Source: an uncultured Bacteroidota bacterium (GTDB lineage: Bacteria; Bacteroidota; Ignavibacteria; Ignavibacteriales; Ignavibacteriaceae). From it: a stretch of 32,000 bases of DNA. A model generated the notes under the pieces. That model was not told where the DNA came from. It did not search any database and worked only from the letters and a program-made list of their open reading frames with translations. Shown here one piece after another: positions 1 to 32,000 of this stretch. A program made the position numbers and the translations under genes. The stretch lies in contig CAWAJW010000015.1 in the NCBI GenBank assembly GCA_963782475.1, positions 811,007-843,006 of the forward strand. Reading direction: 5' to 3'. Each line of letters begins with the position of its first letter. Position 1 is the stretch's first letter.

Positions 1-38
1 CTGATTTATCTTCATTTTATAAACACTTAACTTTAATT

Positions 39-1661
39 ATGAAATTTTACCAAATTATTTTTTCACTGTTAGTTTTATATATAACTGTTCCAGTGCCCCT
101 TTCCGCACAAATAGTATATACGCCCATAAACTCACCCGTGTACGATTACCTTGATCGCCTAGGGACAGAGCATATAATCAATTTAGCCGATGAAGTAAAA
201 CCCTATTCACGCATAAAGATTGCCGAATATTTAAGGAGCTGCAGAAAATAATATAAATAAATTAACCAATGTTGAAAAGGAAGAGCTGAACTGGTATAAG
301 GAAGAGTATGCTCATGAGCTGAATTATCAAAAATGAAAGATGGTTCCTCTACAATTATTCCGATTCATTATTTTCAATCAGAGTCTCTCCTATTCGGGGG
401 CTACGGTATTTCGAGAACCGGCAGCAGTCACGGGCATACCCGCTGGTGGGGATTAAGCAGCTACGGTACAATTCCAATTGGTTCGGCGCCTTCTTTTCTT
501 ACAGGGATATCGGGCAGTTCGGCGAGAATGTAGATCGTGAAAAAAGACTTTACTCCCGATAGAGGATATTTTATAAATGCATGTCGTTGCAGGAGGAATT
601 GAATTCAGCGATGTAAAAGGAGGAGTAAACTTTAACTGGAAATGGGGTGCGGTTTCATTAATTAAGGATGATATAAAATGGGGACATGGAAGATTCGGGC
701 AGCTGATTTTATCCGATAAACCGAATTCATATCCGCAGATAAGATTATTTCTAAACCCTGTAAAATGGCTAAGGTTTTATTATATGCACGGGTGGCTCAA
801 CTCATTGATCCTGGATTCATCTCAAATTTATTATAGCCATTTGAATAGTGCACAGCCTAAAGTTCATCAGCAGTATATAAGTAAATATATTGCTGCGAAT
901 ATGTTAACTGTTACTCCTGTCGATAACCTGGATATAAGCGTCGGTAATTCAGTAGTATACAGCGGAAGATCTGAGACCTGAATTTTTCATCCCCTTTCTT
1001 ATATTATAAAGTGATGGATCATAATACAGGAAGAGGAAATATTGATGATTCAAACGGTCAGATCTATTTTGATATTTCTTCAAGGAATGTAAAACAGTAC
1101 CAATTTTACGGTACCTTCTTTATTGACGTCGGTTCACTTAGAGGTATTCTAAAATCCGATTACCATGAATGGTGGGGAGGATATACTTTAGGAGTAAAGA
1201 GGGTGGATTTATTAATTCCCGATCTGGATTTTACATTTGAGTATACATGGATAAGTCCCTGGACGTACGAGCACAAGTATGATACTGAAACATACAAGCA
1301 TATCGGGTTTGTTCTCGGCGACTGGCTGGGGCAGAATGCCGATCAGCTCCGTGTGCAGGCAGATTACAAGCCGAGCAGACCTTTAACGCTCCACTGTTAT
1401 TATGAAAGAATTAGAAAGGGAGGGCTTGGAGATATTGCTGAAGCATATAAATCTAATGGTATAACAGAACCATTTCTGTATGGACCGGTAAGAAAAGATT
1501 TTGATTTCGGGTTTGGTGCACAATATGAATGGCTGCATGAATTGTTTATAGATTTCAGCTACGAATATTCTAATATATCGGATCAGGATATAGCCAGAAC
1601 CCCGTCATTTTTATTGGGAAAGAAGAATAGTTTCGGACTGACCGTGAGCTGGGGGCTGTAG
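39..1661 (+). pseudogene. Wzi-like capsule-assembly outer-membrane beta-barrel protein, fragmented into at least 4 pieces
   Basis: Four consecutive same-strand ORFs (39-251, 333-533, 577-981, 1011-1661) align colinearly with the paralog at 6182-7708. Shared features: signal peptide plus VY.P...VY.YLDRL N-terminus; WGHGRFGQLILSDKPNSYPQIRL vs GYTKSGNLVLSDKAPSFPYIRI; NPVKWLRFYYMHGWL vs NPISWLKFHYFHAWL; C-terminus ...SWGL. Gaps between ORFs continue the alignment in other frames (RWFLYNYSDSLFSIRVSPI vs RYRLFSYSNNTFKINLSPI). Confidence 0.75.
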
Positions 1662-1706
1662 GGGGTGTGGAAATCGGGAAGATGGGAAGTTAGGAAGATG
1701 AGAAGC

Positions 1707-1832
1707 CTGACACTATGAACCTCATAATGCAATACCTCACTTCTGTTGCGTATCAGCAATCAAGATTTCTCAGTCATACCATTGAAAGCAAATTGGATTC
1801 CTTCTACCTTCGGAAGATAAATCGAAATGACA
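1707..1832 (+). repeat. Module B repeat (ctgacactatgaacctcataatgcaatacctcacttctgttgcg ... taagatttctcagtcataccattgaaagcaaattggattccttc ... gataaatcgaaatgaca)
   Basis: Near-identical copies start at 1707, 2542, 3125, 10647, 15699 and 17037. It is preceded at 1677-1706 by a purine-rich tract that is the reverse complement of the CTTCC tracts seen elsewhere. Confidence 0.85.
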
Positions 1833-1853
1833 GGGATAGCACGCAAGACCTTG

Positions 1854-1991
1854 GGGGCTGACCAAAATGCAGCACAGATTAAACGTCTTTGTTTTGGGCT
1901 TTGTAATCTGTGCGTCTGAAATTAAATCTGAATCATTAATTGTTATATCATATCAAATAATTTACAAAGATTATATTTTTTGGTCAGCCTC
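1854..1991. repeat. Module H: MITE-like / structured element with 12-14 bp terminal inverted repeats (ggctgaccaaaa ... ttttggtcagcc)
   Basis: Outer stem ggctgaccaaaa/ttttggtcagcc encloses an inner 9-bp stem gcacagatt/aatctgtgc. Copies at 1854-1991, 2688-2825 and a shorter one at 10315-10414. Confidence 0.8.
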
Positions 1992-2109
1992 ATTTGGAGT
2001 TTAATAAACGGGAAATGAGGTTAGCGGATAGAATATAATAATTATGTTAAGATGTAATTTTAATAGTTTGGTTACAAATTGATAGATAAGAATACAGATG
2101 AGGGAACAA

Positions 2110-2532
2110 GTCCCCCTTAATAAAGGGGGAACGAAGGGGGTTGTTAAATGAAGATATATTACAAAAATAATTTAAAGAATAAATCCAGAGAATTAAGGAA
2201 TAACAGTACTTTATCAGAAATACTGCTATGGAATGAATTGAAAGGACGTAAAATGCTGGGTTATCAATTCATGCGTCAAAAGCCGATAAATAAATATGTA
2301 GTAGATTTTTATTGCAGCAAATTAAAACTGGTAATAGAAATAGATGGAACCAGCCATTATGGAAAAGAGGAAGAAGATAACATCAGGCAAAAGGAATTAG
2401 AAAAATCAGGATTATCATTTTTGAGGTTTGATGATTTGGAAGTAAAGTTTAAAATGGATGAGGTGTTAAATAAAATAAAAAATTGGATGGAAAAGCACCA
2501 ACAACCCCCTCGCCCCCTTTGATAAGGGGGAC
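2110..2532 (+). mobile_element. DUF559 nuclease cassette bounded by about 35-bp imperfect terminal inverted repeats built from C5/G5 hairpins
   Basis: Left end 2110-2146 is gtcccccttaataaagggggaacgaagggggttgtta. The reverse complement of the right end 2499-2532 is gtcccccttatcaaagggggcgagggggttgttg. By hand alignment 31 of 37 positions match. The left TIR abuts the ATG and the right TIR encodes the last codons (QQPPRPL) and the stop. Confidence 0.65.
2148..2522 (+). CDS. DUF559 domain protein (Vsr-like PD-(D/E)xK endonuclease fold), 124 aa
   Basis: Family-typical pattern: LW..L.GRK..G.QF.RQ....Y.VDFYC...KLVIEIDG..H......D..R...L...G...LRF....V. Confidence 0.85.
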   Translation: MKIYYKNNLKNKSRELRNNSTLSEILLWNELKGRKMLGYQFMRQKPINKYVVDFYCSKLKLVIEIDGTSHYGKEEEDNIRQKELEKSGLSFLRFDDLEVKFKMDEVLNKIKNWMEKHQQPPRPL

Positions 2533-2541
2533 TATTGTACG

Positions 2542-2667
2542 CTGACACTATGAACCTCATAATGCAATACCTCACTTCTGTTGCGTTACAACGATTAAGA
2601 TTTCTCAATCATACCATTGAAAGCAAATTGGATTCCTTCTACCTACGGTAGATAAATCGAAATGACA
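2542..2667 (+). repeat. Module B repeat, copy 2 (start of the 835-bp segmental duplicate of 1707-2541)
   Basis: Same sequence as 1707-1832, offset 835 bp. The duplication continues through module H and the left TIR to 3019. Confidence 0.85.
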
Positions 2668-2687
2668 GGGACGCACGTAAGACCTTC

Positions 2688-2825
2688 GGGGCTGACCAAA
2701 ATGTAGCACAGATTAAACGTCTTTGTTTTGGGATTTGAAATCTGTACGTCTGTAATTAAATCTGAATCATTAATCGTTAGATCATATCATATAATTTACA
2801 AAGATTATATTATTTGGTCAGCCTC
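2688..2825. repeat. Module H, copy 2
   Basis: Same terminal inverted repeats and inner stem as 1854-1991, with a few substitutions. Confidence 0.8.
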
Positions 2826-2943
2826 ATTTGGAGTTTAATAAACGGGAAATGAGGTTAGCGGATAGAATATAATAATTATGTTAAGATGTAATTTTAATAG
2901 TTTGGTTACAAATTGATAGATAAGAATACAGATGAGGGAACAA

Positions 2944-3115
2944 GTCCCCCTTAATAAAGGGGGAACGAAGGGGGTTGTTAAATGAAGATATATTACAAAA
3001 ATAATTTAAAGAATAAATCTTAAGAATTAATTGCCGCTTACGAAAACTTGTATCTTTTTACTTGTATCTTGTGTCTTCAACCGACAACCCCCTCGCCCCC
3101 TTTGATAAGGGGGAC
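2944..3115 (+). mobile_element. ORF-less miniature derivative of the DUF559 cassette (both TIRs retained, ORF body replaced by module E)
   Basis: Left TIR 2944-2980 and right TIR 3082-3115 match those of 2110-2532. The first 13 codons (MKIYYKNNLKNKS, 2982-3020) are retained and followed by a stop. The 313-bp ORF-specific segment (2186-2498 in the full copy) is replaced by about 62 bp of module E (3020-3081). Confidence 0.7.
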
Positions 3116-3124
3116 TATTGTACG

Positions 3125-3250
3125 CTGACACTATGAACCTCATAATGCAATACCTCACTTCTGTTGCGTTACAACGATTAAGATTTCTCAGTCATACCAT
3201 TGAAAGCAAATTGGATTCCTTCTAACTTCGGTAGATAAATCGAAATGACA
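3125..3250 (+). repeat. Module B repeat, copy 3
   Basis: Direct sequence identity to 1707-1832 and 2542-2667. Confidence 0.85.
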
Positions 3251-3489
3251 GGTGTGCATGGCAGTCTCAACGAAATAAAAACGGTTAAAACCGTTCACGA
3301 GAGAAATAACATTTTCTTTAATGAGAACAACCCCGTCATGGTATACTTTGTTTAGCTACCGACGTTTAATCTTCATTTTGTTAGGCAGGTTGAGGCATGA
3401 TTCGTTATTGAATGCTGCACCAGGACAGTCTTCGACAGGCTCAGACTGACAGTATGCTGCGGTCATTGCAGCATGGTGTGATTTCGACG
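3251..3489 (+). repeat. Module F (239 bp), copy 1 of 2; multi-hairpin element
   Basis: Near-identical to 17331-17569. Contains stem aacggtt/aaccgtt, stem atgctgca/tgcagcat enclosing a C-type hairpin (gacagtcttcgacaggctcagactgac), and ctcaac/gttgag pairing. Confidence 0.8.
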
Positions 3490-3505
3490 TATGCAAAGAA
3501 AAAAG

Positions 3506-3583
3506 TGCCGCTTACGAAAACTTGTATCTTTTTACTTTTATCTTGTATCTTTCAAAAGTATCTTTTTACTTTTTTCTTGTACG
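3506..3583 (+). repeat. Module E: T-rich periodic repeat (gccgcttacgaaaacttgtatctttttacttttatcttgt...)
   Basis: Copies at 3020-3081, 3506-3583, 8864-8949, 10543-10600, 16937-16990, 17793-17820, and inverted at 15515-15629. Confidence 0.8.
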
Positions 3584-3600
3584 TTATCACGGGCATATAC

Positions 3601-4269
3601 TTGGTATTGCAAAAAGACACTTCAAAATCAGAAATACTAAAAGAAAATGAATCCTTTAATTTAGGCTTTAAAACTTTTCTTGCTGCATTTTTAGCCACCG
3701 TATTAAGTATCAGATATCTGGATGGTGAGATTGCTCTAAGAGTAATGCATTTTATTCAATCTGTCCATCCAATAAATAAAGTTACTGAAAATATACCCGA
3801 TTTACTGCCCCATTTTGTTGTTGTTGCTACAATATCGATGTGGGCTGTTTTTTTTTACAGGCTGCTCAGGAAAAAATTAGATATAAAAACCCGATTCTTA
3901 ATGCTTTCTGCTACTGTTTTACCGTTTGCATATCTCGCAAAAACAGTATTGAAATTTGTATTTGGAAGAACTTCTCCCCGGCACTGGCTTAAACATCACG
4001 ATCAGCTGTCATTTCACTGGTTCACGCATTGGAGCAGCAGCTTTCCTTCCGGACATATGATCGTATTTGCTGCACTTGGTGCTGCTATTTGGATTTACTA
4101 TCCTCAATACCGGGGATGGGTTTTAACTTTTCTTATTCTGCTGGGAGCAGCGCTAATCGGAACAGATTATCATTTCTTAAGTGATGTAATAGCAGGAGCC
4201 TACCTCGGAGTTTTAACAACATATTCTATAAAGTATTTATTTGAGAAGATAAAAATAAATTTCAGATAA
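3601..4269 (+). CDS. PAP2-superfamily phosphatase (membrane protein)
   Basis: PAP2 motifs KFVFGRTSP ... PSGH ... DYHFLSDVIAG, plus several hydrophobic helices. The ATG-defined ORF starts at 3412, but codons 1-63 are translated repeat modules F/E. There is no ATG between 3454 and 3712. I place the start at the in-frame TTG at 3601 (uncertain). Confidence 0.7.
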   Translation: MVLQKDTSKSEILKENESFNLGFKTFLAAFLATVLSIRYLDGEIALRVMHFIQSVHPINKVTENIPDLLPHFVVVATISMWAVFFYRLLRKKLDIKTRFLMLSATVLPFAYLAKTVLKFVFGRTSPRHWLKHHDQLSFHWFTHWSSSFPSGHMIVFAALGAAIWIYYPQYRGWVLTFLILLGAALIGTDYHFLSDVIAGAYLGVLTTYSIKYLFEKIKINFR

Positions 4270-4352
4270 TAATTGCATATTCAAATTATTACCGGCTTAT
4301 AACCAATGCCGATACTGCATGGCAGGAACCGGGCCTGTATTGACCCAAAAAA

Positions 4353-5974
4353 GTAAACCTCACCCCCGACCCCTCTCCTTATAAAGTAGAGGGGTGGTAT
4401 GTACATTGGAGTGATAAGCAAATATTAGAAATAGTAACATTTTATTACTATCATAGCATCACCTTTTTCCAGACAGAACCTGAAATAAAAAGCTTTATCT
4501 GTCTGCCGGAGACAAGTTGAAAATGAGGTATTGCTTCCTTCTCATTTATAAGGAGAAGGAACGGAAGGATGAGGTTAGTATGCTGCAAAAATGAGGTTGC
4601 TCCCTGTGAAAAGTAAACCTCACCCCCGACCCCTCTCCTTATAAAGTAGAGGGGTGGTATGTGCATTGGAGAGATAAACGATTATATCAAAATATATCTT
4701 TTATTTATAATCTTCACATTTTTCTATTTCTAGACAACATATCAAATTAATAGTTTTTCTGAAAATGAAGGTATTGCTTCCTTCTACTTTATAAGGAGAA
4801 GGAACGAAAAGATGAGGTTAGTAAGTTGTTCAAAAGAGGTTGACAGCCAGTCAAATTAGTTCAAAAATTTTTCTCTAAATATAGATTACATGACTATCCA
4901 CTATAACAAACAATCCGAAAAAACAAAAAGAAGAAAATTAAGACGGAAATCAACTGAAGCTGAAAAACTGCTGTGGGAAAAATTAAGAGGAAGAAAACTT
5001 TCAGGACTAAAATTCAGGCGTCAATATAGTATAGCCCAATTTGTATTGGATTTCTATTGTCCGGAAAAAAGATTTGCCATAGAACTAGACGGCGGTATAC
5101 ATGAGAAAAAAGATGTGAAGAATCACGATGAGAACAGAGATGGTTTCATAGAAGGTTTTGGAATAAAAATAATAAGGATTAAAAATGAATTGGTTCTGGA
5201 TGATATTGATAGTGCGCTCGAATATATAAAGGAGCAAATATAAACTGTGTAAACCTCACCCCCGCCCCCTCTCCTTATAAAGTAGAGGGGTTCTACGCAC
5301 ATTGGAGTGAAAAGCAAATATTAAAGATAGTAACATTTTATTGCTAATCATAGCATCACCTTTTTCCAGACTGAACCTGAAATAAAAGCTTCATCTGTCT
5401 GCCGGAGACAAGTTGAAAATGAGGTTATTGCTTCCTTCTACTTTATAAGGAGAAGGAACGAAAGGATGAGGTTAGTATGCTGCAAAAATGAGATTACTCT
5501 ATCTGAAAGTTAATCTCTGAAAGTTACCTCACCCCCGACCCCTCTCCTTATAAAGTAGAGGGGTGCTATGAACATTGGAGTGATAAGCAAATATTGAAAG
5601 TAGTAACATTTTATTGGTAATCATAGCACCACCTTTTTCCAGACAGAACCTGAACAAGTTGAAAATGAGGTTATTGCTTCTTTCTCCTTTATAAGGAGAA
5701 GGAACGGAAGGATGAGGTTAGTATGCTGCAAAATGAGGTTGCTCCATGTGAAAAGTAAACCTCACCTCCGGCCCCTCTCCTTATAAAGTAGAGGGGTGGT
5801 ATGTGCATTGGAGTGATAATCAAATATTGAAAGTAGTAACATTTTATTGCTAATCATAGCATCACCTTTTTCCTGACAGAACCTGAACAAGTTGAAAATG
5901 AGGGTATTGCTTCCTTCTACTTTATAAGGAGAAGGAACGAAAGGATGAGGTTAGTATGCTGCAAAAATGAGGTT
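4353..5974 (+). repeat. Array I of module A units (about 220-260 bp each): 4353-4598, 4613-4841 (divergent), 5249-5495, 5523-5740, 5755-5974, with a DUF559 gene inserted between units 2 and 3
   Basis: Each unit runs gtaaacctcacccccgacccctctccttataaagtagaggggtggtatg ... ctgtctgccggcagac ... ttccttctcatttataaggagaaggaa ... gatgaggttagtatgctgcaaaatgaggtt. Units 4 and 5 lack the ctgtctgccggcagac palindrome. Confidence 0.9.
4890..5243 (+). CDS. DUF559 domain protein (Vsr-like endonuclease fold), 117 aa
   Basis: LW..LRGRKL.GLKFRRQ......VLDFYC...RFAIELDGG.H......D..R......G...IR..N..V. It is a paralog of 2148-2522. The stop codon is followed 5 nt later by the start of an A unit. Confidence 0.85.
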   Translation: MTIHYNKQSEKTKRRKLRRKSTEAEKLLWEKLRGRKLSGLKFRRQYSIAQFVLDFYCPEKRFAIELDGGIHEKKDVKNHDENRDGFIEGFGIKIIRIKNELVLDDIDSALEYIKEQI

Positions 5975-6181
5975 AGTAACCTCCCAGATAAAAAGATAGT
6001 GTTACCAATGAAGAGTATTAGTCCCTTAATAAAATGGGAAGAAGTGGCTGTTAGATAATATATAATGGTAATAAGGCTCACACTGATTCTCCGGCTTCTG
6101 ATTTTTTGGCTTCTGATAAGGGCTGCCAATACGTATTAATATGTGGTACAAATTGTGATACGAAATCACTGAAATATTATC

Positions 6182-7708
6182 ATGAAAATATTCACCCTGA
6201 TATATTTTATTATAATTTTCAATGCTCCCGCATATTCCCAGGTCGTCTATCAACCGTTATGGCATGATGTGTATAATTATCTCGACCGCTTGAGTCAAAA
6301 AGGGGTAATAGAATATGACGATTTAGTCAAACCTCTCCCCAGGAAATATATTTATGAAAAACTGATTGAAGCGGAAAAAAATTCTGAGCAGTTAACTAAA
6401 TTGGAAAAAGAAGAGCTGATTTATTTCAAAAAAGAATATTTTTTTGAAAGTAAGCTGGAAGGGGATACAGCTCAATATAAAAAATCACCAAATTTTTTCG
6501 GTAAAGATGAAGCAGGCAGGTACAGGCTTTTCTCCTATAGTAATAATACTTTCAAAATAAACCTCAGCCCGATAATCGGTTATCAGCTTACGCTCCCAGG
6601 GAAAGAAAGGAACCAGAATACATGGAACGGGATTTATAGTTATGGATATTTATCTGATTTTTTAGGCTACAGCATGGATTTAAGGGTGCATAATGAGCAG
6701 GGTAATTACCTGGATCCCAATAAATATTTTACACCTGAAGAGGGAGTAATCCCTTCCGCCAGAACCGACCTGGCCTCTCACGAAAACTCTATTGACTACA
6801 GCGAGGTTAAGGGGATGGTATCTGCCGGCTGGGATTGGGGCGACATAATTTTTGGTAAAGATTTCATTACCTATGGGTATACAAAAAGCGGAAACCTGGT
6901 TCTCTCGGATAAAGCTCCATCCTTCCCTTATATCCGTATTGATGTAAATCCAATTAGCTGGCTGAAGTTCCATTACTTCCATGCCTGGCTCGCTTCAGAT
7001 GTTATAGATTCAGTGAATTTTGAAGAGGGGTTACGAACGATATACAGGAATAAATATTTCGCATGGCATTCCATTGTAGTTACTCCTGTGAAAGGACTGG
7101 ATCTTTCAATCGGCGAGTCGGTTGTCTATGCAGACCGGATCGAGCCGGTCTACCTGATACCGGTTATGTTCTTTTTCCTGGCGGACGATTTCTTAAGTAA
7201 TAGAATGGAAGGGAATAAAGGAGATGCTAATTCACAGATCTTTCTCTCGGTCAGCTCAAGGGACCATATAAAAAATACTCATTTATATGGAACTTTATTT
7301 ATCGACGAGCTAACTCTCGCAGGGCTGACGGGTTCTCTTTTGTCAAGTAATCACCATACAATGGGTGGTTCAGTATTCGGTTCAAACAGAGTCAGAACAC
7401 AACTCGGATTTACTTTAGGTGCGTCTGTCGCCGATCTGCCTGTAGAGAACCTGACCCTTACAACAGAATACACAAGAATAAATCCGTTTGTTTATCAGCA
7501 TCACGATCCCGCACAAACCTACACCAATTCCGGGTATATAATGGGAGATTGGCTTGGGTCAAATTCAGATCTCATTTATCTCAATATTAATTATAGAATT
7601 CTAAGGGGGCTGCAGGTAAACCTGTGGGGAGAGTATATCCGCAAGGGGAGTGAGAGCGACAGTCTGCAGTATGCAGATAGCACCAGCCTCCTTTTTTATA
7701 CGGATTGA
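6182..7708 (+). CDS. Wzi-like capsule-assembly outer-membrane beta-barrel protein; the C-terminal about 55 codons continue in another frame to 7875
   Basis: Signal peptide, VYQPLWHDVYNYLDRLSQKGVI N-terminal motif, long beta-rich body. After the stop at 7708 a shifted frame reads QHYKYFGLDLKYEPIHELNINAGFRTNLESDEQEDNSYLTTRTNIFSFSIYYGL, with a stop at 7873-7875. This matches the C-terminal strands of the 39-1661 copy. The shift is at a T6 run near 7690-7700. Confidence 0.75.
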   Translation: MKIFTLIYFIIIFNAPAYSQVVYQPLWHDVYNYLDRLSQKGVIEYDDLVKPLPRKYIYEKLIEAEKNSEQLTKLEKEELIYFKKEYFFESKLEGDTAQYKKSPNFFGKDEAGRYRLFSYSNNTFKINLSPIIGYQLTLPGKERNQNTWNGIYSYGYLSDFLGYSMDLRVHNEQGNYLDPNKYFTPEEGVIPSARTDLASHENSIDYSEVKGMVSAGWDWGDIIFGKDFITYGYTKSGNLVLSDKAPSFPYIRIDVNPISWLKFHYFHAWLASDVIDSVNFEEGLRTIYRNKYFAWHSIVVTPVKGLDLSIGESVVYADRIEPVYLIPVMFFFLADDFLSNRMEGNKGDANSQIFLSVSSRDHIKNTHLYGTLFIDELTLAGLTGSLLSSNHHTMGGSVFGSNRVRTQLGFTLGASVADLPVENLTLTTEYTRINPFVYQHHDPAQTYTNSGYIMGDWLGSNSDLIYLNINYRILRGLQVNLWGEYIRKGSESDSLQYADSTSLLFYTD

Positions 7709-7963
7709 ACCAGCATTATAAATATTTTGGACTCGATCTGAAATATGAACCAATCCATGAATTAAACATCAACGCAGGTTTCAGGACAAACCTAGAATCG
7801 GACGAGCAGGAAGATAATTCCTATTTAACTACTAGAACTAATATCTTTTCGTTCTCAATTTATTACGGTTTGTAGTAAAGGTTAAAGCAATTATTTTATC
7901 ATTGCATTACACTATTTGGAATTACCTCTGCCTCCGGCAGGTAAATCAAAATGACAATGTGCT

Positions 7964-8250
7964 GCGACCAAACTTCCCATCTTCCAAACTTCTGCTTTTC
8001 CGACCTCTGACCTCTGCACTATGACAGTCTTCGACAAGCTCAGACTGACAGGCACCTGCGAACAAACTTCCAATCTTCTAAACTTCCTAACTTCTGCTCT
8101 TCCGACCTCCGACCTCTGTGAGAAATCTTACATTCAACGATTAAGATTTCTCAGTCGCCAATAGATATTCCAGAATGTGCTCCTTCTACCTCCGGTAGAT
8201 AAATCGGAATGACAATGAGACAAGGTTTAAAATCAATTTGTCATTTCGAA
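7964..8250 (+). repeat. Module C/B composite: two CTTCC-rich polypyrimidine tracts, each followed by a hairpin, then a gaatgaca/tgtcattc hairpin
   Basis: Tract 7964-8019, then C hairpin 8023-8049 (gacagtcttcgacaagctcagactgac). Tract 8051-8118, then B hairpin gagaaatctta/taagatttctc at 8120-8152. Confidence 0.8.
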
Positions 8251-8260
8251 TTCCGGCTCA

Positions 8261-8832
8261 AAGGAGAAGGAAGGAAAAGATGAGGTTAGTATGCTGCAAA
8301 ATGAGGTTACTCTATCCGGAAAGTCAACCTCACCCCCGACCCCTCTCCTTATAAAGTAGAGGGGTTCTACGAACATTGGAGTGATAAGCAAATATTGAAA
8401 GCAGTAACATTTTATTGCTAATCATATCATCACCTTTTTCCTAGACAGAACCTGAAATAAAAAGCTTTATCTGTCTGCCGGCAGACAGGTTGAAAATGAG
8501 GTTATTGCTTCCTTCCCCTTTATAAGGAGAAGGAACGAAAAGATGAGGTTAGTATACTGCAAAATGAGGTTACTCTATTTGAAAGTCAACCTCACCCCCG
8601 ACCCCTCTCCTTATAAAGTAGAGGGGTGGTATGTGCATTGGAGTGATAAGCAAATATTGAAAGTAGTAACATTTTATTGCTAATCATAGCATCACCTTTT
8701 TCCTAGACAGAACCTGAAATAAAAAGCTTTATCTGTCTGCCGGCAGACAGGTTGAAAATGAGGTATTGCTTCCTTCTCATTTATAAGGAGAAGGAACGGA
8801 AGGATGAGGTTAGTATACTGCAAAATGAGGTC
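8261..8832 (+). repeat. Array II of module A: partial 3' piece 8261-8308, full units 8323-8571 and 8585-8832
   Basis: Same sequence as arrays I and III, period about 262 bp. Confidence 0.9.
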
Positions 8833-8863
8833 AGCGGATAGGATATAACAATCCCGGAAAATG

Positions 8864-8949
8864 AATTGCCGCTTAAGAAAACTTGTATCTTTTTACTTTT
8901 ATCTTGTGTCTTGTAAAGTATCTTTTTACTTTAATCTTGTATCTTCGAC
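8864..8949 (+). repeat. Module E copy abutting the 3' end of the M24 peptidase gene
   Basis: aattgccgcttaagaaaacttgtatctttttacttttatcttgtgtcttgtaaagtatctttttactttaatcttgtatcttcgac. Confidence 0.8.
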
Positions 8950-8979
8950 TGAATCATTCATCAATGCCCAATCCACACC

Positions 8980-10170
8980 CTATCTTACGATAGGGAACAC
9001 CTCTTTCTGGATCTCCTGTCCCGTCGTCATAACCTTTCCATCGGGAGAAACATATACATCGATTTCACTTCTTATACCGAAATCGGGGAGATAAATTCCC
9101 GGCTCAATTGAAAAGGAGGTGGAAGGTAAAATTAATCTTTCATCGTGGGTTTCATAATTATCCATATTTGCACCGCTGCCGTGAAGTTCGGTAGTGATGG
9201 AGTGCCCTGTCCTATGGAAGAAATATTTGCCGAACCCTGCTTTAATAATTACATTCCTGGCAGCATCGTCCACTTCAAACCCTCGGACATCCTTTCCCTC
9301 TTTAAATCTTGAAGCAACCAGGTTGAAGGCTGTATCCCTTGCTTCGGCGACAACATCAAAAACCCTGCTCTGCTTTTCCGGTATTACATGCTCGGTATAC
9401 CCTGTCCATGTAATATCCGCCCAAACTGCATCACTTTTATCCTGTTTAGCCCAAAGATCAATTAAAACGAGACAGCCCTTATTGATAGCGCTATGAACCT
9501 CTGCTGTCGGCGTATAATGAGGGTTTGAACTATTAGAGTCAACTCCGACGATCGGAGGGAAATCTGTTACAAATCCGTTCTCATTAAATCTCTTCATTAT
9601 AAACTGCTGGACTTCATATTCATTTGTGTTTTTGTCATTTGTCAAACGTTCACTTATAAAATCAAAAGCTTCTTTAACTATTTCAGTCAGTGCTATAGCA
9701 ACGGGACGGTTTTCTTCGAATTGTTCATGAGACCAAACTGCAGCAAATTTTGATATCAGATCGCCGCTGCTTGAAATTTCAAATCCCAAAGATTTTAAGT
9801 ACTCAATTGTCCCAGCGTCAACTTTGGAGATGTAGGGGATATTGTTATTTGGTGAATATTCCATTACAACTTTTTTTGCCGCATGGTTAATTTTATTTAA
9901 ATGCTCATTCAAGGAATCAAAGCTCGAGTATGTATATTTTTCCCCCGGTAAATGGTTTAAATGCCCTGCTTCAATTTCATTCACAATTTTAATAGGAGTT
10001 CCTTTCTTAGGAATAAAATAAAAAAATCTTCTTGTAAGGTGTGATGTTTTGGGGATCTCAAGAATCTCCAGTCCTAAATCATTGCTCCCTCTGAAATCAT
10101 AAATAAGCCATCCGTCAAAATTCAATTTTTGTAAATTGGCCTGGATATTATCTAAGTTAAATTTATGCAT
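8980..10170 (-). CDS. M24-family metallopeptidase (Xaa-Pro aminopeptidase/prolidase-like)
   Basis: C-terminal pita-bread fold motifs: DITWTG, HRTGHSI, SIEPGIY, with a creatinase/prolidase-like N-domain. 396 aa uninterrupted. Confidence 0.8.
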   Translation of the reverse strand: MHKFNLDNIQANLQKLNFDGWLIYDFRGSNDLGLEILEIPKTSHLTRRFFYFIPKKGTPIKIVNEIEAGHLNHLPGEKYTYSSFDSLNEHLNKINHAAKKVVMEYSPNNNIPYISKVDAGTIEYLKSLGFEISSSGDLISKFAAVWSHEQFEENRPVAIALTEIVKEAFDFISERLTNDKNTNEYEVQQFIMKRFNENGFVTDFPPIVGVDSNSSNPHYTPTAEVHSAINKGCLVLIDLWAKQDKSDAVWADITWTGYTEHVIPEKQSRVFDVVAEARDTAFNLVASRFKEGKDVRGFEVDDAARNVIIKAGFGKYFFHRTGHSITTELHGSGANMDNYETHDERLILPSTSFSIEPGIYLPDFGIRSEIDVYVSPDGKVMTTGQEIQKEVFPIVR

Positions 10171-10314
10171 TTAGAATCTCCCGTATCAATAAGTTTTATT
10201 AATATTGAAATAAAGTTAACAAATGGTTAAACTATAAAAAAATATATTGATTTAAATGAAGAGGAGAAATGACGTGAAACAAGAGGTAGAGGATTTTACG
10301 AAATGCACACTCAA

Positions 10315-10414
10315 GAGGCTGACCAAAATGCAGCACAGATTAAACGTTTTTGTTTTGAGACTTGAAATCTGTGCGTCAAATAATTTATAAAGATTATATT
10401 TTTTGGTCAGCCTC
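10315..10414. repeat. Module H, copy 3 (internally shortened)
   Basis: gaggctgaccaaaatgcagcacagattaaacg...aatctgtgcg...ttttttggtcagcctc. Confidence 0.8.
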
Positions 10415-10542
10415 CAACGGAAAGATGAGGTTGGTAACCGGAAATGATATCAGCGGATAGAATATAAATTGGAAGATGGGAAGTTAGGAAGATTAGAAGT
10501 TAGGAATCCGGAAAATGAGAAAAAAAATTAAAGAATATATCG

Positions 10543-10886
10543 TAAGAATTAATTGCCGCTTACGAAAACTTGTTTCTTTTTACTTGTATCTTGTGTCTTC
10601 AACCAACAACCCCCTCGCCCCCTTTGATAAGGGGGACTATTGTACGCTGACACTATGAACCTCATAATGCAATACCTCACTTCTGTTGCGTTACAACGAT
10701 TAAGATTTCTCAGTCATACCAATGAAAGCAAATTGGATTCCTTCGAAATGACAGGGTGTTGCTCGTTCTGTCATTCGACGACTGAAAGGAGGAGAAATCT
10801 TACGTATCAACGATTAAGATTTCTCAGTCATACCATTGAAAGCAAATTGGATTCCTTCTACTTCCGGTAGATAAATCGAAATGACA
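10543..10886 (+). repeat. Composite E + right-TIR hairpin + B + gaaatgaca hairpin + SD-like box + B hairpin
   Basis: Same module order as 16937-17330 and (partly) 3020-3250. The ORF-track ORF 10640-10870 lies entirely within it. Confidence 0.85.
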
Positions 10887-10971
10887 AGGCGTTGTGTCGT
10901 TTCCAAGAAGCATGACTCAGACAGGACAGAGAATCCAAGCGAAATTTTCGTATACACTATCTTTTTCTTTT

Positions 10972-11196
10972 GTACTTTTTTCTTGATAAAAAAGTACTCC
11001 CGATTTTCATCGGGATAAACTCCAAATCAAGACTGCAAATAAATTACTAAAATTTTATTTCATTCCGCTACAGAAAAAGAACTCGTCCCGCCATCTATGA
11101 AGGCAAGAGGCGGGACTCAAACAGCTTTTTCTGTTTAACCTGCCTAGCCGGCAGGCAGGCGCTTCATTCCATAAAATTTTTTACGTAATTTATTTG
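10972..11196. other. Single-copy (within this window) cluster of nested perfect hairpins; candidate structured ncRNA or MITE
   Basis: Stems gtactttttt/aaaaaagtac (10972-10997) and tcccgat/atcggga (10998-11015). About 22-bp AT-rich arms at 11036-11058 and 11171-11196 enclose acagaaaaag/ctttttctgt (11070-11134), gtcccgcc/ggcgggac (11085-11116) and cctgcc/ggcagg (11139-11155). Confidence 0.5.
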
Positions 11197-11449
11197 AGGT
11201 CGAAAAGTCACAATCGTTGATATTTCGTTAAGAAAAGATTTCCCTGTCGCCAATACATATTCCGGAATGTGCTCCTTCGAAATGACAGGGTGTTGCTCGT
11301 TCTGTCATTTCGAATCCCAACTGATACTGTTAAACTTATAGTTGTTGGGTGAGAACTCTTTCGTAAGATTTCTCGCTCATCAATGGGTCATCCAATTTAA
11401 AGTTCGCTCTACCTCCGGTAGATAAATTGAAATGACAATATGCTATGAT

Positions 11450-11885
11450 CAATCTTCCGCTCTCCTATCTTCTGCTTTTCCAACCTCAACCTCTGCACTA
11501 TGACAGTCTTCGACAAGCTCAGACTGACAGAACGGACACAGACTGACGGTGTGTTGTGGTCATATTGAGCTTGTCGAAATATGACCCGCTATTGAGTGTA
11601 GCAGCGGGACAGTCTTCGATAAACTCAGACTGACAGGTGACTTCACAAATCTTCCAAACTTCCGCTCTTCCTAGACAATCAAGATTTCAAGATTCTTTTA
11701 AATTGAATGAATTGTTGAATGATTGAATGAATGAATGATTGAATGTTCGTTGATCTCTGCCTTCCTATCTTCCTAACATCTGCTTTTCTGTTCTTCCGAC
11801 CTCTGACCTCTCACTATACTACGACAGTCTTCGACAAGCTCAGACTGACAGGGCGCTTCCTAACTTCTGCTCTTCTGACCGAAGG
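11450..11885 (+). repeat. Module D composite, copy 1: polypyrimidine tract, C hairpins, ggtcatat/atatgacc and cccgct/agcggg hairpins, TGAA-rich microsatellite
   Basis: Colinear with 13279-13630 and 13871-14187. The microsatellite at 11701-11747 is shorter than in the other two copies. Confidence 0.8.
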
Positions 11886-12064
11886 TACCGCTAACTTTAT
11901 TTTGTGAAAGTTCCATTGTATGATATGCACAAATTGCTTCAACATTAATGAGGGGATTTGGGGATTCAGAGAATAGACTTCGTCTTACAATCTCAATAGC
12001 TCATTGTCTTAGGCTTTCTTCTTCAACCTAAAAATCTTCAATAACATATTGGATTGGCTCTATT

Positions 12065-12556
12065 TTATCCGACCCAGTTTTCTGCTGTGGAATGGAGTCT
12101 TGTAAAATCTTTCATTGCGCTTTCAGTATAATTCTTAAAGCAAACAACAGGCACGGAGGAAAATTTAAATATATTATTGGCAACATTTCCCATCATTGAG
12201 TTCAATCTGCCGGACCATCCATGCGAATTTATTATGATGAGGTCGATATTATTCTTCTCAGAATAACTTAAAATTTCCTTTAATGGTTCCCCGAACTTTA
12301 TTACTTCCGTAATATTTGCGGCCGGGTGCGGAATCTCATGTATAAATTTATTCAATTCTTCCCGTACATTATTTACTTTAATTTTATGCAGATGATCTTC
12401 ATCCACAAGGGAATCCGAACTATAATTCGGTTTAATAACATGCATTAAGTGAAGCAGTCCCCCGCTTTGATTTGAAAGAGTGCAGCCCAGAGTAAAACTA
12501 TGGATTGAATTCTCGGAAAGGTCGATTGGAACAAGTATATTCTTTAAATTCAACAT
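12065..12556 (-). CDS. Universal stress protein (UspA family)
   Basis: ILVPIDLSE N-terminus, HLMHV, and the C-terminal nucleotide-binding-like stretch DLIIINSHGWSGRLNSMMGNVANNIFKFSSVPVVCFK. Confidence 0.75.
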   Translation of the reverse strand: MLNLKNILVPIDLSENSIHSFTLGCTLSNQSGGLLHLMHVIKPNYSSDSLVDEDHLHKIKVNNVREELNKFIHEIPHPAANITEVIKFGEPLKEILSYSEKNNIDLIIINSHGWSGRLNSMMGNVANNIFKFSSVPVVCFKNYTESAMKDFTRLHSTAENWVG

Positions 12557-12576
12557 AACTTACCTCCTTTCAATTA

Positions 12577-12927
12577 TTAAACGGTTAATAGGTCGAGTGT
12601 ATTCTTTACTTCCAATATATCAAATGGTTTGTAAAAAATGGCTTTTACATATTTTCTGATTTTTTTATCAAACTCTTTAAATTCATTTCTATATACGTAA
12701 AGCAGGATTACAGGAATAGTTGTTATATGCTGAATATTTCTACATACACTTTCTGTTTCTGCTGTCGGTTCAGCATCCATCAGAATTATATCGAAGGAAG
12801 TATTTCTTGAAATCAATTCAAAGTCTTTAATATCTGTTGTTAATGTTATATTATACATGTTTTGTAAATACATTAAGAAGCTGAAGCTCATTACAAAATC
12901 TGAACTATATAGGAGAATTTTTTTCAT
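12577..12927 (-). CDS. Stand-alone CheY-like receiver domain protein (atypical acidic pocket)
   Basis: KKILLYSSD ... DIILMDAEP ... PVILLY ... YKPFD layout of a receiver domain. The N-terminal DD pair is replaced by SD. It lies 20 bp upstream of the Usp gene on the same strand. Confidence 0.55.
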   Translation of the reverse strand: MKKILLYSSDFVMSFSFLMYLQNMYNITLTTDIKDFELISRNTSFDIILMDAEPTAETESVCRNIQHITTIPVILLYVYRNEFKEFDKKIRKYVKAIFYKPFDILEVKNTLDLLTV

Positions 12928-13278
12928 TGGTCATAATATTGATGTGTATATAGGTATCAAAGTTTCAATTACTATTTATATGCCAGGAAATGATGAGTCA
13001 GTAAATTCACTTTTTGGAATAAACACCAATGTTCGTAATTGAAGAAGTGCTTTGTTTTCTCTTTATTGCAAAAAGAATTTTTAAGATGTAAGAAAGAGGG
13101 AGGAAGTGAAGTGGGGGATGACCCGTTTCGTAATAAGTTTCTCATTGACAGTCTTCGACATGCATGTTGGGTAGGGATGGTCCGCTGCATTTACATACAC
13201 ATGACAGTCTTCGACAAGCTCAGACTGACAATGCGCGCCTGCGACCAGACTTTCAAACTTCAATTCTATAAGATGTGC

Positions 13279-14402
13279 ACTATGACAGTCTTCGACAAGC
13301 TCAGACTGACGGAACGGACACAGGCTGACGGTGTTTTGTGGTCATATTGAGCTTGTCGAAATATGACCCGCTATTGAGTTTAGCAGCGGGACAGTCTTCG
13401 ATAAACTCAGACTGACAGGTGACTTCACAAATCTTCCAAACTTCCGCTCTAGACAATCAAGATTTCAAGATTCTTTTAAATTGAATGAATGAATTGTTGA
13501 ATTGTTGAATGATTGAATGATTGAATGAATGAATGTTCGTTGATCTCTACCTTCCCATCTTCCTAACTTCCGCTCTTCTAACCTCTGACCTCTGCACTAT
13601 GACAGTCTTCGACAAGCTCAGACTGACAGGGTGCCCGCGACCAAACTTCCAATCTTCTAAACTTCCTAACTTCTGCTCTTCCGACCTCTGACCTCTGTGA
13701 GAAATCTTACATTCAACGATTAAGATTTCTCAGTCATACCAATGAAAGCAAATTGGATTCCTTCGAAATGACAATGTGTCTTTCCACCTTCAGATAAATC
13801 GAAATGACAATATGCTACGAACAAACTTCCCATCTTCCTAACTTCCGCTCTTCTAACCTCTGACCTCTGCACTATGACAGTCTTCGACAAGCTCAGACTG
13901 ACGGAACGGACACAGGCTGACGGTGTTTTGTGGTCATATTGAGCTTGTCGAAATATGACCCGCTATTGAGTTTAGCAGCGGGACAGTCTTCGATAAACTC
14001 AGACTGACAGGTGACTTCACAAATCTTCCAAACTTCCGCTCTAGACAATCAAGATTTCAAGATTCTTTTGAAATTGAATGAATGAATTGTTGAATTGTTG
14101 AATGATTGAATGATTGAATGAATGAATGTTCGTTGATCTCTACCTTCCCATCTTCCTAACTTCTGCTCTTCCGACCTCTGACCTCTGTGAGAAATCTTAC
14201 ATTCAACGATTAAGATTTCTCAGTCATACCAATGAAAGCAAATTGGATTCCTTCGAAATGACAATGTGTCTTTCCACCTTCAGATAAATCGAAATGACAA
14301 TATGCTACGAACAAACTTCCCATCTTCCTAACTTCCGCTCTTCTAACCTCTGACCTCTGCACTATGACAGTCTTCGACAAGCTCAGACTGACAGGGTGCC
14401 CG
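13279..14402 (+). repeat. Tandem duplication of a D/C/B composite: copy 13279-13870 (592 bp), copy 13871-14360 (490 bp), partial third copy 14361-14402
   Basis: actatgacagtcttcgacaagctcagactgacggaacggacacaggctgacgg recurs at 13279 and 13871, and its first part at 14361. The second copy lacks about 100 bp lying between two cttcctaacttc tracts. Microsatellites at 13478-13536 and 14072-14128. Confidence 0.85.
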
Positions 14403-14416
14403 TTGACTATACTGGA

Positions 14417-15421
14417 TTATTCCTGATAAAGTTTTCCAGTTCTTTTAAATGATACTATTCCTTCGGTACATGTTGGGCTCGTAAGATTAAACCTTGCATT
14501 TGCTGCAGCGATCTGGAGGCATTTATCCAGCGGCAGCTCTTCATGAATACCGTAAAGAATACCTGCACAAAATGAATCGCCGGCACCATTCATTCCTTTT
14601 ATATCCTTTTCATTTATTTGATAGGAAGGAATAAAATATCTCCTCCCCGATCTGTCAGCAGCAAAACCTCCTTCGGGATAATGTATGACAACAATATCAT
14701 TAACTCCATATTCAAATAGTAAATCAGCTGCTTCAGCTAACCTTTCCTTATAAATACTTTTATCTTTATCACGTATGGGGATCCCGGTTGTTTTTGATGC
14801 TTCAATTTCATTTACAATAAAATAATTTGTGAAAGGAAGACAGGGCTTAACTATTCTCTGGTAACGGTCTGATTCTTCGGAGATTAAATCTATTGAAGTT
14901 TTGTATCCTTTCTTTTGCAAGAGGGAGAGAGCTTTTGCCCCGGCAACTTTATATTCTGTATCTTCCAGGCACAGCTCATGCAGGATAAGAATATATGCCA
15001 GGTGGAATATTTTTGCATTAGTATTAATCTTTTCAAATTGCTCTAAACCGAGAGATGCATTTGAGCCTGTGTTATGAAAAAATGTCCGCTGACCCGTCTT
15101 TTTAACAGTATATACATCCGTATATGAAGTAGGGAGCTTAGAAGTTAATACTACGGATGTTGTATCTATCCCTTCATTCTTTAAACAATTCAAAATATAT
15201 TCGGCGCGGGTATCATTGCCGAGAACTGCAGTAGCATAGAGGGGGAGGCCCACCTTTAATCTTGCCAGATTCATTAACACATTAAAAGGACCTCCTCCCG
15301 TACTAAGGAATTCTTCTTCAATATTCACCAGCATCCCTTCTCCGGGAAAATGATCTATTATCTTTATCTGGTCAAGAAGGAAATTACCTCCTGTTTGTAT
15401 TCCATTCCGCATTATAGGCAC
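14417..15421 (-). CDS. PfkB-family carbohydrate kinase (ribokinase-like)
   Basis: GGGPFNV N-terminal motif and the C-terminal GAGDSFCAGILYG anion-hole/ATP motif typical of the PfkB family. 334 aa. Confidence 0.8.
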   Translation of the reverse strand: MPIMRNGIQTGGNFLLDQIKIIDHFPGEGMLVNIEEEFLSTGGGPFNVLMNLARLKVGLPLYATAVLGNDTRAEYILNCLKNEGIDTTSVVLTSKLPTSYTDVYTVKKTGQRTFFHNTGSNASLGLEQFEKINTNAKIFHLAYILILHELCLEDTEYKVAGAKALSLLQKKGYKTSIDLISEESDRYQRIVKPCLPFTNYFIVNEIEASKTTGIPIRDKDKSIYKERLAEAADLLFEYGVNDIVVIHYPEGGFAADRSGRRYFIPSYQINEKDIKGMNGAGDSFCAGILYGIHEELPLDKCLQIAAANARFNLTSPTCTEGIVSFKRTGKLYQE

Positions 15422-15514
15422 GCATAATTAATAATAGATTAAAAATAAATATTTTCATGGTTTAGTGGAAATTGAGAAGGGAGGTATGGAAAGGGATGTG
15501 TGGTGTTGGATCCG

Positions 15515-15629
15515 GTTGAAGATACAAGATAAAAGTAAAAAGATACTTTTACAAGACACAAGATAAAAGTAAAAAGATACTTTTACAAGACACAAGATAA
15601 AAGTAAAAAGATACAAGTTTTCGTAAGCG
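15515..15629 (-). repeat. Module E in inverted orientation, expanded as a 34-bp tandem repeat x3
   Basis: gataaaagtaaaaagatac recurs at 15528, 15562 and 15596. The element ends with the reverse complement of gccgcttacgaaaacttg. It lies about 95 bp upstream of the PfkB start. Confidence 0.85.
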
Positions 15630-15698
15630 GTACTTTTTTCTTTTGCATACGCTCAACCAGCAGAGCCCTGACAGTCTGAGCTTGTCGAAGACCGTACG

Positions 15699-15791
15699 CT
15701 GACACTATGAACCTCGTAATGCAATACCTCACTTCTGTTGCGTTACAACGATTAAGATTTCTCGGTCATACCATTGAAAGCAAATTGGATT
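15699..15791 (+). repeat. Module B repeat (truncated copy), preceded by an inverted C hairpin at about 15668-15694
   Basis: ctgacactatgaacctcgtaatgcaatacctcacttctgttgcgttacaacgattaagatttctcggtcataccattgaaagcaaattggattc. Confidence 0.85.
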
Positions 15792-15797
15792 CTGTAT

Positions 15798-16912
15798 TAC
15801 CCAAGAAAATTGACACAAATAGGAAAGGGTAACAAAAAGAAAGAAATCAATATTATTAAATTTCATTTAAAATGTGTCAACCTTTTTTGGGATAAGTCAA
15901 TCCTGAAAGTAAACCTCACCCCCGACCCCTCTCCTTATAAAGTAGAGGGGTGGTATGTGCATTGGAGTGATAAGCAAATATTGAAAGTAGTAACATTTTA
16001 TTGCTAATCATAGCATCACCTTTTTTCTGACAGAACATGAAATAAAAAGCTTTATCTGTCTGCCGGCAGACAAGTTGAAAATGAGGTATTGCTTCCTTCT
16101 CATTTATAAGGAGAAGGAACAGAAGGATGAGGTTAGTATACTGCAAAATGAGGTTACCCTATCTGAAAGTGTTTTGACCCAAGAAAGTTGACACAAATAG
16201 GAAAGGGTAGCAAAAAGAAAGAAATCAATATTATTAATTTTATTTAAAATGTGTCAACCTTTTTTGGGATAAGTCAATCCTGAAAGTAAACCTCACCCCC
16301 GACCCCTCTCCTTATAAAGTAGAGGGGTGGTATGTGCATTGGAGTGATAAGCAAATATTGAAAGTAGTAACATTTTATTGCTAATCATAGCATCACCTTT
16401 TTTCTGACAGAACCTGAAATAAAAAGCTTTATCTGTCTGCCGGCAGACAAGTTGAAAATGAGGTATTGCTTCCTTCTCATTTATAAGGAGAAGGAACGAA
16501 AAGATGAGGTTAGCATACTGCAAAATGAGGTTACCCTATCTGAAAGTGTTTTGACCCAAGAAAGTTGACACAAATAGGAAAGGGTAGCAAAAAGAAAGAA
16601 ATCAATATTATTAAATTTATTTAAAATGTGTCAACCTTTTTTGGGATAAGTCAATCCTGAAAGTAAACCTCACCCCCGACCCCTCTCCTTATAAAGTAGA
16701 GGGGTGGTATGTGCATTGGAGTGATAAGCAAATATTGAAAGTAGTAACATTTTATTGCTAATCATAGCATCACCTTTTTTCTGACAGAACATGAAATAAA
16801 AAACTTTATCTGTCTGCCGGCAGACAAGTTGAAAATGAGGTATTGCTTCCTTCTCATTTATAAGGAGAAGGAACGAAAAGATGAGGTTAGCATACTGCAA
16901 AATGAGGTCAGC
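15798..16912. repeat. Array III: 377-bp tandem repeat x3, each unit = module G (about 130 bp) + module A (about 247 bp)
   Basis: gtaaacctcaccccc starts at 15909, 16286 and 16663 (exact 377-bp spacing). Copies differ by only a few substitutions and one 1-nt indel. G contains the inverted repeat cccaagaaagttgacaca ... tgtgtcaaccttttttggg. Confidence 0.95.
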
Positions 16913-16936
16913 GGATAAAATATGACAATCCCGGAA

Positions 16937-17330
16937 AATTAATTGCCGCTTACGAAAACTTGTATCTTTTTACTTGTATCTTGTGTCTTCAACAGACAAC
17001 CCCCTCGCCCCCTTTGATAAGGGGGACTATTGTACGCTGACACTATGAACCTCATAATGCAATACCTCACTTCTGTAGCGTATCAGCGATCAAGATTTCT
17101 CAGTCATCTCTATGAAAGCAAATTGGATTCCTTCTACCTGCGGCAGATAAATCGAAATGACAAAGTGTTGCTCGTTTTGTCATTCGACGACTGAAAGGAG
17201 GAGAAATCTTACGAACAACGATCAAGATTTCTCAGTCATACCATTGAAAGCAAATTGGATTCCTTCTACCTTCGGTAGATAAATCGAAATGATAATACGT
17301 TCCTCTACCTTCAGATAAATCGAAATGACA
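16937..17330 (+). repeat. Composite E + right-TIR hairpin + B + gaaatgaca hairpin + SD-like box + B hairpin (second copy of the 10543-10886 architecture)
   Basis: Colinear with 10543-10886. The right-TIR-type hairpin ccccctttgataaggggg lies at about 17005-17027. Confidence 0.85.
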
Positions 17331-17569
17331 GGCGTGCATGGCAGTCTCAACGAAATAAAAACGGTTAAAACCGTTCACGAGAGGAAGAGCATTTCCTTTA
17401 ATGAGAACAACCCCGTCATGGTAAGCTATGTTTAACTACCGACGTTTAATATTCATTTTGTTAGGCAGGTTGAGGCATGATTCGTTATTGAATGCTGCAC
17501 CGGGACAGTCTTCGACAAGCTCAGACTGACAGTACGCTGCGGTCATTGCAGCATGGTGTCATTTCGACG
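17331..17569 (+). repeat. Module F (239 bp), copy 2
   Basis: Near-identical to 3251-3489, including the internal hairpins. Confidence 0.8.
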
Positions 17570-17860
17570 ACTGAAAGGAGGAGAAATCTTACGTAAGATT
17601 TCTCGCTCACCTATGAGTCATCCAATTTGGAGTTCGCTTCGAAATGACAATTACGATTACCGGCTTCATTGCTGCATTGGATTGATATGAGCTGAAACGT
17701 ATCCCGTAGTTCAGTTCTCCAGAACTGACTTTCTAAAGTGAGACGAAAAAGAGGTTAAAGACAAAAGAAAAAAGTGTAGTTCACCGAAACCTGCGGCTTA
17801 CGAAAACTTGTGTCTTCAACCGGGAGATAGCAGGAGTATGATAAGTTACTGTTAAGTGAG

Positions 17861-19288
17861 CTATGATATTACAGGGAGTGTGATTATAAACTTGGTACCC
17901 TGACCAATTATGCTCTCAACGTTTATAGTGCCTTGAAAGCTGGTGATAATACCGTAGGTGATCCACAATCCGAGGCCTGTGCCTTTTCCTTCTCTTTTAG
18001 TGGTAAAGAAAGGCTCAAATATTTTAGTGAGATTCTGGTCATCGATTCCTTTACCGGAATCTTCAAAAATAATAATTATATCGTCTTCATCCTTATCTGT
18101 TGATACTGAAATTTTCTTCTCTATCTTTTTATTAACCTGTTCGGATATTGCATCAACTGCATTTATTAAAATATTTACAAACACCTGCTGGATCTGATCT
18201 TCTATCAGCGGGATAAGCGGAATATCTTTATTTAAATTAAGAACGAAATTGATATCTTTAATTTTTGTACCTGCCCTGATTATCTCTACAGCATTATAAA
18301 TATTTTTATTTATATCGGTCAGGTTAAGCTCATAATTAGAAGGACGTGAAAAATCAACCAGGTCTCTTATAGTTTTTGAGATCCTGTTTATCTGCCCTTT
18401 TACCAGTTCAAGCTTTTCTTTGGCAAATTCATCTTCCGAAGATCTTTGTACCACCTGCACTAAAGCCGAAATGGATGCCAAAGGATTGCCGACTTCATGT
18501 GCAACTCCGGCAGCTAAAATGCCTATGCTTTCCATTTTTTGAGTATGGATAAGCTGTTTCTCCATCATTTTTTTATCACGCAGATCACGGTGAATACCGA
18601 AATATCCTGCAATATTTCCATCCGAATCAAGGAAAGGGGAAATAAGCACCTGTGTATAGAAGGGTTCACCGTTCTTTTTACGGTTCTCAATCTCGCCTAC
18701 CCATACTTTTCCCGATTTGATAGTTGTCCACATTTTCTTCCAGAATTTTTTTGACTGCTTACCGCTGGAAAAAATACTCGGGTTTTTCCCAATCAGCTCT
18801 TCTTCTGTATATCCGCTTGCATCTATAAAAGCAGAGTTGACATAGACCATTTTACCGTTTGTGTCTGTAACCTGTATAGGATTAACGGTGTTGTTGGCTA
18901 TTGAATAAAAACGTCTTAGATTAAGCTCCTTATTTTTTTCTTCCGTAATATCTTTTACGAAAACAAAAATATTCTTACTATCCTTCTGATACGGCGCTGC
19001 AATAATATTGGCATCAATTAAATGCTCACCGCTGCAGCATAATTTAATAGAAAGATTTTCAGATTTATTGCCGGAAATGCAGTTCCTGAGAGCAGCCTTA
19101 GTCTTTTCAATATTTGAAGATTCCACAAGCTTAAGAAAATCAAGGTTGATTAAATTCCCGTTTTTGTATCCGATCTTTTCTTCGGCAGCTTTATTAACAT
19201 TAATAATGTTGAAATCCTCGGATAACAGGAAACAAATATCGGGGATCGCGTCAAAAAGACTGAAGTCAAACTTTAGATCATTATTCAT
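17861..19288 (-). CDS. PAS-domain sensor histidine kinase (two PAS, HisKA, HATPase_c)
   Basis: H-box AAGVAHEVGNPL, N-box NILINAVDA, G-boxes FEDSGKGI and GTGLGLWI. The PAS S-box-like region reads VNSAFIDASGYTEEELIGKNPSIF. Confidence 0.85.
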   Translation of the reverse strand: MNNDLKFDFSLFDAIPDICFLLSEDFNIINVNKAAEEKIGYKNGNLINLDFLKLVESSNIEKTKAALRNCISGNKSENLSIKLCCSGEHLIDANIIAAPYQKDSKNIFVFVKDITEEKNKELNLRRFYSIANNTVNPIQVTDTNGKMVYVNSAFIDASGYTEEELIGKNPSIFSSGKQSKKFWKKMWTTIKSGKVWVGEIENRKKNGEPFYTQVLISPFLDSDGNIAGYFGIHRDLRDKKMMEKQLIHTQKMESIGILAAGVAHEVGNPLASISALVQVVQRSSEDEFAKEKLELVKGQINRISKTIRDLVDFSRPSNYELNLTDINKNIYNAVEIIRAGTKIKDINFVLNLNKDIPLIPLIEDQIQQVFVNILINAVDAISEQVNKKIEKKISVSTDKDEDDIIIIFEDSGKGIDDQNLTKIFEPFFTTKREGKGTGLGLWITYGIITSFQGTINVESIIGQGTKFIITLPVIS

Positions 19289-19667
19289 GCTGATTATAAT
19301 TTAACTTGAAGTTAAAACAATTCTTTTCTATTAACAATTAATCCCTGGAATATTGACATTTTAACAAAATTTTCCATAAGACTGGGAGAGAAGAGGTTTA
19401 TTTTTATAAAATAAAAAATAGCAATTATATACAAGTAAAGGGTAAAAATAGTATATAATTACCGGAAAAAAAAGGATATGTCCTTGGAGAAATCTACTTA
19501 TAATTAAAATAGTAAAAGTATTTCTGATAAAGTACTTTAACTTTGATTGTGATTATTCCAGCAGAATGACATTCCTGTGCTCCACTTTGATCAGGATCAA
19601 ACAAGTTCAGGCAAACCGGTTGTCAATTTATATCATAATTTTAGACAACCCCAGGGTTTTGATGAAA

Positions 19668-20993
19668 TTAAGACATCTGCCTGTTTAAATAAATTTCGGA
19701 AAGTTCATTGCTTAGCTCTTCCCTGAACTTAGGATGCGCAATATCTATAAGAGCTTTTGCTCTCTGCCTTATAGTCTTTCCGTAAAGATCGGCTATACCA
19801 TATTCTGTTACAACATAATGGACATCACCTCTTGTGGTTGTTACACCGGCACCCTGTGAAAGCTGAGGAACTATTCTTGAGCAGATAGAATTCCTTGCGG
19901 TAGATGGGATTGCAATGATCGGCTTTCCCCCTTTGCTTCTTGAAGCACCGCGAATAAAATCAAGCTGGCCGCCGAAACCGCTGTAAAATTTTGGTCCTAT
20001 TGAATCTGCGCAAACCTGGCCTGTCAGGTCAACTTCGATGGCTGAATTTATTGCCACCATTTTATCATTTCTTGCTATAATGAAAGGATCATTTATATAA
20101 TGTGAAGGATGAAATTCCATGATAGGATCATTATCTATATAATCAAAAAGTTTCCGCGTTCCCAATACAAATGAAGAAGAGAGCTTACCTGTATGATAAG
20201 TCTTTTTCTCGTTAGTAATTACCCCGTCTTCAATTAATTTTATTACCCCGTCTGAAAACATTTCTGTATGAATACCTAAATGTTCCTTATCCCCTAAATA
20301 ATGCAAAACCGCATTTGGTATGTAGCCGATGCCCATTTGCAGAGTTGAACCGTCTTCAATTAAAGAGGCTATGTTCATACCTATCTTTTCATACACATCT
20401 TTTTCTTCTTCGGATAAATCTTTATCATTAGGCTTATATTCATGCAACGGATGGTCAACTTCAACACAATAATCAATCTTATCAATATGAATAAATGTAT
20501 CGCCCATGGTTCTCGGCATGCTTGGATTAATTTGAGCAATAACAATCTTTGCGCATTCGGTAGCAGTTTTTGTACACTCCACTCCAACACCATAGCTGCA
20601 GTAGCCATATTTATCAGGGGGAGAAACATTTATTAAAGATACATCGACGGGCAAAACATTACGCTGAAAAAGATAAGGTATTTCAAAGAGAAAAACCGGT
20701 GTGAAATCGGCTCTTCCTTCATTTATAGCACCCCTTACATTCTTACCAATAAAAAGTGCATTGTGCCTGAATCTGCCTGCCATTTCAGGAGAAGAATAAG
20801 GAGATATGCCGAGAGTTAGAAGATGAATTACTTCAACATTCTCTAAACGCTTTTCAAGGTTGCACATTGCATTTAGAAGAACATCCGGTGTAGCGCAGCC
20901 GGGGTGAACATATACACGGTTATTAGATTGGATGGAATAAACAGCTTTTTCAGCTGAACATACCTTCGATTTATATGAATCTATCCATTTCAT
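19668..20993 (-). CDS. Acetyl-CoA hydrolase/transferase family protein (4-hydroxybutyrate CoA-transferase-like)
   Basis: Length 441 aa. Family motifs: LQMGIG.IPNAV, GIHTEMFSDG, SGFGGQLDF, and a C-terminal AHPKFREEL region. Confidence 0.8.
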   Translation of the reverse strand: MKWIDSYKSKVCSAEKAVYSIQSNNRVYVHPGCATPDVLLNAMCNLEKRLENVEVIHLLTLGISPYSSPEMAGRFRHNALFIGKNVRGAINEGRADFTPVFLFEIPYLFQRNVLPVDVSLINVSPPDKYGYCSYGVGVECTKTATECAKIVIAQINPSMPRTMGDTFIHIDKIDYCVEVDHPLHEYKPNDKDLSEEEKDVYEKIGMNIASLIEDGSTLQMGIGYIPNAVLHYLGDKEHLGIHTEMFSDGVIKLIEDGVITNEKKTYHTGKLSSSFVLGTRKLFDYIDNDPIMEFHPSHYINDPFIIARNDKMVAINSAIEVDLTGQVCADSIGPKFYSGFGGQLDFIRGASRSKGGKPIIAIPSTARNSICSRIVPQLSQGAGVTTTRGDVHYVVTEYGIADLYGKTIRQRAKALIDIAHPKFREELSNELSEIYLNRQMS

Positions 20994-21220
20994 AGATCTT
21001 TTCCCTTTTTTAATAGCTTGTGGCTATGTTAAAGTTTTGTATTTTTATAATTGATGCGCAAAGTACATACCATCAATAAAGTTTTCTTAATAGATGAAAT
21101 AGTAAACATTTAATTAATTATTTTTGCACCGGCTGGAAATTATTCTCTTCTATTCCCACAGTTGAGAAATAAATATCTTTTTATAATGGCTTGAAATCGC
21201 TATTTTACTCCATTGTTAAT

Positions 21221-21274
21221 GTGCCAGTCACTTCAAAAGTGACTGGCACATGACTGGTCTGGCACATGACTGGT
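21221..21274. promoter_or_regulatory. Candidate operator upstream of hemN: perfect 12-bp-arm palindrome plus two direct repeats of the half-site
   Basis: gtgccagtcact-tcaaa-agtgactggcac (21221-21249). ggcacatgactggt is repeated at 21245-21258 and 21261-21274. It sits in a divergent intergenic region, so a terminator role is unlikely. Confidence 0.45.
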
Positions 21275-21315
21275 ATATATGTGCCGGTTATTATTTATTA
21301 AGAAGGTGGTTTGCT

Positions 21316-22689
21316 ATGTTCACATTTGATATGGAAAAATATAAGAAATATAATGTGCCGGGTCCCCGCTATACAAGCTATCCTACTGCACTTAAATTTG
21401 ATCCTTCTTTTACTTATAAAGATTATTATGATGAAATAGAGATCAGCAGGAAAGATTCTGCTCAGGATCTATCTCTCTATTTTCATCTCCCTTTCTGCGA
21501 CACTCTCTGCTACTTCTGCGGATGCAATATGATTATTACACGGAACAGGGATAGAATAAAAAAATATCTTGACTATCTGAAAAGGGAAATTGATTTTATT
21601 AAAGAGAAAGCTGTTGATAATAAAAAAGTGATCCAGCTCCATTGGGGGGGAGGAACACCCACGCATCTTTCTCCCAATGAGATAAATGAACTCGCCTCTT
21701 ACATACAAAAAACATTTTCTTTTAAAGATAATGCCGAAGTAAGCTGCGAAATAGATCCGCGCGAGTTAACAAGAGAACACCTGGCAGCACTAAGAGAAAA
21801 CGGATTTAACAGGATCAGCCTGGGGGTCCAGGATTTTGATACGAAGGTACAGGAAGCTGTAAACCGAATTCAGCCTGATAAGGTAACGAACCAGACTGTA
21901 GAATGGATCAGGGAGCTTGGCTTTTTTAGTATGAATATTGATTTAATGTACGGTCTTCCTTTTCAAAGCCTTGAATCTTTTAGAAAGACTTTAGATAAAA
22001 TTATAAAAATATCTCCTGAGAGAATAGCTGTTTTTAATTATGCGCATGTTCCATGGATGAAAAAACATATGGCATTAATAAATGCGGAAGATTTACCCTC
22101 TGCCGAAACCAAGTTAAATATTCTGCAGCTTACAATTGAAAAATTAACTGAAGCAGGATATATATTTATCGGGATGGATCATTTTGCAAAGCCTGATGAT
22201 GAATTGTCTATTGCTCTTAAAGAAAAGAAAATGTACAGGAACTTCCAGGGATACAGCACATATCCTGATACAGATTTATTTGCTATGGGAATTACCGGCA
22301 TAAGCCAGGTTAAGGATGTTTTTGCTCAAAATTATAAAACGGAAAATGAATATTTTAATGCTATCGATAATAATATTTTACCGACAGCCAAAGGATACCG
22401 TTTAACTCTGGATGATAATATCAGGAGGTTTGTTATTATGCGGCTGATGTGTGACTTCGAATTAAATTTCCCTGCGGTAGAAAATAAATTTGGTATAGAC
22501 TTTCAAGAATATTTTGCAAAAGAATTAAACAGCTACGATGATATGGAAGCAGACGGCTTAATCAAAATAAATGAGAATAAGATTGAAGTTACCGGTATGG
22601 GACGATTATTAATACGAAATATTGCTATGAAGTTTGATGCCTATATTGATGATAAAAAAGAAGTATCAAAATATTCCAAAACTATTTAG
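21316..22689 (+). CDS. hemN: Oxygen-independent coproporphyrinogen III oxidase (radical SAM, HemN)
   Basis: PGPRYTSYPTA N-terminus, radical-SAM CDTLCYFCGC, GGGTP, and HemN C-domain. The ORF track starts at 21250, but the ATG at 21316 is preceded by aaggtgg (21303-21309) and matches the usual HemN N-terminus. Confidence 0.9.
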   Translation: MFTFDMEKYKKYNVPGPRYTSYPTALKFDPSFTYKDYYDEIEISRKDSAQDLSLYFHLPFCDTLCYFCGCNMIITRNRDRIKKYLDYLKREIDFIKEKAVDNKKVIQLHWGGGTPTHLSPNEINELASYIQKTFSFKDNAEVSCEIDPRELTREHLAALRENGFNRISLGVQDFDTKVQEAVNRIQPDKVTNQTVEWIRELGFFSMNIDLMYGLPFQSLESFRKTLDKIIKISPERIAVFNYAHVPWMKKHMALINAEDLPSAETKLNILQLTIEKLTEAGYIFIGMDHFAKPDDELSIALKEKKMYRNFQGYSTYPDTDLFAMGITGISQVKDVFAQNYKTENEYFNAIDNNILPTAKGYRLTLDDNIRRFVIMRLMCDFELNFPAVENKFGIDFQEYFAKELNSYDDMEADGLIKINENKIEVTGMGRLLIRNIAMKFDAYIDDKKEVSKYSKTI

Positions 22690-22751
22690 GGTTGAAGAGG
22701 CGCTGATTTCGGAAGAACTAACCGCTGAGGAAGAGTTATTTATACGATTCC

Positions 22752-22954
22752 CTTTTTAAGAATTAACCACAGAGTAAACAGAGAAGACTCAGAGGTAACA
22801 GAGGTTATTATTTTTTCTCTGCTATCTCTGCGGTAAAATACACCTTGCTAAACGATTCATCTTTTTAAGAATTAACCACAGAGTAAACAGAGAAGACTCA
22901 GAGGTAACAGAGTTATTTTTTTTGCAGCTCCTCTGTTATCTCTGCGGTAAAATA
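22752..22954 (+). repeat. Two tandem copies (109-bp period) of a CAGAG-rich hairpin element
   Basis: ctttttaagaattaaccacagagtaaacagagaagactcagaggtaacagag ... ctctg.tatctctgcggtaaaata at 22752 and 22861. accacagagtaaacagag is an imperfect inverted repeat of ctctgctatctctgcggt. Confidence 0.85.
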
Positions 22955-23140
22955 GACAGTGACGATATTTTCTTTTCTCTTCTTAAAGGTGATATATTAA
23001 TGCAGGTTGGGTGAAGAATGAATTGCTTTATATTCCGGAAAATATTTTTTATAAAGATGATTTTTATAATTATATTATAAGATTACTTTTGAGCAATTTA
23101 GACAACTTTTACAATATTATAATTATTCTACGGAGCAGTA

Positions 23141-25561
23141 ATGTATAAATTTCTAGGTACATATCATGTAGTACCATCTCTTCCGAAAAACCTGGAAAAA
23201 TTGAGAGAGATTGCTTACAACCTGCACTGGTCATGGAATCCGGATGCAAGGGAATTATTCAGAAGGCTCGATAGAGATTTATGGGTTGAGACTAATCATA
23301 ACCCCATAATAATGCTTGGAAATATGAGCCAGAACCGGCTTGAAGATGTTTCCCATGACGATGGTTTCCGTTCACATTTAAATAGAGTTCATAATTCTCT
23401 GCAGGATTATCTGAAAGAAAAAACCTGGTACCAGAAAAGTTATAATAATCCCGATACTTTTAATATAGCCTATTTCTCTGCCGAATTTGGTTTAACCGAA
23501 TGCCTGCAGAATTATTCAGGGGGCTTGGGTGTATTAGCGGGCGATCATTTAAAAGCTTCAAGCGATCTGGGAATTCCATTGATGGGGATCGGGCTTTTAT
23601 ATAAAGTCGGCTACTTCCAGCAATACCTTAATTCAGACGGCTGGCAGCTTGAAAGATATGAGATAAATGATTTTGATAATCTTCCGATGCAGCGTGTATT
23701 AAATAAAGAGGGTGAACCTTTAATCATATCAGTTTCTTTTTCCAACCGGGAGGTATTTTTCCAGGTCTGGAAGATACAGGTTGGAAGAGTACCTCTTTAC
23801 CTTCTCGACACCAATATCCAGGTAAATTCAGAAGCTGATAGGAAAATAACCGAAACATTATACGGCGGTAATGTTGAAACAAGAATTCAGCAGGAAATAA
23901 TCCTTGGGATCGGCGGAATAAGAACTCTTCATGCAATAGGTATTAAACCAATGGTATGCCACATGAACGAAGGGCATTCTGCATTCCTTTCTCTTGAGCG
24001 GATGAGACTTTTAATCCAGCAGACCGGTTTAAATTATAAGGAAGCAAAAGAAATCGGCTACTATTCCAATATATTTACTACTCACACTCCCGTTCCTGCA
24101 GGTATTGATGTTTTTTCTAATGAGCTGGTTGAAAAATACTTAGGTTCATATTATAGAGATGAGCTGAAAATTACAGGAGAAGAATTTTATTCTCTCGGTA
24201 CGATTTATAAAGATAAGCAGTCAAGTGTTTTTAATATGGCTCACCTTGCAATGAATACAGCGGGCTATGTAAACGGGGTAAGTAAACTTCATAGCTCGGT
24301 TTCAAAGAAAATGTGGGTGTCGGGTTACAGGGGGGTTCCGTTTAATGAAATTCCTATCGGTTATGTTACGAACGGGATTCATATACGTTCCCATATCTCA
24401 AGGGAAATGGAAGAGCTGTATGTTCAGTATTTAGGTGAAAAGTGGATAGAGAATCCTTCTTTAAAAGAGCTGTGGGAAAGAGTAGACAGGATACCGGATG
24501 AAGAATTATGGCGGACTCACGAAAGAAGGAGAGAAAGGCTTGTTGCTTTTGCAAGGGCTCGATTAAGAAATCAAATTCTTGCCAGAGGGGGGAGTCAGGC
24601 AGAGATTGAAAAAGCTGCTGAAGTACTGAACCCGGGTGCTTTAACAATCGGTTTCGCGAGAAGATTTGCAACTTATAAAAGAGCAACTTTAATCTTTAGA
24701 AATATTGAACGGCTCGCAGACATAGTTAATAGTAAAGAGCACCCTGTCCAGTTTATCTTTTCAGGAAAGGCTCATCCAAAAGATGATGAAGGTAAACGGC
24801 TTATACAGGAAATAGTCCAGATTGCAAAAGAGGACAGGTTTAGGAGAAAAATTGTTTTTATTGAGAATTATGATCTGAATGTGGCAAGGTATCTTGTAGA
24901 AGGATGCGATATCTGGCTGAATAATCCCCGCCGTCCCCTGGAAGCAAGCGGAACGTCCGGTATGAAAATCATTGCAAACGGGGGTTTGAATTTCAGCATT
25001 TTAGATGGATGGTGGGACGAGGGTTTCGATCCCGAAGTAGGCTGGAAAATCGGCAATGGTGAAGAGTACTCCGATCCGGATTATCAGGATGAGCTTGAAG
25101 CAAGACAGTTTTATACCACGCTTGAAAGCCAGATCGTCCCCTTATTTTATGCTAAAGGAGAAGATAAATTACCGCGCGGATGGATTTCTATGGTTAAAAA
25201 CTCAATGAAGAAGCTTGGACCCTATTTTAATACTCATAGAATGGTTATGGAATATTTTGAGAAGTATTATGCGTCAGCTTATGAAAGAAGAATTATGCTT
25301 TATGAAAAAGGTACTATTAAAGAGCTTGCAGACTGGAAAGAGAAGATCCGGCAAAGCTGGTCTCAGGTTAAAGTTCTTAATACTTTTACAAACGGTAATA
25401 TGAAACAAATCTTCGTTGGGGAAGACTTTCCGGTTAAAGCAGAAATAGACCTTGGTAATCTAACTCCGGATGACGTTGAAGTTCAGTTATATTATGGACC
25501 GATAGACAAACAGGATGATCCGAATTTCAGCTCTTCTGTAGTGATGGATTCAGATGTATAA
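23141..25561 (+). CDS. glgP: Alpha-glucan (glycogen/maltodextrin) phosphorylase, GT35 with DUF3417-type N-terminus; the C-terminal about 47 codons continue in another frame to 25703
   Basis: EFGL...YSGGLGVLAGDHLK and the PLP-lysine motif EASGTSGMK. After the stop, a shifted frame reads YKKSNGFYQYTGNIISQSSGQKGFTIRILPKHRLLINPFELGVVYWAN, with a stop at 25701-25703. Confidence 0.9.
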   Translation: MYKFLGTYHVVPSLPKNLEKLREIAYNLHWSWNPDARELFRRLDRDLWVETNHNPIIMLGNMSQNRLEDVSHDDGFRSHLNRVHNSLQDYLKEKTWYQKSYNNPDTFNIAYFSAEFGLTECLQNYSGGLGVLAGDHLKASSDLGIPLMGIGLLYKVGYFQQYLNSDGWQLERYEINDFDNLPMQRVLNKEGEPLIISVSFSNREVFFQVWKIQVGRVPLYLLDTNIQVNSEADRKITETLYGGNVETRIQQEIILGIGGIRTLHAIGIKPMVCHMNEGHSAFLSLERMRLLIQQTGLNYKEAKEIGYYSNIFTTHTPVPAGIDVFSNELVEKYLGSYYRDELKITGEEFYSLGTIYKDKQSSVFNMAHLAMNTAGYVNGVSKLHSSVSKKMWVSGYRGVPFNEIPIGYVTNGIHIRSHISREMEELYVQYLGEKWIENPSLKELWERVDRIPDEELWRTHERRRERLVAFARARLRNQILARGGSQAEIEKAAEVLNPGALTIGFARRFATYKRATLIFRNIERLADIVNSKEHPVQFIFSGKAHPKDDEGKRLIQEIVQIAKEDRFRRKIVFIENYDLNVARYLVEGCDIWLNNPRRPLEASGTSGMKIIANGGLNFSILDGWWDEGFDPEVGWKIGNGEEYSDPDYQDELEARQFYTTLESQIVPLFYAKGEDKLPRGWISMVKNSMKKLGPYFNTHRMVMEYFEKYYASAYERRIMLYEKGTIKELADWKEKIRQSWSQVKVLNTFTNGNMKQIFVGEDFPVKAEIDLGNLTPDDVEVQLYYGPIDKQDDPNFSSSVVMDSDV

Positions 25562-25776
25562 AAAGTCTAACGGGTTTTACCAGTATACAGGGAATATTAT
25601 ATCGCAAAGCAGCGGCCAAAAGGGATTCACTATAAGAATTCTTCCCAAGCACAGACTCCTTATAAATCCTTTTGAACTAGGTGTGGTTTATTGGGCGAAT
25701 TAAGAAATTTTGTCTCCGGGTTCTCAATTTGATTCCAAAGATCAGTTTTTATGATATTCCAATCAAAGGTTGATTT

Positions 25777-26943
25777 ATGAGTAAAAGTAAAGTTGCGGTT
25801 CTATATACATCTCCCAAAACAGTGCTGTCGGATTATCATCGTTTGATGAACCTGGCAGGTTACCAGGATGTTATTGCAAAGGATGCGGATACTGCATTAA
25901 AGATAAATATTTCATGGCATTTCTTTTTTCCCGGCAGTTCAACTACGCCATGGCAGCTTGAAGGTACAATACGTGCTATGAAGCAGGATGGTTATGACCC
26001 CGGATTGATTCATGCATGTCATAATCGTACAGTTGTTATTGATGCACATTTCGGTGAACGTGAAAATAAGCAGATCAATGTTGTTGAAGCGCACGGGCTT
26101 AGGAACATACACCTCTATGAGGGGGAGGAATGGATTCATATACGGGACGCTGTAGGTGATCTTGCCGATAAGTTTTTATGCCTTAATCAGGTTTATCCAA
26201 ACGGATTCAGTATTCCCAAAAGGTTTATCGGGGAAAACATTATACATCTGCCGACAGTTAAAACTCACATATTTACAACGACTACCGGCGCAATGAAAAA
26301 TGCTTTCGGCGGCCTGCTGAACGAACGCCGCCACTGGACTCATCCTGTTATTCATGAAACCTTAGTCGATCTATTGATGATCCAGAAGAAAATCCATCGC
26401 GGTATATTTGCAGTAATGGATGGTACATTCGCAGGAGACGGGCCCGGACCACGATGTATGATCCCTTATGTAAAAAATATTATTCTAGCCAGCTCAGACC
26501 AGGTTGCCATCGATGCCACAGCAGCCAAATTGATGGGATTAGATCCTTTATCAATAAAATTTATTCGACTTGCTAATGATATGGGTTTAGGCTGCGGAGA
26601 TCCGCGTGAGATTGAAATTGTCGGGGATCAGAAAGCGGCAAAGACCAACTGGAATTTTAATGGTCCTTTCAAAAAGATGACTTTCGCATCCCGTATGCAG
26701 CATAAAATTTATTGGGGACCGCTGAAAAAACCTCTAGAATGGTCACTTAAAACAGTGCTCGCACCCTGGTCATATATTGCAAGTGTTGTTTACCATGATA
26801 GTTTCTGGTACCCGGTAAAAGCAAAGAAGAGGATGGCGCAGGTGCTTAAAAGCGATTGGGGACATTTATTCCGCAACTGGGAAACATTGACACCAGATGC
26901 TGATGGTTTTCCTGACTGTTGGAAAAGAACCAGCGCTGCTTAA
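25777..26943 (+). CDS. DUF362 domain-containing protein
   Basis: The central region LPTVKTHIFTTTTGAMKNAFGGLL and ASSDQVAIDATAAKLMG is typical of DUF362. A possible C-terminal extension in another frame runs to 27064. Confidence 0.7.
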   Translation: MSKSKVAVLYTSPKTVLSDYHRLMNLAGYQDVIAKDADTALKINISWHFFFPGSSTTPWQLEGTIRAMKQDGYDPGLIHACHNRTVVIDAHFGERENKQINVVEAHGLRNIHLYEGEEWIHIRDAVGDLADKFLCLNQVYPNGFSIPKRFIGENIIHLPTVKTHIFTTTTGAMKNAFGGLLNERRHWTHPVIHETLVDLLMIQKKIHRGIFAVMDGTFAGDGPGPRCMIPYVKNIILASSDQVAIDATAAKLMGLDPLSIKFIRLANDMGLGCGDPREIEIVGDQKAAKTNWNFNGPFKKMTFASRMQHKIYWGPLKKPLEWSLKTVLAPWSYIASVVYHDSFWYPVKAKKRMAQVLKSDWGHLFRNWETLTPDADGFPDCWKRTSAA

Positions 26944-27122
26944 ACGTACCGGGCTGAAAGCTTTCTGGCGGTCAATGGGCATACTGGGATTAGCAGTCAA
27001 AGAAGCTCCTGAATTTGCTGCCAAAAGAAGGCGTAAAGTAAAGCTTGAGAATTCAAAAATTTAAGAAAGAATCAGAAGTAATTTCAAACTCATTAATGTA
27101 ATATTAAAGATACAAACTCTCG

Positions 27123-28529
27123 CTATCTATACAAATCCGCATCAAAATCGTCTTCTTCCTCTCCGGGGGAAGTTGAAAACATAGAGCTGAGCATATCCTT
27201 AAATTGAAGTCCCATATCGAGCCTGAATTTGCTTAACATAGAATGTTCTGCAAGACCGTGAAGCACAAATTCCATTAATAATAATTGATAATTCCCGTTA
27301 ACCTTCGGATGATATTTTTTAACCATCTCCTTTAACCCGGAAACCCCGTTCAAAATTTTTTCATATTCCTTCTCAGGGATGTTAGTCAATATATCAACGG
27401 CATTACCTTTATTAAACCAATTAATAATTTCCTGGTAAGGATTGGACTGCTGGTTCTTCTTCATTTTATCAGGTGAAGGGAAGTAATTTTCAAATAAAAC
27501 TCTAATTGCTTTACTAATTAAAATATATGCTACTTTTGAAGGCCCTTCCTGTTCTCCTTCATAAACAAGCTCAATCTTCCCGGTAATTGAGGGAATAACT
27601 CCATATAAATCGGAGATCCTGAGATGAGCTTCACTCTCTTTATTAATTATCATGCGTCTTTCCGCAGTGCTTATTAAGTTTTCATAAGCAGAGATTGTTA
27701 ATCTTGCGGATACACCGCTTTTAGCATCAATATATTCACTCTGCCTGGCTTCAAAAGCAATTTGTTCAATTAAATCATTTAATAATTCACTCTCTTTTAT
27801 TGATTCCTTCTGCTCCTTTGCAAGCAAAGATTCCTGCTTTGTTATCTCCCGTGAGATTGTAACTGATTTAGGATAATGCGTTAATATCTGGCTGTCTATA
27901 CGATCTTTTAAAGGAGTTACAATTGAACCGCGGTTTGTATAATCTTCCGGGTTTGCGGTAAATACAAACTGGATATCAAGCGGAAGTCTTATTTTAAAGC
28001 CCCTGATCTGTATATCATTTTCCTGTAATATATTAAAGAGGGCAACCTGTATCCTTGCCTGCAAATCAGGCAATTCATTTATTACAAATATTGAACGGTG
28101 AGAGCGGGGTATAAGACCAAAGTGAATAACTCTTTCATCCGAATAAGGAAGCTTAAGAGATGCTGCTTTAATCGGATCTACATCCCCGATCAAATCTGCA
28201 ACAGATACATCGGGAGTAGCTAACTTCTCGGCATACCTTTCGGAACGGTGAATCCACTCTATCTTAGTATTATCTCCATGTATTTTGATTAAATCTTTTG
28301 CAATCCTGGATAAAGGATTAACAGGATCGTCATTTAATTCGGAACCCGCTACAATAGGAATATACTCATCGAGTAAATTGATAAGCAGCCTGGCAATTTT
28401 TGTTTTAGCCTGCCCTCTCAACCCGAGAAGGATAATATTGTGCCTGGATAAAATTGCAGTTTGAATATCCGGAATAACGGTTTCTTCATACCCGATAATT
28501 CCCTCGAATGGATTTGATCCTTTTTTCAA
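27123..28529 (-). CDS. AAA+ ATPase, MoxR/ChlI (Mg-chelatase-like) family
   Basis: Walker A LLGLRGQAKTK and Walker B IFVINELPD. An in-frame upstream extension without ATG (HTLGDLKNSGYQSKSIKDELRDNLICSL) and an out-of-frame ATG at 28626 suggest the true N-terminus is about 32 codons longer. Confidence 0.75.
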   Translation of the reverse strand: MKKGSNPFEGIIGYEETVIPDIQTAILSRHNIILLGLRGQAKTKIARLLINLLDEYIPIVAGSELNDDPVNPLSRIAKDLIKIHGDNTKIEWIHRSERYAEKLATPDVSVADLIGDVDPIKAASLKLPYSDERVIHFGLIPRSHRSIFVINELPDLQARIQVALFNILQENDIQIRGFKIRLPLDIQFVFTANPEDYTNRGSIVTPLKDRIDSQILTHYPKSVTISREITKQESLLAKEQKESIKESELLNDLIEQIAFEARQSEYIDAKSGVSARLTISAYENLISTAERRMIINKESEAHLRISDLYGVIPSITGKIELVYEGEQEGPSKVAYILISKAIRVLFENYFPSPDKMKKNQQSNPYQEIINWFNKGNAVDILTNIPEKEYEKILNGVSGLKEMVKKYHPKVNGNYQLLLMEFVLHGLAEHSMLSKFRLDMGLQFKDMLSSMFSTSPGEEEDDFDADLYR

Positions 28530-28781
28530 AGAACAGATTAAGTTATCTCTTAATTCATCTTTTATAGATTTACTTTGATATCCGCTGTTTTTTAAATCGC
28601 CTAAAGTATGAATCGATTTATATCCATAATTTTTTTCCCGCTGTCAAAATGATAAAATTTGTTAAATAAGGAAATTGAACCTGCCTGAATTCCAGTTTTC
28701 CCAACTTATAAAATAAGCTGCATTCTAAATGTGATATAACTTCATAAATAAGATTACTTAAAGATTAGAAAAGGGAGAAGA

Positions 28782-29879
28782 TTATTTTACCCGTTTGCGT
28801 CTGTTCCGGATATAATCTTCAAAAATATAATCGCCCAAACCGGAAAGGCTGCTGTAAAAAGCTCTGCCGTTATTTGTCTTGGTAAATTCCCTGACAAACT
28901 GCTGAAGATACGGGTCTCTAGCAATCATAAAGGTAGTAATAGGAATTCCCAGCTTTCTGCATTTTGCTGCTTGATCCAGTGTTTTATTTACAATTTTTCT
29001 ATCGAGGCCGAAACTATTCTTATAATATTTAAGCCCTTCTTTTAAGCAGGTAGGTTTACCATCGGTAATCATAAAAATTTGTTTATTGCTTGTCTTTCTC
29101 CGTCTTAAAATATCAATCGATAATTCCAAACCTGCAACAGTATTTGTATGGTATGGGCCGACCTGTAAATAGGGGAGGTCTTTAATTTCTATCGGCCATG
29201 AATCATTCCCGAATACAATTATATCAAGTGTATCTTTCGGGTACTTGATTGTAATTAATTCCGATAGAGCCATTGCAACTTTTTTTGCAGGAGTTATCCG
29301 ATCCTCTCCGTAAAGTATCATCGAGTGAGAAATATCTATCATAAGAACAGTAGAAGTTAAAGCTTTAAAATCACGTTCTTCAACTTCCAGGTCATCTTCG
29401 GTCAATTTAAAGTCATCTATGCCATGATTGATTTGAGCATTCTTGATCGAATCGGTCATATCGATCTGCTCCATTGAATCGCCGAAGTAATATTCGCGCC
29501 GATCCGAAGTTTTTTCATCGCCGATACCTGAATAAGGAGTTCTATGATTTCCTCGTGCCGACTTTTTTAACTTACCAAATATTTCCTCCAGTGACTGCCT
29601 CCTGATGGATTGCTCACTCTTCGCCGTAATATTAAGAACCGAACCGTCCTCATTTTCTTTAATGTAATTCTTATCTTTTAAATCATCAATAAAATTACCC
29701 ATACCGTATTCATTCCCCGTCAAACCGTATTTTTTATCCAGCTGATTCATCCAGTTCAGGGCTTCCGAAACATCACCGGAAGTAATAGTCAATAATTGAA
29801 GGAAAATTTTAAGTAAATCTTCAAACTTACTTTTTCCTCTGTTATCCGGTACAAATTGTGTGAACCTATTTCCAATCAT
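28782..29879 (-). CDS. von Willebrand factor A (vWA) domain protein
   Basis: MIDAS motif VLMIDISHS, later ITDG. It lies upstream of the AAA+ ATPase on the same strand. Confidence 0.75.
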   Translation of the reverse strand: MIGNRFTQFVPDNRGKSKFEDLLKIFLQLLTITSGDVSEALNWMNQLDKKYGLTGNEYGMGNFIDDLKDKNYIKENEDGSVLNITAKSEQSIRRQSLEEIFGKLKKSARGNHRTPYSGIGDEKTSDRREYYFGDSMEQIDMTDSIKNAQINHGIDDFKLTEDDLEVEERDFKALTSTVLMIDISHSMILYGEDRITPAKKVAMALSELITIKYPKDTLDIIVFGNDSWPIEIKDLPYLQVGPYHTNTVAGLELSIDILRRRKTSNKQIFMITDGKPTCLKEGLKYYKNSFGLDRKIVNKTLDQAAKCRKLGIPITTFMIARDPYLQQFVREFTKTNNGRAFYSSLSGLGDYIFEDYIRNRRKRVK

Positions 29880-30184
29880 CGCATTTTATTATAATTGTGC
29901 AACTATTAATTTAGAATAAAAGTTTTGTAATTCAAGGAAGAAATATTTGAAAAAATCTTCCATGTGTTCTGTAATAAACTTTGAATAGAAAGTGGAATAA
30001 TGGAATGACGGAGTAATGGAGTAATGTAATAGAGAGATAGCTCCCAATATTCGATATTCCAAACTTCCAATCTTCCAAGGATCCCATGCGTCCTTTCTCA
30101 CGTCTCTATCCCTTTTACACTTGTTTTTTAAATCTATTTTAAATATACTAGTGTACAAGTGTTCACTATATTTTTGAAGCAGTT

Positions 30185-31843
30185 ATGAACCCGCAGCTAA
30201 TAGATTTAACAAGCTACTCTCTTCCGCAGAGGAATAATTTAATACATCTTTACCCGGATATTCCGAGAAAAAAATCTCAAATACCTTTTGATATTTTTGA
30301 TTACCGGATGTTATTCAAAGATCCGGCGACCCTGGATATAATCCGTAATGGTGAAACAATAGGATGTTTTTATATTGAAAGCCCGGGGATGCGTTCATTA
30401 TTAAAAAGGCTGGATGTTGACACCTTTGAAATGCTTGTGACAGCAAGTTCAATAATAAGACCCGGGGTAGCAGAATCGGGAATGATGCAGGAGTTTATTG
30501 CGAGGCACAAAGATCCTGCCCGCAGAAAATATTTACTGAATGAAATGGAATTATACCTGGGAGAAACATACGGCGTAATGGTTTTCCAGGAAGATGTAAT
30601 TAAGGTTATACATTTTATTGTTGGTTTATCGCTTGAAGAGGGGGACCTTTTGCGCAGGGCTATGTCGGGAAAAACCAGGTCGGATGAAGCGATGGAATTA
30701 TTGCGTAACAGGTTCTTTTCGTCTTGTGAAAGGAAAGGATTGGATAAAAAAATTGCAGTGGAATTATGGAGGCAGATAAGTTCGTTTTCAGGGTACAGCT
30801 TCTGCAAGGCGCACAGCGCCTCTTTTGCCCTGCTTTCATTCCAGGTAGCTTTTTTAAAAGCGCATTACCCTGCAGAGTTTATGGCTGCCGTCCTCTCTAA
30901 CGGCGGGGGATTCTACTCTTCTGCAGTTTATATCTGGGAGTGTAAAAGACTGGGGCTCGATGTAAAGCTCCCTTCTGTTAATCACAGCGATTATGATTAT
31001 AAGGGAGAGGGGAGAATAATATATATAGGGTTTATGGCAGTAAAAAACCTTCCGCATCAATCGGCGGAAATAATTACGGAAGAAAGAAATGAAAACGGGA
31101 ACTATGTCTCTTTAGCCGATTTCCTGGTACGTACTAAACTGGGAGAAGAAGAAACTGCGACACTCATTAAATGCGGCGCGATGGATTGTTTCAGCGAAAC
31201 ACGCCCGACGCTTCTCAGGCTCCTTTCGGTTTATATACACAAAAGAAAAATTTTAGATGAAAATTATAATGATCTTTTCATTTATGAATCCTTTAAAATT
31301 GAAGAGGAAGTGAAAACCGGCAAGGATTACACTATTTCACAAAAGTGTAAACAGGAGTTTGAAATCCTGGGCTACATGGTGACAAAACATCCTTTATATT
31401 TTTTCCGGAAAAATATTTCCGGCAGGCATATAATAAATGCAAATGAATTAAATAAATACCGCGGCAGGAAAGTAAAATTGATCGGCTGGTATATGACTTC
31501 CAAAAGGATCAGGACCAAAAACGGCAGCATAATGAAATTCCTTTCGCTTGAAGATTTAACGGGCACTTTTGAAGCTGTTATCTTTCCAAATGTTTATAAG
31601 AGCATTGCGGAAAAGACCCTCTCCTTCGGTCCCTATTTAATAGAAGGAAAAGCTGATACGGAAGAAGGGAATAATGTTATAGTAGAAAAGCTTGATCTGC
31701 TCTACTACCTTGATCTGAAATCATCAATTCAAAAAGACAGCGCGGAAGATTATTATACTCCCGATGATGAAGGCTTTACCGAGAAAGAACTTTACATGTC
31801 AAAAATTAATACCGAACAATTAGCAAGGGCTTACACGGGCTGA
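30185..31843 (+). CDS. dnaE: DNA polymerase III alpha subunit, C-terminal portion only (fingers, HhH, OB fold); lacks PHP and most of palm; possible pseudogene or duplicate remnant
   Basis: GETIGCFYIESPGMRSLLKRL ... IIRPGV ... YGVMVFQEDV ... LRRAMSGK ... YSFCKAHSASFALLSFQVAFLKAHYP ... OB-fold region KVKLIGWY...FLSLEDLTG.FEAVIFP. About 500 N-terminal residues expected for DnaE are absent. Confidence 0.8.
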   Translation: MNPQLIDLTSYSLPQRNNLIHLYPDIPRKKSQIPFDIFDYRMLFKDPATLDIIRNGETIGCFYIESPGMRSLLKRLDVDTFEMLVTASSIIRPGVAESGMMQEFIARHKDPARRKYLLNEMELYLGETYGVMVFQEDVIKVIHFIVGLSLEEGDLLRRAMSGKTRSDEAMELLRNRFFSSCERKGLDKKIAVELWRQISSFSGYSFCKAHSASFALLSFQVAFLKAHYPAEFMAAVLSNGGGFYSSAVYIWECKRLGLDVKLPSVNHSDYDYKGEGRIIYIGFMAVKNLPHQSAEIITEERNENGNYVSLADFLVRTKLGEEETATLIKCGAMDCFSETRPTLLRLLSVYIHKRKILDENYNDLFIYESFKIEEEVKTGKDYTISQKCKQEFEILGYMVTKHPLYFFRKNISGRHIINANELNKYRGRKVKLIGWYMTSKRIRTKNGSIMKFLSLEDLTGTFEAVIFPNVYKSIAEKTLSFGPYLIEGKADTEEGNNVIVEKLDLLYYLDLKSSIQKDSAEDYYTPDDEGFTEKELYMSKINTEQLARAYTG

Positions 31844-31845
31844 TT

Positions 31846-32000
31846 ATGATCCCAATGCATGTTCATTCATATTATTCTTTAATGGAGGGAGCAGTTCCCG
31901 TAGAAGATTTAATAGAGAAGTCAAAAAATTTTTCCCTTCCCGCTGTTGCCTTAACCGATACAAACGGGATGTACGGTTTGATAGAATTTGGTAAGAAAGC
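31846..32000 (+). CDS. dnaE: DNA polymerase III alpha subunit, N-terminal PHP domain (partial, runs off the window)
   Basis: MIPMHVHSYYSLMEGAVPVEDLIEKSKNFSLPAVALTDTNGMYGLIEFGKK is the canonical PHP-domain start (HxH, SLL.G, ALTD.....G). The ATG is 2 nt after the stop of the preceding dnaE fragment. Confidence 0.8.
   Translation, partial: MIPMHVHSYYSLMEGAVPVEDLIEKSKNFSLPAVALTDTNGMYGLIEFGKK

Follow-up and report, generated by a model that had tools for sequence, protein, structure and literature searches.

BOX elements of Streptococcus pneumoniae are hairpin-forming intergenic repeats composed of boxA, a variable number of boxB, and boxC, three modules that keep a fixed order and are scattered singly. 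Palindrome elements derived from IS200/IS605 are strand-specific and hairpin-bearing, lack both inverted ends and target duplications, and can form head-to-tail arrays. The REP and BIME elements of proteobacteria, found with RAYT genes (REPtrons, REPINs), are short extragenic palindromes with compensatory stem changes, and cluster in mosaic blocks (PMC2817692, PMC3116915). The Vsr and DUF559 proteins belong to one cluster of PD-(D/E)XK nucleases (PMC3424549). Vsr-like or EDxHD homing endonucleases such as I-Bth0305I are found in phage genes, within introns or inteins, and have coding sequence as their target (PMC3239194, PMC2677866), and the one functionally studied DUF559 protein that we found in the literature, Caulobacter VsrA, was interpreted as a T/G mismatch repair nuclease (PMC12907096).

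Here we describe repeats in a 32,000-nucleotide stretch of DNA (the window) from an uncultured member of the Ignavibacteriaceae and compare them with loci from other genomes, designated by L numbers. On balance we lean towards reading these repeats as a recent REP/BIME- or MITE-like mosaic, derived in part from DUF559 cassettes and grown by orientation-preserving copying and tandem duplication. At least two of the module families descend from two resident cassettes that encode DUF559 (Vsr-like PD-(D/E)XK) nucleases.

Coding and repeat content

By ORFs and Pfam matches, 62% of positions 1665–17860 is non-coding. Coding sequences and pseudogenes occupy ∼7.8 kb, or ∼44%, of the first 17.86 kb as opposed to ∼86% of positions 17861–32000, in good agreement with the ∼43% and ∼87% given by a first-pass annotation. 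That annotation also described the non-coding DNA as mostly reused modules, and self-BLAST bears this out: positions 1665–17860 contain 10.05 kb of non-coding DNA, of which 8.19 kb (81%) is repeated within the window, and window-internal repeats make up 46.3% of positions 1–17860 versus 1.5% of positions 17861–32000. Its module counts are close to those obtained with nhmmer in the window (A, ten full copies and one fragment; B, five full and seven partial; C, 14; D, three; E, six; F, two; G, three), which also include K (two copies and a short one) and M (three). From shuffles, no match to the C or A-head patterns is expected by chance. The window has 139 perfect stems of 7 bp or longer, 110 of them outside coding sequences, where shuffles have 41 (maximum 54). 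The genes around the expanded spacers are ordinary genes. Coordinates are collected in Table 1.

Table 1. Repeat modules, DUF559 cassettes and repeat blocks in the window.
Feature	Position	Strand	Evidence and remarks
Module B, reference copy	1707–1838	+	nhmmer; 12 matches, all +
Module B, other full copies	2542–2671, 3125–3253, 10647–10756, 17037–17162	+	
Module B, truncated copy	15699–15801	+	
Module B, partial or variant	8134–8217, 10799–10889, 11365–11437, 13713–13809, 14203–14299, 17215–17293	+	
Module K	1839–2107	+	long palindrome GGCTGACCAAAA...TTTTTGGTCAGCC with inner hairpin; fold z = −4.76
Module K, second copy	2673–2941	+	family D13, 96% identical
Module K, short version	10311–10468	+	module map
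DUF559 cassette 1	2108–2536	+	left inverted repeat with hairpin 2108–2147, right inverted repeat 2500–2536
Cassette 1 ORF	2148–2522	+	124 aa; Pfam PF04480, E = 4.6e-32
Gene-deleted cassette 1 derivative	2942–3120	+	sequence reading; family D3, 87–96% identical; inverted pair I21
Further cassette 1 remnants	10505–10641, 16912–17031	+	each followed by module B
Module F	3255–3500	+	sequence reading; holds C hairpin, shell TCGAAATGACAGG / TGTGATTTCGA inverted repeat
Module F, second copy	17331–17579	+	family D14, 93% identical
Hp, minimal form of module F shell	10743–10775, 11277–11314, 17152–17185		sequence reading; 13-nt loop
Module E, + copies	3036–3080, 3510–3580, 8871–8945, 10558–10602, 16948–16992	+	
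Module E, inverted copy	15513–15640	−	nhmmer; three units, upstream of PfkB
A array with cassette 2	4351–5985	+	
A array, 5′ of cassette 2 ORF	A 4351–4609, divergent A′ 4611–4850	+	
Cassette 2 ORF	4890–5243	+	117 aa; Pfam PF04480, E = 1e-30
A array, 3′ of cassette 2 ORF	5249–5518, 5519–5751, 5752–5985	+	three A units
A tail fragment and full A units	8223–8845	+	nhmmer; full units 8321–8581, 8582–8845, then module E 8871–8945
C hairpin GACAGTCTTCGACAAGCTCAGACTGAC	8023–8049	+	pattern search, 14 copies versus 0 expected
C hairpin, other starts	3424, 11502, 11608, 11823, 13203, 13284, 13390, 13601, 13876, 13982, 14366, 17504	+	
C hairpin, single inverted copy	15670–15696	−	
Module D	13284–13420, also 11502–11638, 13876–14012	+	nhmmer
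Module M	13456–13539, also 11678–11749, 14048–14132	+	nhmmer; GAATGA-rich, minisatellite-like
G+A units	15800–16925	+	three in tandem, 377-bp period; family D6, 97–98% identical
Module G	15800–15909, 16178–16285, 16555–16662	+	inverted ends ∼19 bp
Repeat block	10311–11880	+	M24 peptidase (8980–10170, −) to Usp (12065–12556, −)
Repeat block	13140–14402	+	response-regulator-like gene (12577–12927, −) to PfkB (14417–15421, −)
Repeat block	15513–17640	+	PfkB to histidine kinase (17861–19288, −)

The modules had been thought to lie in different orientations; nearly every copy is on the + strand (A 10:0, B 12:0, C 13:1, CT 8:0, E 5:1). The accompanying idea that perfect stems dominate every module was not confirmed: relative to shuffles, folds are strong for the A junction, D, K, and Hp/Bhp (z = −3.9 to −5.1) and weak for G (z = −2.3), but not for B proper and E, which are unstructured (z = +0.45 and +1.3), or for the CT-rich tract with its C hairpin (z = −0.23). 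Hairpins do not dominate modules B, CT, E and M. Spacers in this 16-kb stretch are long because same-strand, mostly hairpin-forming modules have piled up in them.

The C hairpin combines a conserved loop, GAGCYTGTCGA, with variable stems flanked on both sides by a TGACA direct repeat, and module ends read TGACA(G). Six of the eight CT-rich tracts (50–60 nt; nhmmer) lie directly 5′ of a C hairpin. In module D a C hairpin is followed by a hairpin whose C loop is inverted and whose stem differs, then by a small hairpin and a C′ hairpin, and in the fold of the module (z = −4.85) the C core pairs with the anti-C core over 13–14 bp. The Hp copy at 11276–11314 has a perfect 13-bp stem, additional B-tail units sit between GATAAATCGAAATGACA repeats, and module E is T-rich, has a period of ∼34 bp and adjoins gene ends. 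Module M is probably ancestral at its spacer, since similar GAATGA-rich stretches fill the orthologous spacer of L008, L011 and L023.

DUF559 cassettes and gene-less copies

Both nuclease ORFs lie between inverted copies of a hairpin, and each ORF has its own type of hairpin. The inverted arms of cassette 1, at 2109–2129 and 2513–2533, are 90% complementary (pair I20), and its upstream flank aligns over 37 nt with the reverse complement of its downstream flank; the ORF of cassette 2 is spanned by an A tail hairpin at 4780–4802 and an A head hairpin at 5267–5289 (pair I18). The cassette hairpins have a pyrimidine-rich 5′ arm, a purine-rich 3′ arm and a short attached tag, GGGGGTTGTT/AACAACCCCC in cassette 1 and TGAGGTT/AACCTCA in cassette 2. 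Both genes are under purifying selection, with dN/dS values against relatives of 0.08–0.10 (0.075 for the cassette 1 gene).

Module A, the largest family, is the cassette-2 unit minus its ORF, and three E-containing remnants are likewise cassette 1 minus its ORF. In the derivative at 2942–3120 the two inverted repeats and 38 nt from the start of the ORF remain, and module E replaces the interior. Where the tail of one A unit meets the head of the next, a three-hairpin junction forms (fold z = −5.07), and this position is filled alternatively by an ORF, a 13-nt loop or a G module, which folds into one long stem (z = −2.25). Modules B, C/CT, D, F and K, which make up about half of the repeat DNA, are linked to DUF559 only by adjacency, and no partner gene was identified for them.

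Hairpins and DUF559 genes in other genomes

The association of hairpins with DUF559 genes is conserved and recurs in distant homologues. Metagenome contig L004 has the same tail-ORF-head layout, with 77% identity over 719 nt, and hairpins with a pyrimidine-rich 5′ arm lie beside DUF559 ORFs in L004, L006 (two ORFs), L007, L008 and L011. Such hairpins flank the ORF of the distant homologue L014 on both sides and that of L020 only upstream; in L013 a hairpin overlaps the 3′ end of the ORF, and in L019 one lies within the called ORF and four more lie within 430 bp to either side. All four hairpins in 20.7 kb of L008, three of four in L011, one of one in L020 and five of seven in L019 are within 500 bp of the DUF559 ORF. 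A read-through tail, (Q)TSPP or TSPKSSP, corresponds to translated ACCTCACCCC and is C-terminal in 23 of 121 homologues, and at least 24 stem variants are fully compensated. At every locus the orientation of the ATGAGGT motif tracks the strand of the DUF559 ORF (window 33/5, L006 11/0, L008 2/12, L011 0/7).

The ORF-bearing cassettes look resident rather than hopping, because cassette 1 is roughly syntenic in the window, L008 and L011, and the P0067 homologue occupies one fixed locus across five samples. In L008, B and C are inverted relative to DUF559 and to the neighboring genes; these two families are therefore not tied to the nuclease gene.

Age and growth of the repeat blocks

Gene order is unchanged in the syntenic contigs of relatives, orthologous genes share 75–84% nucleotide identity (∼80%), and synonymous sites between the window and the relatives are saturated (dS > 1). 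The window spacers are about five to six times as long as those of L008, where the M24 peptidase–Usp, response-regulator-like gene–PfkB and PfkB–histidine kinase spacers are ∼350, ∼330–365 and 496 bp (1894, 1489 and 2439 bp in the window) and gave no BLAST match to any window module. A single E-like unit is present in L008 at the orthologous site upstream of PfkB. The first of these spacers is ∼1040 bp in L011, occupied by other repeat families, and the third is 614 bp in L011 and 1387 bp in L023, where the kinds of module are those of the window but their order differs. Copy number and order of modules vary freely among relatives, and block edges lie ∼50–170 bp from gene starts.

The blocks are recent, lineage-specific expansions, because A copies are 87–98% identical (identity matrix) while dS is saturated and the relative's spacers are short and repeat-free. 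The first-pass suggestion of active amplification is supported by the contrast between repeat-free spacers of 330–500 bp in L008 and 1.5–2.4 kb in the window, and between the identity of A copies and that of genes; the 377- and 490-bp tandem units are 97–99% identical, the latter being a duplication (99% identity, family D15) in the 13140–14402 block. Despite the saturated dS, inverted-repeat hairpins are 92–100% identical between genomes and the A tail is 88–92% identical in L002. Module families also occur at unrelated loci and in other phyla, and in L023 small hairpins are nested within other repeats. The modules are a vocabulary common to related Ignavibacteria, and the mosaic looks like a patchy lineage-wide trait, not one unique to this spot.

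Pairs of A units from separate blocks are sometimes closer than adjacent units; the unit at 8582, for instance, is closer to that at 16661 (96.2% identity) than to its own neighbor. Composite pieces (families D3, D7 and D14) are common to several blocks, junctions fall at short shared motifs (AGACA in A, GATAAATCGAAATGACA in the B tail), an A indel of 28 nt is bounded by AGACA repeats, and no clean target-site duplications were found. We infer a copying mechanism in which composite pieces would have been copied, with orientation kept, into or beside existing copies in other spacers, and units would also have undergone local tandem duplication. Nicks or breaks at hairpins, mended through homology or microhomology (gene conversion, template switching), are the likely trigger. 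By analogy with RAYTs and REPs the DUF559 nucleases would be the best candidate trigger.

Alternative explanations

A serious competitor, albeit one that we consider unlikely, dispenses with an enzyme: replication would stall at hairpins, and template switching, slippage and unequal recombination at short motifs held in common would then produce direct-orientation duplicates of adjacent pieces, seeded by ancestral short repeats in each spacer, with DUF559 as a bystander repair gene. The nearly complete co-orientation of modules, the highly identical tandem units, the AGACA or GATAAATCGAAATGACA direct repeats that bound indels, the composite pieces shared by blocks, the E and M units already at relatives' orthologous spacers and the absence of clean target-site duplications all sit comfortably with this, but it leaves unexplained why hairpins and tags have stayed conserved between genomes whose dS is saturated, why hairpins cluster at the DUF559 ORFs of distant lineages, and how module families spread to unrelated loci and other phyla.

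We think it improbable that B, C/CT and D, perhaps all modules, are non-autonomous and owe their movement, in single-stranded form, to a strand-specific HUH/Y1 enzyme of the RAYT or IS200/IS605 TnpA type encoded elsewhere in the genome, their co-orientation mirroring the direction of replication. Gene calls in the window and in the other loci examined include no Y1 transposase, B and C are inverted relative to neighboring genes in L008, and GC skew does not give the replication direction in the window. Such an enzyme would account for the strong strand bias (in the window TGACA counts are 52 versus 13, and C and B are similarly skewed), the TGACA(G) ends and TGACA repeats around the C stem, the constant C loop on variable stems, and head-to-tail arrays without inverted ends.

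The structural or regulatory role proposed in the first-pass annotation finds no support, and selected cis elements regulating the flanking genes (protein-binding arrays, insulators, RNA stabilizers or small RNA genes) are very unlikely. Module E does lie beside gene ends, with one unit ancestral upstream of PfkB, hairpins are conserved, and blocks stop shortly before gene starts; however, the same genes in L008 have module-free spacers, module order and copy number vary freely between relatives, promoter-like and terminator-like sites are no more frequent than in shuffles, and Rfam has no matching family. That the repeats are chimeric or over-expanded through long-read metagenome assembly, a thought raised by frameshifts in both Wzi-like genes that suggest such an assembly with indel errors, is scarcely credible because the copies are diverged (73–98%) rather than identical, the source contig is 1.46 Mb, and relatives carry similar blocks in independent assemblies, and short-read contigs break at the same gene borders.

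Comparison with known systems

Read as a recent mosaic derived partly from DUF559 cassettes, the locus shares reused modular units with BOX, here as more than ten module types in kilobase-sized blocks. The very small nested repeats of cyanobacteria and the Rickettsia palindromic elements are similar in having nested hairpins (as in L023) and, as in L013, one in a coding gene, although sequences and hosts differ; to our knowledge, no nuclease partner has been described for either. Strand specificity, hairpins, head-to-tail arrays and the lack of inverted ends and of target duplication are also features of IS200/IS605-derived elements; no TnpA or TnpB gene was found in any DNA examined. Vsr-like homing enzymes belong to the same nuclease superfamily cluster, which is known to hold selfish homing enzymes, and one site here occurs both with and without its ORF. 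The present genes, however, stand alone in the chromosome, are under purifying selection and have hairpins on both sides.

Like MITEs, module A and the E-containing remnants are gene-less, intergenic and keep the inverted ends of a gene-bearing parent, and module G has 19-bp inverted ends. They differ in lacking a DDE transposase parent and clear target-site duplications, and in their strong strand bias and head-to-tail arrays.

The REP/RAYT gene encodes an HUH Y1 transposase rather than a PD-(D/E)XK (DUF559/Vsr-like) nuclease, and REPs carry a GTAG/CGTC head that is absent here, alternate in orientation where these modules are co-oriented, are shorter than the present units (A, ∼245 bp), and are proteobacterial, whereas these modules occur in the phylum Ignavibacteriota. 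In both systems the repeats are short palindromes outside genes, their stems show compensatory changes, and they cluster in mosaic blocks (PMC2817692, PMC3116915). The enzyme gene is in both cases inherited vertically, is single-copy in the DNA analyzed here and lies between two inverted copies of its own palindrome type, and numerous gene-less copies occur elsewhere. The gene-less copies of nuclease flanks amount to a REP/RAYT-like arrangement, but with a different enzyme.

Repeat load and gene content

Coding sequence makes up ~7.8 kb (44%) of positions 1–17860 of the window versus ~86% of 17861–32000, in agreement with the first-pass annotation; bacterial genomes are typically ~85–90% coding. 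The 16-kb stretch from 1665 to 17860 is 62% non-coding, and repeats account for 81% of that non-coding DNA. By self-BLAST, 46.3% of positions 1–17860 is repeated within the window, versus 1.5% of the remainder. Searches with nhmmer using reference copies of the repeat modules returned numbers close to those first reported, with ten full copies and one fragment of A, five full and seven partial copies of B, and 14 copies of C; the remaining families are CT (8), D (3), E (6), F (2), G (3), K (2 + 1), M (3) and Hp (3). No matches to the C and A-head patterns are expected in shuffled sequences. The window contains 139 perfect stems of 7 bp or more, versus 41 in shuffles, and 110 of them lie outside coding sequences. 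The G+C content of the window is ~37%, and no tRNA or tmRNA genes were found in it.

Genes and other located features of the window.
Feature	Position	Strand	Remark
Wzi-like outer-membrane gene	39–1661		frames 3/1/3, frameshifted
DUF559 gene 1	2148–2522		PF04480
Cassette-1 derivative	2942–3120		pair I21
PAP2 gene	~3580–4269
DUF559 gene 2	4890–5243		PF04480
A-to-A junction	5487–5530		CTGAAAGT TAATCT CTGAAAGT
Second Wzi-like gene	6182–7872		one frameshift, near 7690 in a T6 run
M24 peptidase	8980–10170	−
Cassette-1 derivative	10505–10641
Usp	12065–12556	−
Response-regulator-like (RR-like) gene	12577–12927	−
PfkB kinase	14417–15421	−
Promoter-like site in G	15852–15880	−
Promoter-like site in G	16230–16257	−
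Promoter-like site in G	16607–16634	−
Cassette-1 derivative	16912–17031
Tandem duplication	22741–22954		108 bp, between HemN and GlgP
ORF without Pfam family match	29889–30158		opposite strand to the next ORF, directly upstream of it
DNA polymerase III alpha-like ORF	30185–31843		finger, HHH and OB domains only; PHP and palm absent

The frameshifts in the two Wzi-like genes mark either pseudogenes or indel errors of long-read assembly. The longest PAP2 ORF begins within modules F and E (3412–3580), so its first ~55 codons are repeat-derived, and the true start is therefore probably near 3580. The sole repeat of the gene-dense half is the 108-bp tandem duplication, which belongs to another hairpin family (CCACAGAG...CTCTGCGG).

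Orientation, folding and construction of the modules

Two elements of the first-pass description did not hold. The modules had been described as reused in different orientations, but the copies lie nearly all on the plus strand (A 10:0, B 12:0, C 13:1, CT 8:0, E 5:1), and direct self-BLAST matches far exceed inverted ones. Hairpins had been attributed to every module, but B proper, CT plus C, and E fold no better than shuffles. Fold z-scores relative to shuffles are −3.9 to −5.1 for the A junction, D, K and Hp/Bhp and −2.3 for G, whereas B, CT, E and M are unstructured.

A number of the modules consist of a palindromic shell around variable content. The shell TCGAAATGACAG / CTGTCATTTCGA holds either 13 nt (Hp) or ~240 nt (F), the K shell GGCTGACCAAAA / TTTTGGTCAGCC exists in long and short versions, GAGAAATCTTA / TAAGATTTCTC forms one more, and G has inverted ends of 19 bp. 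Within the C family the loop GAGCYTGTCGA is constant and the stems differ (CAGTCT/AGACTG and GGTCATATT/AATATGACC, with CACACT/AGTGTG at locus L003). The motif TGACA(G) is common to module ends, occurring 52 times on the plus strand versus 13 times on the minus strand, with 17 expected. E and M are present as single copies at orthologous spacers of relatives and are probably ancestral seeds.

We note that all three G modules carry a near-consensus promoter-like site (TTGACA-16/17-AATAAT, 11/12 matches) on the minus strand. One A-to-A junction contains an 8-mer, known beside G elsewhere, doubled around 6 nt; a G module since lost could have left this behind, or it could be a small duplication.

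Spacer growth in comparison with syntenic relatives

Syntenic contigs L008, L011 and L023 were recovered via PfkB homologues. Among named homologues of PfkB, the nearest (78% amino acid identity) is from an Ignavibacteriaceae MAG. The order DUF362 - GlgP - HemN - acetyl-CoA hydrolase - kinase - PfkB - RR-like - Usp - M24 is common to the window, L008 and L011, and the genes shared with the latter two are 75–84% identical in nucleotide sequence; L023 is shorter and spans kinase - PfkB - RR-like - Usp. Spacers in the 16-kb stretch are five to six times the length of those in a relative with the same genes.

Lengths of orthologous spacers in the window and syntenic contigs.
Spacer	Window	L008	L011	L023
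M24–Usp	1894 bp	347 bp	~1040 bp	not covered
RR–PfkB	1489 bp	328–364 bp	456 bp	426 bp
PfkB–kinase	2439 bp	496 bp	614 bp	1387 bp

The three L008 spacers show no BLAST similarity to any window module; the window's module families do occur elsewhere in L008, including in a 2.3-kb gene-free repeat block of its own. In L011, two of these spacers hold other families, mainly 35–37-bp tandem hairpin units. The hairpin CTCAAACTAAAGTTTGAGGCTACCAC forms tandem arrays of 35–37-bp period just upstream of PfkB and M24 (L011 9782–9927 and 12993–13237; L008 9912–9948); on reading through the repeat blocks of the window, this unit was not noticed there. The PfkB–kinase spacer of L023 uses the window's vocabulary in a changed order, with M-like, inverted-repeat-like, A-body-like, anti-C and C-like, K-like, A-tail, E-like and B-tail pieces, and has one hairpin nested within the loop of another. 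These spacers are recurrent accumulation sites throughout the group.

Copies of A in the window are 87–98% identical, and tandem units 97–99%, at a dS of 1.2–2.2 between the window and L008 or L011; the blocks therefore expanded long after the lineages separated. We show that the repeats are real, recent and lineage-specific, and the stretch captures, with unusual clarity, repeats proliferating in a phylum that has received little study. The closest PfkB orthologues are mostly on contigs of 1.2–1.7 kb, one of which ends in a cassette-1-type hairpin. We take these to be assemblies breaking at repeats, and the stretch shows why such lineages assemble poorly from short reads.

The exact C hairpin was found in only three species-representative genomes in a genome scan (two Ignavibacteria-type MAGs and one Imperialibacter MAG), and the A tail in two metagenome contigs in a metagenome scan. 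In the Imperialibacter contig (L001, a Bacteroidota MAG, of a phylum different from that of the window's relatives) an AAA ATPase gene lies between the exact 27-nt hairpin and a variant of it (5251–5277 and 6660–6686).

DUF559 cassettes and their gene-less derivatives

The two DUF559 ORFs, which share 38% identity, give full-length matches to PF04480 (E = 5e-32 and 1e-30) and also match PDB 3HRL, an 'endonuclease-like protein' (E = 5e-14). Compared with relatives, the genes have a dN/dS of 0.08–0.10, similar to that of neighbouring housekeeping genes. Each ORF is bracketed by inverted repeats with a pyrimidine-rich 5'-arm hairpin, constituting cassettes 1 and 2: gene 1 has AGTCCCCCTTAATAAAGGGGGAACGAAGGGGGTTGTT upstream and its reverse complement downstream (pair I20), and gene 2 has an A tail upstream and an A head downstream (pair I18). 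DUF559 genes adjoin Wzi-like or polysaccharide-synthesis genes at four loci (window 577–7872, L006, L008 and L019).

Wherever two A units abut, the inverted pair of A tail and A head recurs between them (pairs I2, I9 and I10), and the junction folds into three hairpins (z = −5.07). Between the tags ATGAGGTT and AACCTCA this junction contains a 13–17-nt loop, the G module (110 nt) or the ORF (354 nt), which makes the A unit cassette 2 minus its gene. Alongside the junction that bears the ORF there are others that lack it (A tail, 13 nt, A head), and a single ORF copy is seen on the 1,461,628-bp contig that carries the exact DUF559 and PfkB proteins. A divergent unit, A', adjoins the ORF. It is 73–77% identical to other A copies and similar to the sequences flanking the orthologous cassette of L004 (77% over 719 nt) and that of L006. 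The ORF-bearing locus looks like an old master copy, and the remaining A units look younger. In three derivatives of cassette 1, module E takes the place of the ORF interior and module B follows. These arrangements show the DUF559 cassettes to be the source of both A and the E-containing remnants.

The hairpin/nuclease pairing in other genomes

A layout of hairpin, short spacer, TGAGGT-type tag, ORF, ACCTCA-type tag and hairpin is found at the DUF559 ORFs of L004, L006 (two ORFs), L007, L008 and L011, and the hairpin-tag-ORF-tag-hairpin order extends to a 54%-identical homologue in L014; L020 has hairpins upstream of its ORF only. In loci picked without regard to hairpins, those within 500 bp of the ORF were 4 of 4 in L008 (20.7 kb), 3 of 4 in L011, 1 of 1 in L020 and 5 of 7 in L019. 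Motifs of the form ATGAGGT are on the same strand as the DUF559 ORF in every locus. The inverted-repeat hairpins are 92–100% identical across genomes whose synonymous sites are saturated, and at least 24 stem variants show full compensation. We show that the pairing of hairpin and nuclease is conserved and under constraint; it is found in several Ignavibacteria-related lineages, one Bacteroidetes-labelled contig and unplaced metagenome contigs.

In L013, a 50-nt mini-palindrome (GACCACCCCC, hairpin, GGGGGAGGTC) lies at the 3' end of a DUF559 ORF within a type I restriction operon, with a second copy inside the hsdM coding sequence (sites 3380–3430 and 4760–4810).

The reading frame passes through the downstream tag in 23 of 121 homologues, giving tails such as QTSPPTPLLIK or TSPKSSP, and four homologues begin within an upstream hairpin. 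Some hypothetical proteins carry 'junk peptide' tails encoded by hairpins.

How the copies may have arisen

Co-orientation, head-to-tail arrays, composites common to different blocks (direct-repeat families D3, D7 and D14) and indels bounded by short direct repeats suggest that the copies were made by orientation-preserving copying, which may have been gene conversion, template switching or unequal exchange. This does not look like classical cut-and-paste transposition. By analogy with REPs and their RAYT transposases (PMC2817692), the DUF559 nucleases would be the best candidate trigger, and the Vsr/DUF559 cluster already includes homing endonucleases (PMC3424549, PMC3239194, PMC2677866). We regard it as possible, albeit doubtful, that a clade of DUF559 (Vsr-like PD-(D/E)XK) nucleases and flanking hairpins (pyrimidine 5' arm, TGAGGT/ACCTCA tag) is a second, independent REPtron-like system, in which a vertically inherited nuclease maintains and spreads its cognate palindromes.

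Several observations count against a nuclease-driven model. No hopping of DUF559 ORFs was seen: cassette 1 occupies roughly syntenic positions in the window, L008 and L011, the locus of the homologue P0067 is fixed in five samples, and the ORF-bearing cassettes look resident. B and C in L008 are not tied to nuclease orientation. The one functionally studied DUF559 protein found in the literature was read as a mismatch-repair nuclease (PMC12907096).

Two other explanations are live. The repeats may be spread by an unlinked single-strand transposase; the strand bias and TGACA tags of B and C would fit IS200/IS605-type elements, whose copies are strand-specific with subterminal hairpins, lack inverted ends and duplications, and go with a TnpA (Y1) gene (with or without TnpB) that has matching ends. 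No Y1 transposase gene was called in the window or the fetched loci. Alternatively, enzyme-free errors of replication and recombination may produce the copies. A regulatory or RNA reading is unsupported, since intrinsic terminators and sigma-70 promoters are not enriched versus shuffles and no Rfam 15 family reached its gathering score, with E-value mode yielding three matches, all at chance level.

The broader point is the recurrent, conserved pairing of DUF559 with inverted hairpins, together with the gene-less cassette derivatives; our literature search recovered no paper tying DUF559 (PF04480, Vsr-like) to repeat families. If the nuclease acts on the hairpins, it would do for them what RAYT transposases do for REPs, as a new class of enzyme in that role. 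Such a system would provide a function, and a testable one, for a very large and widespread domain family of unknown function, and might account for the 'junk peptide' tails.

Comparison with known repeat systems

Three candidates were set aside: an integron attC array (no complementary RYYYAAC ... GTTRRRY core pairs in the region, and stems GAGGTT...AACCTC in the reverse order), a CRISPR (units of 100–380 bp, irregular, with short unique spacers absent by eye) and a phage origin (no match to the C and A-head patterns in viral contigs).

The hairpins resemble REPs and BIMEs, which are short (20–40 bp), imperfect, extragenic palindromes present in many copies with compensated stems, in that they are 20–27 nt long with a pyrimidine 5' arm. 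REP palindromes carry a conserved tetranucleotide, GTAG or CGTC, at their 5' head (PMC3733652), whereas here this is absent and the conserved flanks are TGAGGTT/AACCTCA, GGGGGTTGTT/AACAACCCCC and TGACA. BIMEs are composed of regularly spaced REPs of alternating orientation (PMC2817692), unlike the co-oriented A, B and C copies. RAYT genes are always flanked by two inverted REPs, which cluster in BIMEs and show compensatory stem changes (PMC2817692); here the gene between inverted hairpins is DUF559, and an HUH Y1 (RAYT) transposase was not called in the window or in any fetched locus. Homing endonuclease genes of the Vsr-like family encode a nuclease of the Vsr/DUF559 cluster with an intact domain, as both DUF559 genes do; they are further marked by one conserved target site that occurs with and without the ORF and is cleaved when empty, to which the ORF-bearing and ORF-less A junctions may correspond.

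The terminal inverted repeats of A tail versus A head, cassette 1 and the G ends are like those of MITEs, although B, CT and E lack them and the gene-bearing parents encode a nuclease and no transposase. The only IS seen (DDE_Tnp_1, in L006) has ends not shared with the modules. The 8-mer CTGAAAGT flanks two of three G copies as a putative target-site duplication, albeit confounded by a 377-bp tandem duplication, and the other modules showed no such duplication. Taken by itself the block is REP/BIME- or MITE-like and does not form a new category, but four features set it apart from the known families: its copies are co-oriented, they are dense, the modules are built as 'shell and cargo', and a PD-(D/E)XK nuclease stands where a REPtron has RAYT.

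Follow-up and report, generated by a model that had tools for sequence, protein, structure and literature searches.

REPIN/RAYT systems consist of REP-associated tyrosine transposases (RAYTs) and REP doublets (PMC2817692, PMC3116915, PMC3337134, PMC5581495), and share several features with the unit described here, which is built around a small gene of the DUF559 family. In both cases, a small enzyme gene lies between inverted short palindromic repeats, the repeats are dispersed, mostly intergenically, in many more copies than the gene and form inverted doublets that fold as long hairpins, and each enzyme clade is paired with its own repeat sequence. A further, probable parallel is that the gene tends to occur once per genome, is inherited vertically and is under selection, with nearby paralogs at the DUF559 loci L018, L038, and L067 as exceptions. 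The differences concern the enzyme, predicted for DUF559 to be a Vsr-like PD-(D/E)xK nuclease and not an HUH/Y1 (IS200/IS605-like) transposase; the repeat, which is a compound of hairpin and arm without the GTAG tag; the ORF, which in DUF559 often runs into the right repeat; and the enzyme–repeat link, which for DUF559 we infer from sequence.

Two other types of systems are similar in part. BIMEs (bacterial interspersed mosaic elements) of enterobacteria (PMC2817692), intergenic arrays where palindromic units of alternating orientation are interleaved with short conserved modules, resemble the mosaics (B, E, L, R, and R2...L2 combinations) of the window, that is, the whole 32,000-nt stretch of Ignavibacteriaceae DNA analyzed here, although units, modules and host phylum differ and no RAYT is found in the window. 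MITEs and TIR transposons, as well as IS200/IS605 elements, have inverted or hairpin ends and gene-less short forms sharing these ends; in contrast to them, the DUF559 unit has no DDE or HUH transposase and no target-site duplication, and its gene is stable and not multi-copy.

The gene 1 cassette and its emptied copy

Gene 1 (2148–2522, 124 aa; all coordinates refer to the plus strand) belongs to the DUF559 family. The fold check proposed in the earlier note gives a Pfam match to PF04480 with E = 4.6e-32 and 110.6 bits (cut-off 20.6), and structure searches agree with it: profile matches in PDB are 3HRL (E = 2e-26) and 3R3P (I-Bth0305I, E = 3e-4), and the AF2 model (pLDDT 87, below 50 in the tail, residues 120–124) is matched by Foldseek to 3HRL (TM 0.93) and I-Bth0305I (TM 0.81, prob 1.0), with Vsr itself being a weak match (E about 1.3). 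The modeled fold is a Vsr-like alpha/beta one of the PD-(D/E)xK type. Across 41 sequences, D53, D66, and H70 never vary and E64 hardly does, and these are the candidate catalytic residues. Moreover, DUF559 is the only ORF between the flanking motifs, the Pfam scan of the cassette yields no DDE or HUH domain, and PADLOC reports weak nuclease-domain matches alone and no defence system.

The nearest characterized relative, I-Bth0305I, is a Vsr-like EDxHD homing endonuclease, so a selfish-DNA nuclease with the same predicted catalytic fold is known; its gene, however, lies within a group I intron of a phage, and the protein has an additional DNA-binding domain, whereas the DUF559 gene is free-standing, single-domain and framed by repeats. 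This relationship favors an alternative in which the left motif, the gene and the right motif (L–gene–R) form a mobile cassette that moves by itself, as a TIR transposon or as a homing-endonuclease gene inserting into the center of palindromic L-x-R sites, with gene-less L-x-R forms being its MITE-like non-autonomous copies or empty targets. Considering the data below, we regard this alternative as unlikely.

The gene is framed by inverted copies of a compound motif of ~35 nt, built from a C5TT-N4-AAG5 hairpin and a G5TTGTT arm, with the same coordinates and anatomy as originally reported, small corrections aside. The left motif L1 (2110–2145, GTCCCCCTTAATAAAGGGGGAACGAAGGGGGTTGTT) contains the hairpin CCCCCTT-AATA-AAGGGGG (–8.5 kcal/mol predicted for ssDNA), a spacer and the arm GGGGGTTGTT; its distance to the ATG is 2 nt, and not 1 nt as had been stated. 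The right motif R1 (2500–2532, AACAACCCCCTCGCCCCCTTTGATAAGGGGGAC), identified by pattern matches, is L1 inverted with the stop codon inside, and the C-terminal tail QQPPRPL of the protein is translated from it, exactly as the earlier note had it. The right-arm pattern has four matches in the window compared to 0.00 expected by chance, and the hairpin pattern, six compared to 0.11. Altogether, the window has 4 R1, 2 L1, 10 R2, and at least 8 L2 motifs for two DUF559 genes. A target-site duplication was looked for just outside L1 and R1 and was not seen; the outer bases (ACAAG / CTATTGT) prolong the inverted symmetry and do not form a direct repeat, which argues against a mobile cassette.

As RNA, the cassette is predicted to fold into a 5'–3' panhandle with L paired with R (–114.5 kcal/mol, z = –6.5), and in the window AAGGGGG stands 7 nt 5' of the ATG. 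Both features would be expected if the motifs were signals acting in cis on the expression of a nuclease that may be toxic, operating as an mRNA panhandle, via occlusion of the ribosome-binding site by the C-rich 3' arm, or as stabilizing or terminating hairpins, with the dispersed copies being unrelated by-products. We find such an explanation decidedly unlikely, and the Rfam search speaks against it, with no families found in window positions 1–18000 or in 11 related loci and only sub-threshold matches to generic hairpins (miRNA). Sigma-70-like promoter matches around the cassette are not enriched (5 compared to 8.1 expected).

The cassette is a part of a tandem duplication, which had been claimed for 1707–2541 versus 2542 onward and is seen in the self-alignment and repeat families. 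Unit 1 (1707–2541) comprises module B, a spacer module, L1, gene 1, and R1, while unit 2 (2542–3124) comprises module B, the spacer module, a second copy of L1 (2944–2979), a 13-codon stub, module E, and a second copy of R1 (3083–3115), both motif copies being pattern matches. Segment 1707–2185 corresponds to 2542–3019 at about 96% identity, and 2497–2544, to 3080–3127. The gene 1 remnant (2982–3023) consists of the ATG and 13 codons with a stop, and its junction with module E (family D18, 3020–3079) lies at AGAATTAA. Hence the previous description of the second copy (2944–3115) as keeping both motifs and 13 codons, with the ORF body exchanged for module E, is retained, but the lengths of the exchanged segments change from 313 and 62 bp to 311 bp (2186–2496) and 60 bp.

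Further copies of module E are found at 3496, 8857, 10544, and 16934, and two of them belong to dispersed derivatives lacking L1, whose existence near 10543 and 16937 had been reported as well. One of these (10520–10637; family D3, 96%) retains a remnant of codons 6–13 followed by E, R1, and then module B; the other (16934–17027) has E and R1 followed by module B without the 5' remnant of the ORF. The composites span about 10544–10776 and 16934–17166, with the order E, right motif, B.

The local emptied copy results from tandem duplication and recombination at microhomology (8 nt at the junction of the ORF deletion) and not from an independent insertion; its treatment as a MITE-like derivative in the earlier note is not supported in that form, as it sits within the tandem duplication and has a microhomology junction. 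The cassette would have been duplicated in tandem, recombination at the 8-nt microhomology would then have set module E where the ORF body was, and copies of the E+R1+B derivative would have reached new sites near 10.5 kb and 16.9 kb. Spread of this derivative without L1 is not what a mobile cassette would predict.

Gene 2, palindromic arrays, and the ycjD repeat of E. coli

The second DUF559 gene (4890–5243, 117 aa; Pfam, 106.2 bits with cut-off 20.6) is 39% identical to the first one, and in the NJ tree it falls together with YcjD of E. coli. Its left motif L2 (4779–4819) comprises the hairpin TTCCTTCT..AGAAGGAA, a spacer, and then GATGAGGTT, and its right motif R2 (5253–5290) reads ACCTCACCC-CCG-CCCCTCTCC..AGAGGGG. 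Gene 2 fills one L2–R2 junction in an array of R2...L2 units without the gene, about 233–273 nt each (4349–5975). The filled junction aligns with empty R2/L2 junctions, a point in favor of the mobile cassette; these junctions are at different loci, and an allelic pair was not found.

A second R2/L2 array, with module E at its end, occupies 8261–8955, and a third one, with a 377-nt period and adjoining E+R1+B, 15859–16933. In the first 17.6 kb of the window, same-strand mosaic arrays add up to 8.5 kb. They hold one strand whatever the direction of the neighboring genes, which disagrees with a role as cis-acting signals. The window in general is very rich in repeats, including modules B, E, D10, and others without a link to DUF559.

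E. coli ycjD reads into a degenerate motif. In its 3' flank, 45 nt of the gene's 3' end are duplicated, and next comes a dispersed repeat, CCCCTCACCC-TAA-CCCTCTCCCC-AGAGGGG, which is nearly identical to R2 of the window and shares its arrangement of arm, spacer, and hairpin. The median number of repeat copies per E. coli genome is 15. The gene is present in about 62% of genomes with the median of one copy, and its single-copy state is evidence against a mobile cassette. In a spread sample of genomes, the median number of repeat copies is 17.5 with the ycjD locus and 3 without it. Phylogroup confounds this difference, and about 12 copies are still found in O157-type genomes that lack ycjD.

We tentatively take the ycjD-adjoining repeat to be BoxC, which was first described beside envM/fabI. 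BoxC is a known E. coli repeat family of 56 bp with about 22–32 copies (PMC2267715), and the ycjD-adjoining repeat is dispersed and fits it in both size and copy number as listed there. With this putative identification, BoxC would have almost the same sequence as R2. BoxC is not known to have been tied to any enzyme, and no such link was found in the literature searched.

Homologous cassettes and gene-less motif copies

Our set of homologs comprises 84 genes and spans more than 10 phyla. L is present upstream of 38 of them, R at or after the stop codon of 32, and both motifs flank 23 genes, while motifs in the wrong orientation are seen upstream of seven and downstream of four genes. Hence the paired inverted motifs, suggested as a unit in the earlier note, are conserved with the gene far beyond the host genome. 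The order is reversed, with R upstream and L downstream, in L018, L051, and L052, and at a few genes, e.g., L041 and L044, a recognizable motif is absent. The tail QPPxPL, that is, the translated R motif, is kept in homologs down to 64% identity. L stands anywhere between 2 and about 100 nt from the ATG, ruling out the G-run of L as a general ribosome-binding site and, with it, a general role of this kind under the cis-signal explanation.

Many annotated “endonuclease domain-containing proteins” have proline- and glycine-rich N- and C-terminal extensions, which are translated repeats.

The motif type follows the protein clade and not the host, and paralogs from the same genome have different motifs, as in L067, L016, and the window itself, where gene 1 has the C5TT/G5TTG type and gene 2, the L2/R2 type. 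The architecture is nevertheless shared by the different motifs of other DUF559 clades, gene 2 and E. coli ycjD among them. Several protein clades whose motifs differ in sequence show the same precise placement, with L a few nucleotides before the start and R over the stop. These observations bear on a further possibility, that REP-like repeats are moved by another enzyme or by recombination, and DUF559 genes merely reside in repeat-prone intergenic DNA. The extreme repeat content of the window, with modules such as B, E, and D10 unconnected to DUF559, and the small nested hairpins inserted in motif spacers (L001, L002, L048) would agree with it. Still, we consider such passive association highly improbable: it does not account for the precise and oriented placement in several clades and more than 10 phyla or for same-genome paralogs each having its own motif type, and in E. 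coli a given gene would have one of about 20 repeat copies within 300 bp by chance with a probability of about 0.003.

Several features of the homologs could be expected of a mobile cassette. The terminal motifs are perfect or nearly perfect inverts, with identical 29-mers on either side of the gene in L047 and L068; the phylogenetic spread is wide, homologs from different phyla being about 60% identical; and in some genomes two or three nearby paralogs are observed (98% identity in L018, 89% in L038, also L067; local range 84–98%). On the other side, no close cross-phylum nucleotide matches were found, and since the best inter-genome matches all stay within related lineages, recent transfer between phyla is unlikely.

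Moreover, the cassette occupies one syntenic locus in six Ekhidna species, with flanks about 75% identical, and syntenic loci are also found in the Bacteroidales and Marinimicrobia sets. In Ekhidna, the spacer DNA is unalignable, and the motif stems are intact in most species, the exceptions being decayed L in L033 and partly deleted R in L035. The DUF559 gene at this locus is under strong purifying selection (dN/dS 0.04–0.13, dS from 0.6 to >2). Both synteny and selection argue against a mobile cassette, while conservation of motif stems at a stable orthologous locus would be consistent also with cis-acting signals.

Most motif copies are not associated with the gene. In a metagenome sample, 120 motif-bearing loci were identified, and the DUF559 gene is present in 3 of them and absent in 117. 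These loci contain 173 motif copies, of which 149 are intergenic. The 173 copies include 91 singlets, 6 fused hairpins, and 36 doublets (22 of the L-x-R and 14 of the R-x-L type). The doublets are predicted to fold as ssDNA with –26 to –28 kcal/mol (z about –6), and one doublet family shares a 57-nt upstream head with the full L062 cassette. The ORF-less L-x-R versions of the unit, noticed initially in the window, are therefore numerous, and their existence as such fits a mobile cassette; however, empty doublets far outnumber filled ones, and active homing should erase the empties. No direct repeats were seen around the metagenome doublets when looked for, and neither GTAG nor CGTC tags are present at the hairpin foot in motif sequences.

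The excess of loci without the gene, along with doublets and arrays, is left unexplained by cis-acting signals, and the dispersed copies face either way equally often relative to co-directional genes (31 versus 31), which likewise counts against such signals. Phage carriage was also considered and rejected, as just 20 motif matches were found in 2.9 million viral contigs, none of them beside a DUF559 gene.

A proposed nuclease with cognate repeats

The relation between gene and repeat is closer to REPIN/RAYT than to a transposon with its MITEs. We suggest, with a probability of about 0.5, that the unit comprises a nuclease and its cognate family of short palindromic repeats, following the REPIN/RAYT logic with a PD-(D/E)xK enzyme. 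This reading is preferred because the motif and the gene are conserved together, gene-less copies are in excess, each protein clade goes with its own motif type, and the gene is stable and selected; the repeat beside ycjD, the mosaic arrays of the window and the relationship to I-Bth0305I speak for it as well. Points against it are the reversed motif order in L018, L051, and L052, the genes at which no motif is recognizable, the nearby paralogs in some genomes, the phylogroup effect on E. coli copy numbers, and the panhandle predicted for the RNA. A mobile transposon is disfavored because target-site duplications were not found and the gene is stable. Of the autonomous/MITE-like relationship proposed in the earlier note, the gene-less L-x-R forms remain, but the behavior of an autonomous transposon does not, given synteny, selection, single-copy ycjD, and no target-site duplication.

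The proposed unit would be a widespread three-part one, in which a small DUF559 gene has a compound repeat on either side, in inverted orientation. Every repeat is formed by a G/C hairpin, a short spacer, and a G-rich arm of 8–10 nt whose complement lies across the gene. Copies of this repeat without the gene are far more numerous and occur as singlets, L-x-R and R-x-L palindromic doublets, and mosaic arrays. The DUF559 gene would be a resident host gene, vertically inherited and selected. [quoted passage not shown] The enzyme–repeat link in this scheme is a putative one, and the compound repeat is found in many bacterial phyla, with E. coli probably among the hosts.

A broader proposal is put forward more tentatively: DUF559 proteins could supply the enzyme so far lacking for a whole class of G/C-rich compound palindromic repeats, constituting a second, HUH-independent REP-like replicator that operates via a Vsr-like enzyme nicking folded DNA. 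To this class we would assign BoxC of E. coli, paired with ycjD, together with related variants and the C5TT/G5TTG repeats found in Ignavibacteriota, Bacteroidota, Planctomycetota, and Nitrospirota. No prior description of an association between DUF559 and repeats was found in the literature on DUF559, ycjD, BoxC, RAYT, and Vsr-like proteins.

Translated repeats explain an annotation artefact, the odd terminal extensions of endonuclease domain-containing proteins. The main question is open to direct testing in E. coli, since some of its genomes naturally have ycjD and the rest lack it. DUF559 is a very large family with no function assigned, including E. coli YcjD and a protein with a solved structure from Neisseria, and the origin and enzyme of BoxC-type repeats have been unknown for decades. 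If true, the pairing of nuclease clades with repeats across more than 10 phyla would give a function to both, and the combination of a resident enzyme with non-autonomous palindromic repeats would have evolved at least twice, from unrelated catalytic folds.

Compound motifs around the DUF559 genes

DUF559 gene 1 (2148–2522, + strand, 124 aa) matches the Pfam profile PF04480 (DUF559) with E = 4.6e-32 and is framed by inverted compound motifs, as the earlier note had claimed and as coordinates, the Pfam match and alignments bear out. The left motif L1 (2110–2145, GTCCCCCTTAATAAAGGGGGAACGAAGGGGGTTGTT) is close to the ATG, with 2 bases between them rather than the 1 nt initially given, and the right motif R1 (2500–2532, AACAACCCCCTCGCCCCCTTTGATAAGGGGGAC), an inverted copy of L1, holds the final seven codons and the stop. 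Both consist of a 7-bp G/C hairpin, a 3–6-nt spacer and a 10-nt arm (GGGGGTTGTT on the left, AACAACCCCC on the right), and the motif patterns are found in the window far over chance (4 matches vs. 0.00 expected, and 6 vs. 0.11 expected). The suggested identity of the product, a Vsr-like PD-(D/E)xK nuclease, holds, because a profile of 41 homologues matches two PDB entries, 3HRL (a Neisseria "endonuclease-like protein", E = 2e-26) and 3R3P (homing endonuclease I-Bth0305I, catalytic domain, E = 3e-4), and the AlphaFold2 model (pLDDT 87) superposes on these structures with TM 0.93 and 0.81, respectively. Weaker structural matches are PvuRts1I/AbaSI, an R2 retrotransposon chain, TnsA and Vsr. The fold is shared with a homing endonuclease, but the intron/intein context is not. 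The PPRPL C-terminal tail (pLDDT <50 in the model) is best regarded as a side effect of the ORF running into R1; a QPPxPL tail is kept in homologues down to 64% identity, and in one annotated homologue the N-terminal extension IPLIKGGIKGVV is the translated L motif.

DUF559 gene 2 (4890–5243) shares 39% identity with gene 1 and is framed by another motif pair in the same layout: L2 (4779–4819) comprises the hairpin TTCCTTCT..AGAAGGAA, a spacer and GATGAGGTT, and R2 (5253–5290), ACCTCACCC, a spacer and CCCCTCTCC..AGAGGGG. Gene-less R2...L2 units form three tandem arrays (4349–5975, 8261–8955 and 15859–16933; periods 233–377 nt) with gene-less L2–R2 junctions of about 40 nt throughout, and gene 2 with a short leader fills exactly one such junction.

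Cassettes in other genomes

Scanning one genome per species yielded 356 relatives, of which the best 80 loci were examined; these span Ignavibacteriota, Bacteroidota, Nitrospirota, Planctomycetota (anammox bacteria), Acidobacteriota, Marinimicrobia, Zixibacteria, Cloacimonadota and others. Among the 84 genes with sufficient flanks, the L motif lies within about 120 nt upstream in 38, R is at or just past the stop in 32, and both are present in 23; the reversed orientation is seen upstream in only 7 and downstream in only 4. Both arms are identical 29-mers in one Ignavibacteria (L047) and one Zixibacteria (L068) locus. These data show an L–gene–R cassette that is general rather than local.

In the neighbour-joining tree, the large C5TT/G5TTG clade never occurs with other motif types, while a middle clade has CCCCTC[CT] hairpins and GGGGTG[GT]GT arms in the same L–gene–R layout, and its spacer frequently encloses a second hairpin. 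Since paralogues sharing a genome (in the window and at loci L067 and L016) each have their own motif type, the type tracks the protein, not the host; exceptions are loci L018, L051 and L052, where the order is reversed, and a few genes with no motif. A merely passive co-location of repeats and DUF559 genes is improbable, as placement is precise, oriented and clade-specific.

Small extra hairpins, e.g., CCGGCGAAGC-TTTA-GCGAAGACGG, are nested in the hairpin–arm spacer at L001 745–775 and L002 1903–1933, as well as in the flanks of L048, L026/L029 and L030/L032; in some clades they occupy both sides in mirror order. A same-clade DUF559 gene at locus L149 (reverse strand, ~200–350 of the cassette) is split by an element of about 150 nt with its own inverted ends GTAACCGTTCACAG...CTGTGAACGGTTAC, which appears to be an unrelated MITE.

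The cassette lies between the same neighbour genes in six Ekhidna species, with flanks about 75% identical, and the coding sequence has dN/dS of 0.04–0.13 at dS from 0.6 to >2. Spacer DNA is unalignable, yet the L and R stems are mostly intact, loops and spacers being variable (exceptions: the decayed L of L033 and a partial deletion of R in L035). A solo L-type motif between R and the next gene is present in two of these species and absent from the others, so small motif copies are gained and lost around a gene that persists. Syntenic sets are also observed in Bacteroidales and Marinimicrobia. Judged by these comparisons, the gene is probably a stable resident, a behaviour resembling that of RAYTs, unlike insertion sequences (PMC5581495; bioRxiv 10.1101/2021.07.10.451892).

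Gene-less copies and repeats of the window

Metagenome contigs scanned with the R motif gave 120 loci with 173 motif copies, and only 3 of these loci contain a DUF559 ORF. The copies form 22 L-x-R (gaps 3–66 nt) and 14 R-x-L doublets, 6 fused arm–hairpin–arm units and 91 singlets; 149 of the 173 are intergenic, with no orientation bias relative to co-directional genes (31 vs. 31). In viral contigs motif matches are rare (20), none of them beside a DUF559 gene. A conserved 57-nt upstream head, TTGTATAGGAATTTTCATTTTATTTATGCGG, is common to the Planctomycetota locus L062 (head at 2900–2956), where the cassette has the gene, and to one family of doublets, which are thus gene-less versions of the cassette unit. 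Besides L062, loci with this promoter-like head number about 15 in the metagenomes (L085, L087, L116, L131, L166, L172, L183, L196 and others); in L087 it precedes another hairpin motif type.

As single strands the doublets fold at –26 to –28 kcal/mol (z about –6). The cassette as RNA folds into an L–R panhandle (z = –6.5), consistent with a purely cis-acting RNA role of the motifs; we nevertheless consider such a role unlikely, as it leaves the dispersed gene-less copies unexplained.

The tandem duplication described earlier, with a second copy keeping both terminal inverted repeats and 13 codons, is confirmed by global alignment (1707–2185 vs. 2542–3019, ~96%; 2497–2544 vs. 3080–3127). This stub keeps L1 (2944–2979), the ATG with 13 codons and then a stop, and R1 (3083–3115). 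The swap of ORF for module E stands, its sizes being corrected from 313 and 62 bp to 311 and 60 bp. The stub/module E junction falls on AGAATTAA, a sequence that the gene (codons R-E-L) shares with the beginning of E. The further composites of E, R1 and module B lacking L1 are indeed present (~10544–10776 and ~16934–17166), the copy at 10520 retaining a remnant of codons 6–13 and that at 16934 being E+R1+B only. Given the stub within the tandem duplication, the junction on AGAATTAA and the later copies lacking L1, the order of events was duplication, microhomology-mediated replacement, and onward copying of the derivative without its left end.

The earlier note had read the gene and its ORF-less copy as an autonomous and MITE-like pair. 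An autonomous mobile unit, be it a transposon or a homing cassette, with MITE-like derivatives now seems unlikely: the loci are syntenic, the gene is under selection, target-site duplications are absent, and many empty doublets persist.

Self-matches in the window are 458 direct vs. 52 inverted, all of the latter involving one block (15513–15695). Nearly all modules are on the + strand, irrespective of how adjacent genes are oriented (window 1–17640), and repeats constitute 8.5 kb of the first 17.6 kb, with almost none in 17.8–32 kb, an overall picture similar to enterobacterial BIMEs (PMC2817692). Module E (3022–3077, 3496–3551, 8857–8912, 10544–10599, 16934–16989; inverted at 15513–15651) contains GTATCTT-type short direct repeats, lies just upstream of a PAP2 gene (~3600, +) and a gene starting at 15421 (–), and may carry a promoter. 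Module B (family D12; 1799–1833 and 11 further copies) ends in a small hairpin with compensatory changes between copies (TCTACC..GGTAGA vs. TCTGCC..GGCAGG), which suggests selection for the fold. The 39-nt repeat GACAGTCTTCGACAAGCTCAGACTGACAG (3419–3457, 8018–8056, 13 copies in 11497–14399, and 17499–17537), whose translation in spurious ORFs reads ...FDKLRLT..., is dispersed as a module of its own and has no evident connection to DUF559. ORFs 39–251, 577–981 and 1011–1661 resemble fragments, separated by frame shifts, of a paralogue of the 508-aa Wzi/OMP-like gene (39–1661 vs. 6182–7708; the last fragment has 37% identity over 154 aa), due either to a pseudogene or to homopolymer errors of assembly.

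E. coli ycjD and the proposed nuclease–repeat system

The DUF559 protein of E. coli is YcjD, which clusters with window gene 2. In K-12 (locus L201, NC_000913.3 1351040–1351830) a degenerate G/C hairpin overlaps the ycjD 3' end, read along the coding strand; after it come a 45-nt second copy of that 3' end and then a dispersed repeat, CCCCTCG-CCCCTCT-GGGG-AGAGGG-TTA-GGGTGAGGGG, whose reverse complement is almost the same as R2. [quoted passage not shown] The repeat may belong to the BoxC family, which was first described beside envM/fabI, a link that would tie the two together. Its size and copy number fit that family, whose elements are 56 bp long and have 22–32 copies (PMC2267715).

The repeat is present in all 5426 of 5426 complete E. 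coli genomes (median 15 copies, maximum 29), and ycjD, once in 3378 of the 5426, being replaced by eefRABCD in the others (PMC12817139). Among 59 chromosomes sampled at even spacing, the median copy number is 17.5 with the ycjD locus vs. 3 without it (p = 6e-9), a difference confounded by phylogroup; O157-type genomes lacking ycjD keep about 12 copies.

The best-supported reading, with a probability of about one half, pairs a resident DUF559 nuclease with a population of compound palindromic repeats cognate to it. The nuclease would recognise the folded or cruciform motif and nick at it, and repair or template switching would copy the short modules. Such a system would work like REPIN/RAYT, but the enzyme is not HUH/Y1 and the GTAG tag is absent. 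We found no description of a DUF559–repeat link in the literature searched. The finding is of high interest, since it offers a function for DUF559 and an origin for BoxC-type repeats, and the system can be tested in E. coli.

Follow-up and report, generated by a model that had tools for sequence, protein, structure and literature searches.

What does a gene of the DUF559 family do inside an array of short, hairpin-bearing repeats, and does it take part in their spread? The question is raised by positions 4356-5952 of the window, the whole 32,000-nt stretch of DNA that was analysed, in which five repeat units (A units) follow one another and a DUF559 gene lies between units 2 and 3. This arrangement, reported in a preliminary description, was upheld by the coordinates and by a match of the gene to PF04480, and the hairpins quoted there exist (4370-4394, 4535-4561, 2111-2130 and 2513-2530). 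Our reading, to which we assign a probability of roughly 0.6, is that the region is a tandem MITE-like array (MITE: miniature inverted-repeat element) with a DUF559 gene and its leader precisely inserted in one linker, and that it represents a local case of a widespread, apparently undescribed family of mobile cassettes built from a nuclease gene and hairpins.

The A-unit array and the two DUF559 genes of the window

A unit 1 (4356..4576, + strand) opens with a 5′ terminal inverted repeat (TIR) composed of AACCTCACCCCCGA and the hairpin at 4370-4394, and closes with a 3′ TIR composed of the hairpin at 4535-4561 and CGGAAGGATGAGGTT. In A units the 5′ and 3′ hairpin regions are inverted copies of each other, so that each of the five units has imperfect ~40-nt TIRs holding a C-run/G-run hairpin. 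TIR alignment scores of A units were 35–48, compared to 13 ± 3 for shuffles, and a single-stranded A unit folds end to end (z = −3.5). Between unit 1 and unit 2 (4616..4819, +; the most diverged of all copies) is an empty linker (4577..4615, +), which reads agtatgctgcaaaaatgaggttg, ctcc and ctgtgaaaagta in direct succession and served, as read from the sequence, as the reference for an unoccupied junction. Units 3 (5252..5473, +), 4 (5526..5719, +) and 5 (5758..5952, +) complete the array; the linker before unit 4 (5499-5525) contains a duplicated 'tctgaaagt', and linkers hold a second ATGAGGTT motif.

A units are not confined to this array: five more were located at 8326-8811 and 15912-16888. 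Units 6-7 (8326..8811, +), accompanied by a partial unit (8261-8288), and units 8-10 (15912..16888, +), a 377-nt tandem array with a nested 115-nt TIR element in each linker, are both without a DUF559 gene. In total, the window contains 10 A units of 194-222 nt in three clusters, compared to 2 intact DUF559 genes. Like MITEs, A units are short, non-coding, TIR-bounded and multicopy. No recognisable or convincing target-site duplication was found at their ends, or at the filled and empty MetH cassette sites described below. Many repeat families saturate the intergenic DNA of the window. Scans of the window with Rfam (E ≤ 1) and for tRNAs returned no matches, ruling out A units as a known RNA family.

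The gene inside the array, DUF559-2 (4890..5243, +; stop codon 5241-5243), encodes a protein of 117 amino acids with a predicted Vsr/EDxHD nuclease fold and matches Pfam PF04480 (DUF559) with E = 1e-30. Its ORF and a 47-nt leader that occurs nowhere else in the window form an inserted segment (about 4843..5244, +), which stands in place of the linker core separating unit 2 from unit 3. Between the stop codon and the tip of unit 3, AACCTCA, the linker remnant 'ctgtgta' is kept as usual; this tip begins at 5252, 8 nt past the stop codon. TTGACA-17-AAAAAT at 4840-4868 is the strongest sigma-70-like match in the region. A-unit interiors bear no relation to the gene and contain no DUF559-2 remnant, so an origin of A units as deletion derivatives of DUF559-2 was rejected.

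The paralogue DUF559-1 (2148..2522, +; 124 amino acids), 39% identical to DUF559-2, is enclosed by an inverted pair of hairpins of type 1. Directly upstream (2111..2143, +), the hairpin TCCCCCTT-aata-AAGGGGGA (2111-2130) is joined to the tip ACGAAGGGGGTTG; downstream (2502..2530, +), the tip CAACCCCCTCG is followed by the hairpin CCCCCTT-tgat-AAGGGGG (2513-2530), and the last codons and stop of DUF559-1 fall within this tip and hairpin. Tip sequences are AACCTCA.../...TGAGGTT or CAACCCCC/GGGGGTTG, and at both window genes the tips face the gene (unit-gene-unit). The tip-to-tip palindrome could be reconstructed as AAGGGGGTTG abutting CAACCCCCT. An internally deleted cassette, delta-DUF559-1 (2945..3113, +), retains the upstream hairpin and 38 nt from the beginning of the ORF (2982-3019), carries a 60-nt module of unrelated sequence, and has kept the 3′ tip with its hairpin; copies related to it occur around 10525-10640 and 16930-17030. 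The window holds 6 type-1 hairpins. The two DUF559 genes had been presented as the only ORFs of the repeat stretch; a PAP2-family ORF (3412-4269) and Wzi-like ORFs also lie amid the repeats.

Both window genes score above the curated PF04480 cut-off (106 and 111 bits versus 20.6). The sole Pfam families reported were DUF559, MTES_1575 and DUF2726, and a match to NCBIfam PRK09767 fell under its equivalog cut-off. These genes carry the JGI label 'very-short-patch-repair endonuclease'. A dN/dS of 0.08-0.15 (~0.1) places DUF559 under purifying selection.

Association of DUF559 genes with hairpins across phyla

Flanking hairpins were counted for 38 stand-alone DUF559 homologues from at least eight phyla, with 205 ORFs from the same loci as controls. 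Strict C/G-run hairpins occurred at both ends of 13 of the 38 homologues and of none of the control ORFs (Fisher p = 4.5e-12), and at either end of 25 homologues compared to 11 control ORFs (Fisher p = 2e-16). The gene–hairpin association is far above chance and is found in many phyla, which bears out the co-localisation that the preliminary description had suggested. The association also extends to hairpin type. Each window paralogue has its own type, and relatives keep it: the CCCCCTT/AAGGGGG hairpin with a GGGGGTTG tip is kept in DUF559-1 relatives at 56-76% identity, and CCCCTCTCC/GGAGAGGGG with a GGGGTGAGGT tip in DUF559-2 relatives. Protein identity and flank similarity were correlated in a Mantel test (r = 0.26, p ≤ 5e-4). 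DUF559 clade and hairpin type go together.

The statement of the preliminary description that DUF559 termini resemble translated hairpins is likewise correct. A related contig carries 80%-identical genes with the same layout, and one of its ORFs extends across part of the hairpin, which gives the C-terminus ..QTSPPTPLLIK. Similar flanks were found for E. coli ycjD and for copies from cultured cyanobacteria (Picosynechococcus PCC 7002) and alphaproteobacteria (Azospirillum and Sinorhizobium). The palindrome flanking E. coli ycjD is single-copy, so a DUF559 gene is able to persist without a repeat family, and at 9 of 25 related loci extra gene-less repeat copies lie within about 10 kb. DUF559 is the only gene enclosed by tight hairpin pairs in the cassettes seen here. 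In the literature covered on DUF559, EDxHD, Vsr, RPE and MITE, which takes in part of the journals, an association with hairpins is undescribed.

Hairpins at the 3′ ends of genes are common and the window is crowded with repeats. In one alternative reading, the hairpins simply terminate transcription of a small intergenic gene or stabilise its RNA, or gene and repeats share a location as a by-product of both accumulating in junk DNA. We find this hardly credible, as the hairpins form inverted pairs at both gene ends, an arrangement seen at 0 of 205 control ORFs of the same loci, have no T tracts and are not called terminator-like, and also flank the domain within coding sequences. The terminator reading is ruled out by the control-ORF test and the missing T tracts, and the wider explanation that includes junk DNA is largely refuted by the control genes together with the in-frame cassettes.

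Cassettes in coding genes of relatives

In Bacteroidota, hairpin-DUF559-hairpin cassettes were found in frame within IleS, LeuS, UvrA, MetH, Acs and CinA; there is no in-frame copy within this window. One further cassette lies between trpB and trpA. Two Flavobacterium MetH genes that are about 93% identical carry the cassette at different sites, and at one of these sites the second of the two species has a gene-less hairpin doublet. Filled, empty and gene-less doublet states of MetH were therefore all seen, with perfect TIRs of 27 nt. Among the in-frame copies with surviving hairpins, outward TIRs are clear at five loci (L019, L039, L040, L045 and L050), and they are degenerate in three in-frame copies (L031, L034 and L036). 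Some nested copies inside essential genes have no start or stop of their own. In cultured carriers (Flavobacterium sp. DGU11, L040; Emticicia soli ZZ-4, L039; Leeuwenhoekiella nanhaiensis), the insert in MetH, UvrA or LeuS corresponds to roughly 150-190 aa. Besides whole cassettes, solo hairpin peptides occur within conserved ORFs of relatives (for example, MetH and LeuS). Hairpin, gene and hairpin thus form a block that is present or absent as a whole and is able to sit in frame in essential genes.

Units that share these ends but have no gene are dispersed, in some cases at exactly the site occupied by a full cassette in a relative. The gene ends are preserved in deletion derivatives (delta-DUF559-1 and the Flavobacterium MetH doublet), and cassettes whose ends match gene-less units were found at L003 and L040/L045, with DUF559 as a putative mobilising enzyme. 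Frameshifted or decayed DUF559 copies were detected at L014, L057, L076 and L054/L056, and single loci can hold several paralogues (the window, L001). No clean excision footprint of DUF559 cassettes was found. The window has no Rfam intron, and no intein (Hint) family was among the Pfam matches of nested copies, which rules out an intron or intein reading of the in-frame copies. DUF559 relatives were found in none of the viral contigs, in 1 of 50,697 phage records and in 39 of 72,556 plasmids, most of which are chromids. This near-absence makes it unlikely that phages or plasmids serve as the vehicle.

Another enzyme or host recombination might instead move the hairpin units, with DUF559 as cargo that is useful to the host, such as a Vsr-like repair or defence nuclease under host selection. 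A Caulobacter DUF559 protein has been reported as a Vsr-like chromosomal nuclease (PMC12907096), and the family is handled in the literature as Vsr-like repair. Purifying selection is equally compatible with a host function, E. coli keeps its single ycjD without a repeat family, and A units have multiplied in the window even where no DUF559 gene lies in cis. We nevertheless consider a passenger role unlikely: DUF559 is the sole ORF of tight hairpin-bounded cassettes, nuclease clade and hairpin type co-vary, and neither window gene adjoins a cytosine methyltransferase gene. Host-useful cargo would also hardly make sense of start- or stop-less copies in essential genes, and frameshifted and decayed copies are as expected of selfish genes.

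Known systems and a possible mechanism

An AlphaFold2 model of DUF559 (pLDDT 86) was compared to known structures with Foldseek, which returned 3HRL as the best match (E = 2e-6), followed by the homing endonuclease I-Bth0305I (3R3P; E = 5e-4, probability 1.0, TM 0.62-0.73). On the basis of this model, I-Bth0305I is the closest characterised structural relative, and its catalytic domain and nuclease fold are predicted to be shared by DUF559. E65, D67, G68, H71, D80 and R83 are invariant in 28 homologue sequences. I-Bth0305I is a homodimer that cleaves a pseudopalindrome (PMC3239194), and the palindromic flanks of DUF559 genes would suit a homodimer. Whole-block presence or absence at a site and decayed copies are also shared with EDxHD homing genes. 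Unlike I-Bth0305I, which resides in a group I intron and has extra DNA-binding domains and one conserved target, DUF559 is without an intron or intein, is free-standing or translated within a host protein, and occurs at numerous distinct sites, in every case with hairpin repeats. The fold superfamily is also that of the Vsr very-short-patch repair endonuclease, but the Vsr family model PF03852 is absent among the reported matches, the neighbours are repeats, the PAP2 ORF and Wzi-like ORFs with no cytosine methyltransferase, and the genomic behaviour of DUF559 is mobile.

The preliminary description had proposed a partnership like that of REP elements and RAYTs, and its architectural part stands. 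In both, a small nuclease gene is boxed in by a short hairpin repeat, the repeat is also dispersed without the gene (here, 10 A units in three clusters and 6 type-1 hairpins in the window), often as inverted doublets, and repeat type is matched to nuclease lineage; the pairing is specific and general. RAYTs are described (PMC3733652) as Y1 (HUH) transposases of the IS200/IS605 type that act on single-stranded hairpins with GTAG/CGTC tags. DUF559, in contrast, is a PD-(D/E)XK nuclease of predicted Vsr/EDxHD fold rather than a Y1 enzyme, the tips are AACCTCA-like instead of GTAG/CGTC, the gene is multicopy and moving, and units also lie inside coding genes. The system is built like REP/RAYT but is not a member.

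The same comparison bears on whether DUF559 could be a domesticated single-copy nuclease that manages the repeat family for the host in strict REP/RAYT style. The flanking repeat is also dispersed gene-less nearby (the extra copies at 9 of 25 loci, within ~10 kb) and has a REPIN-like doublet structure, but there are several paralogues per locus and the enzyme does not belong to the Y1 transposases. Close relatives carry cassettes at differing positions, and cassettes also lie within coding genes, which indicates a mobile gene and not a fixed host gene. Domestication is accordingly quite improbable, and the 'policing' of repeats that had been part of the proposal is without support. The evidence goes beyond the REP/RAYT idea: gene and hairpins are a mobile cassette with gene-less MITE-like derivatives, able to sit in frame in essential genes.

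TIRs, gene-less short units with the same ends and internal-deletion derivatives that retain subterminal gene sequence are shared with autonomous transposons and their MITEs. The DUF559 system differs in having no known transposase family, no target-site duplication found, many copies whose tips face the gene instead of pointing outward, and A-unit interiors unrelated to the gene. Rickettsia palindromic elements (RPEs) provide the parallel of in-frame palindromic repeats tolerated as extra peptide segments, as in MetH and LeuS of relatives and also IleS, UvrA, Acs and CinA. RPEs reportedly encode nothing, and we know of no driver for them; the largest versions here, in contrast, encode a nuclease.

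In the family layout that we propose, a DUF559 gene of Vsr/EDxHD fold would be bounded by C-run/G-run hairpin repeats bearing a short complementary tip. The nuclease, probably a homodimer, may recognise and cut the palindromic hairpin/tip ends or the unit-unit junction, after which repair could copy cassette and units in a homing-like manner, or they could move by a cut-and-paste route. The A units would be non-autonomous partners or targets served in trans, and mobility would be driven by the DUF559 nuclease. Two opposite arrangements, with tips outward or toward the gene, exist among cassettes, and a single simple transposition model does not yield both.

More tentatively, and with slightly less than even confidence, DUF559 proteins may mobilise a class of elements, so far unrecognised, that occurs in many phyla and has C-run/G-run hairpin ends. 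Such elements would seed REP/MITE-like repeats in Ignavibacteria, Bacteroidota, cyanobacteria and proteobacteria and colonise essential genes in frame without an intron or intein, so that the host protein would contain the nuclease as an inserted domain, and E. coli YcjD would be a fossil. To our knowledge, no repeat-associated enzyme is known for such hairpin repeats in Bacteroidota, Ignavibacteria or cyanobacteria, and DUF559 is a candidate driver of these abundant repeats or, failing that, their constant companion. Insertions inflate and confuse annotation, for example by fusions labelled 'endonuclease', by split genes and by unusual PLxKGG-like ends, and a small nuclease that would act as a homodimer on long palindromes is of possible interest to tool builders. 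The cassettes in IleS, LeuS, UvrA and MetH would constitute a bacterial nuclease-encoding selfish element in essential proteins that involves no splicing, and in-frame cassettes bear on the origin of RPE-like insertions. A very widespread domain of unknown function, E. coli YcjD included, thereby gains a concrete, testable role.

DUF559-2 and its surroundings in the window

Five copies of the A unit were located in the window by sequence reading and repeat finders (approximately 4356–4576, 4616–4819, 5252–5473, 5526–5719 and 5758–5952). Each opens with AACCTCACCCCCGA and the hairpin CCCCTCT-11-AGAGGGG and closes with the hairpin TTCCTTCTC-9-GAGAAGGAA and CGGAAGGATGAGGTT. Each end is an inverted copy of the other (~40-nt alignment, ~80% identity; alignment scores of 35–48 compared to 13 ± 3, maximum 28, in shuffles), and the single-stranded unit folds end to end (z = −3.5). 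Because of these mutually inverted ends and their end-to-end pairing, the A unit is, at the sequence level, a MITE-like (miniature inverted-repeat) element whose terminal inverted repeats (TIRs) contain hairpins. Five more A units, without a gene, are present at 8326–8811 and 15912–16888, and no remnants of the DUF559-2 gene were seen in A-unit interiors. In a 377-nt tandem array (15799–16908), an A unit is combined with a nested 115-nt element that has ~17-nt TIRs (CCCAAGAAAGTTGACAC and GTGTCAACCTTTTTTGGG) and CTGAAAGT on either side. At the position matching this element, the linker between A units 3 and 4 (5499–5528) reads tctgaaagt-taatc-tctgaaagt, a duplication that looks like its excision footprint.

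DUF559-2 (ORF 4890–5243, Pfam E = 1e-30) is 39% identical to DUF559-1 (2148–2522). Its location between units 2 and 3 of the five-unit array, as given in the preliminary description, was confirmed by junctions, repeat finders and Pfam. On direct junction comparison, unoccupied inter-unit linkers read aaaatgaggttg, ctcc, ctgtgaaaagtaAACCTCA, while the occupied linker reads aaaagaggttg, a 47-nt leader, the ORF and a single a, then ctgtgtaAACCTCA. Judged from occupied and empty linkers, the gene with its leader (~4843–5244) is a clean insertion between units 2 and 3. The region's top sigma-70-like match, TTGACA-17-AAAAAT, falls in the leader. A role of the hairpins as terminators was rejected, as they are not terminator-like.

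Upstream of DUF559-1 lies TCCCCCTT-aata-AAGGGGGA-ACGAAGGGGGTTG, and the gene terminates within the inverted partner of this hairpin, CAACCCCCTCG-CCCCCTT-tgat-AAGGGGG, with the stop codon in the loop. Approximately 800 nt downstream, a copy of the cassette with an internally deleted gene still has its upstream hairpin, the ORF's initial 38 nt and the 3′ hairpin with its tip (the short adjoining sequence); this deleted form recurs near 10.5 and 16.9 kb. A tandem duplication (1707–3254, period ~834 nt) comprises a 130-nt B unit, a 300-nt C unit and the DUF559-1 cassette, the second copy being without the gene body; the B unit is present eight times in the window.

It had been stated that the repeat DNA holds no ORFs besides the two DUF559 genes; this is not exact, as a PAP2 ORF and Wzi-like ORFs also lie among the repeats. 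Of the three Wzi-like (capsule assembly) ORFs (577–981, 1011–1661 and 6182–7708), the first two resemble a single split gene. Wzi-like and DUF559 genes alternate likewise on the related contig L001, which also carries an IS (DDE transposase) insertion. A 267-nt repeat (3233–3499 versus 17313–17579, 93% identical) extends across the start annotated for the PAP2-like ORF (3412–4269); its first ~30 codons are probably repeat DNA, and its true start probably lies further downstream. Further repeat-family mosaics, including cagtcttcgacaagctcagactgaca modules, GGAAGATGAGAAGTTA 16-mers, TGAA/ATTGAATG microsatellites and gataaatcgaaatgaca units, fill most other intergenic regions (7930–8260, 10280–12060, 13000–14400 and 17040–17860).

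Hairpins at DUF559 genes across phyla

Scanning a single genome for each species yielded 54 loci (29–76% identity) from Ignavibacteria, Bacteroidota, Betaproteobacteria, Armatimonadota, Saccharibacteria, Clostridia, Margulisiibacteriota and others, in which C-run/G-run hairpins with a tip border nearly all stand-alone genes. Strict hairpins (perfectly paired stem ≥7 bp long with ≥5 G:C pairs and homopurine/homopyrimidine arms, at most 120 nt from the gene end) were found at either end of 25 of 38 homologues versus 11 of 205 control ORFs from the same loci (Fisher p = 2e-16), and at both ends of 13/38 versus 0/205 (p = 4.5e-12). These counts across phyla establish the DUF559–hairpin association at the level of sequence. 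DUF559 was the sole family enclosed by tight hairpin pairs (390–670 nt apart), and gene-less copies of the same hairpin were present elsewhere in 9 of 25 loci. The suspected resemblance of DUF559 termini to translated hairpins was borne out in many homologues (..QTSPPTPLLIK, ..TSPPSPLLNKERGKRGEV and MWGEV..).

Hairpin type tracks nuclease clade, as protein identity and flank similarity co-vary (Mantel r = 0.26, p ≤ 5e-4, 71 loci). The type-1 (CCCCCTT/AAGGGGG) hairpin and tip are kept exactly in metagenomic DUF559-1 relatives (56–76% identity), the CCCCTCTCC/GGAGAGGGG hairpin and GGGGTGAGGT tip are kept in DUF559-2 relatives, and the tips differ in more distant clades. On a related metagenome contig, two genes sharing 80% identity with DUF559-2 each have a hairpin unit's 3′ end on one side and an A-like unit's 5′ end on the other. 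C/G-run hairpin units flank the DUF559 gene on both sides in Picosynechococcus PCC 7002 and Azospirillum lipoferum 4B, and lie downstream of it in Sinorhizobium K101. Hairpin units next to the gene form five tandem copies with a 62-nt period at L074 (1859–2107), and at L012 (6310–6900) DUF559 is joined to the next gene by four in-frame repeats, TSPLQGSGEKNT..ISPLEAGGKEHPKNK.

Upstream of E. coli K-12 ycjD (L059, NC_000913.3, 1351240–1351840) is a perfect palindrome, CACCTCATTCTGACAA-11-TTGTCAGAATGAGGTG, with 16-bp arms and CACCTCA/TGAGGTG ends; it occurs once per genome, with matches in 3378/5426 genomes. The ycjD stop codon lies inside the C-run/G-run sequence tCACCCTCTCCCtgaaagagcGAGGGGGcag, which, read by eye, looks like an imperfect hairpin, and a degenerate duplicate of the 3′ end and hairpin follows downstream.

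Mobility and in-frame residence in host genes

In 11/54 loci (L034, L036, L050, L039, L040, L045, L054, L056, L031, L019 and L012), the DUF559 domain is without its own start or stop and shares the reading frame of a host gene. Nested copies occur in IleS, LeuS (two loci), UvrA, MetH (two loci), Acs (two loci) and CinA; the remaining copies are fused upstream of HisF and a hexapeptide transferase. Pfam confirmed nesting or fusion in the nine proteins scanned, with no intein (Hint) family among their matches. Most of these domains are bounded by peptides that the hairpins encode (for example PPAPEGGA and PPSGAGGA); the Acs copies have decayed and lost their hairpins, and the remaining copies with surviving hairpins have outward TIRs of 25–35 nt. 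Gene-less hairpin peptides also occur in the same host proteins, for example SNSPLLGRGGGGE and GPLTPKGG...APHSGAGGAG.

Two Flavobacterium MetH genes, ~93% identical in protein, carry the cassette at different sites, both with perfect 27-nt TIRs (AGCCCCCCCCGCCCCCGAAGGGGGAGC). In one it follows LLPYIE, a site empty in the other; in the second it follows NDDDIE, where the first species has a gene-less hairpin doublet retaining the cassette's right end and ~15 nt of subterminal sequence. In a protein search, the Flavobacterium domain turned up attached to four different MetH domains, as well as to MetRS-like, GcpE, RNase H and alpha/beta-hydrolase sequences. Another homologue, with half a doublet to its left and half to its right, separates trpB from trpA, and decaying, frameshifted copies still lie between hairpin units (L014, 1065–1504; L057, 5920–6342; L076, 1319–1721). 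Block-wise presence and absence, in-frame residence and gene-less derivatives demonstrate, by sequence comparison, that gene and hairpins travel together.

The nuclease and a proposed mechanism

The sole encoded protein is under purifying selection (dN/dS of 0.08–0.15 versus relatives), with E65, D67, H71, D80 and R83 invariant. The top structural match of its AlphaFold2 model (pLDDT 86) is the DUF559 structure 3HRL, followed by the catalytic domain of the homing endonuclease I-Bth0305I (E = 5e-4, TM 0.62–0.73), a homodimer with a ~60-bp footprint that cuts a pseudopalindrome (PMC3239194). The available literature treats DUF559 as Vsr-like or unknown, a superfamily survey reported no horizontal transfer, and our literature searches found no description of the DUF559–hairpin association.

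The nuclease–repeat partnership, proposed by analogy with REP elements and RAYT transposases, holds as a general and specific one, given hairpin enrichment and clade-matched types. The build is similar to that of REP/RAYT–REPIN (inverted REP doublet) systems, but membership was rejected because enzyme and repeat tags differ. Features are also shared with transposon/MITE pairs, although here there is no known transposase, and no convincing target-site duplication was found at A-unit ends or at filled and empty MetH sites. EDxHD homing endonuclease genes are likewise similar, whereas DUF559 occupies many sites without an intron or intein. Rickettsia palindromic elements, which encode nothing, share features too, but here a nuclease is encoded.

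The tips of L003 and of in-frame copies with surviving TIRs point outward, like those of a classic TIR cassette. Tips point toward the gene (unit–gene–unit) at both window genes, in most Ignavibacteria, in the Betaproteobacteria and the Saccharibacteria, and probably in PCC 7002. Both of these opposite arrangements would follow from homing, either into a doublet spacer or into a linker joining tandem doublets, but not from simple transposition. We infer that the palindromic ends, or the junctions, may be where the nuclease acts, and that it would thereby drive copying or movement of the cassettes as well as, in trans, that of units without a gene.
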